In this document: positions 1-64,000 of the stretch, in pieces
Layout: each line of letters opens with the position of its first letter
How positions within the stretch are numbered: position 1 is the first letter of the stretch
IMG/VR virus record: IMGVR_UViG_3300009537_002640
Span: 1-64,000 of that record
Length of the DNA stretch: 64,000 nucleotides
Strand: one strand, 5' to 3'
Translations under genes and position numbers: made by a program
The notes under the pieces: generated by a model
The model's database searches: none
What the model was told of the DNA's origin: nothing
The model's input: only the letters and a program-made list of their open reading frames with translations

Positions 1-1460
1 TCGTGAACCTTCCATGCAATATTGCCGGTTTCTGGAAACTCTTGGGTGTACCAAAACCCCCTATCATAAAGATTAGGGAAAGTTTCCCATAATGCGTCTG
101 CTGGACTAGTCACTCTATTTGGCATCATAAGAACTCGTCCAGAACGTAGGAATTTTATCTGCGGTTGTCCCAATATTGAGGCTGTGCTATTACCCGTATC
201 GCCCTGAGATACCCATTGTGGGCTCCCCGGATGCGGCACTCCATTATCATCTAATTCCATGTACCATATATTTCTACCACTATCATCCCATACATATAGC
301 CTATTGTATTGAAATCCTGATATTTGTTTATCATAAAATGCTATGTTTTCGTGAGACACTCCCTCATATGGTAGCTCGGGAAAGCTAGGGTCTAAAGGAT
401 CCTGAGTAATCCTCCACGAATCTTCTTGAATAAAATAAACACCCCAATCAGGTGTATTTAGGCTGGAGCTTACTGCACTAAACCCGCCTCTAGTTAAGTA
501 AATATGGTTCCCCCCATCCCAGCAAATAGCATTGGATTGATTAAGCCCATCATCTTCGCTACTTGTAAACATTTCGCTAACAATACGTATGGGCCACGTT
601 GGAATGTTAGCTATATCTTCCCAAGATTCAGTTAATAGATTTAAACGAGCAGTTTCAGTTCTGCTACCACCTATTGCAAGAAGGTAAGGAACTCTAGTTA
701 CTCGGTCTTCATAATAACACAAATACATTACCGGAGTAAATGGAGAGGTGGAATATGTTTTAGTCCTACTAATTGTACTAAGGCTATACTCTCCGCCGCC
801 TCTTCGCATATCATAACGCTCAACGGTATTAGCTGCTATTGATGAAACATAAACATTAGCCTTCCCGTCTGTATCATGGGGAAAAAATGTGGTAACAAAG
901 ATGCTGGAATTTGTGGGTCCACTATTCTGACGAGTAAAATGATTATTCTCCTCAGTGATAGTATGCAGAGTGTCAGATGTGGGTGAGCTTTCAGAAGTCC
1001 CATTAATCTCTAATTGGCCGCCGCCAGCCATATGATTTATTTGTAATATTTCATGATGCCACACTCGGTAATCATCACCACCAGACATATGCATAAATCT
1101 TGGTCCAAATTTCCCTATTTCTGAGTAACCAGCATAGGCATCACCATCCTTAGGAAAATATACATATGATTGTATTATAACATAGCCAGTATCGCCACGG
1201 TTATGGTCATCATAATCATAATAATCAGCCCCTCGCACGAATGGTTCAGGCGGAGCAACTCTTACGCGCGCAAATATCTCATTTCTCCCGGAACTGCCGA
1301 GAGAACGATAAACCATATCGTACCCGTCATAATCGCTGCCAGTTCCATAGCCGTCTATATTGCTCCATAATTGCCAGCCAGGAACATTATCGGCTATGAA
1401 ATTGTGCAATTCACGGGTAAGCTCAAATGTATTTGATACTGTTCCACGCTTGAACGCCAT
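1..1460 (-). CDS. Large putative virion/surface protein, 3' end beyond the window; possible Kelch-like beta-propeller segments
   Basis: Not in the ORF track because it has no stop in the window. Manual translation from ATG 1460 (GAGG upstream) stays open to base 1: MAFKRGTVSNTFELTRELHNFIADNVPGWQLWSNIDGYGTGSDYDGYDMVY... It includes Kelch-like stretches (TARLNLLTESWEDIANIP, NAICWDGGNHIYLTRGG) and follows the 3634 aa gene directly. Confidence 0.75.
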   Translation of the reverse strand, partial: MAFKRGTVSNTFELTRELHNFIADNVPGWQLWSNIDGYGTGSDYDGYDMVYRSLGSSGRNEIFARVRVAPPEPFVRGADYYDYDDHNRGDTGYVIIQSYVYFPKDGDAYAGYSEIGKFGPRFMHMSGGDDYRVWHHEILQINHMAGGGQLEINGTSESSPTSDTLHTITEENNHFTRQNSGPTNSSIFVTTFFPHDTDGKANVYVSSIAANTVERYDMRRGGGEYSLSTISRTKTYSTSPFTPVMYLCYYEDRVTRVPYLLAIGGSRTETARLNLLTESWEDIANIPTWPIRIVSEMFTSSEDDGLNQSNAICWDGGNHIYLTRGGFSAVSSSLNTPDWGVYFIQEDSWRITQDPLDPSFPELPYEGVSHENIAFYDKQISGFQYNRLYVWDDSGRNIWYMELDDNGVPHPGSPQWVSQGDTGNSTASILGQPQIKFLRSGRVLMMPNRVTSPADALWETFPNLYDRGFWYTQEFPETGNIAWKVH

Positions 1461-1489
1461 GTGTATAAACCTCAGTATACGCTAATTTA

Positions 1490-4400
1490 TTATAAGTTTT
1501 TGACTATCACGTCTCTTACATCGTTGCTTATCAGAGTGCCAGCTTCTTGTGAAGCAAACTGGAACCTAGTATTGCTTGGTAGATTGATGATAGTAACTCC
1601 GCCACCTAAGGAAGAGTCCTTAGTTGCCACAAATGCCTGCTGCTGTTGTAGGTTTACATCTACAGCAACAACCCTGTCCACTTGTCCGCCGAGTATTTCA
1701 AAAGTAGTACCGGATCCTTCTGTTCCATATGTGAGACTAATACCACCAGTTTCACTAGAGCCAGGAATTGATTCATCTGTATGTATGACAGTGAGGCCAT
1801 AATCTGTTGCTACATATATGGTATTAGAATAGTCATCTATAATTGAAGTGTTATTTGTAATCTTTATTTGATTAATGATACTATTGGATATTTCTGGCGT
1901 CGTAGTTACACTGTAATACGCATCCGGAACTGTGCTATCAACAGCGTCCAAATGTACATTATAGTACACTTCAACCCTACCTAAGGTATTGTTAGCCAGA
2001 TAAAGCACACTACCGCCGTCGTCCATATGAATTGAGCTTATATCACTCCCCAAGCTATAGTTTACTCCCGAAGCATTGTCTTTTATCAATGTAGCACCAG
2101 CCACTGTTGCCACTGCCAGAAATCCATTACTTGCGTTCGTTGCAGTAAACAAATCATTAACCTCATTGGAAGGTATAGATGGCGATGTTCCTTCGTTAAA
2201 TGCATCTTGTACTCTCTCAGAACTATCCCTGTGCAAATCGTTGAATGATAACCTGCGGACACCATAGGCATCTTCCACGTAACCATCGCTACGGCCAAAG
2301 TATATATCTTCTGTATCAGCAGTGATAGCGTTAAAACCATAACCGTCCAGCACGAACCCTACATTCTCAAGTTCAATTTTAGACACCACGTCTATACCAC
2401 CACTGGTAGCCAGGTACCAATTTGTATGGTCCTCATACATTCTGCGCACTGCGTTTCTACTCTTTACTCGTCCAGTGATTCCGGAAAGTGCAGCAGTAGT
2501 TGGCTTCATTGTAACTACTCCATGATTGTAATAAAGGTCAAACTTGTTACCGAAATAATCTCTTATCTCATCACTAGCCACAAATACATCAAAGGTTGAA
2601 CGACCATAAAGCCTATCTACAGTTAACACAACCCTGTCTAATTCTTTAGGATCTGCAGTGACGGCTTTTACTATCGCACCATCACTTATATGATAGTTAT
2701 TAGGATTAGTAAGATTTGAATCCTGGGTCATAGCCTCATTGAACACAACTGTTACATTGACATTGAATGGTTCATTTACGGCAGCCAGAACTCTTGGACC
2801 CACAATATCAGGGTATCCAGAAAAATCAACGGACTCGTATCCGTCGTCTATAGTAAAACCAAACTCATTAACAATACCCACTGAATCCACAGTTACAGTG
2901 TAAATGACCAGTGCTTGCATTGGAACGTTAAAAGTTAATTCAAATGTATCGTCATCCTGTTGCGCTACAGCAATTACATTGATAGGATAATCTCCACCAC
3001 TAATAGTATAAGCGCCGGGACTAAGTTCTGTTCCACCTATCACTGGAGGATCGCTGAATGTTAGATCCACTGTTTTGATAGAGGTTGCTTCAGCAAATTG
3101 TGGACGGAAGATGCGACGTTCAGCCATAAAGGAACCGCGATAGATGCTAACATCCACTGTGCCACCAGCTGCAATTTGTCGGTCAAATACAATTTCATCT
3201 GTAGTATAACCATCCACCACTGCGGCACCGGTTCCAGCTATAATGGCTAAATCCCCAGAGGTAAGCTGATTAGAATCGATAAAGAATTCACCTACATCAA
3301 TTGTATTAAATCCTGTCACTGCTCCAGATGCGGCATCTATAAAGCCTCCTTCCTTACCAATCTTATTTACTGCCACATTGCCTCTGTTATCTGCTGCAGT
3401 AATCCTGAAAGTAAACACCGCAAAACTTTCAGCCTGTTCATCCTTGTACATATCTATTACATAACCATCACCATCAGGCTGATTGCTTATAACTCCGCTC
3501 CAACCATTTTGAAACTCATCTACCGGCTCATATGATACCAGGAATGGTTCATCGGCATTATTGGATACCTCTATAAGCAGAGTGCTAAGGTTTACTTCCC
3601 CATCTCCTCTATCACGAATACCAAAACTTACATGCAAAGGCTCGCCCTCTGCATCTACAGAATTAGGCTCTGGATGAAAATCAAATACTAAGGGGCCTTC
3701 ATCATCAATTATTGAGAATGTATACTCGAAATGGGTCTGGTTGCTGGCATAATCGTAACCATCAACAACAACTCGTACTAAATAAGAAGGATCAAATATT
3801 ACTGAAGAATCTATTGTTATATCGTAACCATCCAAACGCTGGATAACTTGGCTATATGGTCCATCAAACCCTGAACCAACCACAAACTCACCCTCTTCCA
3901 TGACCAGAATATTATCAATAGTCAGATTAAATCTATCGAAATCAACCCCAGTCTCATCATCTACAATACGTATCTCTATGGTTGGACTACGAGCAACCCC
4001 TCCCTGGGTATCCACTGGGTCGATAGGAATAATGGTAGGCCCATTTACATCAACTTTGGTCAAGAAATCGTACACGAAATGTACATGATTATCAGCATAA
4101 TCATAACCATCTATTATTACGGTTTGCAGCTCATTGTAATCGAAGTTGACAAACTGATCCAACACAACCCTATACCCATCAACAATAGGCGTTATGCCTG
4201 ACTCAGGGTCAGACCATGGTGCCTTTATCTCACCATCTGTAACCGCTGGCACATCATTGACATAAACATCTAACCTGGTCATATCTACACCAGAAACAGA
4301 GTCGGTGATATCAAATGCTATGTCAGTATCTACCGGAACTTCCACTTCGCCTGGGAATGGATCTAGGTTGGTAATAGATGGTGCGTCTACATCTGCAATA

Positions 4401-7400
4401 GTTGCAAACCAATAAACATCATTAGTATGGTTGTCAGCAAAATCATACCCATCTACAGTTACTACAATAATCTGATTAAAATCAAACTCCTGCGTTCCCA
4501 CGGGATCTACAACAATGTGATAACCATCAAATATAGGCTCTATGCCTGCGGAAGAACCATCATATCCTGGTTGAAATACTCCATTAATTACAGCTGGAAT
4601 GCTATCGATGTGAACATCTAACCTGTCTAAATCGACACCAGCAACAGCGTCAGTTATGTCGAAGGAGACATCTGAATCGAGGGACACTTCTACTTCGAAA
4701 CTATCAGGGTTGCGATTACTTACTACAGGACCAGCAGTATCCGCTATCGTGTAAAAATAATACTCAAAATGCACATGATTGTCAGAAAAATCGTATCCAT
4801 CCACAACCACCGTAACTTGTTGATTGTAGAAAAAATCAAATTCTGGATCAATTTCTACATGATACCCATCCACTATTTGTTCAATGCCGCTAGAAGTATC
4901 ATTGTAGCCAGGTTGTAATAGGCCATCGATTATTGCCGGATTGTTATCGATATGAACATCAAGTCTGCTTATATCTACATCGTATCCATCAATAATGTCA
5001 AAGACGACGCTGCTGTTAAGAGCTATTTCAATGTCATTAGGCGCAGGAACTAGATTAACAATCTCTGGTTCTTCCTCATCAATAAATGTATGGAAGGCAA
5101 AATCAGTCAGCATGTAGTTGCCATATGCATCGTATCCATCTATCAGCACTCTGATGTCACTATCTAAAGCATATCTGCTGTCAGAAGATATATGAAAATT
5201 GTATCCATCATATCCGTCTACCCATGTTTGCTCTATTATTGCATCCCAGCCCCCTTGTGTCTCTCCTAACACAATAGCATTTCGGTCATCTATCTGAACA
5301 TTAACGGTACTTAGTTGTAATCCTGAGCCACCAGTATCGTGTATGTCGAACACTATGTCAGTAAATGGATTTACTTGTATAGACCCATCTACAGGTAGTT
5401 CATTGTCAAGAACCGGCGAAGTAAAGTCATCGGTAGAGAACTGATATGTATATATAGTCTGGTTGGGGTCTATATCGTAACCATCCAATATAACCACAAT
5501 ATTCCTGAATTCGGGGAGCGGATAATCTAAGTCAACAACAATATTGTAGCCATCCACTATAGGGGTAACATATATATCCGACTCTACACCTAACCCATCT
5601 TCAACTACCAAATTGCCATCTATCGTGATATTCAGTGTGTCTATATCTGGGCCAGAATGTACATCAATAAAATCAAATACTATGTCGGTGCTTGTATCTA
5701 CTCTAATCTCTCCAGAAGCAGGAATAAAGTTAGAGAATACAGGCGGAGTTTCGTCCAGTGTGTTGAAAAAGTAACTTATGTACCCATCGTTTCCAGCATT
5801 ATCTGTAGCAAACAGGTCAACATAAACCGATGTAAATTCGGCAAACGAAGGGGACTGCCCTCTATTATACGAGTTAGCTATCGATGATATAGTCCTTGGC
5901 CCATCACTGATACGCAAATCGTCTATCTTTCCATTAAACACATCTATTATGGTACCGGCGAAAGGACTTACACGTGCACCTATCAGCACACGAGCAGTAG
6001 CGGGAGATCCTGAGGCCCCATTAGAATATACTATCGAAGATATAGGAAATGTGCTTGTGGCTACCACTGCACCGTCTACCAATAACTTAACAAAATCATG
6101 GGTGCGGCTTACCACAGCTGCAATATGTGTATATGAACCAGTGGGGACTAATCCTGGTGCAGAGGTTACTGAACTGAATGATGCATTTCCATCACCCAAA
6201 TCTATAGCTAAAGCGCCAGTTGATGTTATTTTGAATACCACGCCTCTAGATTCTGCAACAGTTTGACGAGGATTGTAAGTGTATATTACATGATTTCCGG
6301 TTAAAGTCGTAGGATTAATCCATGCCTCTATGGCAAAGTCTTGCATTCTAAGTTCTGAATCTGCAGAGACATCAACTCTGTCATTTATACCATCAAAACT
6401 TAATGCATTGTCGAACATTCCTGGTACTAATGTAGCGCCTACTATTATTCCGTCTAAAGCAGAATTACCTGTAGCCTCTAGCACAGTTCCAGAAGTATCC
6501 ATTCTCCACAAAGCAACAGTATCACTATCTATATCATGTGGCAATGGACCAACACTTTCTATTACTACCCTATAGCCGTCATCTATTTCTATAAATTCAG
6601 TAACAAAGCCGGTGGGTTTGATCACACCAGAATCTACATAGCTGGTTCCATCTATTGTTATACCTATGCTGTCAAAATCTACACCTGAGTGCGGGTCTAG
6701 AATGTCTGCATAAATTGGGCCGGTACCAGTTATTTTGGCATCGGGGAATCTAGGCACCAATCTGTCGAATACAGGTCCAGTCTCATCTGCTGTTATCCAT
6801 GAGTACTCAAAAAATGCAAAGTTTCCATCGTTATCGCTACCGCTAAGAACAATATCAATTGCCTCATACTCAGGAAATCGTTCAGGCATAAACAACTGTA
6901 CATCATAACCATCCTTGGCGTTAGGTGTAATCTCTACTACATACCCATCAAGAGCATTGCCATCTATAACTACAAAAGAGCCAAGTATTCTGATATCCAG
7001 AGTATCCTTATTTGTTCCGGAACCACCAGTGTCATTAAATTCAAAGCGAATAGCAGTGTCAGTTGGCACATCTATGGCATCTGGAGCAGGATAAATATGC
7101 TCAAACACAGGGCCCTGGACATCTTCAGTTAAGAATGAAAAATCAAATTGCGCTGAGTTCCCAACACAGTCTTCACCATATAAGGAGACAGTTATAGTGG
7201 CATGATTAGGCCATCCATCATTTGGATATACTGTTACATGATAACCGTCACCATAAGCATCTCTGAAATACTCTGTGAAACCGCTGTAACCATCTTGGAA
7301 TTCACCGCCTATTATGGCTTGAGTAATTCCAAGAGTTACGTCCAAGGTGCTTAGGAACGCTCCAGAGCCTATATCTATAAAGTCAAAGGTTAGAGGTCTA

Positions 7401-10400
7401 TCTAGCTCTACGTCCTCTTCATCAGGAAATGGATCAACGTTAGCAAATATAGGTGGGCCCGTATCATCTACGATAGAGAAAGCATAAGTTCTATCTCCCT
7501 CATTGCCCTCTAAATCTGCCGCATGAACTTGGACAGTTACAACACTGCTTAACTTAAAATCAGTTCTTCTATCAAATGTAAATCTGTAGCCGACATTTTG
7601 AATGGATATATATCCATCATATCCATCATCAAAATAACCATCCAGCTGATAACCGTCTGGTACAAAGTATCCATCTATGTATCCGTCTACATCCACATAT
7701 CCATCTATGTATCCGTCGAAATCATCGTCAGTATCTATGTATACTACTTCATGGAATGGCACAGGCGGATAAAAGGTGCCTACTGGAATATAAACTGGAA
7801 CTAAATCGGGGAAATGCCTAAATTCATCATCAGTTATTTCCTCTATGTCACTGTTAATATCATCGAACGGGAATAAGAAAGACCCATCTCTGAAAGCTGG
7901 TATACCATCAATGTCTACAGTGAGCCCATTAAGGTCCACACCGTTAATGTCTCTTACCTCAAATACCACATCTGTGTCTGTTGGTACATCTAGCTCACCT
8001 TCGAGAGGATCAATAGGAATAACTTGAGGCGGACCATGTTTCCCAACATCATAATAGTACTCGAACAACCCAGGATTACCATCAAATGTAATCGCTTCGA
8101 TGCTGACAAACACCATACTATATGGTTCGAAAGGAGGATGCTCTATTATTATGTTGTAGCCATCTTCGTTAGGGCTTATCTCAACGCTGTATCCATCTTG
8201 AGCTATACCGGCCAATATTACCGGTTGGAAATTCAGGTAGACATAAATAGAGTCAAAGAATATTCCATTATCAGCAGGATCATCTATTGTAAATGATATA
8301 TTCTCTTCTTCACTCTGATCTACTGAAAAGGGTGGAGGTGTAACGAATAGAAAATCAGGCGGGAACGCACTGACAGTTTTAAAAGTATAGTCAAATGTTC
8401 CCTCTATCCCATTATTATCCCTGCCGAATAATTCCACCACTACATTGTAAAACTCAGACAATGGCTCTTCTAGTTCAAGTGTAACCCTGTAACCATCAGT
8501 AATTGGTGCATAAGTGACTACATATCCATCTAGTGGCTGACCGCTTATTACAGCTGGCGCGCCGTTGATTAAAATTTCTAGGTCGTCAAGATTAACTCCA
8601 TAGGCGTCAGTGAAGTCAAACTCTATATCAGTATCTACAGGGACACTAATCTCAAATGGCACTGGACTGAAATTACTAAAAAGAGGAGGAATATATGCAC
8701 CAGTTAGGAGATATGATATAGATGTATAGTTTCCAGAGTTGTCATAGCCATCTAATACAATTTCTATTTCTTCGCCCTCAACGAATACTAATTCCTTTAC
8801 CTCTACAAAATAACCGCTGTCAATTACAGAAGTCTCTAACTGAATTCCTGGCTCGGGACTACCATTGGTGACCAAAGGAACACCATTAGCGGTGACACCA
8901 AGAGTATTTAAATCTGCGCCCGATGTGTAATCTATGAAATCAAAAGATAGATTGATGTGATTTGGAACATTGATATCAAAAGGCTCTGGCAGTATGGAAT
9001 CAAAGTCAGGACCAGTTACATCTGCCACATCAAATGAATAAGCAAAGGACCTAAGATTCCCCTCGATGTCTTGTAATTCTACACCTACAAGTGCAGTTTT
9101 ACCCTCAGCAAAATTAGAGCCGACTAATTCTATCTGGTATCCATCTACAACTGGCGTTATGTTGGCATCATAGCCATCTTGTAATTCTCCATTGATAATC
9201 GCTGGTTCATTATCAACAGTAACATTTACTGTATCCAAATCTACGCCCGAATAACCATCGAGTAAAATAAAGATAACATCTGTTAGCGGAGAAATTCCTG
9301 TATCTCCAGGATTTGGATATACGGTCTCTATTAGCGGAGGTGTCACATCAGCTGTGCGGAAAGAATACTGAAAGGACGTAAAATTGTCAGAAGAATCGTA
9401 GCCATCCAACTCCACTATAACTTCATAAAACTCTGGAAGAGAACTTGGCAGAAATACTTCAATATCGTAGCCATCAGAACCATTTTCACTAAATACTATG
9501 TTATAGCCATTTACGCCAAAACCATTTTCCACCGCCTGATTTCCATCTATGGTTATGTTCAGAGTAAATAAATTTGAATTTCCTATATAACCATCTGCGT
9601 CATTAAAAGAAAACGTTACAGCTGTATCAAATGGAACGCCGGTTTCTCCAGGTTCGGGAGAGAAATCATCGAAAATGGCAGGAGTGGTGTCTATAGTTGT
9701 GAAGAAGCTATAAGCTAGCTGAGAGAAATTCCCTACAGCATCGTAACCATCTATAATAACAAAGTGCTCTGAGCCTGGTACAAAGTAATCATCCCACCTT
9801 ACAAACACATTGTATCCATCAAATCCATTGACACTGGTTGGGTCTATTAAGCCTGCAAAGTGAGGTGCTATTTCGCCATCGATGATAGCAGGAACGCCAT
9901 CTACTGTCATCTGTAATCTTATTGGGTCTACACCTGTGCCACCAGAATCATGTATGCCAAATCTTATATATGGCCGAAGCGAGGATGTTTCGCCATCATC
10001 GGGGTCAAGATTAGTTATTACGGGTGCAACTTCATCCGCCACCTCAAATGTGTATGCTGCTGTAGATTCATTACCATAACCGTCCTTGGTGCTAACAAAG
10101 ACATCTACAAATGTTCCGAGGGTGAAGTCATCATCTGGATCTATGGTTATACTGTAACCATCAAAACCCTCTACGATAGATAGGTTAATAGACCCAGTAA
10201 ATCCCGCTTGAAATGTGCCATCAATAATGGCAGGCGTTCCATCAATAGTGACATTAAGCAAATCGGGTATGACGCCCACGCCCCCGGAATCATGAACTTG
10301 AAAAGTGACATCGGCCGCAGCAAATGCCTTTTCATTGTCATCTGGAACTCGATTGGTTATTACGGGACCACTTATGTCATCTACCGATACATAATAGAAT

Positions 10401-12394
10401 AGAGAATTGAAATTACCTTGATTGTCGGCGCCGCTTATTTCTATTCCCAATACTGCAAATTCGGTCCAGCCACCATCTTTAATTAACCTTATGCGGTAGC
10501 CCTCATCTAGATGGTCAAAGTTTACTTCATAACCAGGTAGTGCGTAACCATCATTGACCACGAGCCAATCGTTTATACTGATATCTATCGAATATGCATC
10601 TGGTCTTGAATATCCATCTAGTGCATCTATTACTATTTGAGAAAACGGGTCTATTCTTTGAGAATCAGGTTCAGGGATAAATGGTTCAAAGACAGGCGGA
10701 GTTTGGTCAACAGTCTGGAATGAAAAAGTTCTCTGCCTTACTTCATTAACCCTGTTTGTAATTACAACCTCTACATCTACCTCGGTATATTCTGGGAGAG
10801 TAGGTTGCTGTATAACTACCCTATACCCATCCTCCAATTCAGTATACACAAGCGAATGGCCGTTAATAGCTACGCCATTAACAATTGCTGGGATGCCCTC
10901 AATAACAACCTGAAGTTCTTCTTTATCTACACCAAAAATAGCGTCAGCAAACTCAAAGCTTACATCGGTGGTTCTAGAGACTTCTATATATCCGTCCCCA
11001 GGATATTCATTTTGTACAACTGGGCCGCCGCCCATCTTTATGTAGAAGCTTTCAATAGTGGACGTACCATTATTATCTTCGCCATATAGATTAACATGGA
11101 AATTGCGTCCTTCTCTCCATCCACCGGTTTTATTTAATGTAACGTTGAATCCATCGAATCCGTTTGCAGTTATGGTTCCAAAGAATCCGGGCTGAATTAC
11201 CCCATCAACCACTACGTCGTCACCATCTATGTGTACTTGCAAGGTAGAAAGATTCGCTCCCGATATAAGATCGGGGCCCGTATCATAACCGTCATTGAAT
11301 TGGAAAAATATAGGATCATTGGCGCCGTGGCCAGCAGAAAAAGGCTGCGGGTCAAAGTTTACAAACTTAGGCGGAGGATCTACAGAGGAAGCTGTAGCAA
11401 AACTGTAAGTTAGGTATGCGAAAGAGCCATAAGCATCGGCAGCATCTAGCTCCATATTTATGACGGAACGCTCTGGCAATCCATTGAGAAATTCTATTGT
11501 TACCTGGTATCCATCATAACCATCCGAAAGACCCTCAGAAAATTCTTCATAAGTAACAAAATATCCATCTGTAGTGACTAACCCATTTTCAATTATAGGG
11601 AAGTCGTTCATACTAACATTTAAAGTACTCAGGTCTGGATTTTCATCCGAGTATATGAATACTACTGGGGTGCCTACTAGTACTTTAGTTTCCCCATCCA
11701 CAGGACTAACTGGGAAAAATACAGGCGGGAAAGCGTCATAGGGAGTATCGTAGATAAGCTCTTTTACTTCTTCTGGAAGTAAGGCGTAATTGTATATTCT
11801 AACGTCATCAATGTATCCATCAAATGAACTATCCCATGCACTTGATTCAGAATAGTTACCAATAATTAGAGGTGCGGTACTTATAAATACATCAGATATC
11901 CCGCTAACCGTATTGTCTATAGGGGCGCCATCAATGTACAAATTGTAATCTTGCCCACTACGAGTAACAGTTATAAGATGCCACTGACCATCATTTACAG
12001 CAGTTGAGCTAGATACTTGTGATACATTAGTTGAGCCATCTGAGCTGGCCGAGAAATCTATTAACCCACTGGAATCTAAAATTAGAGAAAAGCTATTGTT
12101 ATTGGTAGTATCATCTCTTTTGGTTATGATACCCTTGCTAGATGATAGTACAGTGGTTGTACTAACCCAGGCCGAAAGAGTAAACTCATTATTAGTGAAT
12201 TCAAATAAGTCCAAATCTCCTATTTCAACTCTATCTTCAGACCCTGGAAAAAATACACGAGCATTACCAAGAACCCCAGGCTCTATAGCAGTGCCGGTGA
12301 CGTTACCATTGTTCTCATTGGAGGTGCTGTCATTCGCAATGGAGCCTGATGTTTCGTCAAATTTCCAGTGTCCTATAATTCGTTGATCTGTCAT
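1490..12394 (-). CDS. Giant (3634 aa) acidic putative virion/surface protein: N-terminal LamG domain, ~22 tandem Ig-like repeats, an internal LamG, C-terminal beta-rich domain
   Basis: LamG motifs (HWKFDE, WHLITVT, FDGYIDDVRIYNYAL; second copy FNGKIDDLRISD). About 22 units start with P-x-F/I-x4-P and run ~110-120 aa each. No signal peptide is evident. Confidence 0.8.
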   Translation of the reverse strand: MTDQRIIGHWKFDETSGSIANDSTSNENNGNVTGTAIEPGVLGNARVFFPGSEDRVEIGDLDLFEFTNNEFTLSAWVSTTTVLSSSKGIITKRDDTTNNNSFSLILDSSGLIDFSASSDGSTNVSQVSSSTAVNDGQWHLITVTRSGQDYNLYIDGAPIDNTVSGISDVFISTAPLIIGNYSESSAWDSSFDGYIDDVRIYNYALLPEEVKELIYDTPYDAFPPVFFPVSPVDGETKVLVGTPVVFIYSDENPDLSTLNVSMNDFPIIENGLVTTDGYFVTYEEFSEGLSDGYDGYQVTIEFLNGLPERSVINMELDAADAYGSFAYLTYSFATASSVDPPPKFVNFDPQPFSAGHGANDPIFFQFNDGYDTGPDLISGANLSTLQVHIDGDDVVVDGVIQPGFFGTITANGFDGFNVTLNKTGGWREGRNFHVNLYGEDNNGTSTIESFYIKMGGGPVVQNEYPGDGYIEVSRTTDVSFEFADAIFGVDKEELQVVIEGIPAIVNGVAINGHSLVYTELEDGYRVVIQQPTLPEYTEVDVEVVITNRVNEVRQRTFSFQTVDQTPPVFEPFIPEPDSQRIDPFSQIVIDALDGYSRPDAYSIDISINDWLVVNDGYALPGYEVNFDHLDEGYRIRLIKDGGWTEFAVLGIEISGADNQGNFNSLFYYVSVDDISGPVITNRVPDDNEKAFAAADVTFQVHDSGGVGVIPDLLNVTIDGTPAIIDGTFQAGFTGSINLSIVEGFDGYSITIDPDDDFTLGTFVDVFVSTKDGYGNESTAAYTFEVADEVAPVITNLDPDDGETSSLRPYIRFGIHDSGGTGVDPIRLQMTVDGVPAIIDGEIAPHFAGLIDPTSVNGFDGYNVFVRWDDYFVPGSEHFVIIDGYDAVGNFSQLAYSFFTTIDTTPAIFDDFSPEPGETGVPFDTAVTFSFNDADGYIGNSNLFTLNITIDGNQAVENGFGVNGYNIVFSENGSDGYDIEVFLPSSLPEFYEVIVELDGYDSSDNFTSFQYSFRTADVTPPLIETVYPNPGDTGISPLTDVIFILLDGYSGVDLDTVNVTVDNEPAIINGELQDGYDANITPVVDGYQIELVGSNFAEGKTALVGVELQDIEGNLRSFAYSFDVADVTGPDFDSILPEPFDINVPNHINLSFDFIDYTSGADLNTLGVTANGVPLVTNGSPEPGIQLETSVIDSGYFVEVKELVFVEGEEIEIVLDGYDNSGNYTSISYLLTGAYIPPLFSNFSPVPFEISVPVDTDIEFDFTDAYGVNLDDLEILINGAPAVISGQPLDGYVVTYAPITDGYRVTLELEEPLSEFYNVVVELFGRDNNGIEGTFDYTFKTVSAFPPDFLFVTPPPFSVDQSEEENISFTIDDPADNGIFFDSIYVYLNFQPVILAGIAQDGYSVEISPNEDGYNIIIEHPPFEPYSMVFVSIEAITFDGNPGLFEYYYDVGKHGPPQVIPIDPLEGELDVPTDTDVVFEVRDINGVDLNGLTVDIDGIPAFRDGSFLFPFDDINSDIEEITDDEFRHFPDLVPVYIPVGTFYPPVPFHEVVYIDTDDDFDGYIDGYVDVDGYIDGYFVPDGYQLDGYFDDGYDGYISIQNVGYRFTFDRRTDFKLSSVVTVQVHAADLEGNEGDRTYAFSIVDDTGPPIFANVDPFPDEEDVELDRPLTFDFIDIGSGAFLSTLDVTLGITQAIIGGEFQDGYSGFTEYFRDAYGDGYHVTVYPNDGWPNHATITVSLYGEDCVGNSAQFDFSFLTEDVQGPVFEHIYPAPDAIDVPTDTAIRFEFNDTGGSGTNKDTLDIRILGSFVVIDGNALDGYVVEITPNAKDGYDVQLFMPERFPEYEAIDIVLSGSDNDGNFAFFEYSWITADETGPVFDRLVPRFPDAKITGTGPIYADILDPHSGVDFDSIGITIDGTSYVDSGVIKPTGFVTEFIEIDDGYRVVIESVGPLPHDIDSDTVALWRMDTSGTVLEATGNSALDGIIVGATLVPGMFDNALSFDGINDRVDVSADSELRMQDFAIEAWINPTTLTGNHVIYTYNPRQTVAESRGVVFKITSTGALAIDLGDGNASFSSVTSAPGLVPTGSYTHIAAVVSRTHDFVKLLVDGAVVATSTFPISSIVYSNGASGSPATARVLIGARVSPFAGTIIDVFNGKIDDLRISDGPRTISSIANSYNRGQSPSFAEFTSVYVDLFATDNAGNDGYISYFFNTLDETPPVFSNFIPASGEIRVDTSTDIVFDFIDVHSGPDIDTLNITIDGNLVVEDGLGVESDIYVTPIVDGYNIVVDLDYPLPEFRNIVVILDGYDIDPNQTIYTYQFSTDDFTSPVLDNELPVDGSIQVNPFTDIVFDIHDTGGSGLQLSTVNVQIDDRNAIVLGETQGGWDAIIEQTWVDGYDGYNFHISSDSRYALDSDIRVLIDGYDAYGNYMLTDFAFHTFIDEEEPEIVNLVPAPNDIEIALNSSVVFDIIDGYDVDISRLDVHIDNNPAIIDGLLQPGYNDTSSGIEQIVDGYHVEIDPEFDFFYNQQVTVVVDGYDFSDNHVHFEYYFYTIADTAGPVVSNRNPDSFEVEVSLDSDVSFDITDAVAGVDLDRLDVHIDSIPAVINGVFQPGYDGSSAGIEPIFDGYHIVVDPVGTQEFDFNQIIVVTVDGYDFADNHTNDVYWFATIADVDAPSITNLDPFPGEVEVPVDTDIAFDITDSVSGVDMTRLDVYVNDVPAVTDGEIKAPWSDPESGITPIVDGYRVVLDQFVNFDYNELQTVIIDGYDYADNHVHFVYDFLTKVDVNGPTIIPIDPVDTQGGVARSPTIEIRIVDDETGVDFDRFNLTIDNILVMEEGEFVVGSGFDGPYSQVIQRLDGYDITIDSSVIFDPSYLVRVVVDGYDYASNQTHFEYTFSIIDDEGPLVFDFHPEPNSVDAEGEPLHVSFGIRDRGDGEVNLSTLLIEVSNNADEPFLVSYEPVDEFQNGWSGVISNQPDGDGYVIDMYKDEQAESFAVFTFRITAADNRGNVAVNKIGKEGGFIDAASGAVTGFNTIDVGEFFIDSNQLTSGDLAIIAGTGAAVVDGYTTDEIVFDRQIAAGGTVDVSIYRGSFMAERRIFRPQFAEATSIKTVDLTFSDPPVIGGTELSPGAYTISGGDYPINVIAVAQQDDDTFELTFNVPMQALVIYTVTVDSVGIVNEFGFTIDDGYESVDFSGYPDIVGPRVLAAVNEPFNVNVTVVFNEAMTQDSNLTNPNNYHISDGAIVKAVTADPKELDRVVLTVDRLYGRSTFDVFVASDEIRDYFGNKFDLYYNHGVVTMKPTTAALSGITGRVKSRNAVRRMYEDHTNWYLATSGGIDVVSKIELENVGFVLDGYGFNAITADTEDIYFGRSDGYVEDAYGVRRLSFNDLHRDSSERVQDAFNEGTSPSIPSNEVNDLFTATNASNGFLAVATVAGATLIKDNASGVNYSLGSDISSIHMDDGGSVLYLANNTLGRVEVYYNVHLDAVDSTVPDAYYSVTTTPEISNSIINQIKITNNTSIIDDYSNTIYVATDYGLTVIHTDESIPGSSETGGISLTYGTEGSGTTFEILGGQVDRVVAVDVNLQQQQAFVATKDSSLGGGVTIINLPSNTRFQFASQEAGTLISNDVRDVIVKNL
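7611..7720 (-). repeat. Intragenic tandem array encoding 8 DGY tripeptides (DFDGYIDGYVDVDGYIDGYFVPDGYQLDGYFDDGYDGY)
   Basis: Visible in the translation. An exact 20-bp DNA repeat tatccatctatgtatccgtc occurs at 7668-7687 and 7698-7717. Confidence 0.9.
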
Positions 12395-12396
12395 AG

Positions 12397-12897
12397 TTAA
12401 CCTACGTGGATAACATTATATCCGTATGCATCCAATATGAATCCCTCATTCATTAGTGATACTTTATTTACCACATCAACCCCTGATTCGGTTTTTATGT
12501 ACCATCTATCTTCATCTTCTTCTATCTCGATAACTGATGTGCCTGATTTTAGTCTACCATTTCCAACTGCTATAGATTGTACAGTATCAGATACATTAGG
12601 GCGGTAAGCTAGTGAAAAGGCATACGAGTTGTTGTTTGGATCTACCTCTTCTCCATTAAATGCTCTAACATTAGAGTCTACGGTAACAACAAAAGAATCA
12701 AATTCAAACAAATTTTCTACCGTTAATCTTACCTGTTTTTCATCTATTTGCGTCACTGATGTGGTAAAAGCACCATGAGTAAATGTGTAATTATCCGGGT
12801 CTATCAATTGATCATCAGATAGCATAACAGTATCAAAATGAACCTCTACGGTTACTGGCCATGGGCGATTGATAGCATTAATAACTTTTGGTCCCAT
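12397..12897 (-). CDS. 166 aa protein paralogous to a C-terminal segment of the giant protein (Ig-like plus beta-rich module)
   Basis: GPKVINAINRPW...EDEDRWYIKTESGVDVVNKVSLMNEGFILDAYGYNVI aligns by eye with GPRVLAAVNEPF...EDHTNWYLATSGGIDVVSKIELENVGFVLDGYGFNAI in the 3634 aa protein. Confidence 0.8.
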   Translation of the reverse strand: MGPKVINAINRPWPVTVEVHFDTVMLSDDQLIDPDNYTFTHGAFTTSVTQIDEKQVRLTVENLFEFDSFVVTVDSNVRAFNGEEVDPNNNSYAFSLAYRPNVSDTVQSIAVGNGRLKSGTSVIEIEEDEDRWYIKTESGVDVVNKVSLMNEGFILDAYGYNVIHVG

Positions 12898-15800
12898 TAT
12901 CGTTTCAACCTTGCCCCTTTGTATCTTTCGAATATCTCAGTAGAAGTACGAACAGAATTAGATACTCTTACGGCCCCTATAGAGCCATCAAAATATTCAT
13001 CCGTTGACGGCCAATATATCCCCATATACACATCAGCTGTACTAACATGGTTGCCCGTCATAAGCGAATTTTCTGTTTGTCCCAATTGTCGACCGTCAAG
13101 ATACAACGCTAATCTTTTGTCGGCAAAACTATACGTAAACGCTACATAGTGCCAAGCCCCAGCAGTAATTGTACCTAAAGTCAATTGAACGCTTTCTCCT
13201 ACATTATCCATAACTTCTGCAGCAAGATAGCCGTCTGAGCCAACACCTAGAGAAAAGCCTGCACCACCTACTTCTATGCGATTTAGCAATCTTCCATTAT
13301 GCAATGTATCAGCTTGAAACCAACATTCTACAGATAGGTCTTCGTGATCCCATTCAGAGTTAGCAGGTATAACTACGTAATCAGCTGTACCATCAAAAAT
13401 ACGGGCTTTCTCGCCGCTGGAAGAAACACTCAACAGTGGTTCACTTCTTGGAGAGCCGCCATGAATTTCGTTAAACAAATAGCCGTCGCGCTCATCATTG
13501 TTAAAACCCCTCACCTGCATATTATTCCATTCATAATCAAATGTTCCAGTGGTTGCATATTCGGCACGAAGGACATTTCCTATCTGAATCCAACAATCAT
13601 CTTCGGGTCCGGTTGCCTGCCCTAATAATGTTGTTGGTTCAGCCCCATTTATCCCGTAATATGTTCTCCACTTATTACCTTCTCTAGTAAAACGTGTGCT
13701 TATTGAACTAGGAACTACAGCTCCAAATTCAGTAGTGCTAATCGTACTGTACAGATAAGAATATATCCTATTTCTGTTGTTTGATCCATCAAACCATTCA
13801 TCATATACAATGTAAACTGCTACGCCCGATGCTGTTCGCATTCTAACTTCGGACCTATCGGTGCTGCTAGTTGCCCACGGTTGAGGTCTGCTTGGCAAGC
13901 TAGGCATATCTATTCTGAAATCAAAATTCCCAGTGACTCTTAATCCTCCCCGAGAATCTATGAAGACCTGAGAATAGTCTCCGCCTATGTGGTCATTTCT
14001 CAGAACTATATTGCCCCCGGATACAAAAACATCGTTGGAGCCATTTCCTAATAAAGAATCGCCTACTGCTGGGAAAAAACGACGAAAATCATCTGTATCG
14101 GCATAACTAGCCAAAGCGTTGTACGCTAATGGAATAGAGCGATTACTGGTCATTATTTGTCGTCCAGGATCTTCACTAAAATCCCAAATAACCATTGTGT
14201 GTTCGTCTTCTACAAACCCAATCTTGGGGTCATCTGCTGCATGATAAGTATTGTATATTTCCCATGGGGCCCGCACTACATTAGAGAAACGAATGTCGGC
14301 TATATCACCATCGAAATAAAATGTTGCAGATGAGCCTCGACGACCTACAGCGAATGAATTTGTAGTATTGGCGGTTATGCCTGCCGAAATAGTATCTACC
14401 AATTCGCCATCTAAATACCCAGAGAGGTTAGAACCATCGTGAGTCATAGCAAAATGATACCACCTATTGGTCAAAATCTGAGGGCCAGTGAGTGTAAAGC
14501 CAGAACCGTTAGCAGAATTGTACCTTATGTTCATATTTGCGTCGAGGTCGACCCCCCATCCATTAGAATTGTATGCCTCTTTGGAAACTATGTACTGATA
14601 ATCACCAGTAACGCTATGAGCCCTAAACCACCCCTCAATAGTAAATGGAGAACCAATATCAAATGCCGCATCGTCACTATACATATATCCCTGACTACCA
14701 TCAAATCTTGCGCAATGAGTAAAGGGCACTTCGTTATCATCTGCTAGTGCAAGATTACACCCAAGACGAGCCCGTAGGTCTAATGCAGAATTGCCCTTAA
14801 CATTAGTTCCTATTCGTTCTATGAATGGATTTGCTTCCATCAGTCTGAACGTATCAAACTCTGCAGATATAAAAGATGCACCAGTAAATGCGTTGCCAAG
14901 ATATAACGCAGTGCCACTAGTTGTTGTTGCCCAAGTCTGTTCCGTCAACTGATCATTTATGTATAGCTCAATATAATGACTACTAGTATTGCCAGGATCT
15001 AACTCATAACCCCTAACCTCTATTTCGGTCCAATCTTTGGTAAAATCAATTCCGTTCGGGAGTCCAAAGCTTATGGAGCCCTGATCATTAATAATAGTAA
15101 AAGTGTCAACTCCACCATAAACACGCCATCTAGTTCCATCTATAACACTATAGAGAATAGTGTGATTGCTTGCTGTAGGAGTGAAGGGGTTTACGTCTTC
15201 GTCCCTATGTCTAAATTTAATAGTAAAGCCATTAGAAAATTGAGGTACGTAACTAGAGTCATTGGAGCGCCACATGCGGCTATAACTCGATGTAACATTG
15301 AAATTATAGTAGGTCATAGTACCCTTAAATTCCGGTCTCAATGTTTCGCTACTTGAATCTCCAGTGAAATTACTAGGTGGATCATGAACATCACCACCAA
15401 TTGTACTGAAATCAAAATTAAGCTTTGGTGCAGAGCCAGTTGTTTGAGATTCTGCCCGAATTGTTTTATTCATAGGCCACAATGCTACAGTGTTCGCATC
15501 TACTTGCAATCTGCGACCAGAACGAGTAACTACAGGCTGGAGTGCTTGGGCAGCCTGAACGAGTGTAACAGTCACCTCGGGAGAATCAGGACTAGCCTGA
15601 GAAACAGATACGGCTCTAATTTTTGTCCCGGGCTCTTGATTAGAAAAAGGTATACTCATTGAGAATTGTCCATTCTCAGCCGCTATGGTGTACCCATCGG
15701 CAATCAGCCCCTCATCCGTATGTAATTCTGTATGAACGCCATTTAGTGGGGGTACTCTACCCTTGATGCTTACAACGCTAAAAACCTTATCACCGCTGTT

Positions 15801-17939
15801 AGGGTATTCATAATGTACTGGTATAGTAGTAAAATGCCACACATTGCCTGTCGTTCGTCCGCCATAACCAACAGTATCAATTCTCCAGTAATAAGTAGTC
15901 CCCGGATCAAGAGTAGGTAAAACAAAACTCAGCTCGGTTTGTGCACTTTGATAAGTACCCATAAGAATATCACTGGTTACCCCATCCTCATCTTTTCCAA
16001 AATACACCTCATAAGTATTGGCATCTACAGCCGCTCCCCAAGTTATAGACTTGCCTTCAAGCTCTACAAAAGTTGCGCCATTTTCTGGGGTAGGGCTATT
16101 AGGTTGCCCTGGAGGCGGAAGGAACACAACCGTGGTAAAGCTCCACACATCTCCAGTAGTAGTCCCACCTTCGCTAACCTCGTCGATTCTCCAATAATAA
16201 GTAGTGTTGAGTTCAAGAATACCTGGTTCATATGTTGTAGTAGCCTGATTACCTTTAAATGTACCGCCAGTACCATTAGTTACGTCGGTTTGATTGGTTC
16301 CAAAGTACACGTCACTGGTTAATGTGCCCTCACCAGTTACATCCCAACTCAAATCATCGGTAAGAAATATATCAGTGGCGCCATTAGACGGACTTGGGTT
16401 AGATGCCTGATCTGGAGGCGGCACAAATTCCTGGGTACTCATCACCAACAACATCATTTGCCTTAGATCATTTCCAGAAGTAGAAGGAGAGGTAGAATAT
16501 AGCTCCCAGGATTGTTCTACATTTGGAGTTTCACCAGTGAGCAATTCAAATATCCATGGACCAACTACGGAGCCGTCAGTGCCAGTGTAGTTAGAGTTGT
16601 CACCATGCCATTGAACAGCATATGATTGAGAATCCCATATCTTGGTTCCATCTCTGGTAACATCACCAGCAATACCTCTGCTAGTTGTGCTAAAACTTCC
16701 GTCACCTTCAGATTGCACAGAGCCAAATACTATAACTTCGCCTGTGGAGTCTGGAGTAAAACTAAGAGTAGAGCCGCGTTGGGTCCTATTAGTGTTAGCG
16801 GGTGGTGTAGAACCCTCATCAATATCGAAATATGTGAAATTAGCAAATGAATTTAGGCGTATAACAATAATTCTAGCTTCGTCTTTTTCGGCTGCTGAAA
16901 ATGAACGATATTCCGTAACAAGGGTAATTGGAGATGCTGGGGGAGCTGTCTTAATTCCCCATCCGGTATAGCAGTGTTCTTCGTTTCCTAAGTTACCGGT
17001 ACCGATACCTGATTGAAACACTGTGGTTGAGTTAGTAACGTCGCGAAGACGCATAATCATATTACCAGGTATGTTGTCAAAAGCCGCCACGCCTATACAC
17101 AAATAATCAGATGTACCGTCTGGAGTAAAGGTTAGTACTGCAGGATTCCAATCAGCAAATACCCAGGAAGAATTAGCTACTGTGTCAGATAGGTTTATTT
17201 TTTGGGACGCCCCGCTATTTGGTCTCACTAATGTATAGCTGGTACTTCCTTGTGTGCTAGCAAAAACGTTAAGTGGAGATGCTCCATTGATAGCATTAAT
17301 AATAGCCGTTCGTACAGTGCTAGAAGAATCCCCTGGATTCAGAGTAACAGCAATATTGCCAGGAGTTACCCCATCGCCACTAATATCGAATTCGAATGTC
17401 TGGACATTGCCTTCTGTGTCATCGATAGTAAATGTTTCACCATCAACTAGTGTAGACGCCGCCTGATTTTCAATTACAGCAGATGGTTGACTAAATGAAT
17501 GATGAACATGCTGTGAACGAGATGAATCGACAACGTGAAACCAGTCTTCATTCTCGACAAGTCCTGCAGAGTCTAGGTCTATAGCCATTAGTGAGCAGTT
17601 ACGAGCAACACCATTGTTTGAATTGCTGCGCTGAACTGTTAGAGTAATATCTTGCCCAGCTACAGCAGTCCACAATGTACAGCCTTTGTACTGGTGCACA
17701 TTGCTTCCGCCACCAGGAGAAGAATAATCACCACGGATATTATTGTCAGGAGATCCGCCGAAATTCAACCTACAGAATGCACCATGAGAGCCACCTAAGG
17801 TGTGAATAGTGCCAAAAACAAGATACCGGTGCCCTGCAACCAGTTCGGTGTTGCTGATAGTGCATACGGTTAATTCTGTAGAGCTTACAGAAAGCTGGGT
17901 GGTGTGATACGCCTTATCAAATAATACTGTAACAGCCAT
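12897..17939 (-). CDS. 1680 aa putative virion/receptor-binding protein with two FnIII-like repeats and several LamG (concanavalin-like) domains
   Basis: Two repeats ending TYYWRID...G.VW[SH]FTT. LamG motifs RWYHFAMTHDG...FDGDIADIRFSN and AWHYVAFTYS...FDGSIGAVRVSN. Confidence 0.75.
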   Translation of the reverse strand: MAVTVLFDKAYHTTQLSVSSTELTVCTISNTELVAGHRYLVFGTIHTLGGSHGAFCRLNFGGSPDNNIRGDYSSPGGGSNVHQYKGCTLWTAVAGQDITLTVQRSNSNNGVARNCSLMAIDLDSAGLVENEDWFHVVDSSRSQHVHHSFSQPSAVIENQAASTLVDGETFTIDDTEGNVQTFEFDISGDGVTPGNIAVTLNPGDSSSTVRTAIINAINGASPLNVFASTQGSTSYTLVRPNSGASQKINLSDTVANSSWVFADWNPAVLTFTPDGTSDYLCIGVAAFDNIPGNMIMRLRDVTNSTTVFQSGIGTGNLGNEEHCYTGWGIKTAPPASPITLVTEYRSFSAAEKDEARIIVIRLNSFANFTYFDIDEGSTPPANTNRTQRGSTLSFTPDSTGEVIVFGSVQSEGDGSFSTTSRGIAGDVTRDGTKIWDSQSYAVQWHGDNSNYTGTDGSVVGPWIFELLTGETPNVEQSWELYSTSPSTSGNDLRQMMLLVMSTQEFVPPPDQASNPSPSNGATDIFLTDDLSWDVTGEGTLTSDVYFGTNQTDVTNGTGGTFKGNQATTTYEPGILELNTTYYWRIDEVSEGGTTTGDVWSFTTVVFLPPPGQPNSPTPENGATFVELEGKSITWGAAVDANTYEVYFGKDEDGVTSDILMGTYQSAQTELSFVLPTLDPGTTYYWRIDTVGYGGRTTGNVWHFTTIPVHYEYPNSGDKVFSVVSIKGRVPPLNGVHTELHTDEGLIADGYTIAAENGQFSMSIPFSNQEPGTKIRAVSVSQASPDSPEVTVTLVQAAQALQPVVTRSGRRLQVDANTVALWPMNKTIRAESQTTGSAPKLNFDFSTIGGDVHDPPSNFTGDSSSETLRPEFKGTMTYYNFNVTSSYSRMWRSNDSSYVPQFSNGFTIKFRHRDEDVNPFTPTASNHTILYSVIDGTRWRVYGGVDTFTIINDQGSISFGLPNGIDFTKDWTEIEVRGYELDPGNTSSHYIELYINDQLTEQTWATTTSGTALYLGNAFTGASFISAEFDTFRLMEANPFIERIGTNVKGNSALDLRARLGCNLALADDNEVPFTHCARFDGSQGYMYSDDAAFDIGSPFTIEGWFRAHSVTGDYQYIVSKEAYNSNGWGVDLDANMNIRYNSANGSGFTLTGPQILTNRWYHFAMTHDGSNLSGYLDGELVDTISAGITANTTNSFAVGRRGSSATFYFDGDIADIRFSNVVRAPWEIYNTYHAADDPKIGFVEDEHTMVIWDFSEDPGRQIMTSNRSIPLAYNALASYADTDDFRRFFPAVGDSLLGNGSNDVFVSGGNIVLRNDHIGGDYSQVFIDSRGGLRVTGNFDFRIDMPSLPSRPQPWATSSTDRSEVRMRTASGVAVYIVYDEWFDGSNNRNRIYSYLYSTISTTEFGAVVPSSISTRFTREGNKWRTYYGINGAEPTTLLGQATGPEDDCWIQIGNVLRAEYATTGTFDYEWNNMQVRGFNNDERDGYLFNEIHGGSPRSEPLLSVSSSGEKARIFDGTADYVVIPANSEWDHEDLSVECWFQADTLHNGRLLNRIEVGGAGFSLGVGSDGYLAAEVMDNVGESVQLTLGTITAGAWHYVAFTYSFADKRLALYLDGRQLGQTENSLMTGNHVSTADVYMGIYWPSTDEYFDGSIGAVRVSNSVRTSTEIFERYKGARLKR

Positions 17940-18036
17940 ATATGGTTATTCCTGAAAGTGAATAGTAAAAGGCGGGACTGCTATTAAAAGCAGCATAAAA
18001 AGAAGGTTTTTAAAGCAGCACGCCTGAGAAAACTAC

Positions 18037-18096
18037 AAATAAAAATAGGCACTTAAAGACATAGTGATCCTCTTGCACCACGTCTTTAAGTGCCTA
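18037..18096 (-). terminator. Rho-independent terminator after phoH, separating the metabolic block from the structural block
   Basis: Perfect 15-bp inverted repeat (taggcacttaaagac 18046-18060 / gtctttaagtgccta 18082-18096). It extends to 21 bp with G-U pairs in minus-strand RNA, has a 9-nt loop, and is followed on the minus strand by TTTTTATTT. Confidence 0.85.
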
Positions 18097-18130
18097 CAAC
18101 ACGTACAAATAAGCAAAAATATTAATAGTT

Positions 18131-19429
18131 TCAGAGTAATTCGGCGGCCTTCGTAGCCAACTCAGAGCGTTCTCCCTTCTTCAAACCTACATGAGCCGCG
18201 ATTGGCTCATCTTTGAACTTTTCAATAACATATGAGAGCCCATTATCTACCGCGTCGATAAAAGGATTATCTATCTGGTAGATGTCGCCTGTCAGGACGA
18301 CCTTAGAATCCTCTCCTACACGAGTGATAATAGTCTTTATTTCATGCCTTGTTAAATTCTGGCATTCATCTACTATGATAAAAGTCTTTGGAATAGAGCG
18401 CCCTCTGATATAGGTTAGCGCCTCGACCTGCAATCTACCGCCACGAGACTGTTCTAAGTCTAGATAGTCTGCGCCCTTTTCTGAAAATAGTAGGTCTAAG
18501 TTATCCTGCAAAGGCGCCATCCAGGGCTGCATTTTCTCTTCCTTTGTACCTGGCAGAAATCCCAAGTCTCTGCCCAAAGGCATAATTGGACGGGACATGA
18601 TTATCTTACGATAGGTATGGCTATCGTAGACCTGGCTAACACCAGCAGCTGCAGCCAGAAGTGTCTTACCACAACCAGCTTTACCTGTCAGAGTAACCAA
18701 TCTAATGTCAGGATTAAAGAGAGCATCGAATGCAAACGCCTGCTCTTTGTTACGAGGGTTTATTCCCCACACATTTGCTTTAGGCTCTATCTTGTGCAGC
18801 TGTCCACAAGAAAATCTAGCTAAGCCTGAGTGCTTAGGATTAACTTCTGAGCTTAATAGAACATACTGATTCTCATGGAATTGATGGACGAATCCACCAT
18901 CCATAAAGCCTAAATTATGAAACGTATCAATGTGAGATTCTGGAACCTGAACCTGAACACAACCGCTGTATATAGCTTCAGCTGTTTCTGCCACAGAGTC
19001 AGTATTGTAATCCTCAGCATCTACATTTAGGGCGTCACACTTCACCCGCATATTGATATCTTTGGTGATTAGTGCAACCACGCAGTCAGGGTGCGCTGAT
19101 TGCAATCCTAATGTAACGCTTATGATACGATTATCTGCCCGAGATGGGTCAAGGTGGGAAGGAACATTGTCCTTATGATTGATTTCAACACGAACCGTTC
19201 CACCTGCTGGTGTAGGCACACCTTCATGCAAATTACCCTGCTCACGCATTTCATCGAGTGAACGGATAACCATTCTTGCATGGCGTGCTACCTCATCTGG
19301 TCCGCTTTTCTTCTTGTCTAATTCATCTAAAACTACTAGGGGTATTACTACTTCATTATCATCAAATGCAAATAATGCTCTTGGGTCATGCAATAGGACA
19401 TTCGTGTCCAATACAAATATTTTGCTCAT
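18131..19429 (-). CDS. phoH: PIN domain-PhoH ATPase fusion (PhoH2/YlaK-like)
   Basis: N-terminal PIN (FVLDTNVLLHDP, VVLDELD, ADNRII, TKDINMR). C-terminal PhoH ATPase (GKAGCGKT, LGFLPG, YIRGRS, IIVDECQN, LTGDIYQID, RSELA). Confidence 0.93.
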   Translation of the reverse strand: MSKIFVLDTNVLLHDPRALFAFDDNEVVIPLVVLDELDKKKSGPDEVARHARMVIRSLDEMREQGNLHEGVPTPAGGTVRVEINHKDNVPSHLDPSRADNRIISVTLGLQSAHPDCVVALITKDINMRVKCDALNVDAEDYNTDSVAETAEAIYSGCVQVQVPESHIDTFHNLGFMDGGFVHQFHENQYVLLSSEVNPKHSGLARFSCGQLHKIEPKANVWGINPRNKEQAFAFDALFNPDIRLVTLTGKAGCGKTLLAAAAGVSQVYDSHTYRKIIMSRPIMPLGRDLGFLPGTKEEKMQPWMAPLQDNLDLLFSEKGADYLDLEQSRGGRLQVEALTYIRGRSIPKTFIIVDECQNLTRHEIKTIITRVGEDSKVVLTGDIYQIDNPFIDAVDNGLSYVIEKFKDEPIAAHVGLKKGERSELATKAAELL

Positions 19430-19467
19430 TAAAGGCGGTCTCCTTATTTGTGGGATTACTATTCATT

Positions 19468-19938
19468 TTAGCCTCTTGCTCTACCTCTGCGTTCACGTCT
19501 AATTTGTGTACGCTTCAGTATATCCCTAACCTTTTTATATTCCTTTAAAGTGAGCGGTGATGGTAACACTACAGTTTTGAATTTCTTGCTTAATCTCTTG
19601 TAAGTCTTTTTCAAGATATCACTTAGCGAGGTTATATCCTCGCCGCTCGTAATCTGTAGGCAGAGGGCTTTCTCTTCAAGCTCCTCTTTATTCACCGCAT
19701 CAACATCAATCTGATAAGGGGTAACTATGACACTGACATCCTCTAACTCATTCAGGACATCAGCTCGTCTAAAGCTTTCCCACGTCTCATCAACATCACT
19801 AATGGATGCTGGATGCTCATCGGTGCCTACTCTTACGACAGCTAACTTGCCATTAAGGTCTTTAGTAAAGTACGAACTCAAACTCACTGGTAAAAATTCG
19901 CCACTTTTAGTTTTTATGTAAAATTCACTCATCATCAA
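19468..19938 (-). CDS. Hypothetical protein, basic C-terminus
   Basis: 156 aa ORF packed co-directionally and overlapping its neighbour; no motif recognised. Confidence 0.7.
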   Translation of the reverse strand: MMMSEFYIKTKSGEFLPVSLSSYFTKDLNGKLAVVRVGTDEHPASISDVDETWESFRRADVLNELEDVSVIVTPYQIDVDAVNKEELEEKALCLQITSGEDITSLSDILKKTYKRLSKKFKTVVLPSPLTLKEYKKVRDILKRTQIRRERRGRARG

Positions 19939-20314
19939 GCCTCATGTTAAAACTAGACCATTTATTTAGATGTACTTCATAATATACATCTTTTCCCTCT
20001 ACCTTTCTAACAAAGGTGGGAGGCTTCCAGTGGGCAATAATATTCTCTTTAGATGGATTCAGCCAGTCAACCTCTTCTCCATCTGGCCCACGATGCATTG
20101 TTTTCTTGTATATCAGTACTTCGCCGGTAGTCTTGTATTCTACCTCTATACCGAGCTGATTCATGAGGTACAGATATTCATCTATATCTTCCGCTGATGC
20201 TACAGTATCTTCAGACACACCAAGGCTCAAAAGAACCTCCTGAACCCAGAAGTTCTTTTCCTCTTCAACCACCTTGTTTGCATCGGAAATATTGCATAGA
20301 ATCACATCAGCCAT
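19925..20314 (-). CDS. Hypothetical protein, probably from a leaderless transcript
   Basis: The track starts at 20329, but ATG 20314 (MADVILC) lies 6 nt after a TATAAT box and has no SD. Confidence 0.7.
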   Translation of the reverse strand: MADVILCNISDANKVVEEEKNFWVQEVLLSLGVSEDTVASAEDIDEYLYLMNQLGIEVEYKTTGEVLIYKKTMHRGPDGEEVDWLNPSKENIIAHWKPPTFVRKVEGKDVYYEVHLNKWSSFNMRLDDE

Positions 20315-20349
20315 ATGTATATTATACACTCTTTAGAAGAAACTTTCAA
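20313..20349 (-). promoter_or_regulatory. sigma70-type promoter (TTGAAA-17 nt-TATAAT) overlapped by palindrome TGTATA-N-TATACA
   Basis: -35 at 20344-20349, -10 at 20321-20326, 17-nt spacer. The 17-mer GTGTATAATATACATAT is identical to the one at 30744-30760. Confidence 0.8.
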
Positions 20350-20587
20350 TGGAGGCAAGCTTGGTTGGCTCAATTTTAAATGAGCCGGTTAAAGCCTTGT
20401 AACAATCATCACACAGGTGAAACTCCTCCCTGTCACCATCTTTAACAGAGCCGTAACCAAAATCAGATTCCAGACGTGTGCCTTCGTAAAATCCATGGGA
20501 ATCTATAATTGTAGACTTCTCACACTTGTTACAGAGTATATCCTTAACACACTCTTTTTCTACCATTTTGGTTTCTCTAATGAACAT
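20333..20587 (-). CDS. Small hypothetical protein with two CxxC motifs (putative Zn-binding)
   Basis: CNKC and CDDC motifs. Confidence 0.7.
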   Translation of the reverse strand: MFIRETKMVEKECVKDILCNKCEKSTIIDSHGFYEGTRLESDFGYGSVKDGDREEFHLCDDCYKALTGSFKIEPTKLASIESFF

Positions 20588-21066
20588 TAAACACCTGTGC
20601 TTCCAAACCCAGCTGCTCCTCTTTCTGATGGCACTGAAAGTTCATCAACCTCAACTACCTCGATTTCGGGCAACTTGTTTACTACTAATTGGGCAATGCG
20701 ACCGCCTACACTTAGTTCAAAGGTCACGTGTCCCATATTGATTAGGATTACTCCTACTTCGTTTCTATAGCCTGCGTCGATTGTTCCAGGGCTATTCACA
20801 ACACTAATTCCATTCTTTAGCGCCAATCCACTCCTGGGTCTAACTTGAGCCTCATAACCAGGAGGTATAGCCATTCCAAAGCCTGCTTTCACCAATACTC
20901 TATTGCCTGGCTCCAATCTAAAGTTGGTGACATCTAGAGGTCTCAAAACGCCCCTGATGACTTCATGGAACGAATGGGCATACAAATCAAACCCAGCGTC
21001 CGTTTCATGTGCCTTTGTAGGCAGTATGGAATCTTCGTATAACTTCTTAAATTCTACTCTTGCCAT
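20587..21066 (-). CDS. dut: Trimeric dUTPase
   Basis: AGFDL, QVRPRSGLA, GTIDAGYR, RIAQLV, RGAAGFGSTG motifs. Confidence 0.97.
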   Translation of the reverse strand: MARVEFKKLYEDSILPTKAHETDAGFDLYAHSFHEVIRGVLRPLDVTNFRLEPGNRVLVKAGFGMAIPPGYEAQVRPRSGLALKNGISVVNSPGTIDAGYRNEVGVILINMGHVTFELSVGGRIAQLVVNKLPEIEVVEVDELSVPSERGAAGFGSTGV

Positions 21067-21068
21067 TT

Positions 21069-21254
21069 TTAGGACCCTTTCTTAAAATGCTCTAGAAGCT
21101 TTTCAGCCAATTTATCAGGCTCGTCTTCATTATCTTTCAGAATCTCTACCATCTCATACATATGGTCTTTTACTTTCTTCTGAAACTCTGGCCCCTTATC
21201 GGCAGAAGCCTCAACTAATCTATCAATTGCCTCTTCAAGCTCTTTAGTATCCAT
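21069..21254 (-). CDS. Small helical hypothetical protein
   Basis: 61 aa with a TAGGAG SD; fills the gap between nrdJ and dut. Confidence 0.7.
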   Translation of the reverse strand: MDTKELEEAIDRLVEASADKGPEFQKKVKDHMYEMVEILKDNEDEPDKLAEKLLEHFKKGS

Positions 21255-21263
21255 TTATATCTC

Positions 21264-23681
21264 CTAACTGCACTTAGACCATCCACAGTCTTGACAAGTT
21301 ACGCAGCCTTCTTGATATATCATCGCCTCTGATTCACAAGAAGGGCATGTTTTATCGGATGTAACTCTTGTCCCATCCTCTATGTATTTCTTTAGAACTC
21401 GCGCCAATACTTTTGAGAAGCTGGTTAAATCACTATCAGGGTCTTTCTGCAGTTGCTCAACCAAGAATGATGGCTTTGCCCCATGTCTCAATGCAAGTGA
21501 TACCATCCTAGTATGTGTTTGGTATAGCACGTTGTCAAATACCTTTGTCACATTACGTATAGCTCCGTCTTCTCCAAAAGATAAATCGTATTTACTTTGT
21601 TTCTTAGTACTGGATGCTTTGGTAAGAACACCATCAGAAAACTTACGCGGTATCTCAACCATTTCAGATAGCCCGCCGAATACCTCATATGGTCTTCCGT
21701 TCATAAGTCCAACCAGAATAGTCCACTTCTCGCCCTTAACAGTTGCTTGGTGAATATGGCAAGGTAAGTCTTTGGGACGCTTTACTGCATCTCTGTAATC
21801 AAACTTATCTTTGCTACTCTCAGTAACCAGCACCCCACTACGAGAACCGTCTACGTAAACAGTAACGCCCTTCAGCCCCTCTTTCCAGCCTGCCATGTAA
21901 AGCTCACCAACAACTTCTGGCGGTGTACCACTGGGAAGATTAATGGTGCTTGAGATAGCGTGGTCTATGTGCCTTTGAATAGTGCCTTGAATCTGTACTC
22001 GACGCAACCAATCTATTTGGTCACTCTCCACAAAGAACTCAGGCAACTCAGCATCAGGCTTCAGCCCCTTAATATCAAGCCACTGTTTTACGTTATGATG
22101 GAAAACCTTAAACTCTTCCCACCTATCGCCCATATCATCCACAAAGTCATCAGGGGAGCCAGCATCGTTATGTGAACGCTTCTTGCGTCGAATATGCGCA
22201 TTCCTAAATACAGGCTCTAATCCAGAGCTAGTTTGAGATACTAGTGATACACTTCCTGTTGGGGCGTTGGTAAGATTAGCTATATTGCGCCTGCCGTTTT
22301 CTTTAACCAACTTAAGTACATCTACTGGTAAGTTCTTAATAAACTCATTATCCTTTTCTTTGTTCCAGTCCCATACAGGAAACGTGCCTCGTTCTCCTGC
22401 TAACCTGGCACTTTCAGAATATGATACCACCTTGAGAGTTTCGTAAATCCTATCTACTACCTCAAGAGCTGCATCCGAATCATACCTTAGTTGCAAACAT
22501 GCTAAAACATCAGCCAGACCATGAGTACCCAATCCGGTTCTACGGCCATCTTGTGCAGCCTTTAGAAGCTTAGTCCACATTGCTTTTTCATCAGGGGTGT
22601 CAGATATATTTAGGATATTCTCTAGCTTCTCAATCTCTAACTCAACCAGGTCATCTGATAATCTTTGTGCCATTGATACTGTATTCTCGAATTCTTCAAA
22701 ATCAAAGAACGCCTCATCTGTGAATTCGCCATGTACAAAGTTCTTTAGGTTGATAGAAATCAACCTACATGAGTCGTAAGCTGATAGAGGAATCTCAGAG
22801 CATGGGTTGGTAGAGATAGTCTTAAAGCCCACATCAGCATAAGCTTCGGCTGGCATATACTTCAAAATGTTATCCCACATTAACAAACCTGGCTCTGCAT
22901 AATTAGTTGCAGACTCCACTATTGTCTTCCAAAGTTCCTTGGCGTGAACCTTACGAGTTATCACTGGGTCATCGGAATCAATAGGGAAGCGCAGAGTGAA
23001 CATCTCGTCCTTTTCTACCGCTTCCATAAACTCATCCACCAGCCTGACTGAAACATTAGCTCCAGTGACTTTGGTAAGGTCGTTCTTCATTGTAACAAAT
23101 TTGAAAATATCGGGGTGCCGTACATCCATACTAATCATAAGAGCACCACGACGACCGTGTTGCCCAATCATACGACATGTATAGGAATACAAATCAGCAA
23201 AAGACCAAGCTCCAGTTGTGGTGCCAGCAGAATTATTCACTAGCGAGCCTTCGGGACGCAAAGTGGATATATCTAACCCGACACCACAACGGCGCTTGAA
23301 TAGATTAGCCAGCTCTTTACTGGCATCAACAATAGAAGATATTGTATCTTTTGGAGATTCCACTACGACACAATTTGACAAGGATACATTGACATAGTTG
23401 TTGCCAATACCCATCATAGGAGAGCCCTGAGGAACAATGTGTTTAAAATGTGCAAGCTGTGCGTAAATCTGTTCTTCAGACAACGCACGGTTTCCCCCAA
23501 ATTTCTTCTCCATCCTGGCAAACTCTTTAGCTAAACGCCGATGCATATCATCTGGCGTCTTCTCCATAAGATTGCCCTCTTTATCTTTAAGAGCATACTT
23601 GCTCATCCAAACATTAGCGGCTAATTGGTCGCCGCCGAAATATTCAAGTGTACTTTCTAATACCTCATTCTTGTCGTGCAT
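21264..23681 (-). CDS. nrdJ: Class II (adenosylcobalamin-dependent) ribonucleotide reductase
   Basis: SLSNC, RRGALM, TNPCSEIPL, APTGS.S, DHAISSTINLP, KGVTVYVDGSR. C-terminal TSCPD-like domain and Zn ribbon (CPSC...EGCVTCQDCGWSKCS). No small subunit is present. Confidence 0.93.
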   Translation of the reverse strand: MHDKNEVLESTLEYFGGDQLAANVWMSKYALKDKEGNLMEKTPDDMHRRLAKEFARMEKKFGGNRALSEEQIYAQLAHFKHIVPQGSPMMGIGNNYVNVSLSNCVVVESPKDTISSIVDASKELANLFKRRCGVGLDISTLRPEGSLVNNSAGTTTGAWSFADLYSYTCRMIGQHGRRGALMISMDVRHPDIFKFVTMKNDLTKVTGANVSVRLVDEFMEAVEKDEMFTLRFPIDSDDPVITRKVHAKELWKTIVESATNYAEPGLLMWDNILKYMPAEAYADVGFKTISTNPCSEIPLSAYDSCRLISINLKNFVHGEFTDEAFFDFEEFENTVSMAQRLSDDLVELEIEKLENILNISDTPDEKAMWTKLLKAAQDGRRTGLGTHGLADVLACLQLRYDSDAALEVVDRIYETLKVVSYSESARLAGERGTFPVWDWNKEKDNEFIKNLPVDVLKLVKENGRRNIANLTNAPTGSVSLVSQTSSGLEPVFRNAHIRRKKRSHNDAGSPDDFVDDMGDRWEEFKVFHHNVKQWLDIKGLKPDAELPEFFVESDQIDWLRRVQIQGTIQRHIDHAISSTINLPSGTPPEVVGELYMAGWKEGLKGVTVYVDGSRSGVLVTESSKDKFDYRDAVKRPKDLPCHIHQATVKGEKWTILVGLMNGRPYEVFGGLSEMVEIPRKFSDGVLTKASSTKKQSKYDLSFGEDGAIRNVTKVFDNVLYQTHTRMVSLALRHGAKPSFLVEQLQKDPDSDLTSFSKVLARVLKKYIEDGTRVTSDKTCPSCESEAMIYQEGCVTCQDCGWSKCS

Positions 23682-23719
23682 TGTCCTTATTTCTCCTGGT
23701 AGTATATTTTAGATACACT

Positions 23720-23760
23720 AATCCCTACAAGGGGGATACAACCTTAAACTTGTAGGGATT
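23720..23760. other. Intergenic hairpin between the sigma factor gene and nrdJ
   Basis: 12-bp perfect inverted repeat aatccctacaag / cttgtagggatt with a 17-nt loop; no U-tract. Confidence 0.65.
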
Positions 23761-23765
23761 GAGAA

Positions 23766-24416
23766 TTATCCGCTAAGTTCGCCAAGTAGTTGACTCTTGC
23801 GCAACTTAGAGATTGCCTTATTCTTGATTTGTCGGATACGCTCGTGGGTAAGATTGAACATAGGCCCTATCTCACGCAAAGTTTGTGGCTGACGGCCATC
23901 CAAACCGAAGATAAGCCTTACAATCTCACGGTCACGTTCTGGAAGCTCGCCAAGCACTTCTGCTATACGCTCATCACGTTCCTTGACAAAGAATTGCTCT
24001 TCGGGAGTTTCCTCCACCTGCTCTTCTTCCTTGCCAATTTCAGAAGGCTCTGCGTACACAACGCGAGTCTTGTCGGGATTGTACACGACATCGAAACGAC
24101 TTGCTGCACGCTTTACACTATGGCGAATCCATTGCTCCGAAAAGACGAAGAAGTTTGGGAAACGGTTATGGTCAAAGCGACGTACTGCCTTCACAAGACC
24201 AATAAACCCTTCCTGGACCAAATCTTCATAATTAGGGAAACTTCTATATGGTTTAGTTACACTATATACCAAAAAAGAAAGTTCGGTAACTATTCTGTTC
24301 TGGACCTTTTCTACCTGCTTCTCCAATTGATCACTTGACAGAGTGCCATCGGCCTTCAAATCATCAATACTACGAAACAGGTTCATTGCCTCTTCGTTGC
24401 TCATGTAACGACTCAT
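23766..24416 (-). CDS. Compact sigma70-family RNA polymerase sigma factor (regions 2 and 4)
   Basis: Region 2 YEDLVQEGFIGLVKAVRRFD...WIR. RpoD-like region 4 TLREIGPMFNLTHERIRQIKNKAISKLR. 216 aa, region 3 largely absent. Confidence 0.93.
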   Translation of the reverse strand: MSRYMSNEEAMNLFRSIDDLKADGTLSSDQLEKQVEKVQNRIVTELSFLVYSVTKPYRSFPNYEDLVQEGFIGLVKAVRRFDHNRFPNFFVFSEQWIRHSVKRAASRFDVVYNPDKTRVVYAEPSEIGKEEEQVEETPEEQFFVKERDERIAEVLGELPERDREIVRLIFGLDGRQPQTLREIGPMFNLTHERIRQIKNKAISKLRKSQLLGELSG

Positions 24417-24419
24417 AAC

Positions 24420-24977
24420 TTACTCCTCTTCGCTTACATCTTCAACTCTAAATACTTCTTTTAATTTTCCATCTTTCCAAACACGCACTGTGTTGGTCTC
24501 CTCACTAAGAGTTAATACACCAATTACATCGTCGCGTAAAGAAAAACTTGCTGCGGCTTTATGACGTGTGCCACAATCTTCAGGTGTATCTAACATTGGG
24601 TTTGCAACAACTAGATACACCCCCGCCCCTACAATCTGCCCAGACCTATCGACAACAACAGCGCCGTCATGGGGTGGGCGTGAGTACTCTATGACACACT
24701 GCTTTCCTGCCTCTGTGTCTATCATTCTAAGAGCCTCAATCGGATTCTGCTTAGGCTTCATTTGAACCATGCCATCTACTCTAGGTTCTTTTTCAAAATC
24801 TCCTAAGACAACAAGAGCACCCAGCGGATCTTCTATACCAGATGCAACAGCTTTGGCTAAGTCTTTCAGAATTTCAAAGATAGTTCGTTCAAACTTCTCA
24901 TTATTCTTGGCAAAGCTAAATTGCATACTAAAGTCCACATAAGGTGCCTCACTTTGCTTACTCTTTTCTTCTGTCAT
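24420..24977 (-). CDS. Stand-alone diadenylate cyclase (DisA_N/DAC domain, DacZ-like)
   Basis: GALVVLGD, NP, catalytic HDGAVVV, GAGVYL, GTRHKAAA (RHR-like motif), LSEE...VRVWKDG. Confidence 0.85.
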   Translation of the reverse strand: MTEEKSKQSEAPYVDFSMQFSFAKNNEKFERTIFEILKDLAKAVASGIEDPLGALVVLGDFEKEPRVDGMVQMKPKQNPIEALRMIDTEAGKQCVIEYSRPPHDGAVVVDRSGQIVGAGVYLVVANPMLDTPEDCGTRHKAAASFSLRDDVIGVLTLSEETNTVRVWKDGKLKEVFRVEDVSEEE

Positions 24978-24978
24978 T

Positions 24979-25482
24979 TCATTTTCTTTCTGTATCCTCT
25001 TTGGTAACTATTTTCATAGTAAAACCATCTATTACCATACGGTTGTTATCAAAGGAATACTCAATCGTGTCGTATGTGTGTCCTTGTTTTCTTCCATCCC
25101 AAAATACCATGGTGAAATTAGAGTTTTCAACAATGTGCTCATTTACGGTATTATCAAAGAATCCTCTTCCGTCGTCTGTTGTGGGCTTAATAATGCTTAG
25201 TGCATCAGCATATTGGTAAACCCTATTTAAGTCCTCTTTCTGTTCTTCGTACCAGTGCTGTCCCAAAACCTCTGGCAGATAGGGGAGAAATAAATGATAT
25301 TGTTTCTTGGTCTTCAGGCAATGCTTAGCCGCCCAGAGACCGACCCCGATGTTCACAGATATGTTATACACCAACTCATCGCCATATTGAAAGCTCAAAG
25401 TGTCAAGAGTTTCCTGGACACGCTTATCCTCCGCCTGACTAAATACATCAGGCGTATGTCCAACTACACCAACCTTGTACAT
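24979..25482 (-). CDS. SLOG-superfamily protein (YspA/DUF1273-like)
   Basis: VGVVGH start, GVGLWAA, LFLPY, YADA, NEHIVENS..MVFWDG...GHT..TIEY pattern typical of YspA-type SLOG. Confidence 0.65.
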   Translation of the reverse strand: MYKVGVVGHTPDVFSQAEDKRVQETLDTLSFQYGDELVYNISVNIGVGLWAAKHCLKTKKQYHLFLPYLPEVLGQHWYEEQKEDLNRVYQYADALSIIKPTTDDGRGFFDNTVNEHIVENSNFTMVFWDGRKQGHTYDTIEYSFDNNRMVIDGFTMKIVTKEDTERK

Positions 25483-25491
25483 ATATACCCT

Positions 25492-25680
25492 CTACTTGTT
25501 ATTTTCTTCTAGTTCTTCGAGCATCGATTGTAACGCCAGCTGTATAATCTCCACATTCTGCGTACTCATTATAGATTGTAATCGCAGTTGGAGTGTCTTG
25601 GCGTCTATTTCGACTCTCTGTTTACCATTAGAGGTTTTGGTCGTTTTCCAAAGACCCATCCTATTCATTGTTATCCTCAC
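25492..25680 (-). CDS. Small hypothetical protein
   Basis: Fills the gap between spoVR and SLOG; likely start ATG downstream of GGTGAGG. Confidence 0.55.
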   Translation of the reverse strand: MRITMNRMGLWKTTKTSNGKQRVEIDAKTLQLRLQSIMSTQNVEIIQLALQSMLEELEENNK

Positions 25681-27150
25681 CTATAAGATGTCAAATCCCG
25701 CTTCATCAAATACAAATGCTACCGGGTCTGCATCATCACCATAAGTTTTAAGTTCGACTGGTCCTCCCCATAGTTCATATATATATCCCATGGTTTTCTC
25801 AGTATACTTCTCATCTAAAGGGCCAAAGTCGTCTGAATGTTGGAGCATTAATATATCTCCATCTACCTGATTTACTGTCACAAGAGGTGCTCCATAATTA
25901 ATGGTGGGGCGAATTATATTTTCGATAATCTTATCTAACTCTCTATCTTTCAATTCAATAATACCGTACTCTTCGGGCAAATCATCTTCGTCCATACCTG
26001 GTTCTCGTTCATGTCTATATCCATAGTTGAACAAGCCCAGACTTGTAGCTAACTCAGGTGTTAGATAGTTACGTAAGAACGATGCGTCATCTTCTTCAGC
26101 CGCGACCTCTATTACCTTTTGTATGCCAGTGATATCTGATTCACCATCTTTGTACTTCTTATCCCACCTCTCTCGAATATCAGTAAACACTTTGAACCCT
26201 AAATAGTAAGGATTGATTCGGAAAGGGTGTCCTGGACTTACCACTGAAGCGTGGCACTTACAAAACTCTAAATGTTCCTCCTCACTTGTTTCATGATACT
26301 TAAACATTAGCTCCGCATGCCAAAAGGAAGCAAAGCCTTCATTCATAATCTTGGTCATAACAATGGGATAGAAGTAGTACGACTCTTCTCGTATAATACC
26401 AAGTATATCCTTCTCCCATTCTTCTAACGGAGCATAATTAGTAAGAAACCAAAGCAGGTCTCGCTCAGGATGCGGAGGTAGCTTTTCACCTTCCACCCGA
26501 TATCTTATGCTTCTCTTATTATTGTTGATATTTAGTAGATCGTCGAACTCATCCCTATGTACTTTTTCTTCTATTATGTGCTTATCAGGATAGCGTTTTC
26601 TATATACGCCTTTATGCCAATCTATGTGATTATCTAAAGCAAAACCTATATCCATTAGGTGTTCTACTTTCTCTAACCCATATTGCTCTACATAATCATC
26701 AACTCTAGCTGCTCTTTCTGCAGCTCTATAAATCATATTTCGGTCTGAACCCTTAAACATATGATTGTGCTTAAAAAAATGCACATGCCCAAAGACATGT
26801 GCTGCGACCATGATGTTAATTACATCCAAATTTGTATTCAAAAGGAAAGCATAAGATGGGTCATTATTGAATACAATCTCATACACTTTTGATAGCCCCA
26901 TCTCACCATATATCTTTTGGTGGTCATAGGAGCGACCGTATGACCAGTGGCGCGCTCTAACTGGTAAGCCATATGAACAAGCCTCCAGCATGATGTCTCT
27001 ATTAACATATTCAAAGATAGTAGGGAAGAAATCTAATCCCTCTTTACGGGCTAGCTCTTCCATGTCTTTGATTGCTTTAAATACGTATTCTTGGCCCATA
27101 ATAAATATCCTTACACAAGCATTGTGCCTGCCATAGTTACTGTTTTCCAA
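25681..27150 (-). CDS. spoVR: SpoVR/YcgB family protein
   Basis: YGLPVRARHWSYG, YEIVFNNDPSYAFLL, AHVFGHVHFFKHN, TKIMNEGFASFWH, INPYYLG, FLRNYLT, LWGGPVELKT. Confidence 0.95.
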   Translation of the reverse strand: MENSNYGRHNACVRIFIMGQEYVFKAIKDMEELARKEGLDFFPTIFEYVNRDIMLEACSYGLPVRARHWSYGRSYDHQKIYGEMGLSKVYEIVFNNDPSYAFLLNTNLDVINIMVAAHVFGHVHFFKHNHMFKGSDRNMIYRAAERAARVDDYVEQYGLEKVEHLMDIGFALDNHIDWHKGVYRKRYPDKHIIEEKVHRDEFDDLLNINNNKRSIRYRVEGEKLPPHPERDLLWFLTNYAPLEEWEKDILGIIREESYYFYPIVMTKIMNEGFASFWHAELMFKYHETSEEEHLEFCKCHASVVSPGHPFRINPYYLGFKVFTDIRERWDKKYKDGESDITGIQKVIEVAAEEDDASFLRNYLTPELATSLGLFNYGYRHEREPGMDEDDLPEEYGIIELKDRELDKIIENIIRPTINYGAPLVTVNQVDGDILMLQHSDDFGPLDEKYTEKTMGYIYELWGGPVELKTYGDDADPVAFVFDEAGFDIL

Positions 27151-27545
27151 TCGTGATTTAACAACTCTCGTATAGCTGGTTTATCCACTCTCTGATACTC
27201 ATCAATTAGCAGGTGTATATCTCTTGTTCTAATCCCATCAAAGCATCTATCATACATAGAGGTTGCTGCTGTCACACGCATTCTATCCACCCCTGTTCTA
27301 TTAACAAAAGCTTTGACATATTTTTGGGTGGGAACTACCACCATAAAATACTCATTGCGTGAATCAAATATATAAGCAAGTTTGCCCAGCATATTAGTTT
27401 TGCCTGACTGCCGAGGTACAGTACTAACAAAAGCACCATATTCTTGCCACCAAATATCTATCGCGGATGTATACTTTTTGATAGAGGGTAGATAAATATC
27501 ATGATGATATTTCCATCTATACAGCTCTAAATCCATATAGTTCAT
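27111..27545 (-). CDS. Minimal P-loop NTPase (terminase/SF-helicase-like ATPase fold, 144 aa)
   Basis: Walker A VPRQSGKT, FMVVVPT strand, Walker B LLIDE; overlaps both neighbours. Confidence 0.7.
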   Translation of the reverse strand: MNYMDLELYRWKYHHDIYLPSIKKYTSAIDIWWQEYGAFVSTVPRQSGKTNMLGKLAYIFDSRNEYFMVVVPTQKYVKAFVNRTGVDRMRVTAATSMYDRCFDGIRTRDIHLLIDEYQRVDKPAIRELLNHDWKTVTMAGTMLV

Positions 27546-28717
27546 TCTTCCTTACCCTCGATTCCTAAGAACTGTTTCAAACAAGTATAAATGTCTTCTT
27601 TCTGCTCAATAGCTGCTGTAAGAAAACGCGGATGGTCTATACTCTTCTCAAACTCTTGATGAAGGGTAGACCATCTAAACCCACTGCCCCCATAGTTGTA
27701 AAAGCTATCAGTATTAATTTCTCCGTACCCCACCGCACTGCACAGTTCTAGCAACTCTTTTACCAGCTCAACGCACTTCTCATTATCAGATGGCCAGTTG
27801 TCCCCATCACTAAAAGAGAATACGTAATTGTTCCATTGAGCAGGGGGATGATTAGCCTCTATATGCTCTAAGGCCAGCTTGAATGCTGAGCTACACATCG
27901 TTCCACCAGAGTTAGATATCTTGAAGAAGTTCTCTTCAGGAACCACAGCAGCTCTGGTATCGTGAGCAATAAAGATTAACTCTACGAAGTTATACTTGGT
28001 CTTACAAAAGTGCGCCAACCAAAAGAAGAATGATTTAGCTATGTACTTCTTATCGTCATCCATACTGCCTGAGCGGTCCATTAGGAAATACACAGCGGCA
28101 TTGGAGTGATATTCTTTCTCTAAGTCCCATATCTTGTAACGTAAATCTTCTGGGCGGATGTTCTTAATTTCCGCCTTGCCCTTTTTAGCATTACGCTTCA
28201 TGTTCTCGAAGATGGTGCGCTTCTTGTCTACGTTAGACAATGGGCCAACTTCTGCCAAGTCAGTGAACTTAATGTTCTCTGTCTCAATCTCTACTGCACT
28301 ATCCTTAGCCTCAAGCCAGGGCAAGTCAAGGTCTTCTAGCATCATCTGTATGATTTCAGCTAGCTCTACTTCTTCCTCGTAGATTTCATCACCAGCCTGA
28401 TCATCTGCCTGATTGCCAGTGCCTTTACCCTTACGCCCTGTGCCATCATGAGCAATCATATCTCCGGGCTTAGCATCGCCTTCGCCTTGGCCTACACCCT
28501 CTTTATTCTTATCATCAGCGTGCTTAAACCTATACGTATCTAGAAACTTGATAGGAATCTTAACCTTCCTCTTTCCATCAGAGGAGATAATGCTGGCATC
28601 ACTAACCAAATCCTTCAGATTCTCTCGTATGGCCTTTTTAACACGCTGGGAGTGTCGTGCAGAGTCACGCTTGCCGCGTTTACGCATTCCCCAGATATCT
28701 AGTAAGCTATCGCTCAT
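27542..28717 (-). CDS. yhbH: YhbH/YeaH (DUF444) vWA-domain protein
   Basis: RHSQRVKKAIRENL, KVKIPI, GQGEG, LEDLDLPWL, MIDAS motif LMDRSGSM, SGGTMCSSA, FSDGDNW. Confidence 0.93.
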   Translation of the reverse strand: MSDSLLDIWGMRKRGKRDSARHSQRVKKAIRENLKDLVSDASIISSDGKRKVKIPIKFLDTYRFKHADDKNKEGVGQGEGDAKPGDMIAHDGTGRKGKGTGNQADDQAGDEIYEEEVELAEIIQMMLEDLDLPWLEAKDSAVEIETENIKFTDLAEVGPLSNVDKKRTIFENMKRNAKKGKAEIKNIRPEDLRYKIWDLEKEYHSNAAVYFLMDRSGSMDDDKKYIAKSFFFWLAHFCKTKYNFVELIFIAHDTRAAVVPEENFFKISNSGGTMCSSAFKLALEHIEANHPPAQWNNYVFSFSDGDNWPSDNEKCVELVKELLELCSAVGYGEINTDSFYNYGGSGFRWSTLHQEFEKSIDHPRFLTAAIEQKEDIYTCLKQFLGIEGKEE

Positions 28718-28724
28718 TTTAACC

Positions 28725-30719
28725 TCATGTGGTTTTAGACATTAGTGAGTTCACATATCGTAGCAATTGATTTGCTGAATCGACATTATACCCATACTTA
28801 TCAACCAACGTCTCGATAACCTGATTGATTTTCTTCAACGCCTCAGGGTCAGGATTACGTGAGCTAACGGTCAGACGAATGATATCTGCACGCTCGTCGA
28901 ACAGCTGCTTCTCAAGAGCCTCTTTCAATTTAGCATGACTCTGATAGTCAAACTCAACACCATCGCTTCTACGCTGAAGTACCTTACGAAGTGCTTCCTG
29001 CCTAAAACTATCCTTAGTAGCATCACTGATTCCTACCTTCTCTTCGATACTTCTCATTAGCCCATGGTCTGGTTCGTGGTGCTCACCAAACTCATCAACC
29101 AAATCTGTATCATCTAGATAGGCAGCTACGTTATCTACGTAGTTGTTCAACAGGTTGTTGATTTCCTTATCGAAGTTGACAAAGAATGCCTTCTGAACTT
29201 CGGTCTTAGCCATCTTGGTATATTCCTCAATGACAGTCATGATAATCTCATCAAAGCGTTCGAGGTCTTCCTTACCAAACTTGGCACTGCTCTCAAAGTT
29301 TTCCTTAATAGACCTCAGTACATCAATAGGAGTTATGCAACGCAAGTTGTGCTTACTGAAGCAATCTGCAATACAGTTAAAGATGTAACGTGGACTCACT
29401 CCATCCATACCCTCTCTATCTGCCTCTTCCTTAATGTCCTTCAAGTCTTCCTTAGTGAAGCCATCGACATCGCTACTGTTATATAGATGTAGTTTCTTTA
29501 GTAGAGTAAGATTCTGGTCCTTACCTGGCTCTAGACGACTCATAACTGCAAACATAGATGCTACCTTAAGAGTAAGTGGAGCAACATGTACATCACCGAA
29601 ATCGGCTTCAGCAACCAGCTTCTTGTAAATCTTCTCTTCTTCATCTAAGATTAAGTTATACGGAGCCTTCACAACAATGATACGGTCATGCAACGCTTCC
29701 ATCTTAGTGTCCGCCAAGAAACGAGTATATTCGGTTTCATTGGTGTGCGCAAGAATAAACTCATCAGCGTAAATAAGTGGGAAACGCTCAGTTTTAATGG
29801 TCTTTTCTTGTGCTAAGGTTAGTAGTACATGAAGAAACTTAGGGTCAACCTTTAGCATTTCTATCATTTCCATAATGCCACGGTTTGCTACGTTTAATTC
29901 GCCATCAAACTTGTAAGCACGGGGGTCTGATTCAACACCAAACTCGCCTAACTTACTAAAGTCTACAGAGCCTACAAGCTCGGTAATAGATTGGTTCTTA
30001 GTATCGCCTGGTAAGAATGTACCTATGCCGATACGATTGGTTTCTGAAATGAACAGGCGTTTCACTGGCAACTTTAGCCATTCGCCATTATATTTATGGT
30101 CTAGTAGGTGTTGCACTGGCGGGGATAGTCTTGCTAACGGGTCAATCTTAATGCCGTACTTTTCTCGAAACATTGGTCGTAGGTCGACCGGAACAGCATT
30201 AAGTGGATTCTCGTGCATTGGAGAATCTGTAAGGGCATAAATCGCACCTTCTTTAGTGCGAGACCACGCTTCAAGCCCGTGCTTTAGAAGTGTAGCCATT
30301 TGACTCTTACCAGAGCTTGTTGGCCCGTACAGTAGCAAAATACGACGGCCAACTTGAGAGCCACTGGCTGCAGCCTTTAGGTACTTCACTACCTTATGAA
30401 TCATGTTATCAACGCCAAACAACTCCTGGTTAAAAAACTTGTACCTGGGAATCGTTTGTGTTTTGTCTTCCTCATCGTAGTCCACACCTGCACTGAGTAT
30501 CATATCTAATACTCGGGAATGGGCTAACTGAGCAAGTTTAGGGTTTTCTTGAACCAAAGGAATGAATTCTTCCAGGGTACCTTCCCACTCATGAGTATCC
30601 TGTTTCCTGCTAAACTCGGCGATATCTTTAAAGATATCTTGTTTAGTTCCTTGTCCCTCTAATGTCTTTTCATCGGACATAGTATTACCTCCACTGTTAA
30701 GAACCTTGCTTCTTGACAT
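28725..30719 (-). CDS. prkA: PrkA/YeaG family AAA+ protein
   Basis: Walker A LYGPTSSGKS, SPMHENPL, ESDPRAYKFDGELNVANRG, AHTNETEY, EALHDR, EGMDGVSPRY. There is a second in-frame ATG at 30680, also with GGAGG. Confidence 0.95.
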   Translation of the reverse strand: MSRSKVLNSGGNTMSDEKTLEGQGTKQDIFKDIAEFSRKQDTHEWEGTLEEFIPLVQENPKLAQLAHSRVLDMILSAGVDYDEEDKTQTIPRYKFFNQELFGVDNMIHKVVKYLKAAASGSQVGRRILLLYGPTSSGKSQMATLLKHGLEAWSRTKEGAIYALTDSPMHENPLNAVPVDLRPMFREKYGIKIDPLARLSPPVQHLLDHKYNGEWLKLPVKRLFISETNRIGIGTFLPGDTKNQSITELVGSVDFSKLGEFGVESDPRAYKFDGELNVANRGIMEMIEMLKVDPKFLHVLLTLAQEKTIKTERFPLIYADEFILAHTNETEYTRFLADTKMEALHDRIIVVKAPYNLILDEEEKIYKKLVAEADFGDVHVAPLTLKVASMFAVMSRLEPGKDQNLTLLKKLHLYNSSDVDGFTKEDLKDIKEEADREGMDGVSPRYIFNCIADCFSKHNLRCITPIDVLRSIKENFESSAKFGKEDLERFDEIIMTVIEEYTKMAKTEVQKAFFVNFDKEINNLLNNYVDNVAAYLDDTDLVDEFGEHHEPDHGLMRSIEEKVGISDATKDSFRQEALRKVLQRRSDGVEFDYQSHAKLKEALEKQLFDERADIIRLTVSSRNPDPEALKKINQVIETLVDKYGYNVDSANQLLRYVNSLMSKTT

Positions 30720-30743
30720 ATTGATCCTCCGTCTAAATTGGGT

Positions 30744-30780
30744 ATATGTATATTATACACCAACTTTTTGGCACTCTTAA
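30744..30780 (-). promoter_or_regulatory. sigma70-type promoter (TTAAGA-17 nt-TATAAT) upstream of prkA, overlapped by palindrome TGTATA-N-TATACA
   Basis: -35 at 30775-30780, -10 at 30752-30757. The 17-mer is identical to 20313-20329. Confidence 0.78.
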
Positions 30781-31041
30781 CTATTTTTCGCCATATAAAT
30801 CTAAGAAATGCTTATCTTTTCCCTGGCCCATTTCTTTCCTAATGCGGTCAGCATCAGGTGCTATTTTCTGATTGTACAAATCTTTAGCACTTAGCCATGT
30901 TCTATTATTCCACGCAGATAAAAGCTTTTTAAACTCTGTGCATTCGCATTCTGGACATGTAATTTCCGGAGGATCCTTACCACGCTGGAACTTCTCTAAC
31001 ACGAGTTCACATTTTTGACACTGGAAATTAAATAACGGCAT
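30781..31041 (-). CDS. FmdB-family zinc-ribbon protein
   Basis: MPLFNFQCQKC...CPECEC motif. Confidence 0.8.
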   Translation of the reverse strand: MPLFNFQCQKCELVLEKFQRGKDPPEITCPECECTEFKKLLSAWNNRTWLSAKDLYNQKIAPDADRIRKEMGQGKDKHFLDLYGEK

Positions 31042-31042
31042 A

Positions 31043-31915
31043 TTACTCCTCTCCTAATAATCCCTTGATGACTTTCTCGGTGTCTGCTGGGCACGATACC
31101 TCTACGCATTCAATGCCCAGCTGCTTCACCGAATAATCATTCCCGCCAGGAAATAGAGCATCAGCCACAAAAAGAACCTGCTCGGGTAGTGTCTTGAGCT
31201 TTACATGCCTCCACTCATCCCAATCAAGAAACTTCTGCATCCCGTAAGCCTTATCTCTTCCCTTAAGGGTCACATCAATGGAGCTTGACCCGCCGACAGT
31301 AATTTCGTACTTGTCTTCTTGGCCAGCCTCTTTTAACAATCTCTTCATTTCTTTTGCCACCTCTAATCGTTTCTTTTGGTCAGGGTCCCAAGGCTTTTTG
31401 ATTTCCAAGGGCGCCTGTTGACCAAAAAAGGAAAAGGTAACCTGGCTATCTCTATCCTCGGCTACCTCTCCATATGAGCCAATAAGTGGCAATATGTTAA
31501 CGTTCTCACAGGCTTCATAAAATGTATTGTATATCTCGGTTTTCTCTCGTAAAACCAGAGCTTCTTTATACGCACACTTCCATCCTCCAGAACGGTCATA
31601 AAAGTAAAGCTGGGAGCCCGAGGCAGGCATCAAGAATGTTCGAGCCAAAATAGATTCTGCCCATACTTCTCTACCCCAAGCATCATTGTTTTCAACATGT
31701 TCCCAGAATGGCTCCAGAAACTGTTTTTCAAATTGTTCATAGGCACAACCAGAGATAATACCCAGTGAATAGTTCCACTCAGTAATATCCCCATTTTCAT
31801 CTAACTTACCATCACATAGCATAGCATGAAGCAGACGAGTCATCTCCTCGCTGATGTTAGTTTTACTTTCGCTTAGAGTGTCGTCCAAGTCAAACACTAT
31901 CATGTTTTTTTGCAT
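31043..31915 (-). CDS. HAD-superfamily subclass IIB hydrolase, phosphomannomutase-like
   Basis: FDLDDTL, IISG, EDRDSQVTFS..GQQAP, GGSSSIDVT..GRDKAYG, FVADALFPGGNDY. Confidence 0.85.
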   Translation of the reverse strand: MQKNMIVFDLDDTLSESKTNISEEMTRLLHAMLCDGKLDENGDITEWNYSLGIISGCAYEQFEKQFLEPFWEHVENNDAWGREVWAESILARTFLMPASGSQLYFYDRSGGWKCAYKEALVLREKTEIYNTFYEACENVNILPLIGSYGEVAEDRDSQVTFSFFGQQAPLEIKKPWDPDQKKRLEVAKEMKRLLKEAGQEDKYEITVGGSSSIDVTLKGRDKAYGMQKFLDWDEWRHVKLKTLPEQVLFVADALFPGGNDYSVKQLGIECVEVSCPADTEKVIKGLLGEE

Positions 31916-32084
31916 TTTCCCTCACCGTTTCCATTAATCTACTATGCATTGTGTGTACACCATTCCACTCTTCCTCTGTCCAATCCAGAGTGCAGGGCTT
32001 AGTATAGTTAGGCTCAAACCACTGCAAGACATTACCATTGTCACCCAATAGATTTGCATATATCCATAATACATCCTTACTCAT
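31890..32084 (-). CDS. Hypothetical protein
   Basis: Small ORF overlapping both neighbours. Confidence 0.55.
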   Translation of the reverse strand: MSKDVLWIYANLLGDNGNVLQWFEPNYTKPCTLDWTEEEWNGVHTMHSRLMETVRENAKKHDSV

Positions 32085-32286
32085 CTTTATTACTCTTGGA
32101 TGCTACTACCATCACATCTCTACCACTAATCGATATAATATCCTGAAAGCTCCTAGATGATAAGACATGGCGCTTAAACTTAGGGTCAGTAATCTCCATC
32201 ACCAAGCGTACCACACCAGTTTCTTCATCTTGCTCTACTCGGATTACTTTTCCGACCGGCTTAGATTCCAAGGTCATCGTCATCAT
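32077..32286 (-). CDS. Hypothetical protein
   Basis: Small ORF directly downstream of dnaB. Confidence 0.6.
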   Translation of the reverse strand: MMTMTLESKPVGKVIRVEQDEETGVVRLVMEITDPKFKRHVLSSRSFQDIISISGRDVMVVASKSNKDE

Positions 32287-33655
32287 CCCCTGCGAATGTC
32301 TCGTCTACCATATCAATAAGCTTCATTCGCGGGAAGTCCTTACTCAATACAAATGAACCCTTTTCGCCATCTCGCATCTTAATAATGTAGATGGGCATGT
32401 CGGCTCTTGCGTACTCATCATCACGACAGCCTATTTGAATAATGATATTTGCATTGTTGGTAACCATGTCCGAACGTGCAAGGCGGTCAGTAGAGTAGTG
32501 TTGTTTATTCGGGTCTTTTGGTCTGTTAACCTGAGAGCCTGTGATTACTGGTATGTTGTATACACGAGCAAACTCGTGCAAGTCTGCGGCAATCTTACCG
32601 AGTGCCAACCAGTCTGAATCCCCTGGCTCGTTAGGTGCCATAATACCAATGTAGTCTATGATAACCAAGTCTGGTTTAAACTTGGTCTCGCACAGTTCAA
32701 CAAACTTAAGCTCAATCTCTCTGGTAGTTGCGCCCTTTGGCATATCTACAATGTGAAAATTGTAAGGATATTCCATCTGGAACTTTAGTACTTCAAAATA
32801 CTTATCCTTCTCTTCCTCGGACAACTTACCATCCCTTATATAGTTGTAGATAAGACCACCCATACAGGAGTCAATACGTCGCTCCATAGAAGACTTAGGC
32901 ATCTCTAGAGAGAAGTACAGAACATTGTGTCCTTTGTTTAAAGCTGCCGCTACACCTTGGAATGGGTCATTTCTATTGAGATATGCATTGACACCTATGT
33001 TGTGCATAACAACAGATTTACCTGTTCCTGTCGCGCCTGCTACAATCATAAGCTCACCAGGATGGAGCCCGTTTGTAATCCTATCAAACTCAGTGAACCC
33101 TGTTAAGATGCCTCTGGCCATATCGGGGTTAGCTTCTAGTTCTCGATAGTAATCCTCTCTTGTCTGGGCACTTTCGCTGAGTGAACCCTCTTCATAAGTT
33201 TCTCTCTTATAAATAGAGTCTATGTCTACTACAGCTTCTCGCACAAGGCGATTCACCTTATCCAATGCATCCTCTTGTCCGCTCTTGATTATGTCCCTGG
33301 AATCTTTGATGAGCGACTTGTGCAGAATCTTGTTATATCTGACACGAAACTTGTCCAAAATCCAAGTGAACTCCCGGTTATCTATCTCCGTCGCTGCTAT
33401 CTGATCGTACAAACCCACCACATCATCGTCCAAGTCAGTATCTAGTTTAGATGCGTACTCAGCTATGATGTCTCGTGTTGGAATGGATTTGTACTTGGGA
33501 TTCTCAAAATGCTCCATAATGGTTTTATAGAGCCATCGGTACTGAGGCGCGAAATACTCTTCGGTAATGGAACTTGTGCTCAACTCCATTGCGATTGTTT
33601 TGTCTTTTAAAGCATAAGCAATGATTTTTTGATCAAGCGTTATTTCCTGAGTCAT
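32261..33655 (-). CDS. dnaB: Replicative DnaB-like helicase
   Basis: TGFTEFDRITNGLHPGELMIVAGATGTGKS, YFSLEM, VIIDYIGIM, GSQVNR, LARS, KMRDG. Confidence 0.92.
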   Translation of the reverse strand: MTQEITLDQKIIAYALKDKTIAMELSTSSITEEYFAPQYRWLYKTIMEHFENPKYKSIPTRDIIAEYASKLDTDLDDDVVGLYDQIAATEIDNREFTWILDKFRVRYNKILHKSLIKDSRDIIKSGQEDALDKVNRLVREAVVDIDSIYKRETYEEGSLSESAQTREDYYRELEANPDMARGILTGFTEFDRITNGLHPGELMIVAGATGTGKSVVMHNIGVNAYLNRNDPFQGVAAALNKGHNVLYFSLEMPKSSMERRIDSCMGGLIYNYIRDGKLSEEEKDKYFEVLKFQMEYPYNFHIVDMPKGATTREIELKFVELCETKFKPDLVIIDYIGIMAPNEPGDSDWLALGKIAADLHEFARVYNIPVITGSQVNRPKDPNKQHYSTDRLARSDMVTNNANIIIQIGCRDDEYARADMPIYIIKMRDGEKGSFVLSKDFPRMKLIDMVDETFAGDDDDDLGI

Positions 33656-34310
33656 CAGCTAACCTCTTTCTAAAGTCTTTCCCTACTACAGGATAGACCT
33701 TCAAATATTGATTGTTTAACGAATCTATACTCTGCACTCCTGGCCCATAAAACACCCTTAGAATGTCTTGTGTTTCATTTGTACAAAGTATAGTTGGTAA
33801 TTGATTGTGTGCTCTGTGCCTAAAGATAAGTTCATATTTACCACTAAAGAACTCTCTCATGCTATCACTGGTAAAGAATCTAGAATCCAACTCATCTATC
33901 ACCAAGAAGTCTACGTTCTTAAGATGTGAACGAATGCTGCTGGTTTCTTTATCAGATAAATCACTAAGCATATCAGCTGCAGTTGTATAATAGGCAGAGA
34001 AGTCTTTCTTCAGAGCTTCTTTAAGAATACATATGGACGACATAGTTTTGCCTGTGCCTTGATTACCGGCTAAACAAATAGAGCGTCCTTCCATATAGTA
34101 GTTTTGAAGATTGGCAACATAATCGTCAACTATCTCTTTAAGCTTAGGAGACCCTTCGAACTTATCCATAGTCAAGAACCAATAACCTGCCGGTATGTTA
34201 GCATCCGACATCTTGTCTATCATTCTATGTATCTTGGTGGTCTTGATTCCTTGCCCATGTTCAGCGAGAACTCTTGCCTTTATTAATTCTTTCTTTCTTC
34301 CAATAGTCAT
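33633..34310 (-). CDS. DnaC/IstB-like AAA+ helicase loader
   Basis: GNQGTGKT, LVIDEL, R..NQLPTILCTN; adjacent to dnaB. Confidence 0.85.
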   Translation of the reverse strand: MTIGRKKELIKARVLAEHGQGIKTTKIHRMIDKMSDANIPAGYWFLTMDKFEGSPKLKEIVDDYVANLQNYYMEGRSICLAGNQGTGKTMSSICILKEALKKDFSAYYTTAADMLSDLSDKETSSIRSHLKNVDFLVIDELDSRFFTSDSMREFFSGKYELIFRHRAHNQLPTILCTNETQDILRVFYGPGVQSIDSLNNQYLKVYPVVGKDFRKRLADDSGNNA

Positions 34311-34461
34311 TTCTGGCTCTTTCTTTCTGTAAAAGTGAGAAGCACTTATCGTGGTAGTAATCCACTTTATTGAGTGCCTTGTTGCCTAATTTGCGCCTGT
34401 ATGTGTCTATCTTAGCATTTTTATACACTACTTTGCCACAATGTGCACATATCATGTCCAT
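34261..34461 (-). CDS. Small protein with CxxC/HxxC (putative Zn-binding)
   Basis: CAHC and HDKC motifs. Confidence 0.6.
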   Translation of the reverse strand: MDMICAHCGKVVYKNAKIDTYRRKLGNKALNKVDYYHDKCFSLLQKERARNDYWKKERINKGKSSR

Positions 34462-35069
34462 TATTTATCCACTCCCTGTTTTCTGACGGCACTGTTTAAC
34501 ATATCGACCATCTGTTGGCCTGACATAAACTGCTTACCTAAATTACCGCCCATGCTAAATGTGTTTTGGCTTCCTGGATTAGACGGAGGAGTAATCTCCT
34601 CGCCTTCTTCCTCTTCGGTCACTGTAGTAATATACAACTTTCCTGGATGATACTCTACTTGTTTCTGTCTTCGTCCCGCCAAAATAGACTGTACATCTGG
34701 ATTGCCCAGCGCCACTCTCATAATATCATCACTAAAGACATCAGTCCTAAATGTTGATGGCGTAGGAATATCTATGATGTGGTCACCGTTGATGAATACA
34801 GTTAAGAAGCCCGGCTGCTGAACCTGTTGCTGTTGTGGTTGCGGTTGCTCCTGCTGTTCAGACTCATAAGTGGGTAGCACCCTTGACGTAGCAGAAAAAT
34901 TGTTGGTTACATAATATTTAACATTGTGCTTTGGAACTATGTATAGGTTTGTGCTGTTTTCCATTTGAATATATACATAGTATTCCTCTACATGTATAAG
35001 GATACCGCACAAAGTCTCCTCATCATTCTTTAGACTTACCCATACTTTATTACCTATCAAGTGTTCCAT
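34461..35069 (-). CDS. Protein with N-terminal Sm/LSm-like fold and Gln-rich linker
   Basis: LIGNKVWVSLKN...LCGILIHVEEYYVYIQ....YIVPKHNVKY resembles the Sm1/Sm2 pattern; followed by EQQEQPQPQQQQVQQ. Confidence 0.55.
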   Translation of the reverse strand: MEHLIGNKVWVSLKNDEETLCGILIHVEEYYVYIQMENSTNLYIVPKHNVKYYVTNNFSATSRVLPTYESEQQEQPQPQQQQVQQPGFLTVFINGDHIIDIPTPSTFRTDVFSDDIMRVALGNPDVQSILAGRRQKQVEYHPGKLYITTVTEEEEGEEITPPSNPGSQNTFSMGGNLGKQFMSGQQMVDMLNSAVRKQGVDK

Positions 35070-35070
35070 A

Positions 35071-35805
35071 TTAGCTCCTTATGTTAAGCATGTCATCTTT
35101 AATAAGATTCATTTTGGTTGCCTGCGCTATAACCCTAAACTCAGATGACTCGGGATTAATATCAGAGCTATAAGTCTTGACATACCCTAATAGCGCACCA
35201 AGGTCATTCATTGTATTAAGTTCGTAGTTAGTGAAAATCTCTGGTACATTATCGCCACACCAAGTAATGAAGTCTTTGGGCAACTTAGATGCCCTCGTAA
35301 AAGTCTTCTTCTTTTCTAAGTAGAGATTGTACTTACGCACAATGTTGGGTGTATTTAGATACGCAAAGCTGGTTATATCTGTATTTCTACCTATAGTTTT
35401 TGTGAAGAACCAATATATATATCTTCTTACCTCGTGTGCATCCCCTTGAAACGCACTTAAAAGAGACCAGGCATCTCGTACTTCTTTCGCACCATATGGA
35501 TTAGGATTTTGTGGAACAAACACATAATCTATATCGTAGTGCTTCTTGTACATACTACAAAAGAAGCCCACTATACAACTAACCTGGTGCTTCTTATTAT
35601 CCCAATTGTCCTTTATCTTGTACAGCTGGAGATAATCATTGTAGAACTTTTGCCATGTAAGCTCTTGCGCCCCGCATTTCTCACAGGTAAAAATAGGAGC
35701 ATTGTTTTCATGCGTAAGAAGATATTTACCAGGACACTTTACCCCTGCGATTACGTTTTTGCACTGGCTTACTCTTCTTCGCTTTCGCTTTTTGGTCTGT
35801 GTCAT
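35071..35805 (-). CDS. Hypothetical protein in the replication module, N-terminal Cys motifs
   Basis: 244 aa with a basic N-terminus and CEKC; lies between the SF2 helicase and the loader/helicase genes. Confidence 0.75.
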   Translation of the reverse strand: MTQTKKRKRRRVSQCKNVIAGVKCPGKYLLTHENNAPIFTCEKCGAQELTWQKFYNDYLQLYKIKDNWDNKKHQVSCIVGFFCSMYKKHYDIDYVFVPQNPNPYGAKEVRDAWSLLSAFQGDAHEVRRYIYWFFTKTIGRNTDITSFAYLNTPNIVRKYNLYLEKKKTFTRASKLPKDFITWCGDNVPEIFTNYELNTMNDLGALLGYVKTYSSDINPESSEFRVIAQATKMNLIKDDMLNIRS

Positions 35806-37288
35806 TAGTTAACCCTTTCTTGCTTGGTAGCTTGATTTTAAACCCTGCTTCGCTTCTATATATTTCTACTCTCTTTGCAGTATGGTTTAGCAGATATTTA
35901 GCATCGTCTATAAAATCTACTACTATTGCATCGGTCTTTCCTTTAGCAGGGCGAATAACCCTGCCAATACGCTGTAATGCCCTGGTTGAAGATTTGCCAG
36001 AGCCAGCTAATATTAGTGCATCCAGATTCGGAAGATTGATTCCCTGGTCATACACGACACTGGCAATGATTACATCTATCTTGCCACTAAGGAAATCCTG
36101 TCGAATCCTGTTGCGTTCTTCTGAGTCTACGTCGCCCCTTACAAAGTATATTACAAGATCTTCATCGAATTTGGAAAGTAAAATCTCCCCATGCTTGATA
36201 TTTTTTACTAAGATTAGGACTTTTCTGCCTTTTTCCAATAGCTTATTGGCGCACTTAACAATCTTGTCATTGCGCACATCATTCTCTACAACAAACGTCT
36301 TATATATAGAGGGGTATTTTTCAGGCAGAATCCCTTCATAGGCGGGAACATTAAGCAAATGAATAGTGGGCTGAACCAACCAACCATCTTTTATCAGCTC
36401 TGTGGCAGTAACCTCAACTATCTGTTTACCACAAACAGCCTCTAACAACAGATCAGCACCATCATCTCTAAATGGTGTGCCGCTAAACCCGTATTTGAAA
36501 TAGGCAGATTCGCTGGCGTTATTTATGGTTTGCATAGTTTGTGTTGCTAAGAATTGACATTCATCAAAGATAATCATCTCGGAAGCTTTAATCGCCTTTG
36601 CTATCTTTTCCTTGTTTTTGTCGTCGAACTTTTCTTTCTTAACAACATCTTCATCATCAAACGATTTATATTCTTCGCCCAGGGCACTTGCCGCTGTCCA
36701 TACGCTACATACATTTATCTTCTTAATGATAGCTTGTCCGTCACCGATGATGCCTACTTCTGTGCCAAGCATCTCCTCAAACGTTTCCTTCATTTGATAT
36801 AGCAGGTCTACGCCTATAACGTACACCATTGTCTTAACATTGGTTTCTGCTATGAGACGAGTAATCATTACAGACTTGCCACTACCTGTGGCTGCCTTAA
36901 CTATGCCTCCCTTGTGTTGTAGGCATGCTTGGTGCACTCGGTCTTGGTATGGCCTGCTTTCAATCTTTTTGGTTTTGATTTTGCGCTTGAGCTTAACTTC
37001 CTTGCGCTGGTCATCGATGGTGAACTTTACATTGTAGTTTTGAAGAATGTTGGTTACTTTGTGTAAAAGGCCAGTGTGAAAGCGCAACTTACCGTCCAGT
37101 AGGTGATTCCTACCATCCCATTTTTCCCACTTCTTGTTTTTGCTATTCCACCAGCCCGTCTTAAAAGCTTTGGTAAATTGATAGCCCTGAACATAGTAGC
37201 TTAATGCTTTATCTAACTTGTATTTAACATCACTACTTTCCAGTCCGTCAATCTTGGAATAGACGTTGTTTACAATTATAGTAACCAT
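35726..37288 (-). CDS. Superfamily 2 helicase (UvsW/RAD25-like)
   Basis: SRPYQ, AATGSGKS, IFDECQ, FGFSGTPFR, GINLPNL, LQRIGRVIR. Confidence 0.92.
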   Translation of the reverse strand: MVTIIVNNVYSKIDGLESSDVKYKLDKALSYYVQGYQFTKAFKTGWWNSKNKKWEKWDGRNHLLDGKLRFHTGLLHKVTNILQNYNVKFTIDDQRKEVKLKRKIKTKKIESRPYQDRVHQACLQHKGGIVKAATGSGKSVMITRLIAETNVKTMVYVIGVDLLYQMKETFEEMLGTEVGIIGDGQAIIKKINVCSVWTAASALGEEYKSFDDEDVVKKEKFDDKNKEKIAKAIKASEMIIFDECQFLATQTMQTINNASESAYFKYGFSGTPFRDDGADLLLEAVCGKQIVEVTATELIKDGWLVQPTIHLLNVPAYEGILPEKYPSIYKTFVVENDVRNDKIVKCANKLLEKGRKVLILVKNIKHGEILLSKFDEDLVIYFVRGDVDSEERNRIRQDFLSGKIDVIIASVVYDQGINLPNLDALILAGSGKSSTRALQRIGRVIRPAKGKTDAIVVDFIDDAKYLLNHTAKRVEIYRSEAGFKIKLPSKKGLTNDTDQKAKAKKSKPVQKRNRRGKVSW

Positions 37289-37294
37289 TACTCA

Positions 37295-38728
37295 TTAGCG
37301 TCTACGCCTATCTACCACCCTCTTAGAGTTCTTTGTTAGCTTGCCCATCGCAGAGTTCTTTGCGGTAATCTTCTTGTGCAATGCATCTGCTGCGCTAACA
37401 GTCTGAGTCTTTCCAAGGTCGATGTTCATAGTCTCCGCACGAGTACTTTCTTTACCCTCTAGTGCCTTCATATGACGCTCAGCCTCAGCCTTAAGTTCTT
37501 TCACTCGTTCCTCTGGTAGTCCCAATCCACTGAAGAAAGTATAAATCTTCAAACTGTCTTCGTGGCCCGGAACTTCATAAACACCACGGAACACACGAGT
37601 TCCCTCGTTGCATATCTTGCTTACCATAGCAAATCCGTATTCTAGGTTTGCTGCTGGAACTTCCTCAAGCGCCTTCTTGCTACCAGTAACAATAACACCA
37701 GCCGAACGAGTTTGACCTAGATTGAAGTCAGCAGACAACAGCCCGCTTTCTAAACTGGTTAGCATAGCCTCAGCTACTGCCTCGTCCTCTAGGTAATCTT
37801 CAACTTCAATCATACCGTATAGAGCACAGTCACCAGTTCCCACAAAGACTCTCGAAAAGTCCATTGGGTCTAGAGAAGTGTGTTCGGATGGATTAGCTGA
37901 AAGCTTGTTGAACAAGTGAATAGGCTCAACAATAGCAGTGTTTGCTGTCTTCCAGAATTGTGCCATGGACATACCAGGATACATAAGCTCAATCTTAGCA
38001 TTATCCACAACGAACAGTGAGTTGATTACATCACTGCTTGCCATCTTAGCCAACTTAGCTAAAGTTTGAATGGAGTTGTGCTTAGATAAGCTATCCTCAC
38101 TGGACATGGGTAGCACATATAGCACAGACAATGGCTTGCCTAATTGTGACATAAGGCTCACCATAGTTTCGGCAGAACCTGAACCAGTACCACCACCACC
38201 AGAGACGCATAACAAGAGAATCTCAGTATCCTCTAGATGCTCCTCTAGGTGTTTTAGAATTTCATCAGAATATGTCTCTGCTGCAGCTTTACCAGTATCT
38301 AGGTCCTTACCTGCACCGCCGAGAGCATAGTCCAAAAATAACTTTTGAGCCTCTGGAATATGAACATGCTTCAAATCCTGAGTAGCTGTGTTGATAGCAA
38401 CAGTGCTGTAGCCTCGACCATAAAACTCCTCGGCCAACTTAGACCCACACTGTCCAACACCAACAACTCCAAGATTAACGCTCCTATCCTGTTGCTCTAC
38501 TAACATAACGGTCATATCCTCTTCCTCCGTTGGTTGCTCTTGCTCTTTACGCATCTCTTGTTTTTCTTTTAGAACGTCATCAAGCGAAGCCATATTTGGC
38601 CTTCTAGCCTTTAGCTCTGCTTCAAGACGAGCATTTTCTTCTACAATCTCGCCATCTGTTTTGATTCTTTTTGGCTGCCCATCCGAATCAACTACGACAA
38701 CTCGATTTCCTTTTTCCTCTTCCGACAT
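37295..38728 (-). CDS. Tubulin/FtsZ-superfamily GTPase (PhuZ/TubZ/CetZ-like)
   Basis: GVVGVGQCGSKL, AINTATQDL, GAGKD, tubulin signature GGGTGSG, VVDN. Has a ~80 aa acidic N-terminal extension and a basic C-terminal tail. Confidence 0.9.
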   Translation of the reverse strand: MSEEEKGNRVVVVDSDGQPKRIKTDGEIVEENARLEAELKARRPNMASLDDVLKEKQEMRKEQEQPTEEEDMTVMLVEQQDRSVNLGVVGVGQCGSKLAEEFYGRGYSTVAINTATQDLKHVHIPEAQKLFLDYALGGAGKDLDTGKAAAETYSDEILKHLEEHLEDTEILLLCVSGGGGTGSGSAETMVSLMSQLGKPLSVLYVLPMSSEDSLSKHNSIQTLAKLAKMASSDVINSLFVVDNAKIELMYPGMSMAQFWKTANTAIVEPIHLFNKLSANPSEHTSLDPMDFSRVFVGTGDCALYGMIEVEDYLEDEAVAEAMLTSLESGLLSADFNLGQTRSAGVIVTGSKKALEEVPAANLEYGFAMVSKICNEGTRVFRGVYEVPGHEDSLKIYTFFSGLGLPEERVKELKAEAERHMKALEGKESTRAETMNIDLGKTQTVSAADALHKKITAKNSAMGKLTKNSKRVVDRRRR

Positions 38729-38729
38729 T

Positions 38730-39473
38730 TTAATCTCCTGTCACTAAGTCATAGAACTTATCATACTTAGTTGTGTCTAATGATACATCGTTTGGTAAGT
38801 CTACGTCCTTAATATCTGCTCTTGACATAGGCTTAACGTTAACGTTTCGTCTTCTTGCTAGTTCATAAATCGATTTTCTATCTGTACCCACATTGATAAT
38901 ACCAGTTAGCTCTGTGTCTGGAAAACAATGCAGCAAAAAGCTTATCTTGTCAGCTATAACATCAACATAGTCTGCTGAAGAGTACAAATCATCAAATGCC
39001 TTTGGGTATGGCCATGGTGTATTTGGCTTAAAGCTGGTTCTTATTATCAAGTCGTTAGCATCATACCATGCTTCTCCCATAAGCTTTGTGCAGGCATAGT
39101 AGTTTATGGGCCGCGTTCTATCTGTCTCTTTATATATTCCCTTGTCTCCAGGATAAACATAATCAGTGGAGATATATATCACAGGAAGCCCATATGTTCT
39201 GGCCCAACGCTTTACATTCATAGCGCCCTCTACATTTATCCTTACCGCCTGGAGCCTTCCCTCTTCAGTTTCTGCCCCAGGTACATTTGTATAGGCGGCA
39301 CAATGCACTATACCCCTGATTCGATGATAATTGCTTACCAAACTCTCAGGCGCATGTCTCAATAATACATCAGCATCATCGCTGCTGGGAGCTAAATAAC
39401 TGATGCCGTGTTCTGGAGCAATCTTTTGTAATTCGGTTCCTAGCACTCCGGAACCACCAGTCATAAAGTACAT
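38730..39473 (-). CDS. rmlD: dTDP-4-dehydrorhamnose reductase-like SDR
   Basis: TGGSGVLG, VHCAAYTNV, YISTDYVY, PINYYACTKLMGE. Confidence 0.88.
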   Translation of the reverse strand: MYFMTGGSGVLGTELQKIAPEHGISYLAPSSDDADVLLRHAPESLVSNYHRIRGIVHCAAYTNVPGAETEEGRLQAVRINVEGAMNVKRWARTYGLPVIYISTDYVYPGDKGIYKETDRTRPINYYACTKLMGEAWYDANDLIIRTSFKPNTPWPYPKAFDDLYSSADYVDVIADKISFLLHCFPDTELTGIINVGTDRKSIYELARRRNVNVKPMSRADIKDVDLPNDVSLDTTKYDKFYDLVTGD

Positions 39474-39643
39474 CTTCCATACTTCCTGAAGAAATCAAAA
39501 ATCTTCCTTGCTTGCTCATTAAACACAACAGCGGTATCAAGATAATCGCGCACAGCAATAGTGGCAGACTCGATAGATTGCTTTTGAGCTAATAGAGCCA
39601 CGTAAGTAAACCTAATCTCATTTTGAACGCCAGAACCACCCAT
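39461..39643 (-). CDS. Possible small hypothetical protein
   Basis: Fills the gap between rmlB and rmlD and overlaps both. Confidence 0.4.
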   Translation of the reverse strand: MGGSGVQNEIRFTYVALLAQKQSIESATIAVRDYLDTAVVFNEQARKIFDFFRKYGRCTL

Positions 39644-40613
39644 TTGCTTTGTACCATCCTATTGTGTGTGCTAGAGCCTCTTCAAAAGAATATAGGGGCT
39701 TCCAGCCAGTGTGTTCAGTAATCTTAGAGCAATCTACAGAATACCTTCTATCATGTCCGGGCCTGTCTTTAACATAGGTAAGCAGCTCTTTGCCACCCAT
39801 TATGTCAAAAATAGCCTCTAAAACTTCTACATTTTGTTTTTCGCATCCAGAACTAATATTGTATGTCTCGCCCACTACACCTTTTTTAACCAGGGCTACT
39901 AATGCACCAAAGTTATCCTTCACATATATCCACTCTCGACAGTTCTTTCCATCCCCATATAGCGGGATGCTTTTTCCGGTCAAGATATTTGTGATGGTTT
40001 TTGGAATGAACTTTTCTACATGTTGGCGAGGCCCATAGTTATTAGAGCAGCGAGTGGTAATTACGGGCAAGTTGTGGGTTATGTAATACGAATAGCCCAA
40101 TAGGTCGGCTGATGCTTTGGTGCTAGAGTATGGGCTTCTGGGTTGTAGGGGGTCAGTTTCTAATGAACTACCTTCCTCAACAGACCCATATACCTCATCG
40201 GTGCTTATGTTGATAAACTTCTGAGGGGTGTGCACGTGCAATGCTGCTTCTAACATACTATGAGTGCCTAAGACGTTGGTTTTAACGAACTCATCTGCAC
40301 TATTTATGGAATTATCCACATGAGATTCAGCAGCACCGTGTATCACTATATCGGGCTTTTCCATCTCGAAAACTTTATTGACAAAATGCTTATCACATAC
40401 ATCGCCCAGATAAAACTTGTGACGCTTGTTGAAGATATCACTATTGTGAGATATGTTGTATCGAGAGCCAGCATAAGTCAGCTTATCTATACTAACCAAA
40501 TCCCACTTAGTTTCTTGTAAAGCATATATGATAAAGTTGGAGAATATGAACCCGCAACTTCCTGTAACTAAAACTTTCATTCTTCTTCCTCGCATAAAAA
40601 CTTCTCTATCCAT
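39618..40613 (-). CDS. rmlB: dTDP-glucose 4,6-dehydratase (probable start ATG 40580)
   Basis: VTGSCGFI, DKLTYAG, HGAAESHVDNS, ISTDEVYG, PRSPYSSTKA, NNYGPRQ..EKFIP, DRPGHDRRYS. Confidence 0.95.
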   Translation of the reverse strand: MDREVFMRGRRMKVLVTGSCGFIFSNFIIYALQETKWDLVSIDKLTYAGSRYNISHNSDIFNKRHKFYLGDVCDKHFVNKVFEMEKPDIVIHGAAESHVDNSINSADEFVKTNVLGTHSMLEAALHVHTPQKFINISTDEVYGSVEEGSSLETDPLQPRSPYSSTKASADLLGYSYYITHNLPVITTRCSNNYGPRQHVEKFIPKTITNILTGKSIPLYGDGKNCREWIYVKDNFGALVALVKKGVVGETYNISSGCEKQNVEVLEAIFDIMGGKELLTYVKDRPGHDRRYSVDCSKITEHTGWKPLYSFEEALAHTIGWYKANGWFWRSK

Positions 40614-40825
40614 GTAACATACTGTGGCTTTTTCACAGGCGGCAATGACATTTTTAGAGTAGCTGGAGCAACATTGCTATTTAGCACCTTACTACGAAAC
40701 TCATCGTATTCTTTATAGAAACCTACAAGCTCTGAAACCTGTACTCTAATTCTATCTGGCTTCAGTAGAGCTTTGTATATCCACTTAAGTTCTCTTTTTA
40801 CTGGTATTCTTTTACTTGTCATCAA
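40577..40825 (-). CDS. Hypothetical protein
   Basis: ORF whose stop overlaps the rmlB start (ATGA). Confidence 0.6.
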   Translation of the reverse strand: MMTSKRIPVKRELKWIYKALLKPDRIRVQVSELVGFYKEYDEFRSKVLNSNVAPATLKMSLPPVKKPQYVTWIEKFLCEEEE

Positions 40826-41801
40826 AAACTATAGACCTAAAAGTATCGATTTCTTGAGCAGACACTTTTGCTTCCTTAGCACCATGCATATTACACTCTG
40901 CATAACGCTGAATGGAACCACCAGCATCTCCCCAGTATCCATTAACCATCTTATACGCCAGCTTGCCTTGCTTAGCGTAATAATCATTAACACTACTGAT
41001 TTCTAACTCGCCTCTTTCACTTGGGCTTGTTGTGTCGATAGTATTAAAAACATCATAGTCGAACATGTAAAGACCCACAACAGCTAAGTCACTCGCAGGA
41101 TTCTCTGGCTTCTCTACAATCTCCACTACCTTTTCATTCTCCACTTGAGCTACGCCATACGCCCTTGGGTTGTCTACATGCTTCAGCCACACACAAGCTT
41201 TGGTGTTTTCGTCTAGCTTAACCTGGTTGTCTATAGCACCAATATCGAATATATTGTCGCCCAAAATACACACTATCTCATCACCAGGTCTAGCAAAATC
41301 CTTAGCAAGATATAATGCTTCGGATACACCGCCCGCCCCTTCTTGAATCTTGTATGAAAAATCCATACCAAACTCTTTACCACTACCAAGCATTTTCATA
41401 GTAGCATTTGTGCCTTCACGGTCAGTAACCACTAAGGCTCGTTTAATACCAAAGTGCTGAAGGGTCTTTACTGGATAGAATATCATCGGAACTAGACCAA
41501 CAGGCAGGGTGTGTTTGTTCTGATACATAGTTAGCGGATACAGGCGTGTACCCTTTCCACCACAAAGTATAACACCAACCCTATCGTCTCTTCCAAAACT
41601 CTGCACCTTGGTTGCTATCTTAAAGCAATTACGACATCTTGTAACTAGGTTGGACAGGTGCCATGTTAATCTTCCCGCTCGTGGAACTAAAGGCTCTACT
41701 ATAAGGTCGTTTACCTCGTCTCCTGTAGTACCACAATGTCTGCATCGATGAGCATCTCTTTCTAAACATAATGCTTTCGCGTCATTTATACTATAACTCA
41801 T
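40812..41801 (-). CDS. rmlA: Glucose-1-phosphate thymidylyltransferase-like nucleotidyltransferase fused to an N-terminal degenerate HNH/Zn domain
   Basis: ILCGGKGTRLYPLT...NKH, LGDNIF, PRAYGVA, VEKP, AVVGLY, PSERGELEI. N-terminus has CRHCG...NLVTRCRNC. Confidence 0.88.
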   Translation of the reverse strand: MSYSINDAKALCLERDAHRCRHCGTTGDEVNDLIVEPLVPRAGRLTWHLSNLVTRCRNCFKIATKVQSFGRDDRVGVILCGGKGTRLYPLTMYQNKHTLPVGLVPMIFYPVKTLQHFGIKRALVVTDREGTNATMKMLGSGKEFGMDFSYKIQEGAGGVSEALYLAKDFARPGDEIVCILGDNIFDIGAIDNQVKLDENTKACVWLKHVDNPRAYGVAQVENEKVVEIVEKPENPASDLAVVGLYMFDYDVFNTIDTTSPSERGELEISSVNDYYAKQGKLAYKMVNGYWGDAGGSIQRYAECNMHGAKEAKVSAQEIDTFRSIVFDDK

Positions 41802-41802
41802 T

Positions 41803-42699
41803 CTACACCGCCTTATTACTTAATCCCAAGTCTATGGCATCTACTCTGCGTATATCCATCATTTGGGTATTCCTAATGCCTATCTTACCCAGTTTATTAA
41901 AGGCATTATCCAATACGTATATGTGCCCTGTGCGACGATTTCTGTTTTTTCTGATAGGGCTGATTCCTGAACTTCCTACCAAAATAAAATCCGATGATAC
42001 TGCCAATCCTCTTGTAAAGGATTTTTCATCGCACTCAAATACCACCTTTCCATTACACAATAACGTTCCTTCTTCCGAATTACAAATCAGCTCTTTTTCG
42101 TCGTCCTTATAGAAGTTATGAGCGCTAGAGCAATCAGTAAGTATCGATTCGCCTAGATTATGAAAAGTCTTGTCGTATACAAATACTTCGCTTTTCTTTC
42201 CAGTTTTGAAAGTCTCATTATGTGCCAAAACATAAGCCTTATCATCCGTGGCAAAAATAGAGTTCATATGACAATATTCTCGTCTAGGGGTCAGCCAACT
42301 AGCAAAATTGCTGAAACCCAAGACTTTATCGCTTAAATACGGCTCTCTAAAGGTCAATATACGATTCTCAAGCGTATCAGCAACTACCAGTTCATTACCA
42401 ATGAAGTCTATTTGATGTATGGCTTTACTCAAACCATCTATCCGCACTCTTAAATTATACCCCTTTTGATCTCTAATGTTAAACGATACCACGAAGCCTT
42501 TTTCATTATCTTGTGCGAATACCCACCACTCATCCTTATACTTAGTAATACCATAAGCCAGCGGAACACTTAGTATTTTCTTAAACTCTGTGCCATCGAA
42601 GTATAATATCCCATTACTCGTGGTTGAAACTAAAAAGTTAATAGGAGGGATATAACCATCTACATCAAACTTGGTAAAGCTCGAATTATCTAGCTCCAT
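41803..42699 (-). CDS. Beta-propeller-like hypothetical protein
   Basis: Short beta-strand repeats (HQIDF, CHMNSIF, SAHNF, FTRGLAV). Confidence 0.6.
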   Translation of the reverse strand: MELDNSSFTKFDVDGYIPPINFLVSTTSNGILYFDGTEFKKILSVPLAYGITKYKDEWWVFAQDNEKGFVVSFNIRDQKGYNLRVRIDGLSKAIHQIDFIGNELVVADTLENRILTFREPYLSDKVLGFSNFASWLTPRREYCHMNSIFATDDKAYVLAHNETFKTGKKSEVFVYDKTFHNLGESILTDCSSAHNFYKDDEKELICNSEEGTLLCNGKVVFECDEKSFTRGLAVSSDFILVGSSGISPIRKNRNRRTGHIYVLDNAFNKLGKIGIRNTQMMDIRRVDAIDLGLSNKAV

Positions 42700-43016
42700 T
42701 AGCTTGCCTCTATAACCACCTCGTCTTCAACAAGCTTAGTTCCTGTCTCTAAAATTGTAGCATCGCCTCTAACAGCTACAAATCCATGCATAACCTTAGG
42801 CGGTATGTGTATCTCTGTACCCTCATTGAGCAGCTTGCTTTGCCCCTCTATCTTAGCCTGAACTATTCCTTGCAAAACAAATATGGTCTTCTCTCGCACT
42901 TTATGGTACAAGTAAGGAGTCTTCTCTCCCTCTTTGATAACAAACACGCGACTTGAGTAGTTATCTCTGTCGGCACATACTATCTCGTGTCCCCATAAAT
43001 GCTTCTTGGTTTCCAT
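42699..43016 (-). CDS. Cupin-domain protein (sugar isomerase-like)
   Basis: HLWGHE, YH...EKT.FVLQG, IPPKVMH. Confidence 0.8.
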   Translation of the reverse strand: METKKHLWGHEIVCADRDNYSSRVFVIKEGEKTPYLYHKVREKTIFVLQGIVQAKIEGQSKLLNEGTEIHIPPKVMHGFVAVRGDATILETGTKLVEDEVVIEAS

Positions 43017-43888
43017 TATTCATCCTCGTCTTCTCTACTAACGGCGCTTGGAATCTCTTCCCAGTCTTTACTTGGTCTATCTTCCAAGTTCTGTTCCCAT
43101 GATGCCTCAAGTAACATAGGGTCTACACCACGGTTTCTAGCAAAAGCTATAAGTGCGTTTACATCTTTAGGGAAACATGCACCGGAATATCCTCTTTGCC
43201 CATCCCAGCCTGGCACGTTAGCATGTGAACGACCTATACGACCATCCGATAGTATCATATCTCGTACTTCATCAAAGTCTAGCCCTAATCCTTGGCATAG
43301 CTCATATATAAAGTTGAAGTAGGATATCTTGACAGCAAAGAAACAATTTGCTCCGTATTTGGTCAACTCTGCTGCCTCCCAACCGCAACGATAAATGGGA
43401 GTAGAGTTTCCAAACCTATAGCGATAGATTTCTTCCATTTTATCGCCTACCCATTGTTCCTCTGCACCTATGATAATTCTGGATGCGCAAATGAAATCTA
43501 GCCTGTTGTTTCTGGCAGTCAAAAATTCTGGATTCATAACAAAGTTCAGATTATCGTACTTGTTGGCAAACTGTCGTGTCGAGCCCGGGACAACCGTAGA
43601 CTTAATTACAACTATCTTCTTGTCTTCAGGTTTAGCCAACTCATTAATATTGGCAAGATTCTCATCTATTATGCTCAGGTCTATAGCCCCAGTATTCATA
43701 TTCATGGGCGTGGGTAGACCAATCCATATCACATCAGCATGGTCTACCACATCCTCGATACTGTCATAATCCATAAACTTGTCATGAATCTTAATATCGG
43801 CATGTAGTCCAAAGCCATGAGCAATGGCAGTTCCTAAAAACCCATACCCCACTAAACCAAAATTGTATTTCTTTACATCAACTGTCAT
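43016..43888 (-). CDS. ugd: UDP-glucose/GDP-mannose dehydrogenase family (short phage type)
   Basis: GYGFLG, GLPTP, IKSTVVPG, NPEFL, AELTKYGAN, GYSGACFPKD. Confidence 0.9.
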   Translation of the reverse strand: MTVDVKKYNFGLVGYGFLGTAIAHGFGLHADIKIHDKFMDYDSIEDVVDHADVIWIGLPTPMNMNTGAIDLSIIDENLANINELAKPEDKKIVVIKSTVVPGSTRQFANKYDNLNFVMNPEFLTARNNRLDFICASRIIIGAEEQWVGDKMEEIYRYRFGNSTPIYRCGWEAAELTKYGANCFFAVKISYFNFIYELCQGLGLDFDEVRDMILSDGRIGRSHANVPGWDGQRGYSGACFPKDVNALIAFARNRGVDPMLLEASWEQNLEDRPSKDWEEIPSAVSREDEDE

Positions 43889-43891
43889 TAC

Positions 43892-44125
43892 TTACCCCGT
43901 ATATCCGTATATCATAATGCATCCGCACTGTCCTTCAGGACATCCGCCGCAAGCTGATTCTGCATCTCGTCGAGAATATTCATCGAGTTGCCCAGCCAAT
44001 TGCAAATGCTTCAGAACTGTTAATACAGATGGTATTTCAGCATATGGCACTTTGATAACAAAATCACTGCTAGGATTATTTGAATCAGCATCTTTAAGTA
44101 ATGCCTCTACTTGGTGTCTACGCAT
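43892..44125 (-). CDS. Hypothetical protein, Cys-rich C-terminus
   Basis: CGGCPEGQCGC; tightly packed with neighbours. Confidence 0.55.
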   Translation of the reverse strand: MRRHQVEALLKDADSNNPSSDFVIKVPYAEIPSVLTVLKHLQLAGQLDEYSRRDAESACGGCPEGQCGCIMIYGYTG

Positions 44126-44126
44126 T

Positions 44127-44447
44127 TTATGCCTCCCTAAGAGTTTTATTTCGTTTTTCTACCTCTTCTTTAGCATCTTCCAATGTTCCAAAAACATTTT
44201 CTTCATAGCACCAATCTATAATGTCCTCATTACTATCTACAAGCGAGTAATGATAACCTTGGTCGTCTTGACTCACCCTATTGATCATAAGGATGTCTGG
44301 ATGAACTGCATATCTAGTATCTGTCTTGTGTTTTCCTGTTACTGGCACAGCATAAATCAAATAGGCCGATGCGCCTATCTTATGCTTACTATCATTTCTT
44401 TGCATGTTTACGCACCTCATTTCACTGGGCACCCCGATAGCCACCAC
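44127..44447 (-). CDS. Hypothetical protein
   Basis: Co-directional ORF that fills the gap. Confidence 0.6.
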   Translation of the reverse strand: MVAIGVPSEMRCVNMQRNDSKHKIGASAYLIYAVPVTGKHKTDTRYAVHPDILMINRVSQDDQGYHYSLVDSNEDIIDWCYEENVFGTLEDAKEEVEKRNKTLREA

Positions 44448-45376
44448 TCGGAGGTTAGCTTCATTCCTTCATCAAACTTTATGGTGGGATTATAGCCTAA
44501 AACTTTAACCGCCTTACTGATATCTGCGTGAGATTTTCTCGGGTCTCCTAATCTTGGCGGCGCGTTTTTGCGTTTCAGTGGAGTTTTAAGCAAACTCTGA
44601 ATTGCATCAAAAACATCATTTACGCTGTTATGCTCGCCGCAAGCAATATTAAACCTATCGCCGACAAAACGCTGAGTGCTAGTCGCAGCCAAAATGTTTG
44701 CTTGTACCACATTGTCCACATAACAAAAATCCCTCGACTGTCCCCCATCACCATCTACACGGCACTCTGTTCCAGTCATTCCCGCCTCGAAGAAAGCAGG
44801 TATCACTGTGGCGTATGCAGAATTAGCACGCTGATACTTTCCAAACACATTGAAGTATAGCAAGCTCACCGTATCCAACCCATGAAGTTCGCTGTAAAGC
44901 CTACAGTACTCTGCTCCAGTTTGTTTATGTAGAGCGTAAGGAGACTTTGGTGATGGTGGTGCTGTCTCCGGAGTAGGAAACTGAGCTACCCCGCCATATA
45001 CAGAACTAGAGCAGCTAAATACAACTCGCTTCACACCAGCCTGTCTAGCCGCCTCCAACACACTAAGGGTGCCATGAGTATTAGCAAAGTCTGCCGCGAG
45101 TGGTTCATCTATAGAGAACGATACTCTTGGAAGAGCTGCCAAATGAAACACAACATCGCACCCATGAAAAGCTTGTACTAATGCCTCGGTGTCAGTGATA
45201 TCCAACTTAGTAAACATGTAATGACCTGGCAATTCCATAACACGAATAGGGTCTGCCATTTCATCAAAACCAGTGGATAGATTATCAACACCTACCACAC
45301 ACCAGCCTTTCTTCAGGCAACCCTCTACTAAGTTAGAGCCTATAAATCCAGCACTACCAGTTATTGCTACTTTCAT
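44417..45376 (-). CDS. NAD-dependent nucleotide-sugar epimerase/dehydratase (WbpP/GalE-like)
   Basis: TGSAGFIGSNL, FHLAA, SPYALHK, YFNVFG, SAYATVIP, RDFCYVDNVV. Confidence 0.92.
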   Translation of the reverse strand: MKVAITGSAGFIGSNLVEGCLKKGWCVVGVDNLSTGFDEMADPIRVMELPGHYMFTKLDITDTEALVQAFHGCDVVFHLAALPRVSFSIDEPLAADFANTHGTLSVLEAARQAGVKRVVFSCSSSVYGGVAQFPTPETAPPSPKSPYALHKQTGAEYCRLYSELHGLDTVSLLYFNVFGKYQRANSAYATVIPAFFEAGMTGTECRVDGDGGQSRDFCYVDNVVQANILAATSTQRFVGDRFNIACGEHNSVNDVFDAIQSLLKTPLKRKNAPPRLGDPRKSHADISKAVKVLGYNPTIKFDEGMKLTSEWWLSGCPVK

Positions 45377-45383
45377 CTAAACC

Positions 45384-45683
45384 TCACACCAAATCGCTAA
45401 GTCTACTTCGCAACTGTTCCTCTGTCACCAATCCAACTATAGTGTCTACCACAGTGTCTCCATCAGAAAGCACGATGGTTGGTACAGCTGAAACACGTGC
45501 ATCTGCTGCTCTCTTAGAATCCTGGTCAATATCTACAACCTCAAACTCTATCTTACCCTGAAACTCTTGTGCCAACTTTGCCCAAATAGGCTGAAGCATT
45601 CTGCATGGGGCACACCACTCTGCTTCAAACTTTACTGCCTTAATCATTTTATTCTCTCCAAGTACATTAGCCATCCTTTGCAA
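45384..45683 (-). CDS. trxA: Thioredoxin
   Basis: WCAPC active site, VDID, VPT. Confidence 0.9.
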   Translation of the reverse strand: MQRMANVLGENKMIKAVKFEAEWCAPCRMLQPIWAKLAQEFQGKIEFEVVDIDQDSKRAADARVSAVPTIVLSDGDTVVDTIVGLVTEEQLRSRLSDLV

Positions 45684-45720
45684 ACTACCAGTATGACGGC
45701 TATCAATATAAGCTTTGTTA

Positions 45721-46329
45721 TCATTTTACGCATTTCACCATGTAAGTATAAGGGTCATAAATATTCGGCCCGCTTTCCTCAATAGTTACTTTACTAAAGT
45801 CTTCCGTAAGCAACTCCCAGCCATCTCTAGATATGCGCCAGTAGTCATACACCCTGTGCTTCTTGGGTGCCTTACCTGGAAAAGAACCTTCCCCAAACCA
45901 TCGATAGTTAAACGGTGAGTCTATGAAAAGAACTCCGCCTGGTTTAAGAACCCTGTGCAACTCCGACATAGCTTTGAATGGGTTCTTGAAACATTCCATA
46001 GCCTGGTTGCATATCACACAATCCCACTTATTAGTCCACTCTTTTGGCATACTATGAACATCACCGAAGTTATCAACCGGATTTTTGCTATCCCCGTAAA
46101 ACTTCTGGTCATAGGTTGCATAGGACTTTACACCAGGATTAGTTAATAGCTGCTTAGGCACTGGCCATCCGCCTGCAGCAACATTAAGGACATCACCTGT
46201 TACATTAGGCAGCTCTCGCTCAAGCCACTTAATAACAGCATAACGAGTCTCGCTATACATCTGTCCTCGCCACTTTTTATTCTTCGGTATCGGGTGTCCG
46301 TCCATCTTGTTTCTCTCTAAACTCTTCAA
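45721..46329 (-). CDS. Class I SAM-dependent methyltransferase
   Basis: VLNVAAG, DVHSMP...WDCVICNQAMEC, RVLKPGG. Confidence 0.85.
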   Translation of the reverse strand: MKSLERNKMDGHPIPKNKKWRGQMYSETRYAVIKWLERELPNVTGDVLNVAAGGWPVPKQLLTNPGVKSYATYDQKFYGDSKNPVDNFGDVHSMPKEWTNKWDCVICNQAMECFKNPFKAMSELHRVLKPGGVLFIDSPFNYRWFGEGSFPGKAPKKHRVYDYWRISRDGWELLTEDFSKVTIEESGPNIYDPYTYMVKCVK

Positions 46330-46897
46330 TATCGTTTTGCACTATCTTAATTTGCTCTTCTGTAAGTAGACCCTTGCTTTGTAATTCTACTAGAGCATTT
46401 TCTGCGTCCTCAAGAGTAGTAAGCTTTTGCATCTCTTGTTCAAGCACCTTATTCTTCTCATCCTGCTTGCCCAATTGCTTTGCTGCTTCTACCAATTTCT
46501 CATAGTCCTTTTCTGGGTCAAGCTCATTTGCTGCGGCCTCTATTTCGTCTCTCATCAGCTCAAGCTCATCCTCATAATCATTCTCGGAGGGACGAGAAAA
46601 CATCGGACCCTCCATTTCTTCTTCTGGCTCTTCACCAGGCTTACCATCGAATATTTGACTAAGTTTCTCGGTCATATTATTGACTTTAGCTCCAGTTAAC
46701 TTGTTAGATAAATCTGCGGCATACTCTGCTAACTTTGTGTTAGATAGCCCCGCCTCCGATTCTTTTACCGCCAAGTTCACCAAACCCTCTAGAGTTCCTG
46801 CCAGTATATGGTTCTGCAATAGACGATACAACAATATCCCTACAGCATCATCCACCAATAAAGCTGGTTTTTCTTCTTCTAACATATTGTCCCTCAC
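46277..46897 (-). CDS. Acidic coiled-coil hypothetical protein
   Basis: 206 aa, E/K-rich helical composition. Confidence 0.7.
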   Translation of the reverse strand: MRDNMLEEEKPALLVDDAVGILLYRLLQNHILAGTLEGLVNLAVKESEAGLSNTKLAEYAADLSNKLTGAKVNNMTEKLSQIFDGKPGEEPEEEMEGPMFSRPSENDYEDELELMRDEIEAAANELDPEKDYEKLVEAAKQLGKQDEKNKVLEQEMQKLTTLEDAENALVELQSKGLLTEEQIKIVQNDIEEFREKQDGRTPDTEE

Positions 46898-47937
46898 ATG
46901 AATGGGTATTTTGTACTAAAGCTTACGCCATGTTCAGACATCTTATCTAGCACAAACTTATAGGCACTATCGTGTCTCGCTATTCGCTCGGCAGGCAGCA
47001 CTCCTGTATGCGGAAAAACTCCACTCGCTATCAGTGCTGCGAAAGAAGAACAGGCATGAGCGGTTCCTTGAGACATAGCAGAATCTAAACCACCATCTAT
47101 CTTAAGCATGACTTCTTCGTCATCAACCTTAATAATCATAATCAGCATGTCCTGTACTTCACCAGATGACTTGAACGTGCTGGTTATCCCCTTAACAAAG
47201 TTTCCGCTTCTAAGAAGAGGGCTCACTACTTTCTCAATGTGTCCTGGCCATCTGATAGTTTTCTCGGCCATGAAATCTACTTGACCTTGGTAGCTCAACA
47301 AACTACGAAGCCCATCGGTATAATAAGAGTTAAACCTTCCTATGTTCGGAAAGATTAGATTCTCTTCTCCAGAAAGTGCCGGGACAGTTGTGACTAATCC
47401 ATTTTGAATAATTCGAGCTGGCCTCGTGTACTCTGCTTCTAAATCTTCTGGTGACCAACTAATAACATAGTCGTCTGCTTTATTGTGGGCTACACCACCA
47501 ACATGTACTTCGACTCGCTTAGGCTTCTTTAGCATGGCCCGACCAACAATAAGATTAGACAGTCCTGGGGCTATACCTGCGTCTGGAATAATGGTAATTT
47601 TCTTGTGTAGGGCAGAACTATCAAAATCCATGTAATCCTGCTCTAGAAACGAAAGATCAACATAATGAACACCTGCGTCAACTACAGCAAACATAGCTGT
47701 ATGCCCAAGCTTAGCTGGTAGACAGCCTATTACCAAATCATGTTGTTCGCATATCTTTCTTATTGCCTTGTAGTCACTTAGGTCGGCCTCTACATAATGG
47801 TAGGGGGTAAGATTGTTGTCTTTTTCATTACTCAAGTCTAAGTCTACAACACTGAGACTGGTCACACCTTTGGTTCGTGCCATGTCGTGAGCTACTATCT
47901 TGCCCTGTCTGCCGAATCCTAAAACTGCAACTTTCAT
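46894..47937 (-). CDS. Saccharopine dehydrogenase / lysine 6-dehydrogenase family oxidoreductase
   Basis: VLGFGRQG Rossmann fold, YVDLSF, DAGIAPGLSNL, VGG, SWSPEDL.EY, TDGLRSL, EKTIRWPGH. Confidence 0.85.
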   Translation of the reverse strand: MKVAVLGFGRQGKIVAHDMARTKGVTSLSVVDLDLSNEKDNNLTPYHYVEADLSDYKAIRKICEQHDLVIGCLPAKLGHTAMFAVVDAGVHYVDLSFLEQDYMDFDSSALHKKITIIPDAGIAPGLSNLIVGRAMLKKPKRVEVHVGGVAHNKADDYVISWSPEDLEAEYTRPARIIQNGLVTTVPALSGEENLIFPNIGRFNSYYTDGLRSLLSYQGQVDFMAEKTIRWPGHIEKVVSPLLRSGNFVKGITSTFKSSGEVQDMLIMIIKVDDEEVMLKIDGGLDSAMSQGTAHACSSFAALIASGVFPHTGVLPAERIARHDSAYKFVLDKMSEHGVSFSTKYPFM

Positions 47938-48650
47938 ACTAAATCCCCTATAAACCTAAAGTCTATCTTATCTGTTCCTTTCAAGCATTCAACTACCATG
48001 TTGAATCTTGTTTCGTCCATATAGTTATTAGTCCAATCAGACGTATGCCCGTAAGCAACTATGCAGTCTGATTTGGGCTTTGGGCCAACCAAGTCCCAGT
48101 TATATTGTACCCATTTTAACCCAGAAACTTTACCAGAAATACGATTAAAATAGTTGCCATCTCCTGCTATTACAAAGCCAGCATTAGTCAAAACCTTAGC
48201 GCTAGATACACTTATTTTCCAACCAGGCGGACGAAATGTTTTATGGCACCTTATACCAGCCTCTTCAAACTCATTTATCATATGAGATGCAAAAAGAGCA
48301 GCTTGTTGCTCATTTAAAAACTGCCATTCGTCATTGTTTGAATTGCCATGTTTAGTGCTAAGACGACGATGGTAATATCCATGAAAACATACTCTATAGT
48401 TAGCCGGGAGAGCATTTACCCTCTCTACCCATTCTTTATTCTTAGAAAGATGACAAGGATCCTCGCCAAGCCTACAGTAGGCTGCTGGGACAAACAAATC
48501 TATCTTAATATCAGGATACAGCTCTATCAGTTTATCACACCATTCTATCGATTCGAAATTCAATCCTGCCCTTGGATGAGGAGAAAAATCGTCGAGTGAA
48601 AGATTAAACTGCATGTAGGCTCTCCCAAACTTTGTCGTGTTCTTCAGCAA
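47934..48650 (-). CDS. Polysaccharide deacetylase (NodB/DUF2334-like)
   Basis: SLDD, CFHGYYH, FRPPGW, HTSDW. Confidence 0.8.
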   Translation of the reverse strand: MLKNTTKFGRAYMQFNLSLDDFSPHPRAGLNFESIEWCDKLIELYPDIKIDLFVPAAYCRLGEDPCHLSKNKEWVERVNALPANYRVCFHGYYHRRLSTKHGNSNNDEWQFLNEQQAALFASHMINEFEEAGIRCHKTFRPPGWKISVSSAKVLTNAGFVIAGDGNYFNRISGKVSGLKWVQYNWDLVGPKPKSDCIVAYGHTSDWTNNYMDETRFNMVVECLKGTDKIDFRFIGDLV

Positions 48651-49446
48651 AGCATTTCCATGTAAACTGCCCTACCTGTTCTCTTAATCTTTTGCCTACA
48701 TTATAATTATACCAAGTCTTATACGTTTTATTTCGCCACATATGTTTTAGCTTATCGACAAAAGCATCAGCATTGTTATATGGGATTCTAATCACACCAT
48801 CGTGAAACTCGTTCGCTACACCAACACCCTCAAAGCAAATCACTGGCACACCTACAGCTAAAGCCTCAGTAACTGCCATTGGGCCACCTTCAATTGTTGC
48901 TGGTGATACTACAAAATCCAAATCAGAATAGAAACTGGGAATTAGGTCTTGAGACATATTCCCGCCTGTGGTTCTAAACTCAACAAAGTCTAACTCGGCT
49001 ATTCGTTTTAATAATGTAGGATTCTTTCTGGCGGAAGATGTATATTGTCTACCTACATATCCAACCACCAGCTTGTCTCTATCAGGAGCATCCCAATAAC
49101 GCAACTTGAATTTATCTAAGTCTACACCAGGCATAATTTGTTTCGCTCCATATTGCTTAAGCAAATCAGCATACTTTTTACTATGACTCAATGGAACATC
49201 AACCAACTTAGCTACTGCATCAAACTTCGCTGCTAGGTCTTTACGAGCTTCCCTGTGCGACATCCAGGCTGTGCAAGGATTATCGGATGCAATTTTTTTA
49301 TCGTAAGTATAGTACGGCAAAAAATGCACAACATCAAAATCGCTCTTGAAATTACGAACTATTTCGTGCTTAGAGTGATTCTTGAACTCCAATATGAATT
49401 TATCATATATCCAGCCATGATCATCACACACAATATTTATTCGCAT
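48604..49446 (-). CDS. Glycosyltransferase, GT4-like
   Basis: PGVDLDKF, VGYVGR, FYSDLDFVVSPATIEGGPMAVTEALAVGVPVI. Confidence 0.88.
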   Translation of the reverse strand: MRINIVCDDHGWIYDKFILEFKNHSKHEIVRNFKSDFDVVHFLPYYTYDKKIASDNPCTAWMSHREARKDLAAKFDAVAKLVDVPLSHSKKYADLLKQYGAKQIMPGVDLDKFKLRYWDAPDRDKLVVGYVGRQYTSSARKNPTLLKRIAELDFVEFRTTGGNMSQDLIPSFYSDLDFVVSPATIEGGPMAVTEALAVGVPVICFEGVGVANEFHDGVIRIPYNNADAFVDKLKHMWRNKTYKTWYNYNVGKRLREQVGQFTWKCFAEEHDKVWESLHAV

Positions 49447-50243
49447 GGCCCTTTTCCTTTCATTATATTATCCGCTAATGTCTGTTTTCGCTCTAAATAT
49501 CTAGTAGATCCAGAATATAACAAAGATACTATTTTCCTGACATCTTCTTGTTTTCTATAGGATACAGTGTAAATATTACACCTTGGCATGATTTTACAAC
49601 GATTTATTGGTATTTCTTTATTAAGAAACTTCACAAATCCTTCAACCATATCCCTTGTGCCATTAAATGATACTGCCCAATATTTATTTCTATATGAGGT
49701 TATGCAACCATCTCCATCGAAACACCCTCTCCAAAAATGCCTCTTTATTTTTTCGTCTATATCTGGAGGACTTAATGAAAAAGACTTGTTGGGCGTGATG
49801 CCTAACTTTATCAAATCTTCTTTTAGCATTTTTGAACTAATAGATGCATACGCCTGATCGCTACCATTTCTATTAACAAAGTACACCTTAGATGTTGAGC
49901 CTATATCATCTATAAAATTTTGAATATGCTTTGTGTCTGATATCTGCAAGCTCAGTACTATTTCATTCCTACTCTTATCGCTCCTTATTGTCCCATCTGT
50001 TGCTATCATGCCCAGCCAATATGCTTGATATTCTGAGGCGATTTCTTTAAAGAATCTGTCATTTATCACATACCTGCTTCCCTGTTGCCTGATATAAACC
50101 TCATTCTCTCTAAGTATTCTGCTTATTGGCCTATTAGAACACCCTATAATCTTACTAATTTCTAGTATAGATTTGCCAGACTTGTACATAGAAACAATCT
50201 TGTCTGAATATTTATCATAGTTTACTTGCATTTCAAAGCCCAC
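49437..50243 (-). mobile_element. Free-standing double-motif LAGLIDADG homing endonuclease gene
   Basis: YWLGMIATDG and FWRGCFDGDGC motifs, N-terminal HTH (MYKSGKSILEISKIIGCS), C-terminal YLERK. Confidence 0.9.
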
Positions 50244-50518
50244 TTGTATAGCATTGTAGTATGCCCAAGAAGAGCCTCCTCCTCTGTTGCATACCTATTA
50301 CCATCCATATCTTGAAAACTATCGAGAGGGAACACCATAGTTTCAAACGTCATTGGCATACCAGTTAGTTTTTGAAAGTTATCGAGACCTGTCCACACGG
50401 TAGAGATTACACAATCATTAAGCTTAGAGTATGCTACTCGTTTGTAGCTATCATCACTCATTAGCTTCATCCACTCTTCTATCTCTATAAGGTTTCCCTG
50501 CTTATCCCAACAGTCCAT
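50222..50518 (-). CDS. Phage-type hypothetical protein
   Basis: ISTVWTGLD...FETMVF...YATEEEALLGH, a pattern recalled from phage hypotheticals. Confidence 0.7.
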   Translation of the reverse strand: MDCWDKQGNLIEIEEWMKLMSDDSYKRVAYSKLNDCVISTVWTGLDNFQKLTGMPMTFETMVFPLDSFQDMDGNRYATEEEALLGHTTMLYKWALKCK

Positions 50519-50761
50519 TTACTTCTCCGCTTTCTCCCCAAGAAATTCTCCGAGCCTATCAATCATAGCCCTTTTGATGTCATCTCTATCCTTGACATGC
50601 TTTATATGTATCAAGTGCCACGTATCACCATCCACAAAACCTAAATGCAACGTCCGAGGGTTATTTTTGGGCTTAGGGTCGATGGCATTACCTAGAGCAT
50701 ATACAAAAGCTGTAGCAGCTGTTCCACCACCATAGCCCTTCTCTTTAAGCTTTTCACTCAT
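50519..50761 (-). CDS. Hypothetical protein
   Basis: Packed ORF. Confidence 0.6.
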   Translation of the reverse strand: MSEKLKEKGYGGGTAATAFVYALGNAIDPKPKNNPRTLHLGFVDGDTWHLIHIKHVKDRDDIKRAMIDRLGEFLGEKAEK

Positions 50762-50999
50762 CGTTGCTCGTATCCTGACTATGATTTCCTAAGAGCAGTG
50801 TAAGAAACAATTCTCGTTCTTGCCCATCTGACTGCACTGCCTTTACAGCTACAGCCTTACTATCCACTAGAAACTTTGTCAGTGCCACGGCGTTGTTCAA
50901 AACCTCGACACGGCTCATTCCCAGGGCTTTAGACAGACTTCCCAGAGTTTCATACTGAGTCTTGGAAACCCTCATCTGCTTACTATCATTCTGCTTCAT
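50754..50999 (-). CDS. Putative ribbon-helix-helix DNA-binding protein
   Basis: QMRVSKTQYETLGSLSKALGMSRVEVLNNAV fits an RHH pattern; GAGG SD. Confidence 0.6.
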   Translation of the reverse strand: MKQNDSKQMRVSKTQYETLGSLSKALGMSRVEVLNNAVALTKFLVDSKAVAVKAVQSDGQERELFLTLLLGNHSQDTSNDE

Positions 51000-51092
51000 T
51001 GTATTTACCTCACTTGAAGGGTCTTACTATATGAGCCAAATATTAATAGGTTCCTGCCCCGCTGCTGACACAAAAATGATATACTTCTGATA

Positions 51093-52133
51093 TCAGGCAA
51101 GTAGGCGCTCGTATAGCTCTTTATACCTAAGTGCTTGTTTTTTAACGTTAAATTCTCGCTCTACCAGGTCCCTTCCGGCCTGTCCAAACTGCTGGCACTT
51201 TTTAGGACTATCCTTCAGCTTAATAATAGCGCGAGCGATGCTATTACTATCATTTGGCTTAACGAGAATGCCACTAGTGTCTGCAAGAACAATTTCATTA
51301 GTTTGACCCACATCTGTTGCTACTACTGGCTTACCCAGAGCAGCTGCTTCTATAATAGAGTTTGATATACCATGATGAAATGCTGAACATACATAGAGAT
51401 TAGCTCCTGCCATTATAGGAGCGGGATTATCTAAGGCACCAGTAAATACACAATCATCGCCCATAGGTTTAGCCAGTTTACGCAGTTTAGGACGAATATC
51501 CTCTGCCGAATGCTCTGGCTTATCTCCTATCAGTACTAGCTTTATGTCATGGGTCTTTCTTGCCTTTAGCACAGCATTTAGTAGAACCTCAAATCCCTGT
51601 CCAATACCGCCCATCCTTGCACAATAGCAGACCACAAAATCATCAGGCTTAAAGTGGAGACGGTCGGGTTGAACAGACTTGTAGTAATCAACATCTAGCC
51701 CATTGCGTATTACTTCCAATGGACCCTGATAGTTCTTGCGTATAAGTGGTACTGTTCCCTCATTAGATGCTACTACATAATCCACGCTGCTTCGCCCAAT
51801 ATTGCAAGAACGAGGACCTGCTGTGCGCTCAATCACAATAGGAGGATTCGGAACATTCTTAGCAATCTTTCCGAGCCACTCTTTATTTCCAAACTGCACT
51901 ATATCGGGCTTTTGAGTAATGAGCCTATGGTTGATTGCTTCGAAGTTACTACCCAGATATTCAGCCCTACCTAGCTGATGAAATCTGGAGTTGATGTTCT
52001 TGTTGTCTACTGCTATAAAGCTAAACTCAAAATCACTACATAGTTCCATGCATAGATTTATAAGAAAGGTTGGCCATCCTCCCATATGCAAATCACCAAT
52101 GAGATAGGTTATCTTTGGTTTCACCATGTCCAC
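51093..52133 (-). CDS. Glycosyltransferase family 4
   Basis: LHMGGW, IRNGLD, GISNSIIEAAALGKPVVATDVG. Confidence 0.92.
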   Translation of the reverse strand: MDMVKPKITYLIGDLHMGGWPTFLINLCMELCSDFEFSFIAVDNKNINSRFHQLGRAEYLGSNFEAINHRLITQKPDIVQFGNKEWLGKIAKNVPNPPIVIERTAGPRSCNIGRSSVDYVVASNEGTVPLIRKNYQGPLEVIRNGLDVDYYKSVQPDRLHFKPDDFVVCYCARMGGIGQGFEVLLNAVLKARKTHDIKLVLIGDKPEHSAEDIRPKLRKLAKPMGDDCVFTGALDNPAPIMAGANLYVCSAFHHGISNSIIEAAALGKPVVATDVGQTNEIVLADTSGILVKPNDSNSIARAIIKLKDSPKKCQQFGQAGRDLVEREFNVKKQALRYKELYERLLA

Positions 52134-52483
52134 TCGCCTGCAGCAATTGGACTATCAATTGGCCCAAACTTAATATCGGCGCCCCACAACATATTCTTTC
52201 TAATATGCTTCACAATGCCGGGGTCTTGGGATTGAACCTTAGCCTTAAAATCCTCTAACCACGCTAACGGCAGAACAATGACTAACGCAACGTTACCATG
52301 TTTATCGTGCTGCACCTTGGCTTCGGAAACTTGTCTAACCCAATCATCAGGCATCTCTACCTGTTCTATCTCAAGCTTAGGTTCTGGCCATGGAGCAATA
52401 TTTTCTGGATCAAGCCCTATATCATCTAGTTTCTTCTTTAGCTTGTCTAGTATTACCCGTCTTTCTTCTTTAGTTTTGGTCAT
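52121..52483 (-). CDS. Hypothetical protein
   Basis: Packed ORF. Confidence 0.65.
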   Translation of the reverse strand: MTKTKEERRVILDKLKKKLDDIGLDPENIAPWPEPKLEIEQVEMPDDWVRQVSEAKVQHDKHGNVALVIVLPLAWLEDFKAKVQSQDPGIVKHIRKNMLWGADIKFGPIDSPIAAGEWTW

Positions 52484-52953
52484 CTTTTACCCTTCCAAAA
52501 ACAAATAGTAAATCTATCATCAAGTATCTCTTCTAGCACAGGACGAACATCAACCCATCTAAGGTTTCCGTTATTAACCCCCGGTGCTGGTATCAAAACC
52601 TTCTTCCAGGAATTTGCATCAGCTATCTCAACTATCTGTTGGGCTGATTTTCTTATCAACTCAATATCACTATCTTCCCACGGAGAATGCTTTGTAGGAA
52701 AAGCTAGAACGCTCAGAAATCGTTTCTCTATCTTAAACGTCTCAATCACCTGACAGCGGTTTCCGTTTTTCTTTACCTTCTGTCCAGCAGTAATATCCAT
52801 ACCAGGAAACCTATCACGAAATTGCTTGGCAACCCCTGCACCCATTATAAGGGCGCCATTCTTCTTAATAGAACCATTAGAGGTGAAGCATATAGCATCT
52901 GCTTTGCTTAACGCCTCGGCTGAAAGAACGTTTAGTTTCCTTGCAATTTTCAT
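52480..52953 (-). CDS. Macrodomain (ADP-ribose binding/hydrolase) protein
   Basis: ADAICFTSNG...MGAGVAKQFRDRFP, FPTKH.W.DS...I, PAPGVNNGNL.W..V. Confidence 0.85.
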   Translation of the reverse strand: MKIARKLNVLSAEALSKADAICFTSNGSIKKNGALIMGAGVAKQFRDRFPGMDITAGQKVKKNGNRCQVIETFKIEKRFLSVLAFPTKHSPWEDSDIELIRKSAQQIVEIADANSWKKVLIPAPGVNNGNLRWVDVRPVLEEILDDRFTICFWKGKR

Positions 52954-53159
52954 CTCTTAAATTCCCACCAGCCATCTATCATTTCAAAAATCTTGATGGC
53001 TATATCATCGGCTTCCTTAATGGTAGTGTTATCTGGCAAATACTTCCACAACAAATCATTAATCTCTCGCTTGCCATTCTCTCGCCAACACTCGAACGCC
53101 TCTTCGTTATCAGAAGACTCCAATGCCTTCTCAAACTCATAATCTAAACTACTATCCAT
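52950..53159 (-). CDS. Hypothetical protein
   Basis: Packed ORF. Confidence 0.6.
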   Translation of the reverse strand: MDSSLDYEFEKALESSDNEEAFECWRENGKREINDLLWKYLPDNTTIKEADDIAIKIFEMIDGWWEFKR

Positions 53160-53445
53160 TTTCTAACCTCAGTTTAATAATAGGTGCGGGGCTTATGTGT
53201 GGAAACCTTAGCACCCTGCCCCTCATTCGTATCTTTAGTTTCTCTAACCAAGAAGGCTCATACAGCTCTGTATACACTAAAGTAAAGGGCTCGCCATATC
53301 TGTCCATATTGTAATACATGGCGTTCAGATGGCTTTCTTTTACATAAACATCTCCCTGCTTATATATCTTAACCATGCCAATATTTACATCGTGTTTTAG
53401 TAAGCCTAAATATGTGCCTACTACGCTGGTTCTAGTAAACATCAA
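53152..53445 (-). CDS. Hypothetical protein
   Basis: Packed ORF. Confidence 0.6.
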   Translation of the reverse strand: MMFTRTSVVGTYLGLLKHDVNIGMVKIYKQGDVYVKESHLNAMYYNMDRYGEPFTLVYTELYEPSWLEKLKIRMRGRVLRFPHISPAPIIKLRLENG

Positions 53446-53999
53446 ACCTCAATCACTTTCTCGAAGTAGTTGAATATAAACTCTGCCCTCTCTTCATCAG
53501 TGGTGGGCACTTCAATCAACGGAACCTTGTGCTTATCCAGAAATGACCTAAGCAACTTGTGATTTTCCTTCGACCCCTCTTCTGATTCAAATCTACCCCG
53601 CGTATCATATGGCTTGTTTCTCCTCAGCCAAAAGTTGTGATGAATAACCCCATTCTCTTGGGCATAATCCATAAAGTTGTGGACTGCTGGAGAAATAATT
53701 TCTTTACCCACATATCTCTGTTCATAGAATGCTGATAGCCACAAAGGACTATCGGTGATTATGTAGTCTACCTTATCATACAGGATGGACTCTCTCCGTG
53801 CCTGCTTTCCGAAAATGTACGCTTGATCAAATTTGCCCGGAAGACGTTGTTCCCAAGCCATCGTTTTTACATATTCGGAAACCAACTCTGTGTGCCTTCC
53901 TGCCATTTTAAACTTAGCAAATGTTGCAGCAGCTGTGGTTGATTTCCCAACTCCACTCGCACCGAATAAATTAACTACTTTTGTTACCATGTTTGGCAC
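53442..53999 (-). CDS. P-loop nucleotide kinase (NadR/AAA_28-like); likely start ATG 53990
   Basis: [33 protein letters not shown]. Confidence 0.82.
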
Positions 54000-54144
54000 C
54001 TTTAGATAAATTGTCTTTAGCCCATAGGGGCTGAAGGTTTGTATAATGGCAAGCCTTTTTGACTTGCTCTATGTCAGTTAAGTCAAACTTGGACAATGGA
54101 TTTATGTGGTCAATGTGCCACAACCCATAGTTTTCCCACGACAT
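53971..54144 (-). pseudogene. Isolated C-terminal HNH endonuclease domain (57 aa), probable homing-endonuclease remnant
   Basis: Below the track size cut-off. Manual translation: [58 protein letters not shown] stop lies 9 codons upstream, so there is no N-terminal DNA-binding region. Confidence 0.8.
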
Positions 54145-54175
54145 TTCTTCTCCGGTTTCAGGGAAACCTTATTCA

Positions 54176-55279
54176 TTATGCTTCGCCTTTTGCTACTTTT
54201 AATATTGCGTTAGCTGTTCTCTCATAAGCCTTTCCATCATCAGAAAAGCAATGCTTCTTTGCATAATCTTTGAATGCAGGAATATCATCGGGTTTGATTT
54301 CATAACTATATGAATTCAACACTGTGGCTAATTCCCCCATCTCTGCATCTATCATTGTTTTTGGGTCTGCTGGCCAGTTTGTTACATACTTGCGTCTATT
54401 GATATTCACAAGAGGCTTTGGAAACAAGCAGGTCTCCATAGCTATACTAGAACGAACATTTAGGACAACATCACATGCTCTAATGGCCCTGTATCCTTCT
54501 TCAGCTTTTACAACTGCTATTCCGGGTGCAAAATTCTGCCATGAATGTTTACCTTCATAATGTTGATTTTTGTGAACTATCCCTACCTGTGCTGGCATAC
54601 TAGCCGTGTAATCAAGAGGATGCGCCTTTACCATTATCTCATAGTCCGGGCATTGTTGTTTTACTATACTAACTATTTCGGAATATTCATTGTTTACACC
54701 ATGCTGATGTCCAAGCTCTCCAGGATTGGCAGGAGTGAGTATTGCAAGCTTCTTTTCTGGATTTAGCCCATAAGACTCCATGAATACCTTTCGATTTGCA
54801 GTAATCGTGGCCGCAGCGTCATAGTGTATTGTACCCGTTGTGAAGATATTTTTATAGGTTTTTGGAAACTTTTTCAGGGTGGCAAGCTTTAGTTCCTTGC
54901 TCTTTGCGGTGAGATAGTGAGCCGGGCATTGTCTTACACGAATATCAATTCCTGATGGGTCGTACATAAAAACTATTCTGCCAAACTTACGAGCCGATAG
55001 TGCGGCTTCACCTCCGGCACCCTTGTAAGCAAAACGAGAGACTATAATGTCACCTTTTTTAGTTAGCCTGTCGTCTGCTATATACATCGGTTTAGATATA
55101 GTTTTTATATTTAGCGCATTAAACCTTTCAGCGAATCTCGGTGTGGTTAACCTAATATCGCCCTCTTGTAACACATACGTCACATCAAGTCCGAGTTCTT
55201 CTAATTTGTGATAGAGCGGAAACTCTAAAAAAGGAAACGTGGGTAAAAACAAATCGCTGTATATAAACACTCTAGTCAT
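54176..55279 (-). CDS. GT-B fold transferase (CDP-glycerol phosphotransferase / capsule KpsS / UDP-GlcNAc epimerase-like)
   Basis: TGTIHYD, VKAHP, CDVVLNVRSSIAMETCLFPKPLV. Confidence 0.7.
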   Translation of the reverse strand: MTRVFIYSDLFLPTFPFLEFPLYHKLEELGLDVTYVLQEGDIRLTTPRFAERFNALNIKTISKPMYIADDRLTKKGDIIVSRFAYKGAGGEAALSARKFGRIVFMYDPSGIDIRVRQCPAHYLTAKSKELKLATLKKFPKTYKNIFTTGTIHYDAAATITANRKVFMESYGLNPEKKLAILTPANPGELGHQHGVNNEYSEIVSIVKQQCPDYEIMVKAHPLDYTASMPAQVGIVHKNQHYEGKHSWQNFAPGIAVVKAEEGYRAIRACDVVLNVRSSIAMETCLFPKPLVNINRRKYVTNWPADPKTMIDAEMGELATVLNSYSYEIKPDDIPAFKDYAKKHCFSDDGKAYERTANAILKVAKGEA

Positions 55280-55376
55280 ATTTCTTTTCTCTTAACATTA
55301 TCTTGCCTATTATAATAACTGACGCTGGCACCACTACTGCTGCAATCATTATGACTGCTCCTATATAACCTATCAT
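55272..55376 (-). CDS. Small single-pass membrane protein (34 aa)
   Basis: Manual translation MIGYIGAVIMIAAVVVPASVIIIGKIMLREKKYD; exactly bridges two genes. Confidence 0.55.
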   Translation of the reverse strand: MIGYIGAVIMIAAVVVPASVIIIGKIMLREKKYD

Positions 55377-55978
55377 CTCAATCCCTTAGCATTATGAGTT
55401 ATTGACTCATCATGCATTGTATAACGATAAAGAGGGATGGGTATGTTGTATATCCTATACTTCTTCAAAAATCTATTTCTGAAGTCTACATCCTCTCTCG
55501 GTAGCCTCTCATCATAAAGCCCAATATCTATCAATTGATCCACCCTATACATGACACCACAGGCTATTGGCCAAGTATCACCATTTCTACGACGCAAAAT
55601 ATTCTCTTTTAAATCCACTTCATAGTAATCTGAAGATGTGGCATCCATATCTTTATTTGATGCGAGAAACAGTTGGTGCACTTTTAGAAAATCTTGATTT
55701 ACATAATCATCTGCATCAACTCTAACTATCAATTTACCTAACGCTGCCTGAATAGCCTTATTACAGGTAGCCGCCAAGCCCAAATTTTCATCGTTGTATA
55801 TTGCTCGCACTTTGTCTTCATTCATAGAAATTATATCTCGACTATTGTCGGTGCTGCAATCATCAATAACAATAATTTCATACTCGTCACTATGATAGGA
55901 TTGGGTAAGGAGGGACCTTATACATCTTGGCAGAAATCTTCCATAATTATAATTAGTAACTATTACTGACACTTCCAT
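55373..55978 (-). CDS. Glycosyltransferase family 2
   Basis: VSVIVTNYNYGRFL, IDDCSTD, NLGLA, RVDADD. Confidence 0.92.
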   Translation of the reverse strand: MEVSVIVTNYNYGRFLPRCIRSLLTQSYHSDEYEIIVIDDCSTDNSRDIISMNEDKVRAIYNDENLGLAATCNKAIQAALGKLIVRVDADDYVNQDFLKVHQLFLASNKDMDATSSDYYEVDLKENILRRRNGDTWPIACGVMYRVDQLIDIGLYDERLPREDVDFRNRFLKKYRIYNIPIPLYRYTMHDESITHNAKGLR

Positions 55979-56328
55979 TATTTATTCCTCGGCAACATAG
56001 TTTGATACAGTACACGGGGCATGAAATCGCGCATATTGTTATATACCTGGCTGAAAATTTGTCCCTTGCATGCTTCACACTTTCTACTGCACTTTTGTCC
56101 ATCATACGCAATGTGAGTAACTATACGAATTTTCCATCTGGTTTCGCAGCACTTAGGACAATTGTTGGAACGCTTACAGAACTTTCCATTTACATGATTA
56201 TGTTTTAACTCATCACTAAATGCTGCCTCTTTGATTGCCAGAGTGCAGGATGCGCAATCACACTTTCTACGACTATAAACTCGTCCATGATGATACTTAC
56301 AGTTCTCTACCATGTATCCGTGATTCAT
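55978..56328 (-). CDS. Cys/His-rich hypothetical protein (putative Zn-binding)
   Basis: HGRVYSRRKCDCASC, CPKCC and CEAC motifs. Confidence 0.6.
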   Translation of the reverse strand: MNHGYMVENCKYHHGRVYSRRKCDCASCTLAIKEAAFSDELKHNHVNGKFCKRSNNCPKCCETRWKIRIVTHIAYDGQKCSRKCEACKGQIFSQVYNNMRDFMPRVLYQTMLPRNK

Positions 56329-56330
56329 CT

Positions 56331-57494
56331 TTAAACCCTTATTAGTTCTTTTATAGCTTGTAGTGCTCTCTTGTGGTGTTGCCCATCAAACGTTAAGCCC
56401 AAATCAAACATATGCTTATTTTGATTTTGTAGCTGCACTGCGTTGTCTGAATTAACTGCTGTGAGAATAATCTCTTCAAACACATCTTGGCTATCTGCAT
56501 GATATGCACAATCGTTCTTAATGGTATCCAGATTGTCGTTTCCTCCAGCAAATACATTATCTGCCACCCTAACTATAACAAGTGGCTTATTTGCTAAACA
56601 CGCCTCAATTTCTACAGTGGACCTTCCTGCCAGAACTATAACATCGGTGGCAGCAATAATAGGATAAGGATCACCAAAGGGCGCGACGAACTTAACATAA
56701 GGACTTTCTTTCAAAGACATAAATTCGTCTATAATCTCTACTGCCCAAGCTTCGCCTGACTTGGCCTTGATATCAATAAAGCTAAATGTATTTTCTTTTT
56801 TAGGTTTTACCACTAACAACCAGTTGTTTTTTTCTGCCAGTTTGGCCAATTTAATAACAGACAAATAAAAATCTACAGAGTGCGCTATGAAATCGCTTCG
56901 GCCATACTTGTGTCCAAAGATAGTTACAATCTTATTAGCCTGAGAGTTTTCTAACAAAGCCCTTCTACACTCATTACTTCGTTGTACTCTGTCATATAGT
57001 ACATCAAATTGTGGTAGGGCATTTAACACAATCTTCTCTGAGGGTACATTGGCATTGTTCATAAGCAAAGTTCTAAAATTATGTATGCCTCCCAGTAATA
57101 AATCAAAATTAGCCCAAGTTTCAGAGAATGATCGCTTTACATTAGCTGGGCTTGCGTCCCAAACTCCGTGACCAACATATACAATTTTCATACCATATTT
57201 TTTCATCTTAGTATGCCAAGTCCCAGAATTATGACACTGAACCACCACATTTGGCTTTTGATTCTTAAGAGAAAATTTGAAATGATAATCTATGTCATAT
57301 TTATAATGAGGCAATTGCAACCCTTTAGAAGAAATAAAGTTGGGTGTACATGCAAATTGCTTGATACCCTTCTCAGGCTTAAATGACTCGAAGACCCTAA
57401 CATGCTCTCTTTTCATAAAGTGGTACATTATGCGTTTCTGTTTTTCCACCTTTTTCTGTTCTGTCAACGTTGTGGCTTTCAATTTTTTGCCCAT
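56331..57494 (-). CDS. GT-B fold transferase (CDP-glycerol phosphotransferase/KpsS-like)
   Basis: VGHG, ALPQFD, VVKPK, TDVIVLAGRSTVEIEACLANKPLV. Confidence 0.7.
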   Translation of the reverse strand: MGKKLKATTLTEQKKVEKQKRIMYHFMKREHVRVFESFKPEKGIKQFACTPNFISSKGLQLPHYKYDIDYHFKFSLKNQKPNVVVQCHNSGTWHTKMKKYGMKIVYVGHGVWDASPANVKRSFSETWANFDLLLGGIHNFRTLLMNNANVPSEKIVLNALPQFDVLYDRVQRSNECRRALLENSQANKIVTIFGHKYGRSDFIAHSVDFYLSVIKLAKLAEKNNWLLVVKPKKENTFSFIDIKAKSGEAWAVEIIDEFMSLKESPYVKFVAPFGDPYPIIAATDVIVLAGRSTVEIEACLANKPLVIVRVADNVFAGGNDNLDTIKNDCAYHADSQDVFEEIILTAVNSDNAVQLQNQNKHMFDLGLTFDGQHHKRALQAIKELIRV

Positions 57495-57509
57495 TGGGAA
57501 CTCCCGGGT

Positions 57510-58187
57510 TTACACTTTTACAACCACTAACTCTCTCGCCCCATTAGTTTGTACTTCCTCTGGCAATGGAATTACTTGTGGGTCGTAGCCCAAATCCTTA
57601 TATATCGATACTAAATCAGGATTCCATTGCACCTGGTCTGACACTTTGTAGGTTGGCTTCATGTGCTTTGGCCCAGCAGCAACCTCATTATTTCCTAGTT
57701 GTTCTAGATGCATTACATACTTAAATGCAGCAGGAACTATCTGAACCTCTATCACATTTCGCATTGTTTCGGGCGGAACATGTATTAGCACACCAGAAGT
57801 AAATATAATGTCCGCCTCCCAGTTCACAAAGTCTAAATCATGCAAGTCTTCACATAGCAACCTAACATCTGAACCTAGTTTTTCTTGGGCGAATTTAACT
57901 GCCTTAGGGTTCACTTCTACGCCACTCACCTGTTTGTCTGGAAAGGCTTCCCTAATGTATCGTAAGTTTCTGCCAGCAAAGAAACCTACCTCACCTATAG
58001 AATCAAATTCATAATTTCTAAGTTGTTCCACAAACCACTTAGAGCGCTTGGTTGCTGGAGGCGAGTCCCAATACGACTGAATAATCTTTAAGTCTTTTCC
58101 TGCCCAATGTTGAGCCTGTGTTTTCTTATCTACCATTACACTCTCCCTTAATAGCTTCACATATTCTTTCGCACGCATGACCATCAA
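57510..58187 (-). CDS. Class I SAM methyltransferase (similar to pseudaminic-acid-associated methylases)
   Basis: EVGFFAGRNL, GVEVNPKAV, DIIFTSGVLIHVPP. Confidence 0.82.
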   Translation of the reverse strand: MMVMRAKEYVKLLRESVMVDKKTQAQHWAGKDLKIIQSYWDSPPATKRSKWFVEQLRNYEFDSIGEVGFFAGRNLRYIREAFPDKQVSGVEVNPKAVKFAQEKLGSDVRLLCEDLHDLDFVNWEADIIFTSGVLIHVPPETMRNVIEVQIVPAAFKYVMHLEQLGNNEVAAGPKHMKPTYKVSDQVQWNPDLVSIYKDLGYDPQVIPLPEEVQTNGARELVVVKV

Positions 58188-59208
58188 TATCGCATAGGTA
58201 GTGATTAACTAAACCTACGGTATCACAATCTATAGGATTAGACAAAATATCCAGCAATCCTTTTTGATCGTAGGCTACTGGCAAATACTGGTGATAATCA
58301 GGTAAACCATCAAAATCCCTGGATTCGCCAAATAAAATATATACGATGGGCTTATTGAGTATTGCCGCCTCTAATAACATAGTACTGGCGAACCCCGCAA
58401 CAACATCTGAGTGCACCAACAATTCTCGTGCCACTTGAGTAGATGATTCCCATATATCTGGGATAATCTTAATATCAACGCTTGGGTTGTCGAGCCTGGC
58501 CTTCATTACATCAGATACATACATATCGTATTTGCTATAGCTTTTCCAGGTTTGAGGATGAACTTTAATCACTATCTGGTGATTGCCCGTGCTTTTAGCA
58601 AAATGCTCCAGAGCTAATATTGAGTCGTCCCTTACTTTATCTATGTTGACGTCTACAATTTTTCCATTTGACTCTTGAGAAAATAGAGGCGGATAGTCGG
58701 GAAAGAATATCCATTTTCTAGATAGTTCTAAACCATACTTGTTCGCTACCTCTTCTCTAGATTGGTAGGAGTTATCCATATACAACTCAAATCTTGGGTA
58801 GCCTGTTATATATGTGGTAGTTAGGTCTTCCCAAAAATTGGCGTAATTTTGTCCTGGAGCAAATACTGCATCTGGCGTAAAAAAGTACTCTCCGTCTAAC
58901 TTATATTTCGGATGTCTAAACATCGCGCTCTCATGTGCACCGAACTTAAATGGTTCTCGGGGCAAAAGAAATATTTTTAACCCCTGCCCTCTAAGATGTT
59001 GTAGCGTTCGCCTAATAGGTTTTTCCCACACACTGGTTGTAATAGCAAACTTATACTTGCTGTTCACTCGTATGTTCTGTTTAGCTATACGAGATGCTTT
59101 AGTGGGCGGAAAGTCCATCTTAACCTCGAACTTATCTGGGTTCCAAAAAATCGATGGGTCTATATCTATTCCCCAAACTCTAGGATCTAAATATAGCCCA
59201 TGTAACAT
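58126..59208 (-). CDS. GT-B fold transferase (CDP-glycerol phosphotransferase/KpsS-like)
   Basis: TGYPRFE, IKVHP, SDVVAGFASTMLLEAAILNKPIV. Confidence 0.72.
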   Translation of the reverse strand: MLHGLYLDPRVWGIDIDPSIFWNPDKFEVKMDFPPTKASRIAKQNIRVNSKYKFAITTSVWEKPIRRTLQHLRGQGLKIFLLPREPFKFGAHESAMFRHPKYKLDGEYFFTPDAVFAPGQNYANFWEDLTTTYITGYPRFELYMDNSYQSREEVANKYGLELSRKWIFFPDYPPLFSQESNGKIVDVNIDKVRDDSILALEHFAKSTGNHQIVIKVHPQTWKSYSKYDMYVSDVMKARLDNPSVDIKIIPDIWESSTQVARELLVHSDVVAGFASTMLLEAAILNKPIVYILFGESRDFDGLPDYHQYLPVAYDQKGLLDILSNPIDCDTVGLVNHYLCDIDGHACERICEAIKGECNGR

Positions 59209-59855
59209 TATACTGCCTTTTGCATCAACATCTTACCTCTATTTATGTCTACCTGGATAATGTGTGACACATCTCTACCCCTTATGGCTGCTGGTAAACG
59301 ATTATGGGTGGCATAATAACCCAATTTAGCATAATAATCTATAAGGTTTGGTCTCCATTGAAACTTATCTGCTACGCGCTTAGGGTTTAATTCCTCTGAG
59401 CCCTTTAGTATAAAATCATCACTATACGCTTCAATATGCATCACATATTTGTTCGCTTTGTCGAGACATTTCTTAAGCGCCCTCAAGATTCCATCTGGAG
59501 GTATATGTATCAGGACCCCCATAGTAAACACCATATCATATTTTTTGGTAATATCCATATCATACACACTCTCTCTAGCAAAATCTCCATCTGGCATATT
59601 CTCTCGCGCCCAATCTACACTGTCTTGTGATACATCTATGCCACCGAAACTTTCTAGGGACATCTTGTTTTTAATCACATCCAGGTTCCTGCCGCCCATA
59701 ATACCAACCTCAAATAAAGATTCTATATCATACACCCTGATGTGATTACCAAGCCAATTTGCACGACGGACATGATTTTCATTGTTCCAGTAGGCTTCCA
59801 CCGCATTAGTGGTTTTGCCTCCCCACAATTGAGCCTGGATGTCCCTATATTCCAT
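59208..59855 (-). CDS. Class I SAM methyltransferase, paralog of 57510-58187
   Basis: EVGIMGGRNL, GIDVS, DMVFTMGVLIHIPP. Confidence 0.82.
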   Translation of the reverse strand: MEYRDIQAQLWGGKTTNAVEAYWNNENHVRRANWLGNHIRVYDIESLFEVGIMGGRNLDVIKNKMSLESFGGIDVSQDSVDWARENMPDGDFARESVYDMDITKKYDMVFTMGVLIHIPPDGILRALKKCLDKANKYVMHIEAYSDDFILKGSEELNPKRVADKFQWRPNLIDYYAKLGYYATHNRLPAAIRGRDVSHIIQVDINRGKMLMQKAV

Positions 59856-59856
59856 A

Positions 59857-60564
59857 TCATACCACCTTCTGCATCAGCCTGGAATACTTAACCAAATCTG
59901 CTAGTTCATCTGGAGTTATACTACAGATGTGGTCAAAGCCAGGAGTTGCCTTAGAGAGAGTAAAATGTTTCTCTATAAGCTTTGCTCCTCTTGCTACAGC
60001 TACCAATGATGCCTCTATCCCAAGTGTATGGTCAGAGAACCCATAGTAAAAATCTCCAAATACTGGAGGAAAGTTTAGACTCTTATACTCGGTAGGATAT
60101 TCTGATACGCAATAGAGATACTTTACATTATCAGGAGACTTATCTAATGCCACTGAATTAAATCCCAGAGACATATAGCATTCTTTTCCGGTTGCTACCA
60201 TCTTCTCAGCTAATGGCCTATTAAGCTTAGACACACGACTTGCTATTTTGTGTCGCTTAACACCCAAGTCTTCCATCCATTGTAGCCGCTCTTCATCAAA
60301 AACGCTACACATGAACTCGATGCCTTCTTCATCGCACCAGTCTTTAAGCTGTGCGAATTGCTCTTTGTTAAATTCTAGAGGTTTTACACCAGCATGAATT
60401 TCTGGGTTTGGGTCTTCTCCGTCAGGCCCAAAGAGAGCATCCACCGAATAAGCCTGAAACTTAGCAGCATCAGCTCCAGCAATTGCAGCCTGACGGATTA
60501 ATTCATGCGCCAGGTGTATATTGCCATTATGGTTAATTCCAATCTCAGCAATTATAAACACCAT
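59857..60564 (-). CDS. neuB: Nonulosonic acid synthase (NeuB/PseI/SpsE family), no C-terminal AFP domain
   Basis: IIAEIGINHNG, GADAAKFQ, HKIAS, YCVSEYPT, GFSDHT, IEKHFTL, DHICS. Confidence 0.9.
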   Translation of the reverse strand: MVFIIAEIGINHNGNIHLAHELIRQAAIAGADAAKFQAYSVDALFGPDGEDPNPEIHAGVKPLEFNKEQFAQLKDWCDEEGIEFMCSVFDEERLQWMEDLGVKRHKIASRVSKLNRPLAEKMVATGKECYMSLGFNSVALDKSPDNVKYLYCVSEYPTEYKSLNFPPVFGDFYYGFSDHTLGIEASLVAVARGAKLIEKHFTLSKATPGFDHICSITPDELADLVKYSRLMQKVV

Positions 60565-60574
60565 GTCTTTCTCC

Positions 60575-61300
60575 TCATCTTAATTTCAGTTCTGTTTTCA
60601 CATCACGGTAATCTATGTCGTCCTCATCGCAGGCTTTATCATAAGCCTCTTCGTCGAGTTCATATAGCTCATCCATATTCATACCGTCAGACTTTCTGAT
60701 TTCTTCTTCGTAGCCCACAATAGCCGTTGTGGCATCTTTCCAGCCAAACAACCTATCGTATCTACCATCAGCGCTAGCTAAATCTACAGGGTGCTTCATA
60801 GGCTCTGTAAAATCATAAAATCTAACTTCGTATGGACAAGCCCAATAACAACCTTCAACCGCGATGATGGTATTGTCGGGAGATAACTTAACATCTGCCC
60901 AACAGAAACCAAAACCTTTCTGCGCTGATTCTGGTAGGTAATCCAGACGCTTAGGGTCATCTAATCGAATTATTGTTTGTCCCTGATAGTTCTCACCACA
61001 CAGTAAGTAATCATGCCCATCAGGATGTCCTATCGCCCAGCACTTCCAAAAGCTATGATAGTTTCTATTAACTACCGCTATCACTTCTTTTGTCTTCTTA
61101 TTACGAACTGTGCCACGAGTATAGTTCCAGGTCCCCTTGCCAGTCTTGAAACTCTCGATGGCTAACTCGTATGTGCCACAAGGCGAATCTTCAAACTCTG
61201 TGCTTTCTAAGTTCTTCTTGCTATAGAACTTGCTCTTCTTAAATTCACTTGCATATTCTTTGATGCTTGTAATAAGCTTCTTTGCTAATACCTAAGTCAT
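60575..61300 (-). CDS. Hypothetical protein; the best-supported start is followed by an in-frame TAG at codon 3 (nonsense allele or amber readthrough)
   Basis: AAGGAG-7nt-ATG(61300) ACT TAG, then 69 sense codons with no ATG/GTG/TTG (...SPCGTYELAIESFKTGKGTWNYTRG...) continuing in frame into the track ORF 60575-61084. Confidence 0.65.
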
Positions 61301-61302
61301 TG

Positions 61303-61518
61303 TTAAACTCCTTTGATTTCATCTTCATAGATTGGGGTTGTGATGGGCTCAAAGTCTTCTGCCTCAAGCTTACTATATTCCTCTATAGTTATCTCGCCCC
61401 TAAGTAATTTACCATACCATTTCATAGCTTGAAAATTGGTCTGATATCCTATAACTTTGCGTTCTTGGTTCCGCTTACGACGCTTGGTGAATCTCTTCCA
61501 CCATGTTTCTCGAACCAT
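61303..61518 (-). CDS. Small hypothetical protein
   Basis: GGAGG SD before ATG; overlaps the GNAT gene by 70 nt. Confidence 0.55.
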   Translation of the reverse strand: MVRETWWKRFTKRRKRNQERKVIGYQTNFQAMKWYGKLLRGEITIEEYSKLEAEDFEPITTPIYEDEIKGV

Positions 61519-62093
61519 TCATCCTCCAATACACTAAGCATTGTAGAGTCTATATAGGTGCCATTGGTGAACTGGTTGTGTCGCAATTTGCCATCAACCT
61601 TCATACCAAGCGGCCCAGTGTAAACCCCTAATGCTACGTTGTTATCATATACTTCTGCCCATATCTTATGCAGGTTCATTTCTCTAAACCCAAAGTCAAA
61701 TAGCAGCGTAAGAGCCTCTTTACCTAATCCCTTGCCTCTTGCCTCGGGACTTAAAAAGATACCAAACTCTGCAGAACGTAAACGCCAGTCTACATAGTGT
61801 AAACCGCAGCAGCCAACTAAATCTGGTGCAGGGTTTTGCTTGCCAGTTCCGTAGTCTGTCCAACCCTGTAATGGTGGCGTTTGTACTGGCAGATTCTCAT
61901 GAATCTCAAAGTATACATGATTGTCCGCCATGTTGTTGCCACGGTTTTCGTACCACCACTGCTGTCGTGCCTTACTGATATCCTTCCATTCCCTAAAGTA
62001 TTTGCGCATCTCAGGATCATTCCTTTGCTCGCGCATCCACTCTACATTGGAAGGGTCTATCTCTTTCAGATATACTTTATCACCAACTATCAT
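61449..62093 (-). CDS. GNAT/RimJ-like N-acetyltransferase (PseH-like)
   Basis: WMREQRNDPEMRKYF, VGCCGL, AEFGIFL...RGKGLG, LHKIWAEV. Confidence 0.85.
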   Translation of the reverse strand: MIVGDKVYLKEIDPSNVEWMREQRNDPEMRKYFREWKDISKARQQWWYENRGNNMADNHVYFEIHENLPVQTPPLQGWTDYGTGKQNPAPDLVGCCGLHYVDWRLRSAEFGIFLSPEARGKGLGKEALTLLFDFGFREMNLHKIWAEVYDNNVALGVYTGPLGMKVDGKLRHNQFTNGTYIDSTMLSVLEDEWFEKHGGRDSPSVVSGTKNAKL

Positions 62094-62593
62094 CAGTTAG
62101 TCCTCTTGCTCGTTTTCTTTTTACGAGCGGGCTTCTTAGACGTCTTTTTCTTAGTAGTGGCCTGAGCTATCACCTTATCCTCTTCCGACATAACTATAGC
62201 TGGAGCTGTTTGCTCTTGCGGCAAATTCACCACTATAGGAGTTGTGCCCTTGCTTACAACATGAGTATCTTTATTGTCTTCATCTGAACCATATGCGGAA
62301 GATGGGTCATTAACAAACTCTATCACTATGCACTCAGTCTCGGCCTCTACTTGATGCATAAAACCTGGAGGAATTGATAGAGATGTTCCTGGTTCAAAAG
62401 GAATGCCCTTTATCTGCCCATTCTTAATTACTCTAATGGTAGCTTTTCCGCCCAGAAGATAAAGCACTTTCGTTAGCCTGGTATGAAACACCATGTCGGT
62501 TTTCTTACCTGCTTCTATCTTGTGTACGGCACCACCAACATTACGTGCCTTGTCCCAGACAACTGCCCTGGAACCATAACCTATCTCTGACAT
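62093..62593 (-). CDS. Cupin-domain protein with basic tail
   Basis: FH...KVLYLLGG, SIPPGFMHQVEA; C-terminal KKTSKKPARKKK. Confidence 0.72.
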   Translation of the reverse strand: MSEIGYGSRAVVWDKARNVGGAVHKIEAGKKTDMVFHTRLTKVLYLLGGKATIRVIKNGQIKGIPFEPGTSLSIPPGFMHQVEAETECIVIEFVNDPSSAYGSDEDNKDTHVVSKGTTPIVVNLPQEQTAPAIVMSEEDKVIAQATTKKKTSKKPARKKKTSKRTN

Positions 62594-62603
62594 TGTTTTC
62601 TCC

Positions 62604-63434
62604 TTAATATTTTCTTAGCTTCTCTATGATGGGCTGTTCACTTACATACACAGTCTTAATCCCATCACCCAATATAGTCTCAACCTCACGAGCATCACGG
62701 CACAACTTACGTAAACCGGTTGGCTCCAATGATGCTGCCTGGTCACTACCATACATTGTACGGTCTAAAGTAATGTGTCGTTCAACTACGGCTGCACCTA
62801 GAGATACAGCGAGCAAAGTTGGTAATAGTCCCTTTTCATGCCCGCTGAAGCCGACGCCCTTTGAATCTGGGTATCTTTCGGTGAGAGTCTTAACAACACG
62901 AATATTAGACTCCCTGATGTCGGTTGGGTATGTAGAAGTGCAATGCATAACTGTAAAAGGACACTTGTGCTTCCTAAATATTTCTACTGCATGGTCAACC
63001 TGTTCTAGGGTACTCATACCCGTAGATATATAGGTGTGCTTTCCTTCTTGAGCTACAGTCTCTAATAGCTCATCGTATGTCAAGAGCGCTGAAGCAATCT
63101 TATTAAACTCTAGGTCATACTGCTGTAAGAACTTCTGGCTTTCTAAATCCCAGGCGGATGCGCTCCATGCTATACCTTTCTCTTTACAGTATCTATCTAT
63201 CTCGTCGTATTCTTCTTTGCCAAACTCTAAGCCTTCTTTCTGCTGCCTGTTGATTGTTCCCCAAGGCGATTCGCGAGACTTATCTAGCTCTTCCTTTGTA
63301 TACACTAAATCAATAGTGCGCTTTTGAAACTTAACAGCATCACATCCTGCATCTACTGCCAGGTCGATTAGCTTCTTGGCAATTCCCAAGTCACCATTGT
63401 GATTAATGCCTATCTCGGCTATAATATAAACCAT
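62604..63434 (-). CDS. neuB: Second nonulosonic acid synthase (NeuB/SpsE family)
   Basis: IIAEIGINHNGD, GCDAVKFQKRT, KIASA, ISTGMST, MHCTSTYP, GFSGHE, ERHITLDRTMYGSDQAASLEP. Confidence 0.93.
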   Translation of the reverse strand: MVYIIAEIGINHNGDLGIAKKLIDLAVDAGCDAVKFQKRTIDLVYTKEELDKSRESPWGTINRQQKEGLEFGKEEYDEIDRYCKEKGIAWSASAWDLESQKFLQQYDLEFNKIASALLTYDELLETVAQEGKHTYISTGMSTLEQVDHAVEIFRKHKCPFTVMHCTSTYPTDIRESNIRVVKTLTERYPDSKGVGFSGHEKGLLPTLLAVSLGAAVVERHITLDRTMYGSDQAASLEPTGLRKLCRDAREVETILGDGIKTVYVSEQPIIEKLRKY

Positions 63435-63438
63435 AACT

Positions 63439-64000
63439 TTACCCCTTATTACAAACTAAAAAGATTGTATCGTGTTTTCTAATGGTTTTAAGAAATGCGG
63501 AATACGCCGCGTTCATAAAACTCAAGCTCTTAAATTTACCTGGCTTACCTCTTAGCAGCCAATACAAATGATTATCGAATGAATATCTCTGTAACCTTAT
63601 TTCTTTCTCTACTAAAAACCTCTCATTGTTTAGTAATTTGGTCAGCGATTTTGGTGTGAAGTATGAACAATGGGCGTTCTGAAAATAGAAGCTCTTGTAC
63701 TTCTCTAGCCCCACCAAGGCGTCATTGAGATTTGGAACCTCCACTATCAGACGACCATTATGACCTAACACATCATAAATATGATGCAAGAAAGGGGCTG
63801 GCTCAGGAATATGCTCTAATACATGAAAGAGGGTTACTGTATCTACCTCTTCCTTCCAATCAGAAATATTGCATAGCCTAACGTCCAGTCCTCTTTCTTG
63901 TGCGCTTCTAACTCGTGCCTCGCTAATATCTACGCCTATAGCTCCATCAATCAAACCAACAAAGTTAGAATAACCAGTGCCAACATCTAAAAGCTTGAGG
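63439..64000 (-). CDS. Class I SAM methyltransferase, 5' end beyond the window
   Basis: The frame stays open to the window edge (LKLLDVGTGYSNF...). Motifs FHVLEHIPEP and LIVEVPN. Confidence 0.85.
   Translation of the reverse strand, partial: LKLLDVGTGYSNFVGLIDGAIGVDISEARVRSAQERGLDVRLCNISDWKEEVDTVTLFHVLEHIPEPAPFLHHIYDVLGHNGRLIVEVPNLNDALVGLEKYKSFYFQNAHCSYFTPKSLTKLLNNERFLVEKEIRLQRYSFDNHLYWLLRGKPGKFKSLSFMNAAYSAFLKTIRKHDTIFLVCNKG

Follow-up and report, generated by a model that had tools for sequence, protein, structure and literature searches.

The tripeptide Asp-Gly-Tyr (DGY) is about 18 times more common than chance in the tail, sheath, baseplate and fibre proteins of a jumbo phage, and it is similarly over-represented in uncultivated relatives of this phage, whatever the fold of the protein that carries it. 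Together, the results below strongly support selection on the tripeptide itself. The motif may be a tag read by a phage enzyme, possibly for attaching sugars to tyrosine, although this function is inferred from sequence and model data alone. The starting point was a window of 64,000 nucleotides (positions 1 to 64,000 of IMG/VR record IMGVR_UViG_3300009537_002640), for which an initial annotation had reported about 55 DGY in a 3634-aa protein, usually 2-4 per Ig repeat at loop or turn positions, together with further copies in two neighbouring genes. That observation is confirmed, and the effect proved to be much larger than first described.

The 3634-aa protein (hereafter B; 1490..12394, minus strand) contains 57 DGY, whereas its composition predicts 1.75. 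Comparison with shuffled sequences had been named beforehand as a test, and 2000 residue shuffles gave a mean of 1.7 and a maximum of 8; a first-order Markov expectation is 18.7. B, which has Pfam matches to Laminin_G_3 and Big_5, comprises an N-terminal Laminin_G_3 domain, 22 Ig-like repeats and a C-terminal non-repeat region, the usual build of a long adhesive appendage, and its orthologues of 3610-3678 aa keep 51-61 DGY. The Laminin_G_3 (ConA-like) domain (11762..12244, minus strand; residues 51-211; PF13385, E=8.3e-47) has a single DGY at residue 192, and D192, G193 and Y194 are invariant in 10 orthologues. The 22 tandem repeats (3362..11725, minus strand; residues 224-3011), delimited with an iterated HMM, are Big_5-like and about 108-118 aa long. 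They carry 52 of the 57 DGY and gave Foldseek matches to tandem Ig domains. A second Laminin_G_3-like domain is inserted into repeat 15 (5855..6532, minus strand; residues about 1955-2180), since two of the HMM hits (16 and 17) are halves of one repeat split by the insert and Pfam reports two Laminin_G_3 stretches. The C-terminal non-repeat part (1490..3361, minus strand; residues 3012-3634) has 4 DGY.

As first described, the motif also occurs in the flanking genes. The downstream ORF (3..1460, minus strand), of at least 486 aa and running off the contig start, has DGY at residues 36 and 45 and gave no family match. The 1680-aa protein (12897..17939, minus strand), which has two Laminin_G_3 stretches, has three DGY, at residues 748, 1485 and 1569, against 0.46 expected. 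Between this gene and B lies a 166-aa ORF (12397..12897, minus strand) that is paralogous to residues 3198-3357 of B (BLASTP, 37% identity, E=6e-27) and has DAY where B has DGY.

Two details of the original description needed correction. Ordinary Ig-like repeats carry 1-3 DGY (mean about 2) rather than 2-4; repeat 12 carries 8 because of a poly-DGY insertion (7610..7717, minus strand; residues 1560-1595). Nor are all sites loops or turns. In an AF2 model of repeats 18-19 (4382..5068, minus strand; residues 2443-2671; pLDDT 95.7), analysed with DSSP, the predicted DGY sites lie in a loop, at a hairpin turn and strand start, and, for one recurrent site, inside strand F.

We next considered whether the pattern could be an artefact of repeat descent or of amino-acid composition, given that B is built of 22 homologous repeats rich in Asp (11.3%) and Gly. 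Within the repeats DGY occupies at least 13 different columns, with 10 further sites outside the repeat alignment, 5 of them in the poly-DGY insertion of repeat 12. The motif is written with 12 codon combinations, and there is no DNA tandem repeat in 1-18 kb. Beyond B, the genome holds 102 further DGY against 12.2 expected, and DGY is the most over-represented tripeptide of the whole 206-kb genome (159 against 13.7, z=39, with the next tripeptide at z=7). Collapsing the 159 sites to independent contexts still gives 109 against 13.7 expected (P about 1e-58), and 63 against 11 outside the two giant proteins, while the composition-matched permutations YGD, GDY, DYG and YDG have observed/expected ratios of about 1. 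These controls, and recurrence of the signal in ten other viral records, refute the artefact explanation.

The signal is in the protein and is essentially confined to the tail, baseplate, sheath and fibre blocks. The DNA pattern GAYGGNTAY occurs 159 times in frame, but only 4 times in the other frames and 6 times antisense. In the structural half of the genome observed/expected is 17.8, or 11.0 without the two giant proteins, compared with 0.4 in the replication and glycan half. The major capsid protein has no DGY, the head block (180-206 kb) has only 2, and the block at 108-126 kb, which holds a second sheath homologue, has none. However, DGY and DAY are not significantly depleted from non-structural proteins (7 against 13.3, P about 0.05, with control tripeptides similarly low). 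The motif is also self-contained: positions from 8 residues before it to 8 after it carry no information, and the 159 sites fall into 109 flank clusters, 91 of them singletons. It is chemically specific for the Asp carboxylate and the Tyr hydroxyl, since DGF (0.6), DGW (0.4), NGY (0.6) and EGY (0.5) are not enriched, and only DAY is (4.0).

Comparison of orthologues of B (48-82% identical) showed that 452 of 513 cells keep exact DGY. D, G and Y are 96, 94 and 92% conserved, respectively, against 55% overall and 67% for Trp; Y to F occurs 2-3 times and D to E never. The sites are thus held far more tightly than any other residue class. The poly-DGY insertion of repeat 12 is indel-rich among orthologues, yet essentially only the DGY units are kept. 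At repeat column 121, in the solvent phase of strand F, Tyr is 0.96 conserved where DGY exists, whereas the equivalent residue in the 13 repeats without DGY is 0.34 conserved and may be E, A, Q, R, S or T. In more distant orthologues the positions turn over while the enrichment persists: G000 and G001 orthologues (G numbers denote the genomes compared) carry 15 and 23 DGY with 6 shared, and changes such as TGT to DGY occur by point substitution in alignable context. At least ten IMG/VR records, five of them with a 73-86% identical capsid protein, show the enrichment, with coding-strand counts against a reversed-pattern control of 105 against 12-16, 83 against 17, 93 against 12-16, 81 against 23-31, 90 against 10-14, and others. 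In contrast, Bacillus phage G, the nearest cultured relative, has only a weak excess.

The interpretation offered in the initial annotation, that the tripeptide itself is selected and may serve Tyr O-glycosylation, Ca2+ binding or isoaspartate chemistry, is therefore partly supported: its central inference holds and extends genome-wide and clade-wide, but the proposed functions fare differently. Ca2+ binding by DGY is not supported, as there is no DxDxDG-like flank and the motif sits in different backbone contexts. Isoaspartate chemistry is not excluded but is disfavoured: Asp-Gly is the Asp sequence most prone to isomerisation, and Asp and Tyr are strictly required, but NGY, the more reactive analogue, is not enriched. 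Other chemistry on the motif, such as Tyr sulfation or phosphorylation, or Tyr-based cross-linking that hardens the tail after assembly, is likewise improbable. A sulfotransferase was found only in G006 and not across the clade, and no conserved enzyme for these reactions was found among the genes scanned; the PrkA-type kinase belongs to a conserved PrkA/DUF444/SpoVR trio that also occurs in cellular genomes.

Tyr O-glycosylation remains possible. The phage has a glycan-biosynthesis region of about 56 kb that starts within the window (38730..64000, minus strand) and runs on to genome coordinate 94945. The part in the window encodes RmlA/B/D-like proteins, UDP-glucose dehydrogenase, epimerases, GT4 proteins, TagF-like transferases and two NeuB; beyond it lie a third NeuB, two CMP-transferases, PseB/PseC-like genes, GlmS, a pyruvyl transferase, GT2 genes and a clade-conserved GT4 at 93740-94945. 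Orthologues of this GT4 are present in the DGY-rich relatives G001, G002, G006 and G007 but absent from the complete phage G genome, which has only a weak DGY excess, and the gene abuts the DGY block in G000, G002 and G007. This association rests on one clade, which amounts to one evolutionary event. NeuB is not conserved in relatives, and the glycan genes could instead serve DNA hypermodification or alteration of the host surface, possibilities for which there is published work. A complex prediction of the GT4 with the poly-DGY loop gave no answer.

Taken together, our analysis strongly supports the view that DGY (strictly D-[G, rarely A]-Y) is a short linear motif under direct selection in the external tail apparatus (fibres, baseplate proteins, one sheath homologue and the giant Ig-repeat appendage protein) of a clade of uncultivated jumbo phages related to Bacillus phage G; it is enriched at protein level, independent of fold and flanks, chemically specific, tightly held among close orthologues and subject to turnover by point substitution among distant ones while density is kept. 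From these properties we infer, but have not shown, that the motif is read as a linear sequence by some other factor. Our preferred but tentative reading (probability roughly 0.35) is that this reader is a phage-encoded modifying enzyme, making DGY a sequon. The best candidate reaction would be direct cytoplasmic O-glycosylation of the Tyr by the clade-conserved GT4, helped by neighbouring GT2s and fed by the phage's own sugar-nucleotide genes, which would result in a glycan coat on the tail and fibres. There is no direct evidence of any modification. Furthermore, the commonest DGY column of the Ig repeat (18 of 22 repeats) puts the Tyr in phase with the core residues of its strand, so that these Tyr may be inaccessible after folding and may be conserved for structural reasons.

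Indeed, a versatile structural staple is nearly as likely. In this view Asp-Gly makes a tight turn or helix stop (an Asx-turn or type I' turn, or a Schellman-like C-cap) and the following Tyr anchors the next element, in the manner of a tyrosine corner or of the beta-layer at coiled-coil ends in trimeric fibres; the clade would reuse this unit wherever a chain reverses, and module shuffling among fibre genes would spread it. Consistent with this, the main Ig-repeat site sits at a hairpin turn. In the 3811-aa fibre, DGY follows hydrophobic positions at -8, -5 and -1, a heptad pattern, and coincides with 9 of 11 helix breaks in a low-confidence model. Some contexts are reused modules (flank clusters of 17, 7, 5 and 5 sites), and the head and replication proteins, which lack DGY, are not fibrous. 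However, the motif adopts different backbone states in one high-confidence model, NGY, which favours type I' turns at least as well, is not enriched, nor are DGF and DGW, and the replacement of Gly by Ala in DAY argues against a need for positive phi. The fixation of DGY at column 121, where the fold tolerates other residues, and the turnover of sites at alignable positions also speak against this view. Homologous fibre modules in other phages (P0023-P0026) have no DGY, and poly-DGY loops have no obvious fold.

Two further readings appear less likely. Each exposed Asp-Tyr pair might bind weakly to a host surface polymer, through sugar stacking on Tyr and hydrogen bonds to Asp, or to a metal ion shared between chains of trimeric fibres, with many copies giving avidity for adsorption. 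The restriction to the outer tail and fibre apparatus, the need for both carboxylate and hydroxyl, the maintenance of density despite turnover and the lectin-like Laminin_G domains in the same proteins would fit this unlikely possibility, but a three-residue site in varied backbone geometries cannot form one defined pocket, no extra acidic residues are conserved nearby for metal binding, and many Tyr face the domain core. Alternatively, and more doubtfully still, DGY might be a recognition tag for a phage-specific chaperone that binds unfolded fibre and tail chains, since it behaves as a linear, conformation-independent signal confined to proteins that must oligomerise into fibres and baseplate. 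No chaperone with such specificity is known, however, no candidate gene was identified, and this idea explains poly-DGY loops no better than a sequon does.

Several known systems resemble parts of this picture. B shares its architecture with giant Ig-repeat adhesins and phage Ig-like decoration proteins (Big_5/BIg repeats, Hoc-like), but no DGY enrichment is described for these families, and a distant homologue, P0015 (28% identity), keeps only 20. The tyrosine corner of Greek-key beta-sandwich (Ig and FN3) domains also places a highly conserved Tyr, for which Phe is a poor substitute, next to a Gly-containing turn at the edge of the sandwich, which fits the main DGY column. Classical corners, however, have Tyr 3-5 residues after the bonded backbone position (LxPGxY, DxGxYxC) rather than a contiguous DGY, and do not explain the sites inside strands, in loops, after coiled coils or in poly-DGY inserts. 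Beta-layers and helix-stop motifs of trimeric phage fibres are three-residue non-helical elements that end coiled-coil segments, such as AGYI at the transition from coiled coil to foldon in T4 fibritin (PMC4786415), and in the 3811-aa fibre DGY directly follows a heptad pattern; but beta-layer sequences are diverse (KAD, TKD and others) with no DGY consensus, and the element needs a trimer and does not apply to Ig-repeat sites.

Among glycosylation systems, the tyrosine-linked S-layer glycans of Paenibacillus alvei and Thermoanaerobacter (PMC2943079) are O-linked to Tyr on repetitive surface proteins of Firmicutes, and are built from rhamnose, ManNAc and glycerol-phosphate, for which this phage encodes Rml, 2-epimerase-like and TagF-like genes. 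They are, however, built on a lipid carrier and transferred outside the membrane by a Wzy_C-type O-oligosaccharyltransferase, none of which was found in five phage records; only 2-4 sites per S-layer protein are known, and no DGY sequon has been reported. In mycobacteriophages, phage-encoded glycosyltransferases modify virion proteins in the cytoplasm (Freeman et al. 2023, as summarised in PMC12619734), but there the glycans sit at the C-termini of capsid and tail-tube subunits, whereas here the capsid protein has no DGY and the motif is spread through tail and fibre proteins. Finally, in comparison with established sequons (eukaryotic and bacterial N-X-S/T, and the D-[S/T]-[A/I/L/V/M/T] O-glycosylation motif of Bacteroidota), the hydroxyl residue here would be Tyr at position 3, no transferase or glycan has been demonstrated, and, since the target proteins assemble in the cytoplasm, transfer would have to be direct from a nucleotide sugar. 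Like those sequons, DGY is a three-residue linear motif, independent of fold, that is kept in a defined class of surface proteins and whose positions turn over while density is kept; the Bacteroidota motif also begins with Asp.

The window is the first 64 kb of a 206,495-bp virus record; almost all its genes lie on the minus strand, and the gene content is that of a jumbo myovirus. It includes PhoH, ribonucleotide reductase, a sigma factor, DnaB-like and UvsW-like helicases, two sheath homologues, a baseplate wedge protein and a major head protein. A DisA-type diadenylate cyclase domain protein, a YpsA/SLOG protein and the full PrkA/DUF444/SpoVR trio are encoded at window 24420-30719 (minus strand), and a TubZ/tubulin-like GTPase at 37295-38728 (minus strand); the trio is conserved at 49-56% identity, and the GTPase at 52%, in G001, a 302-kb IMG/VR relative. 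By capsid protein the nearest cultured phage is Bacillus phage G, at 53.5% identity, and most structural proteins match no PHROG family. We found no close relative in the INPHARED phage collection by DNA, and only a weak sheath match by protein; a pattern-based search of IMG/VR with the sheath likewise found none, and one with the giant Ig-repeat protein found only Laminin_G matches. The 'moraphage' lineage (PMC12619734) was considered as an identity for this clade but not adopted, since it is placed near T4 and Lak phages, whereas this capsid protein is closest to phage G. CheckV gives a completeness of 25% for the record, and relatives reach 302-361 kb, so the genome may be incomplete; the ORF at window 3-1460 runs off the contig start and does not continue sensibly across the ends.

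The giant 3634-aa ORF (window 1490-12394, minus strand) contains 57 DGY against 1.75 expected from composition. Shuffled sequences never exceeded 8, and a first-order Markov model expects 18.7. Of 65 Gly-Tyr dipeptides 57 are preceded by Asp, of 94 Asp-Gly dipeptides 57 are followed by Tyr, and one third of all Tyr in the protein sit in DGY. The downstream ORF carries two DGY and the 1680-aa protein three, as the initial annotation had counted, and its observation of a pervasive DGY motif in this cluster is confirmed. The giant protein consists of an N-terminal Laminin_G_3 domain, 22 Ig-like repeats (residues 224-3011) and a non-repeat C-terminal region, with a poly-DGY insertion in repeat 12 (the repeat with its insertion spans window 7454-8029, minus strand). 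A second Laminin_G-like domain (window 5855-6532, minus strand) is inserted inside repeat 15, splitting it into two halves that the repeat HMM finds separately. The match to Pfam Big_5 (PF13205) is above the cut-off for the whole protein (E=8.8e-12), although no single stretch passes alone, and it was a self-built HMM that found the 22 repeats. Laminin_G_3 (PF13385) is matched above the cut-off both here (E=8.3e-47, two stretches) and in the 1680-aa protein (3e-38). The 166-aa ORF between the two large genes (window 12397-12897, minus strand) is a paralogue of residues 3198-3357 of the giant protein (window 2324-2803, minus strand; 37% identity, E=6e-27) and has DAY where the giant protein has DGY.

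Repeat descent or composition might be expected to generate such a pattern, but as a whole explanation this was rejected by the shuffles and the Markov expectation, and by permutation controls, codon diversity and flank clustering. Ordinary repeats hold one to three DGY, and these occupy at least 13 different columns of the repeat alignment. The four recurrent ones are column 96 (18 repeats), column 121 (9), column 79 (6) and column 38 (3), and ten further sites lie outside the alignment, five of them in the poly-DGY insertion of repeat 12. The tripeptide is spelt with 12 different codon combinations, in proportion to codon usage, and Tandem Repeats Finder detected no DNA repeat in 1-18 kb. 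In contrast, one relative (G010) contains perfect DNA tandem arrays encoding (DGY)6 and (DGY)5 (G010:C1:71333-71386 and 72749-72793), each with a single codon spelling; these are recent expansions, unlike the codon-diverse sites elsewhere.

DGY is the most over-represented tripeptide of the whole predicted proteome (159 against 13.7, z=39), with the next unrelated tripeptide at z about 7. Without the 3634-aa protein it is 102 against 12.3, and without both that protein and a second giant (3811 aa, 33 DGY) it is 69 against 11. This second giant (genome 148296-159731; positions 5296-16731, minus strand, of the genome stretch L006) is built of helical repeats of about 27-30 aa, each ending in L-DGY-A/S, plus five copies of a G-A-DGY-V-A-F-F-T module, and has a weak match to the endosialidase stalk region. 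A DNA-level signal was rejected, because the pattern GAYGGNTAY occurs 159 times in frame 0 of the ORFs but only 4 times in other frames and 6 times antisense; the signal is therefore in the protein. It is confined to three blocks, 1-18 kb, 95-108 kb and 126-180 kb, which hold the Ig-repeat protein and its neighbours, baseplate proteins, fibre-like proteins and one sheath homologue (7 DGY). The replication and glycan half (18-94 kb, about 25,000 aa) has 2, the block 108-126 kb, which holds the second sheath homologue, has none, and the head block 180-206 kb has 2, with none in the capsid protein itself. A promiscuous enzyme might cause depletion of DGY and DAY from non-structural proteins, but such depletion was not significant.

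The enrichment is chemically specific. In the structural half the observed/expected ratio is 17.8 for DGY, but 0.6 for DGF, 0.4 for DGW, 0.6 for NGY, 0.5 for EGY, 0.6 for SGY and 0.9-1.4 for the permutations YGD, GDY, DYG and YDG. GYD is raised only through DGYD, and DAY, at 4.0, is the only enriched variant. The motif therefore needs a carboxylate, a very small middle residue and a phenol. It does not appear to be part of a longer motif: for the 69 sites outside the two giant proteins, no position from 8 residues before DGY to 8 after it carries more than about 0.5 bit (relative entropy 0.2-0.5 bits at every flank position). Since acidic residues are not enriched in the flanks, the Asp or Asn at positions -4 and -2 of a DxDxDG-type calcium-binding loop are lacking, and calcium binding by DGY itself, one of the possibilities raised by the initial annotation, is not supported. 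The 159 sites fall into 109 clusters of flank similarity, 91 of them singletons, and counting clusters only, the excess remains at P about 1e-58. Hydrophobic periodicity differs by protein, with a strand pattern after the Tyr in the Ig-repeat protein, a heptad-like pattern (-8, -5, -1) before the Asp in the 3811-aa fibre, and no pattern elsewhere.

To relate the motif to the fold, we examined an AF2 model of repeats 18-19 (window 4382-5068, minus strand; pLDDT 95.7), which shows two all-beta sandwiches with 8 strands per repeat. Foldseek searches of PDB and BFVD returned only generic tandem-Ig matches, with probability 1.0 to the tandem Ig domains of titin and LdtMt2. By DSSP the column-38 DGY is in the loop after strand B, the column-96 DGY spans a hairpin turn and the first strand residues, and the column-121 DGY lies inside strand F. 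Judged from hydrophobicity profiles alone, the column-96 Tyr is in phase with core residues, whereas the column-121 Asp and Tyr, and the loop sites, are in the solvent phase. These data bear on the main alternative to a linear signal, namely that DGY is a versatile structural staple. Such a staple explains the hairpin site and the coiled-coil ends, and has precedent in tyrosine corners and in the beta-layers of trimeric coiled-coil fibres, such as AGYI of T4 fibritin. A tyrosine corner has a Tyr at a strand end of a Greek-key sandwich with its OH bonded to the backbone 3-5 residues earlier; the column-96 site fits this in its position, whereas the other DGY sites do not fit. A beta-layer has three residues in beta conformation interrupting a heptad register in a trimer. 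For the 3811-aa fibre the evidence is limited to the heptad-like pattern, as the AF2 model of residues 130-460 (pLDDT 37.8) was unusable beyond helix propensity. However, a staple does not explain the lack of NGY and DGF enrichment, the strand-internal and loop sites, or the turnover described below.

Nine orthologues of the Ig-repeat protein, 48-82% identical and 3610-3678 aa long, keep 51-61 DGY. Of 513 cells at the query's DGY sites, 452 keep the exact tripeptide. The D, G and Y of DGY are 96, 94 and 92% conserved, compared with 62, 74 and 62% for other D, G and Y, 67% for Trp and 55% for all other residues. The commonest replacement is DAY (11); Y to F occurs 2-3 times and D to E never. 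Conservation is tied to the motif and not to the fold position. At column 121 the Tyr is 0.96 conserved in the 9 repeats with DGY, but the equivalent residue (E, A, T, K, Q, R, S and others) is 0.34 conserved in the other 13 repeats; the corresponding values are 1.00 and 0.63 at column 79, and 0.95 and 0.67 at column 96. The poly-DGY insertion is full of indels, with essentially only DGY units aligned, and one orthologue has gained further DGY-rich insertions.

We next looked among more distant relatives. A DNA pattern for three consecutive DGY found 45 IMG/VR stretches, about 30 of them in frame in long ORFs. Whole-record counts of the nine-base pattern on the coding strand, compared with a reversed-pattern control, were 105 against 12-16 in G001 (302 kb), 83 against 16-17 in G002 (219 kb), 93 against 12-16 in G006 (318 kb), 81 against 23-31 in G007 (361 kb), 57 against 5-6 in G008 (208 kb) and 90 against 10-14 in G009 (161 kb), and four smaller records give similar ratios. 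Phage G, in contrast, shows only 52 against 19 in 497 kb, without dense blocks. G001, G002, G007, G009 and G010 carry a capsid protein 73-86% identical to this one; G008 has only a short 47% match, G006 has none, and G003-G005 are 40-kb fragments that do not contain the gene. At least five of these records therefore form one clade with this phage. In relatives the capsid gene matches in two to four separated pieces with stops between them (G001:C1:187659-192111, G002:C1:33897-36377 and G007:C1:103152-105352), which suggests introns, inteins or homing-endonuclease insertions. In the 312-kb JGI relative (L010:1-4767) the ribonucleotide reductase carries an intein (Intein_splicing, Hint, LAGLIDADG), and a Cas12f1-like TnpB gene sits between it and PhoH.

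The complete G001 record has 100 DGY against 16.3 expected, although it lacks a full-length orthologue of the Ig-repeat protein (its best match is a 1125-aa protein, 27% identical over 486 residues). In nine orthologous pairs between this genome and G001 (33-57% identity) there are 15 and 23 DGY with only 6 shared, and the differences are point substitutions in alignable context, for example T-G-T, N-R-T or L-G-E opposite D-G-Y. Density is kept while positions move. Homologues of the 3811-aa fibre at 27-41% identity also have DGY as their commonest tripeptide (16-42 each), whereas four that share only another module have none.

A linear motif of this kind might be read by a phage-encoded enzyme. 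About 56 kb, a quarter of the record (window 38730-64000, continuing to genome coordinate 94945), encodes sugar-nucleotide and glycan synthesis, namely RmlA/B/D-like genes, UDP-glucose dehydrogenase, GlmS, PseB/PseC-like genes, three NeuB paralogues, two CMP-transferases, a pyruvyl transferase, three or four TagF-like transferases and many GT2 and GT4 genes. At window 48604-50243 (minus strand) a LAGLIDADG-type homing endonuclease ORF overlaps the start of a short GT4-like ORF, so that this glycosyltransferase gene may be split or invaded by a mobile element. The last gene of the region, a 401-aa GT4 (genome 93740-94945), directly precedes the first DGY-bearing tail gene, and its neighbouring GT2 genes lie at 86.3-93.5 kb. 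It has orthologues (31-35% identity, E 1e-51 to 1e-84) in the DGY-rich relatives G001, G002, G006 and G007, and none in phage G, although this co-distribution rests on a single clade. In G002 and G007 it again lies within a few hundred bases of the DGY-rich block, and in G001 and G006 it is fused to a second GT4 domain. A PDB sequence search with the GT4 gave only weak matches, to BshA and to the adhesin O-GlcNAc transferase Gtf1, limited to the shared nucleotide-binding half, and a complex prediction with the poly-DGY loop gave no answer, which is neither support nor evidence against. Other candidate enzymes (NeuB, a sulfotransferase, a Maf-like protein and a Wzy_C oligosaccharyltransferase) are not conserved across the clade. 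Wzy_C (PF04932), which would be required for en bloc transfer as in S-layer-type tyrosine O-glycosylation, has no match in this genome, G001, G002, G006 or G007, although the control matched in 10 of 14 genomes. Tyrosine sulfation is similarly not supported, since PF13469 is over the cut-off only in G006, with no match in this genome, G002 or G007 and one sub-threshold match (E=0.0065) in G001.

Taken together, the sequence data establish that a linear, chemically specific tripeptide, kept independently of fold and flanks, is under selection in the outer tail apparatus of one phage clade; what it does, including any modification of the Tyr and any role of the GT4, is inferred. The interpretation offered by the initial annotation is thus partly supported, in that selection acts on the tripeptide while Tyr glycosylation remains a hypothesis. 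We tentatively favour a modification sequon (probability about 0.35), with Tyr O-glycosylation by the conserved GT4 the likeliest reaction. This would account for the independence from fold and backbone, the strict need for the hydroxyl and the carboxylate, the tolerance of Ala, the positional turnover with kept density, the poly-DGY loops and the gene neighbourhood. Its weak points are the core-facing Tyr of the commonest Ig column, the single-clade nature of the association, and other possible uses of the glycan genes, such as DNA hypermodification or host-surface change. The structural staple is nearly as likely. Ligand binding is unlikely, and other chemistry on the motif or a chaperone tag less likely still, but each remains possible.

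A three-residue motif enriched 11- to 18-fold across unrelated tail and fibre proteins, and held more tightly than tryptophan, was not found in full-text literature searches, and those for a DGY motif in phages and for Tyr glycosylation of phages returned nothing relevant. If it is a sequon, it would show how a phage spends a quarter of its genome on sugar metabolism, provide a tyrosine-directed glycosyltransferase with a minimal tag that could be used in protein engineering, and offer a way to predict glycosylated virion surfaces from sequence. If it is structural, it is a compact turn-plus-anchor unit that works in beta-sandwiches, coiled-coil ends and loops, which is of interest for protein design. 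Either way, the motif is a simple sequence marker for a clade of uncultivated phages, with records of 135-361 kb, related to phage G. In its fullest form, which we regard as doubtful although the chance is substantial, DGY would be the sequon of a phage-encoded, cytoplasmic, tyrosine-directed system that coats the tail, baseplate and fibres of a whole clade of jumbo phages. There are parallels in three-residue glycosylation sequons, in the Tyr-linked S-layer glycans of Firmicutes (PMC2943079) and in the cytoplasmic virion glycosylation of mycobacteriophages (as cited in PMC12619734); relative to these, what would be new is a tyrosine sequon, the first of its type, and a phage tail glycosylation code, the first general code for virion glycosylation in a phage.

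What the first reader, a model, noticed from the sequence alone, without database searches (positions are those of the whole stretch)
20313..30780. Identical 17-mer operator-like palindrome overlapping two sigma70 -10 boxes 10.4 kb apart
GTGTATAATATACATAT (minus strand) occurs exactly at 20313-20329 and 30744-30760. It contains the perfect inverted repeat TGTATA-A-TATACA, which covers the TATAAT box and the start site. Both copies have a -35-like hexamer at a 17-nt spacing. This is classic repressor-operator geometry and would co-regulate the prkA cassette with the operon leading to PIN-PhoH. The RHH protein at 50754-50999 is one candidate regulator.
Basis: partly seen in the sequence, partly recalled or inferred. 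Interest (0 to 1): 0.6.

Follow-up and report, generated by a model that had tools for sequence, protein, structure and literature searches.

The report
Repeated phage promoter, not an operator
The two identical 17-base sequences are two copies of a promoter type that this large uncultured phage and its relatives reuse; the palindrome appears to be a by-product of the promoter sequence, so the finding is largely ordinary.

Summary
GTGTATAATATACATAT occurs exactly twice, at 20313-20329 and 30744-30760 on the minus strand. Each copy has TATAAT and a -35-like hexamer 17 nt upstream.

The window is part of a 206-kb phage contig. Copy 2 lies in the 61-bp gap before prkA. That gene string runs prkA, DUF444, SpoVR, a diadenylate cyclase and a phage RpoD-like sigma factor. 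Copy 1 ends in the ATG of a conserved 129-aa gene, followed by PIN-PhoH, which implies a leaderless mRNA.

In the orthologous sites of relatives, the left part (GTG plus TAnnAT) is always kept. The right arm of the palindrome is not: the 6+6 palindrome survives in 0 of 17 sites. GTGTAnnAT is about six-fold enriched in non-coding DNA of this phage clade. A relative carries another, non-orthologous pair of promoters identical over 21 nt.

My conclusion is two copies of a reused sigma-70-type promoter, so co-expression is plausible. A repressor operator is not supported, though it is not excluded for this one lineage. No RNA data could be found, so no start site is shown.

The parts
20313..20329 (-). 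Copy 1 of the 17-mer. It holds GTG plus the -10 TATAAT (20326-20321) and an AT-rich discriminator. Its last two bases are the A and T of the orf129 start codon (ATG 20314-20312).
   Evidence: start codon fixed by N-terminal conservation in 13 orthologues
20344..20349 (-). -35-like hexamer TTGAAA of copy 1, 17 nt from the -10. It lies inside the 3' end of the 84-aa zinc-ribbon ORF (20333-20587).
30744..30760 (-). Copy 2 of the 17-mer, with -10 TATAAT at 30757-30752. The predicted start is near 30745, giving a leader of about 26 nt with GGAGG before the prkA ATG at 30719.
   Evidence: the start site is inferred from the usual 7-nt distance and was not measured
30775..30780 (-). -35-like hexamer TTAAGA of copy 2, directly after the TAG stop of the FmdB-type zinc-ribbon gene (30781-31041). 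TAG plus TTAAnn is kept in several relatives.
19925..20314 (-). orf129, a conserved 129-aa protein of unknown fold and first gene behind copy 1. It has no Shine-Dalgarno sequence and is a likely leaderless mRNA.
   Evidence: fold search without a match
18131..19938 (-). o156 (19468-19938) and PIN-PhoH (18131-19429), the rest of the short operon behind copy 1.
18046..18096 (-). Strong hairpin followed by a T-run: the likely terminator closing the orf129/PIN-PhoH unit.
   Evidence: I2; -33.5 kcal/mol, z -6.9
23766..30719 (-). Gene string behind copy 2: prkA, DUF444, o144, SpoVR, a small ORF, YpsA/SLOG-like (24979-25482), diadenylate cyclase (24420-24977) and an RpoD-like sigma factor (23766-24416).
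   Evidence: same order in relatives
23690..23760 (-). Hairpin after the sigma gene, then the conserved motif TGTATCTAAA just before the ribonucleotide reductase gene. This is the likely end of the prkA-to-sigma unit and the start of the next one.
   Evidence: (z -3.8)

Best explanation
The two 17-mers are two copies of one promoter type that this uncultured large phage and its relatives reuse. The type has a weak -35, the triplet GTG at -15 to -13, a TAnnAT -10 hexamer (here the perfect TATAAT) and an AT-rich discriminator. It is most simply read by the host's primary sigma factor.

Copy 2 starts the unit prkA, DUF444, SpoVR, diadenylate cyclase and phage sigma factor, with a normal leader and Shine-Dalgarno sequence. 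Copy 1 is placed so that transcription begins at the A of the orf129 ATG. That gives a leaderless mRNA for orf129, o156 and PIN-PhoH.

The palindrome arises because GTGTATAAT already supplies one arm plus the centre, and the AT-rich discriminator happens to read ATACA. Identity beyond the core reflects copying or homogenisation between promoters within a genome, or selection for one best sequence, as in other phages with near-identical repeated promoters.

Shown: the sequences, their placement, their conservation, and the enrichment of the motif in non-coding DNA. Inferred: that transcription starts there, which sigma factor reads them, and their timing in infection.
For: 1) Both copies are the top two sigma-70-type matches in 13.4 kb, in the gene orientation.
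2) All 10 close-clade lineages (PrkA 72% identity or more) have GTGTA-nnA-T/C upstream of prkA. Nine lineages have GTG-TAnnAT 5-7 nt before the orf129 ATG, with no Shine-Dalgarno sequence.
3) The orf129 N-terminus (M..[VI][IL]LCN[IL]SD) is conserved from residue 1 in 13 orthologues. ATG 20314 is therefore the start, and the -10 ends 6 nt before it.
4) In the two lineages without this promoter, orf129 abuts the stop codon of the upstream gene, i.e. translational coupling.
5) GTGTAnnAT: 28 of 88 dominant-strand occurrences lie in the 5.6% non-coding DNA of 593 kb from the clade (binomial 3e-14). An ATG 5-8 nt after the hexamer occurs in 14/31 non-coding sites against 8/60 coding sites (Fisher 0.0015).
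6) The same contig has GTGTATAAT promoters without the palindrome at 94988 (before a glycosyltransferase gene) and 198848.
7) Relative G001 has about 10 intergenic sites of this class. Two are identical over 21 nt at non-orthologous positions, both with the leaderless layout.
8) Positions 1-9 of the 17-mer are kept in 12-17 of 17 orthologous sites, positions 10-17 in 2-11 of 17, and the full palindrome in 0 of 17.
9) No RNA polymerase beta-subunit or T7-type polymerase domain was found in the 206 kb, though the T7-type search rang in no control genome and so is uninformative. This fits use of the host core enzyme.
Against: No transcript data exist: no sequencing run was listed, so no start site is shown. 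GTG at -15 to -13 is not the canonical extended -10 (TGn), and the -35 is weakly conserved, so a non-host sigma factor cannot be excluded. Identity in the eight bases after TATAAT is more than independent AT-rich discriminators would give; my rough estimate is 0.4^8 per pair. In five genomes the two sites resemble each other more than they resemble orthologous sites elsewhere. This could instead reflect a shared trans-acting reader. The host is unknown, and the closest cultured phages share only 37% PrkA identity.
Confidence: 0.7

Rival explanations
1. Promoter plus operator. In this phage lineage a dimeric DNA-binding protein, for example the RHH-like product of 50754-50999, binds TGTATA-A-TATACA over the -10 and start site. 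It would repress both units together.
For: There is a perfect 6+6 dyad at both sites, and it overlaps the -10 and +1 as in many repressed promoters. An RHH/CopG-like small protein is encoded in the window. Close relatives keep GTATA-A-TATAC (5+5) at the orf129 site (L103, L107). One intergenic site in G001 reads GTGTATCATATACA.
Against: The right arm is not conserved: the full dyad is kept in 0 of 17 orthologous sites and the G3-C13 pair in 2 of 17. The closest prkA orthologue (90% identity) already breaks it (TATAGA). Conservation is asymmetric and matches the promoter elements, not two half-sites. There are only two sites in 206 kb and no extra half-sites. The RHH-like gene is 20 kb away behind the other promoter type, and no orthologue was found in the relatives' DNA held here. 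orf129, the leaderless first gene, shows no DNA-binding fold.
Confidence: 0.12
2. Extended promoter read by a phage factor. The segment from -15 to about +2 would be recognised by the phage's own RpoD-like sigma factor (23766-24416), or by a sigma-modifying protein. It would co-evolve with that factor, making the two promoters a dedicated pair in each genome.
For: The phage encodes a sigma factor whose regions 2 and 4 resemble RpoD, and it lies in the unit started by copy 2. GTG at -15 to -13 is invariant yet is not a canonical host element. In five genomes holding both sites, the true within-genome pairing scores best of 120 permutations with gaps allowed (7 of 120 ungapped). Examples are L116, L108/L118, L146 and G001.
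Against: TATAAT/TAATAT with 17-nt spacing is what a primary sigma factor reads. If the promoter needed the phage sigma factor, that factor's own gene would need another way to be expressed first. A different, more abundant motif (aaatCTAyTAATATtt; 10 intergenic copies here and 8 in G001, before tail-sheath-like genes) is the better candidate for the phage sigma factor. The co-variation rests on five genomes and on low-complexity TA-rich sequence. Other GTGTATAAT promoters in the same genome do not share the downstream part.
Confidence: 0.13
3. Chance repeat with no function: an AT-rich 17-mer that happens to occur twice.
For: The exact 17-mer occurs once each in 89 unrelated IMG/VR contigs. 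Many 15-17-nt two-copy near-repeats exist in the region.
Against: The expected count in the window is 0.04. Both copies sit at gene starts in the gene orientation, with -35 hexamers, and the core is conserved at both orthologous positions across the clade.
Confidence: 0.03

Closest known systems
Sigma-70-type early promoters repeated in near-identical form in T4-type phages (PeSL cassettes; Arbiol et al. 2010, PMC2839356; Comeau et al. 2014, PMC4122927)
   Same: These are strong sigma-70-like promoters present as near-identical short copies within one phage genome, placed at the borders of gene modules. Here too the DNA just upstream of copy 1 varies among relatives: the dUTPase and small zinc-ribbon ORFs are present, moved or absent. 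A relative has another identical pair.
   Different: No terminator stem-loop accompanies either copy. The repeat is only 17 nt. There are few copies rather than dozens. Recombination between the copies is not shown.
Leaderless genes with the -10 element adjacent to the ORF (lambda cI from PRM; Deinococcus-Thermus genomes, PMC12340547; Thermus phage phiYS40 middle and late genes, Sevostyanova et al. 2007, recalled from memory because the paper was not held)
   Same: A TAnnnT-type -10 lies 5-7 nt before an ATG with no Shine-Dalgarno sequence, and the spacing is conserved across orthologues.
   Different: Only some genes of this phage use the layout. Copy 2 of the same promoter has a 26-nt leader with GGAGG. 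The host phylum is unknown. No 5' ends have been mapped.
Repressor operators overlapping the -10/+1 region (for example CopG-type RHH repressors with a 13-bp pseudo-symmetric element; recalled from memory)
   Same: A 13-bp dyad over the core promoter, with an RHH-like protein encoded in the window.
   Different: The dyad is not conserved in any relative. No cognate protein is linked to it, and there is no second subsite.

Membership tests
Sigma-70-type (-35/-10) promoter | -10 hexamer close to TATAAT, with A at position 2 and T at position 6 | tested here: met
   Perfect TATAAT at 20326-20321 and 30757-30752
Sigma-70-type (-35/-10) promoter | -35-like hexamer at 16-18 nt | tested here: met
   TTGAAA and TTAAGA at 17 nt. 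Across the clade the -35 is only weakly conserved.
Sigma-70-type (-35/-10) promoter | Placed upstream of a gene in its orientation, and conserved at the orthologous place | tested here: met
   10 of 10 prkA sites and 9 of 11 orf129 sites keep GTG-TAnnAT. The motif is six-fold enriched in non-coding DNA.
Sigma-70-type (-35/-10) promoter | Mapped transcription start | not testable with these tools
   No sequencing run was listed for this DNA.
Palindromic repressor operator | Dyad symmetry | tested here: met
   TGTATA-A-TATACA at both sites
Palindromic repressor operator | Both half-sites conserved or co-varying in relatives | tested here: not met
   Full dyad in 0 of 17 orthologous sites. Only the left arm, which is the promoter core, is conserved.
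Palindromic repressor operator | Cognate DNA-binding protein linked to the site | tested here: inconclusive
   An RHH-like protein lies at 50754-50999, but it is 20 kb away and has no orthologue in the relatives' DNA held here. Binding is not testable here.
Leaderless mRNA (-10 adjacent to the ORF) | -10 ends 5-8 nt before an AUG start, with no Shine-Dalgarno sequence | tested here: met
   6 nt in the window and 5-7 nt in eight other lineages; no GGAG upstream
Leaderless mRNA (-10 adjacent to the ORF) | The AUG is the true start codon | tested here: met
   The N-terminus is conserved from M1 in 13 orthologues. The upstream in-frame GTG at 20329 is not supported.
Leaderless mRNA (-10 adjacent to the ORF) | 5' end of the mRNA at the start codon | not testable with these tools
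   No RNA data
PeSL-type promoter cassette of T4-like phages | Promoter joined to a terminator stem-loop | tested here: not met
   There is no G+C-rich stem-loop next to either copy. Copy 2 has only a weak imperfect inverted repeat (z -2.6).
PeSL-type promoter cassette of T4-like phages | Near-identical copies within a genome at the borders of variable modules | tested here: inconclusive
   There are two identical copies here and another identical pair in G001. Gene content upstream of copy 1 varies among relatives. No recombination product was seen.

The most novel reading that the evidence does not exclude
The segment from -15 to +2 is read by a phage-encoded protein, either the RpoD-like sigma factor made from the copy-2 unit or a small repressor such as the RHH-like protein. 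It co-evolves in the prkA and orf129 promoters of each genome. This would form a dedicated two-promoter circuit tying a PrkA/DUF444/SpoVR, c-di-AMP and sigma module to a leaderless orf129/PIN-PhoH module in a clade of uncultured large phages.
Probability: 0.12. Interest if true: 0.55.

Novelty: new member of a known kind. Interest (0 to 1): 0.25.

Why it matters
In itself it matters little: phages commonly reuse one strong promoter sequence, and the palindrome does not survive comparison with relatives. The useful results are these:
- A first promoter map for an uncultured clade of large phages (contigs up to 468 kb) that carry prkA, DUF444 and spoVR.
- A conserved GTG-TAnnAT promoter class that is often fused to the start codon, giving leaderless genes.
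- A second, clade-wide motif (aaatCTAyTAATATtt) before tail-sheath-like genes.
- A phage RpoD-like sigma factor placed at the end of the prkA unit.

Together these suggest a simple early-to-late cascade that could be tested in vitro without a cultured host.

Tried and rejected
- Exact 17-mer scan of IMG/VR: 89 unrelated contigs with one copy each. This is chance level and uninformative.
- Megablast of 13 kb against cultured phages found nothing. The PrkA tblastn found only distant phages of 37% identity or less.
- Single-protein locus searches found only one relative. Alignment-based searches and the protein database were needed.
- RNA evidence: no sequencing run was listed.
- RNA-structure reading of the palindrome: copy 1 folds no better than shuffles (z +0.9). 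Copy 2 has a lineage-specific imperfect inverted repeat (z -2.6) that the 90%-identical relative does not keep.
- orf129 as an autoregulator: an AlphaFold model (pLDDT 74) gave no PDB match and no helix-turn-helix.
- GTG 20329 as the start of orf129: rejected on N-terminal conservation.
- A sporulation sigma-E-like reading of ATACATAT was considered and dropped, because that part is not conserved.
- A third near-copy at 25360-25376 (16/17 to the prkA promoter, including its upstream AGTTG) lies inside a gene. It is no better than other chance repeats in the region.
- Sevostyanova et al. 2007 could not be read.
- Slips: searches failed on bad coordinates or a bad search term.
Full report
OBSERVATION. 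The 17-mer GTGTATAATATACATAT is on the minus strand at 20313-20329 and 30744-30760, exactly as reported. No other copy with up to 2 mismatches exists in the window (expected 0.04) or in the whole 206,495-bp contig. It contains TGTATA-A-TATACA. The consensus scan finds TTGAAA-17-TATAAT and TTAAGA-17-TATAAT. These are the two best sigma-70-type matches between 17800 and 31200. Similarity ends at the borders of the 17-mer.

CONTEXT. The window is the first 64 kb of an IMG/VR virus record. The record is linear and estimated at 25% complete. It is 96% coding, with 168 of 180 ORFs on the minus strand, so it is a fragment of a large phage. No close cultured relative exists.

Copy 2 lies in the 61-bp gap between an FmdB-type zinc-ribbon gene and prkA. 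Behind it the genes run without a gap large enough for a terminator:
- prkA and DUF444
- a 144-aa ORF
- SpoVR and a small ORF
- a YpsA/SLOG-like protein
- a diadenylate cyclase
- a 216-aa sigma factor whose regions 2 and 4 resemble RpoD

After the sigma gene comes a hairpin (z -3.8), followed by a conserved TGTATCTAAA motif before the ribonucleotide reductase gene.

Copy 1 sits 3 nt after the stop of an 84-aa zinc-ribbon ORF. Its last bases run into the ATG at 20314-20312. Behind it are orf129, a 156-aa ORF and PIN-PhoH, closed by a strong terminator hairpin at 18046-18096 (z -6.9).

START OF orf129. The ORF finder begins this frame at GTG 20329, inside the 17-mer. Thirteen orthologues all begin M-x-x-[VI]-[IL]-L-C-N-[IL]-S-D, aligned from residue 1. 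ATG 20314 is therefore the start, and the 17-mer is non-coding apart from its last two bases. The -10 ends 6 nt before the ATG and there is no Shine-Dalgarno sequence. With the usual 7-nt distance, transcription would begin at the A of the ATG and give a leaderless mRNA. This is inferred, not measured.

RELATIVES. One IMG/VR relative (G001, 158 kb, PrkA 74% identical) keeps the gene order. Protein searches and contig look-ups gave more lineages for orf129 and prkA. Anchored on GTGTA, the prkA sites read:
- window: GTGTATAATATACATAT
- L112 (90% PrkA identity): ..TATAATATAGATAT
- L116: ..TAATATTATATATA
- L118: ..TATAATAAAGTAAG
- L138: ..TATAATTCTAATAA
- L142: ..TATAACATTAATAT
- L143: ..TATATATAAATATA
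- L145: ..TACAATATAAGTAT
- L146: ..TAATATTATATAAG
- G001: ..TATTATTAATAGTA

The orf129 sites keep GTG-TAnnAT 5-7 nt before the ATG in L103, L105, L107, L108, L109, L116, L146 and G001. In L110/L111 and L138 there is no promoter, and the ATG abuts the stop codon of the reductase gene.

Per position, bases 6-9 of the 17-mer are kept in 12-16 of 17 other sites and bases 10-17 in 2-11 of 17. The C that pairs with the G of GTG is kept in 2 of 17, and the full 6+6 palindrome in 0 of 17. Bases 1-5 served as the alignment anchor. What is observed there is that every one of these upstream regions has such an anchor at the right distance.

A PROMOTER CLASS. Across 593 kb from the close clade, 28 of 88 dominant-strand GTGTAnnAT sites lie in the 5.6% of DNA that is non-coding (binomial 3e-14). 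The profile shows a weak -35 (T at the first and A at the fourth position), an invariant GTG, TAnnAT, and an A/T-only discriminator. An ATG 5-8 nt after the hexamer is found in 14 of 31 non-coding sites against 8 of 60 coding ones (Fisher 0.0015).

In the window's own contig, two further GTGTATAAT promoters have different downstream bases: 94988 (before a glycosyltransferase gene) and 198848. G001 has about ten intergenic members. Two of them, at non-orthologous places, are identical over 21 nt and both have the leaderless layout. Identical promoter pairs therefore recur in this clade and are not peculiar to prkA and orf129.

SECOND MOTIF AND THE SIGMA FACTOR. A different motif, aaatCTAyTAATATtt, occurs at 10 intergenic places on the minus strand of the contig, including 18119-18128 and 51040-51049. 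It occurs at 8 places in G001. It precedes tail-sheath-like and other large genes. No RNA polymerase beta-subunit or T7-type polymerase domain was found in the 206 kb (the T7-type search rang in no control genome, so it says little). Exactly one sigma gene was found.

The simplest model, which is inference, is this. Host primary sigma reads GTG-TAnnAT early. One such promoter (copy 2) makes the phage sigma factor. That factor then reads the CTAyTAATAT class.

OPERATOR TEST. A dimeric repressor would constrain both arms. Here only the arm that coincides with the promoter core is conserved. The nearest prkA orthologue already breaks the dyad, and no relative keeps it. The RHH-like protein is real as a lead. 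However, it has no Pfam or NCBIfam hit, sits behind the other promoter type, and has no orthologue in the relatives' DNA held here. orf129 has no recognisable DNA-binding fold. The operator reading is thus unsupported, but it is not excluded for the sub-lineage (window, L103, L107) that keeps GTATA-A-TATAC.

WHAT REMAINS ODD. Identity over the eight bases after TATAAT is more than independent AT-rich discriminators would give; my rough estimate is 0.4^8 per pair. In the five genomes holding both sites, the true pairing scores best of 120 permutations when one gap is allowed, and 7 of 120 ungapped. With five genomes and TA-rich low-complexity sequence this is only suggestive. It fits homogenisation or copying between promoters, as described for the PeSL cassettes of T4-type phages (PMC2839356, PMC4122927). 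It also fits a shared phage-encoded reader.

COMPARISON AND VERDICT. This works like a sigma-70-type phage promoter, and all testable membership features are met. Copy 1 also has the layout of leaderless genes with a -10 adjacent to the ORF (PMC12340547; phiYS40 recalled from memory). It fails the conservation test for a palindromic operator, and it lacks the stem-loop that defines PeSLs. It is a new member of a known kind. No start site is shown, because no RNA run could be listed, and the host is unknown.

Noticed in passing
window 18119-18128 and 51040-51049 (minus strand); eight more places on the contig up to 198882: A second recurrent intergenic motif, aaatCTAyTAATATtt, has 10 copies on the coding strand of the 206-kb contig and 8 in relative G001. 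It lies before tail-sheath-like and other large genes, and is a likely late promoter, possibly read by the phage sigma factor.
   Followed up: partly
window 23766-24416 (minus strand): A phage-encoded 216-aa sigma factor has regions 2 and 4 most like RpoD. It is the last gene of the unit started by copy 2, is conserved at this place in relatives, and is the only sigma gene in the 206 kb.
   Followed up: partly
window 24420-25482 (minus strand): A diadenylate cyclase (DAC domain) and a YpsA/SLOG-like protein sit between spoVR and the sigma gene. The phage may therefore make c-di-AMP alongside PrkA, DUF444 and SpoVR.
   Followed up: no
window 19925-20314 (minus strand): orf129 is a conserved family found only in this phage clade (8 database relatives). 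Its model has an N-terminal helical part and a C-terminal beta part (pLDDT 74) with no PDB match. It always lies between the reductase/dUTPase genes and PIN-PhoH.
   Followed up: partly
window 18030-18128 (minus strand): The CTATTAATAT motif at 18128 is followed within about 30 nt by a 22-bp perfect-stem hairpin plus a T-run, and only then by the 1680-aa gene. This order, promoter-like motif before a terminator, is unexplained.
   Followed up: no
window 23690-23760 (minus strand); L103, L107, L108, L116, G001: The motif (G)TGTATCTAAA, just after a hairpin and before the reductase (or dUTPase) gene, is conserved in five relatives. It shares GTGTAT with the 17-mer but has no TAnnAT in register.
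   Followed up: partly
window 25360-25376 (minus strand): AGTTGGTGTATAACATA inside the YpsA-like gene matches the prkA promoter at 16 of 17 bases, including its upstream AGTTG. It could be an internal promoter for the cyclase and sigma genes, or chance.
   Followed up: no
window 30680-30719 (minus strand): prkA has two in-frame ATGs 39 nt apart, each preceded by GGAGG. The public gene call uses the second (651 aa) and the longest ORF the first (664 aa).
   Followed up: no
L108 (SpoVR, PIN-PhoH), L110 (a 2290-aa reductase), and several PrkA homologues of about 1000-1065 aa: Relatives carry inteins with LAGLIDADG domains inside SpoVR, PhoH, the ribonucleotide reductase and PrkA. The window's copies are intein-free.
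   Followed up: no
window 1490-12394 and 12897-17939 (minus strand): Two very long ORFs (3634 aa and 1680 aa) lie downstream of the PIN-PhoH unit. They were not analysed.
   Followed up: no
G001:76877 and G001:12106 (minus strand): These are two non-orthologous promoters identical over 21 nt (ATAGTGTATAATATAATTATG), both fused to an ATG. The one at 76877 is enclosed by a 9-bp inverted repeat followed by a T-run.
   Followed up: partly
protein P0045: A 74%-identical PrkA on a 247-kb contig is labelled in NCBI as a Patescibacteria MAG. Given the synteny of this clade, that contig is probably a phage binned by mistake.
   Followed up: no

Follow-up and report, generated by a model that had tools for sequence, protein, structure and literature searches.

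Results

The stretch of DNA analysed here (the window) comprises positions 1 to 64,000 of the IMG/VR record IMGVR_UViG_3300009537_002640, a viral contig of 206 kb. On its minus strand, eight open reading frames between 23766 and 30719 form a tight block, which is preceded by one further conserved gene. In the order of transcription the features are:

30781..31041 (-), 86-aa Zn-ribbon protein (FmdB-like, PF09723), conserved upstream neighbour of prkA
30720..30780 (-), 61-bp intergenic gap with a promoter-like site and a GGTGTAT motif
28725..30719 (-), PrkA/YeaG-family AAA+ protein, 664 aa, Walker A GPTSSGKS
27542..28717 (-), YhbH/YeaH (DUF444) vWA protein, 391 aa, MIDAS motif DRSGS
27111..27545 (-), 144-aa single-domain RecA-like P-loop NTPase, Walker A PRQSGKT, Walker B LLIDE; its start overlaps the stop of DUF444 by 4 nt
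25681..27099 (-), SpoVR/YcgB, 472 aa from the ATG at 27099
25492..25680 (-), small conserved protein of about 55-62 aa (about 55 aa if it starts at the ATG at 25659), no family match
24979..25482 (-), YpsA-type SLOG protein, 167 aa
24420..24977 (-), stand-alone minimal diadenylate cyclase (DAC), 185 aa
23766..24416 (-), sigma-70 family factor, 216 aa, regions 2 and 4
23701..23760 (-), two adjacent stem-loops just 3' of the sigma stop codon (12-bp stem at 23720-23760, 7-bp stem at 23701-23719), no T-tract

The gene block described by the sequence-only reading is real, and all eight open reading frames exist on the minus strand at the stated coordinates. The internal junctions are overlaps or gaps of about 21 bp or less, whereas only eight intergenic gaps of 35 bp or more exist in the 64 kb, and two of these (30720-30780 and 23682-23765) bracket the block exactly. 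The same boundaries are present in the related phage loci L187, L003 and L191 (L numbers denote the loci used for comparison), and a gap at the position of 30720-30780 is kept in L187 and L003. The conserved block extends one gene further upstream than first proposed, since a homologue of the Zn-ribbon protein (Pfam 1.4e-10), whose gene abuts prkA in most relatives, was found directly upstream of prkA in L003, L008, L014, L019, L026, L187, L189, L192 and L194.

Some details of the earlier description had to be corrected. The proposed sigma70 promoter at 30752-30780 (TTAAGA-17-TATAAT, also readable as GTGCCA-N11-TATAAT) is there, but promoter-like sites are no commoner than chance in this region (33 found, 30.8 expected), and the site on its own is not statistically above chance. 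The hairpin at 23720-23760 is real and very stable (MFE -21.5 kcal/mol, z = -5.4, matched by 0 of 200 shuffles), and hairpins are also predicted at the same position in L187; however, without a T-tract it is not a canonical intrinsic terminator. The block had been described as free of hairpins up to this point, but one terminator-like hairpin does lie inside it (26781-26802), as a by-product of the codons for the invariant AHVFGHVHFF motif of SpoVR. SpoVR most likely starts at the ATG at 27099 and not at the TTG at 27150. The "mini ATPase" is not an AAA+ protein but a single RecA-like P-loop domain.

Profile searches supported the assignment of the three core proteins. PrkA matched PF08298 (7.8e-112) and PF06798 (7.2e-69), as well as the solved structure 9xip (E 1.5e-127), and its Walker A motif is kept in 88 of 88 viral copies. 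DUF444/YhbH was found at 9e-97 and scored 440 bits against TIGR02877 (spore_yhbH), almost at the Bacillota equivalog cut-off of 468; the MIDAS motif is present in 87 of 89 viral copies. SpoVR was found at 7.7e-106 together with SpoVR_C, and residues H101, H105, E146, E254 and H261 are invariant, but a confident structural model has no PDB neighbour, so that its structure gives no indication of its role.

The P-loop NTPase has only 9 clusters in 5.8 billion proteins. It lies directly after DUF444 and is followed by SpoVR wherever that flank is present. Its AF2 model (pLDDT 88) matched RecD/Dda domain 1A, DEAD domain 1 and thymidine kinase in a Foldseek search. Homologues of the small protein sit at the same position in L003, L187, L191, L192, L194 and L195, with 33-64% identity to the window in the three loci compared (L003, L187, L191).

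The SLOG protein scored 35.5 bits against PF06908 (cut-off 27.7), and a profile hit the B. subtilis YpsA structure 2NX2 at E 1e-3. It evolves fast, with 34-45% identity between siblings. Compared with YpsA (DUF1273) and its homologues in Bacillus (Tsamsa-like), Streptomyces and Chryseobacterium phages it shares the GxxGVxxWA motif region, but it is only 24-30% identical to the phage homologues and sits in a different genomic setting.

The DAC scored 65.9 bits against PF02457 (cut-off 27; 3.2e-18) and aligns to CdaA structures. Its DGA and SEE(T) motifs are intact, while RHR reads RHK; in the subfamily the third residue of this motif is K or I, so that its activity or product could differ. It shares the DAC fold, with DGA, the H of RHR and SEE, with CdaA and DisA. 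Like PanS, the minimal DAC of the PanDA defence system, it is a bare DAC domain without regulatory modules, but it is phage-encoded, carries an N-terminal extension of about 40 aa with an invariant DFSFQF-type motif, and is a neighbour of SpoVR, not of a 2TM-beta effector. Unlike CdaA, it is not known to carry a transmembrane anchor. The DAC subfamily has 348 metagenomic clusters, several of them from Tara Oceans samples.

The sigma factor matched sigma-70 r2 and r4 in Pfam and phrog_351. Its best NCBIfam matches are RpoD-type (about 99 bits), while SigB/F/G scored 54 bits against a cut-off of 234. Thus, unlike the sporulation-like sigmas of Bacillus phages, it scores as a generic RpoD-like and not as a SigF/G-type factor. 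Two divergent subtypes occupy the same slot in the clade.

Distribution in phages and bacteria

The same eight-gene order recurs in at least two other phages (L187/L188 and L192), and related contigs reach 395 kb. Between the window and L187 the triad proteins are 79-85% identical and DAC and sigma 72-75%, which indicates purifying selection. The core (PrkA-DUF444-SpoVR followed by the DAC) is present in 19 viral contigs, and the DAC directly follows SpoVR in 18 of 18 informative IMG/VR contigs. In contrast, sigma directly follows the DAC in only 9 of 19 DAC-bearing IMG/VR contigs. The DAC occurs without SLOG in 18 contigs, and SLOG occurs without the DAC in L003/L194, L191, L195, L014 and L021. 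The DAC is dispensable and looks lost more than once, being absent from several lineages of the SLOG group (L003/L194, L191, L195, L014/L021) and from L018; L191 keeps what looks like a decayed remnant.

The triad as such is not new in phages. It gave 399 IMG/VR hits and has already been annotated in the Thermus phages phiYS40, TMA and Lalka, in Ralstonia phage RsoM2USA and in huge phages such as LR756511. These copies represent different, independently acquired clades (29-37% PrkA identity), and none has a DAC, sigma factor or mini NTPase attached; LR756511 has only an unrelated YAcAr SLOG about 3.7 kb beyond SpoVR. Viral PrkA falls into at least five separate clades, namely clade A, clade B (39 rows), clade C (8 rows), a huge-phage group and the Thermus phages, and the triad is complete in 79 of 85 viral or phage loci. 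This argues for repeated capture of the whole pathway by phages. What is new is the linked DAC, which was found neither in isolate phage genomes nor in PHROGs or the searched literature; no description of the whole combination was found either.

The phage triad resembles the bacterial PrkA/YeaG (SpdA), YhbH/YeaH and SpoVR/YcgB pathway in its full-length family matches, gene adjacency and intact Walker A and MIDAS motifs. It differs in being encoded by a virus, in the P-loop NTPase inserted between YhbH and SpoVR, and in the SLOG, DAC and sigma genes that follow. Among 80 cellular triad loci, none has a SLOG or sigma gene within 8 kb and only one has a DAC, which lies 6 kb away on the opposite strand.

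Discussion

The sequence-only reading proposed that the block is one module that sets host dormancy or stress state, in a combination not previously described in a phage. This interpretation is only partly supported. Its refuting conditions included a cellular origin of the contig and the lack of linkage of the DAC, SLOG and sigma genes to the triad in related genomes; the contig is viral, and these genes are linked to the triad in related phages. However, all linkage evidence comes from one phage clade with conserved synteny and is not independent evidence of functional coupling.

An integrated dormancy or sporulation system, in which the triad remodels proteins, the DAC makes c-di-AMP, the SLOG senses it and the sigma factor reprograms host transcription, seems unlikely. 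It would fit with a YhbH closest to the Bacillota sporulation type, with the grouping of clade-A PrkA with Bacillota-type PrkA, with the requirement of PrkA for sporulation, and with the existence of phage sigma factors that alter sporulation (10.1101/2021.11.12.468384); moreover, YpsA is best known from Bacillus. Yet SLOG and DAC are not co-inherited and do not represent a synthase-sensor pair, the sigma factor is not of the sporulation type, the triad is widespread in non-sporulating bacteria, and the open-ocean samples in which DAC-subfamily proteins occur are an unlikely setting for endospore-forming hosts. Recent work points to protein turnover and osmotic stress, rather than dormancy as such, as the role of the triad (PMC13684143; PMC13001217). 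Somewhat less doubtful is the possibility that the genes are independent host-takeover or auxiliary genes in the early/middle replication and nucleotide-metabolism region of a collinear phage lineage, where the triad works as a unit and DAC, SLOG, sigma and the small ORFs have unrelated jobs. The separate occurrence of DAC and SLOG, the absence of the DAC from several lineages, the direct succession of DAC and sigma in only 9 of 19 DAC-bearing contigs and the lack of the add-ons in cellular triads speak for this view, as do the homing endonucleases and inteins that insert freely between and within the genes, and RNR, dUTPase and PhoH, which are equally syntenic. On the other hand, the DAC keeps its position right after SpoVR across PrkA divergence down to 53-60% identity despite many insertions elsewhere, the mini NTPase sits inside the triad and overlaps DUF444, and the boundaries of the block are conserved.

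A role in counter-defence is also unlikely on present evidence. In this view the minimal DAC would supply c-di-AMP to keep host guard systems silent, since PanDA-like systems fire when c-di-AMP is sequestered or depleted, and the triad may also degrade host defence proteins. PanDA uses a minimal, constitutive DAC whose c-di-AMP represses a toxin and senses the phage sponge Acb4 (PMC13640721), and the phage DAC is likewise minimal and has no regulatory domain. However, no cassette protein matched a PADLOC defence model beyond generic domains, no sponge gene was identified here, PanDA was described mainly in Pseudomonadota, to which the host need not belong, and c-di-AMP can also activate an antiviral TIR-SAVED effector, which would make a phage DAC risky. 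It is very unlikely that the contig is cellular or a mis-binned host fragment with an ordinary host locus, although the window holds no clear capsid, portal or terminase gene and the nearest non-viral PrkA (53%) is on a Chloroflexota MAG contig. All 71 ORFs lie on one strand with almost no intergenic DNA; phage-type DnaB/DnaC, primase, RNR, dUTPase and PIN-PhoH are present, as are giant lectin-domain ORFs that match a virion structural protein family; relatives carry a phage lysozyme, inteins and homing endonucleases; there were no tRNA, rRNA or Rfam hits; and the add-ons are almost entirely missing near cellular triads, as described above.

We therefore tentatively favor, with less than even confidence, a phage-run version of the host's YeaG/PrkA starvation-induced protein-turnover pathway with lineage-specific add-ons. 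In E. coli, YeaG is needed for starvation-induced, largely non-specific cytoplasmic proteolysis that supplies amino acids and ATP (PMC13684143), and yeaG, yeaH and ycgB are cofit in six bacteria (10.1101/072470). PrkA of B. anthracis is tied to osmotic stress and to the partners ProA and EzrA, which matches thematically a c-di-AMP synthase and a division-related YpsA; the activity of PrkA is disputed, however, and the B. anthracis protein showed negligible protease and kinase activity in vitro (PMC13001217). Our analysis demonstrates gene content, motif integrity, conserved order, the viral setting and repeated acquisition, whereas every biochemical activity, co-transcription and any coupling between the triad and the add-ons are inferred from sequence alone. 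The linkage of DAC, SLOG and sigma may also reflect genome collinearity, as RNR and PhoH are syntenic in the same clade.

In this model, the add-ons ride in the same transcription block. The regulator-less DAC is predicted to make c-di-AMP constitutively and, if the host uses this messenger, would reset K+/osmolyte balance and possibly damp the stringent response. The YpsA-like SLOG would, by analogy with the cell-division phenotype of YpsA, block cell division, and the sigma factor would direct host RNA polymerase to phage promoters; a mini P-loop NTPase wedged between YhbH and SpoVR and a small helical protein complete the set. The cassette lies between the replication genes (DnaC/DnaB) and the nucleotide-salvage genes (RNR, dUTPase, PIN-PhoH) of this uncultured large phage. 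Most likely, the phage expresses the triad during infection to drive ATP-dependent turnover or remodelling of host cytoplasmic proteins, and the effect would be to free amino acids and energy for phage synthesis in nutrient-poor hosts.

Gene content and boundaries of the cassette

In the IMG/VR contig IMGVR_UViG_3300009537_002640 (206,495 bp), all sizeable ORFs of the first 64 kb lie on the minus strand, and eight of them follow each other at 23766-30719. The Pfam assignments match the gene list of the sequence-only reading, and its observation is confirmed and extended. In order, these ORFs are:

PrkA (minus strand), with the AAA_PrkA (PF08298, 374 bits) and PrkA C-terminal (PF06798, 233 bits) domains at full length
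DUF444/YhbH (minus strand), 325 bits
144-aa protein (minus strand), with only sub-threshold P-loop hits
SpoVR plus SpoVR_C (25681-27099, minus strand), 355 bits
62-aa ORF (minus strand), without a family match
YpsA-type SLOG (minus strand), PF06908, 35.5 bits against a cut-off of 27.7
diadenylate cyclase (DAC) domain protein (minus strand), PF02457, 65.9 bits against a curated cut-off of 27
sigma-70 factor with regions 2 and 4 (minus strand)

A comparison with NCBIfam showed that the YhbH copy is closest to the Bacillota sporulation type (TIGR02877, 440 bits against a cut-off of 468). The sigma factor scored best against RpoD-type models (about 99 bits) and poorly against the sporulation-type SigB/F/G model TIGR02980 (53.9 bits against a cut-off of 234), so that it does not classify as a sporulation-type sigma factor. 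The SLOG does not reach the NCBIfam equivalog (27 bits against 165). A search for near-identical DNA in isolate phages returned none, and comparison with the PADLOC models gave nothing specific, with only the generic sigma domain of MzaA and a weak P-loop hit.

Junctions inside the cassette are overlaps or gaps of about 21 bp or less. Our ORF chain has 71 genes in the 64-kb window and only eight intergenic gaps of 35 bp or more, two of which sit exactly at the two ends of the cassette. The upstream gap holds the TTAAGA-17-TATAAT site that had been read as a promoter; however, promoter-like sites in this region are as frequent as in shuffled sequence (33 against 30.8), and so are terminator-like sites (7 against 7.5). 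The downstream gap holds a hairpin with a 12-bp stem directly after the sigma stop codon (z = -5.4 against shuffles), but without a T-tract. The one terminator-like hairpin inside the cassette (26781-26802) is produced by the codons of the invariant AHVFGHVHFF motif of SpoVR and was rejected as a coding by-product.

Other candidate promoter elements were also considered. The sequence TTGGTGTAT occurs three times, all within 23766-30780, once in the gap upstream of prkA and twice inside conserved codons of SLOG and DAC; since four of 100 shuffles match that count, it was not retained as an internal promoter. An identical GTGCCA-N11-TATAAT arrangement occurs at 30752-30774 and 55309-55331 (minus strand), in two of the eight rare intergenic gaps, and might represent a phage promoter class, although two matches are also given by 8 of 100 shuffles and the finding is suggestive only. 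In the close relatives L187, L003 and L191 (related phage loci) the same two boundaries are again intergenic gaps, and a GGTGTAT motif recurs in them. In the window, L187, L003 and L191 together, seven of the 17 occurrences of this motif fall in the 2.2% of sequence that is intergenic (odds ratio 31, p = 4e-8). The motif, often as ATAGGTGTAT, is strongly enriched in intergenic DNA 20-60 nt upstream of start codons and may be a promoter element, possibly for the phage sigma factor. Two of the seven occurrences lie in the SLOG-sigma spacers of L003 and L191, which may be relics of the DAC gene. Co-transcription of the eight genes is plausible from the spacing, the bracketing gaps and the 3' hairpin, but it remains inferred from sequence alone.

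Viral origin of the contig

One condition set beforehand as a test was whether the contig is cellular, with the cassette as an ordinary host locus, and several lines of evidence agree that it is viral. The window carries phage-type DnaB, a DnaC-like loader, primase/helicase, dUTPase, thymidylate kinase, RNR and a PIN-PhoH fusion. Two giant ORFs on the minus strand (1490-12394, 3634 aa; 12897-17939, 1680 aa) have ConA-like lectin (Laminin_G_3) and Ig-like domains; the lectin part of the larger one matches the PHROG family 'virion structural protein', and they are probably fibre or adhesin proteins. tRNA scans and Rfam searches, including the c-di-AMP riboswitch, gave no hits in the window. Relatives are IMG/VR contigs of 66-395 kb that contain a phage lysozyme, inteins and homing-endonuclease genes. 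The cellular alternative is also contradicted by 80 cellular PrkA loci, of which none has a SLOG or sigma gene within 8 kb and only one has a DAC, on the opposite strand.

Host inference did not resolve the host: there are no tRNAs, and the PIN-PhoH protein is only 35-38% identical to its nearest isolate-phage copies, in Bacillus and Arthrobacter jumbo phages. A PIN-PhoH fusion gene lies a few kb from the triad both in the window's viral PrkA clade (clade A) and in the unrelated viral clade B (window 18131-19429, minus strand; L185 14233-15555; L039 14803-16116). The RNR next to the cassette (window 21264-23681; L187 11398-13896; L003 17714-20188) is only 29-31% identical between close relatives whose flanking genes are 72-85% identical, and the dUTPase lies before the RNR in L187, L191 and L195 but after it in the window, which looks like non-orthologous replacement or rearrangement. 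The relatives are heavily invaded by selfish elements (L185 7336-9990; L038 8006-11035; L008 13047-14627; L015 4534-6483 and 9590-11200; L003 12063-13223), with a LAGLIDADG intein inside SpoVR and an over-long PrkA (1009 aa), HTH+DUF7487+Vsr-like homing-endonuclease ORFs between the triad genes, and in L003 an HTH ORF plus a CapR-homology ORF. The cassette of the window has none of these.

The PrkA-YhbH-SpoVR triad in phages

The triad in phages is not new. A tblastn search found PrkA in 17 GenBank phage records, and the triad is annotated in Thermus phage phiYS40 and present in Lalka8, in RsoM2USA (listed in PMC8504454) and in the 595-kb phage LR756511. PHROGs has families for all three proteins, and IMG/VR holds 399 PrkA-encoding stretches. 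In 85 viral or phage loci, DUF444 accompanies PrkA in 83 and SpoVR in 79. The record of Enterobacter phage LAU1 (L007, MN688132, 1-3308) begins with yeaG and yeaH next to tail genes, which is probably host flank included in a prophage-derived record and not a phage triad.

A FastTree of 144 PrkA sequences places the viral copies in at least five separate clades. Clade A, which contains the window, has 15 rows and support of 100, and is sister to a Chloroflexota MAG contig and then to Bacillota-type PrkA, whereas clade B has 39 rows and is sister to RsoM2USA. This pattern indicates repeated capture of the entire pathway, although the tree is a quick one with some long branches and the deep placements are provisional. 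Clade B (L039-L085) is a second, larger group of viral contigs that carries DUF444-SpoVR-PrkA, followed by three unknown ORFs, an Hc1 histone-like protein and PIN-PhoH, with a trypsin-like peptidase gene upstream.

Genes linked to the triad in clade A

Clade A has the order Zn-ribbon, PrkA, DUF444, SpoVR, then DAC and/or SLOG, then often sigma, then RNR and PIN-PhoH. A DAC-led scan of IMG/VR found 19 contigs, and in all 18 with upstream sequence the DAC directly follows SpoVR. Since the scan pattern was subfamily-specific and all hits belong to one clade, this shows conserved linkage and not independent association. Sigma directly follows the DAC in 9 of these 19 contigs, and it follows the SLOG in every SLOG-bearing locus. 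The PrkA phylogeny splits clade A into a DAC group and a SLOG group, and the window belongs to the SLOG group.

Searching with the 144-aa protein (the mini NTPase) found only nine clusters in 5.8 billion proteins. In every locus recovered it directly follows DUF444, usually with a 4-nt overlap, and SpoVR follows it wherever the downstream flank is present. These searches also recovered two further phages with the complete eight-gene order, L187/L188 and L192, the latter with an extra insert of about 940 bp between prkA and DUF444.

Table. Protein identity of L187 to the window
Protein: identity
PrkA: 79%
DUF444: 83%
SpoVR: 85%
DAC: 72%
Sigma: 75%
Small ORF: 64%
NTPase: 50%
SLOG: 45%

DAC and SLOG are both present only in the window, L187/L188 and L192. 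The DAC is without SLOG in 18 contigs, and the SLOG is without the DAC in L003/L194, L191, L195, L014 and L021, so that the two genes are not co-inherited as a synthase-sensor pair. In the DAC-less siblings L191 (4290-4385) and L003 (16946-17034) the SLOG-sigma spacers look like decayed remnants of the DAC 3' end. In L191 the spacer still reads as a decayed DAC C-terminus (AIGVLTLGE...) with an internal stop; the tblastn E is only 0.43, but we keep it as suggestive because it lies at the exact syntenic position and is colinear with the DAC C-terminus. L003 keeps a shorter trace. The simplest history is that the DAC was ancestral to clade A and was lost several times, while the NTPase, small ORF and SLOG were gained in one sublineage. 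DAC and SLOG are therefore not an obligate pair.

Sequence and predicted structure of the individual proteins

PrkA aligns end to end with a solved PrkA structure (9xip, residues 44-662). Its Walker A motif reads GPTSSGKS, and GPxxxxK[ST] is present in 88 of 88 viral copies; the corresponding lysine (K108 in B. subtilis) is needed for ATPase and function (PMC9512850). DUF444 carries the MIDAS motif DRSGS, present in 87 of 89 viral copies.

The DAC aligns with CdaA structures (E 1.5e-8). The catalytic DGA motif (HDGAV in the window) is found in 10 of 11 subfamily members, with DGS in one, and the SEE(T) motif is kept. The RHR motif, however, is not intact: R and H are invariant, but the third R is replaced, with GTRHK in the window and L187 and GTRHI in the other ten aligned members. 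The protein has no regulatory or membrane domain, but has a conserved N-terminal extension. No DAC was found in isolate phage genomes or in the PHROG families. A search of a phage sequence collection gave 15 unannotated fragments, from fecal samples or labelled as Listeria or Staphylococcus phage, which we judged to be host or metagenomic DNA and not phage genes. In metagenomes the subfamily has 348 clusters at 90% identity, several of them from Tara Oceans samples, on contigs up to 352 kb.

A SLOG profile hits B. subtilis YpsA (2NX2, E 0.0011), and related DUF1273 genes exist in Bacillus, Streptomyces and Chryseobacterium phages. The mini NTPase, which had been called a mini ATPase, gave only sub-threshold AAA_30 and AAA_19 hits, which are helicase-type P-loops. 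Its model (pLDDT 88) is confidently predicted as one RecA-like domain, nearest to RecD/Dda domain 1A, DEAD domain 1 and thymidine kinase (TM 0.5-0.66); it is not AAA+. The AlphaFold model of SpoVR is likewise confident (pLDDT 90), but the search for a protease-like fold found no neighbour in the PDB (best E 0.15). Its invariant residues H101, H105, E146, E254 and H261 hint at a metal site, by inference only. One structure prediction was made without rows from GenBank phage loci. Sequence searches against the PDB with SpoVR, the SLOG (as a single sequence) and the mini NTPase gave nothing.

Possible function of the cassette

The genes yeaG, yeaH and ycgB are cofit in six bacteria and so act in one pathway (10.1101/072470). 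B. subtilis PrkA is an ATP-dependent, Lon-like protease (PMC9512850), and E. coli YeaG (SpdA) is required for starvation-induced, largely non-specific degradation of cytoplasmic proteins, which supplies amino acids and ATP (PMC13684143). The literature is divided, since B. anthracis PrkA is needed under osmotic stress and co-purifies with ProA and EzrA, yet showed negligible protease or kinase activity in vitro (PMC13001217). In the most likely reading, which remains tentative, a phage that brings its own copy would gain a way to convert host protein into building blocks in nutrient-poor cells. This fits the position of the cassette beside nucleotide-salvage genes and PhoH, and also the repeated capture of the pathway by large phages.

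For the linked genes, a constitutive DAC would be inferred to push K+ and osmolyte handling towards export and low turgor, and could damp Rel-dependent (p)ppGpp synthesis. A YpsA-like protein could stop division, and the sigma factor probably serves phage transcription in general. Alternatively, the DAC could be counter-defence, since two preprints report that c-di-AMP made by a minimal DAC represses the toxin of the PanDA defence system (PMC13640721) and that c-di-AMP can also activate a TIR-SAVED effector. A bolder reading, which we consider unlikely, is that a family of marine and sediment jumbo phages encodes the first viral c-di-AMP synthases, functionally coupled to a virus-owned PrkA/YeaG proteolysis machine. 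The phage would then itself trigger a starvation-type proteome-recycling programme and, with c-di-AMP, hold the osmotic balance and stringent response of the host (or c-di-AMP-guard immunity) in a state that favours virion production.

The interpretation offered by the sequence-only reading is thus partly supported: the combination is viral, conserved and, in the literature searched, undescribed, but treating the eight genes as one dormancy-control system over-reaches. Our analysis establishes the gene content, the domain matches and motifs, the gene order and its recurrence in related phages, whereas protease, kinase or ATPase activity of the phage PrkA, a starvation phenotype, synthesis of c-di-AMP by the DAC, co-transcription and the roles of the linked genes are inferred. 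The triad itself was already present in phages, and the phage DAC family is the most novel element.

The PrkA/YeaG-YeaH-YcgB pathway is among the most conserved poorly understood stress modules in bacteria, and in 2026 it was tied to bulk protein degradation in starved E. coli. Its capture by phages at least five separate times, provisional as the deep placements are, is strong natural evidence that it does something immediately useful inside an infected cell, and it also offers compact, diverged, intein-free versions for biochemistry. The DAC would be the first virus-encoded c-di-AMP synthase family that we could find, and would extend viral manipulation of cyclic-nucleotide signalling to a housekeeping messenger that has just been shown to have immune roles. 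Given the size of this subfamily, and since named members come from Tara Oceans samples, any effect on host physiology could matter ecologically.
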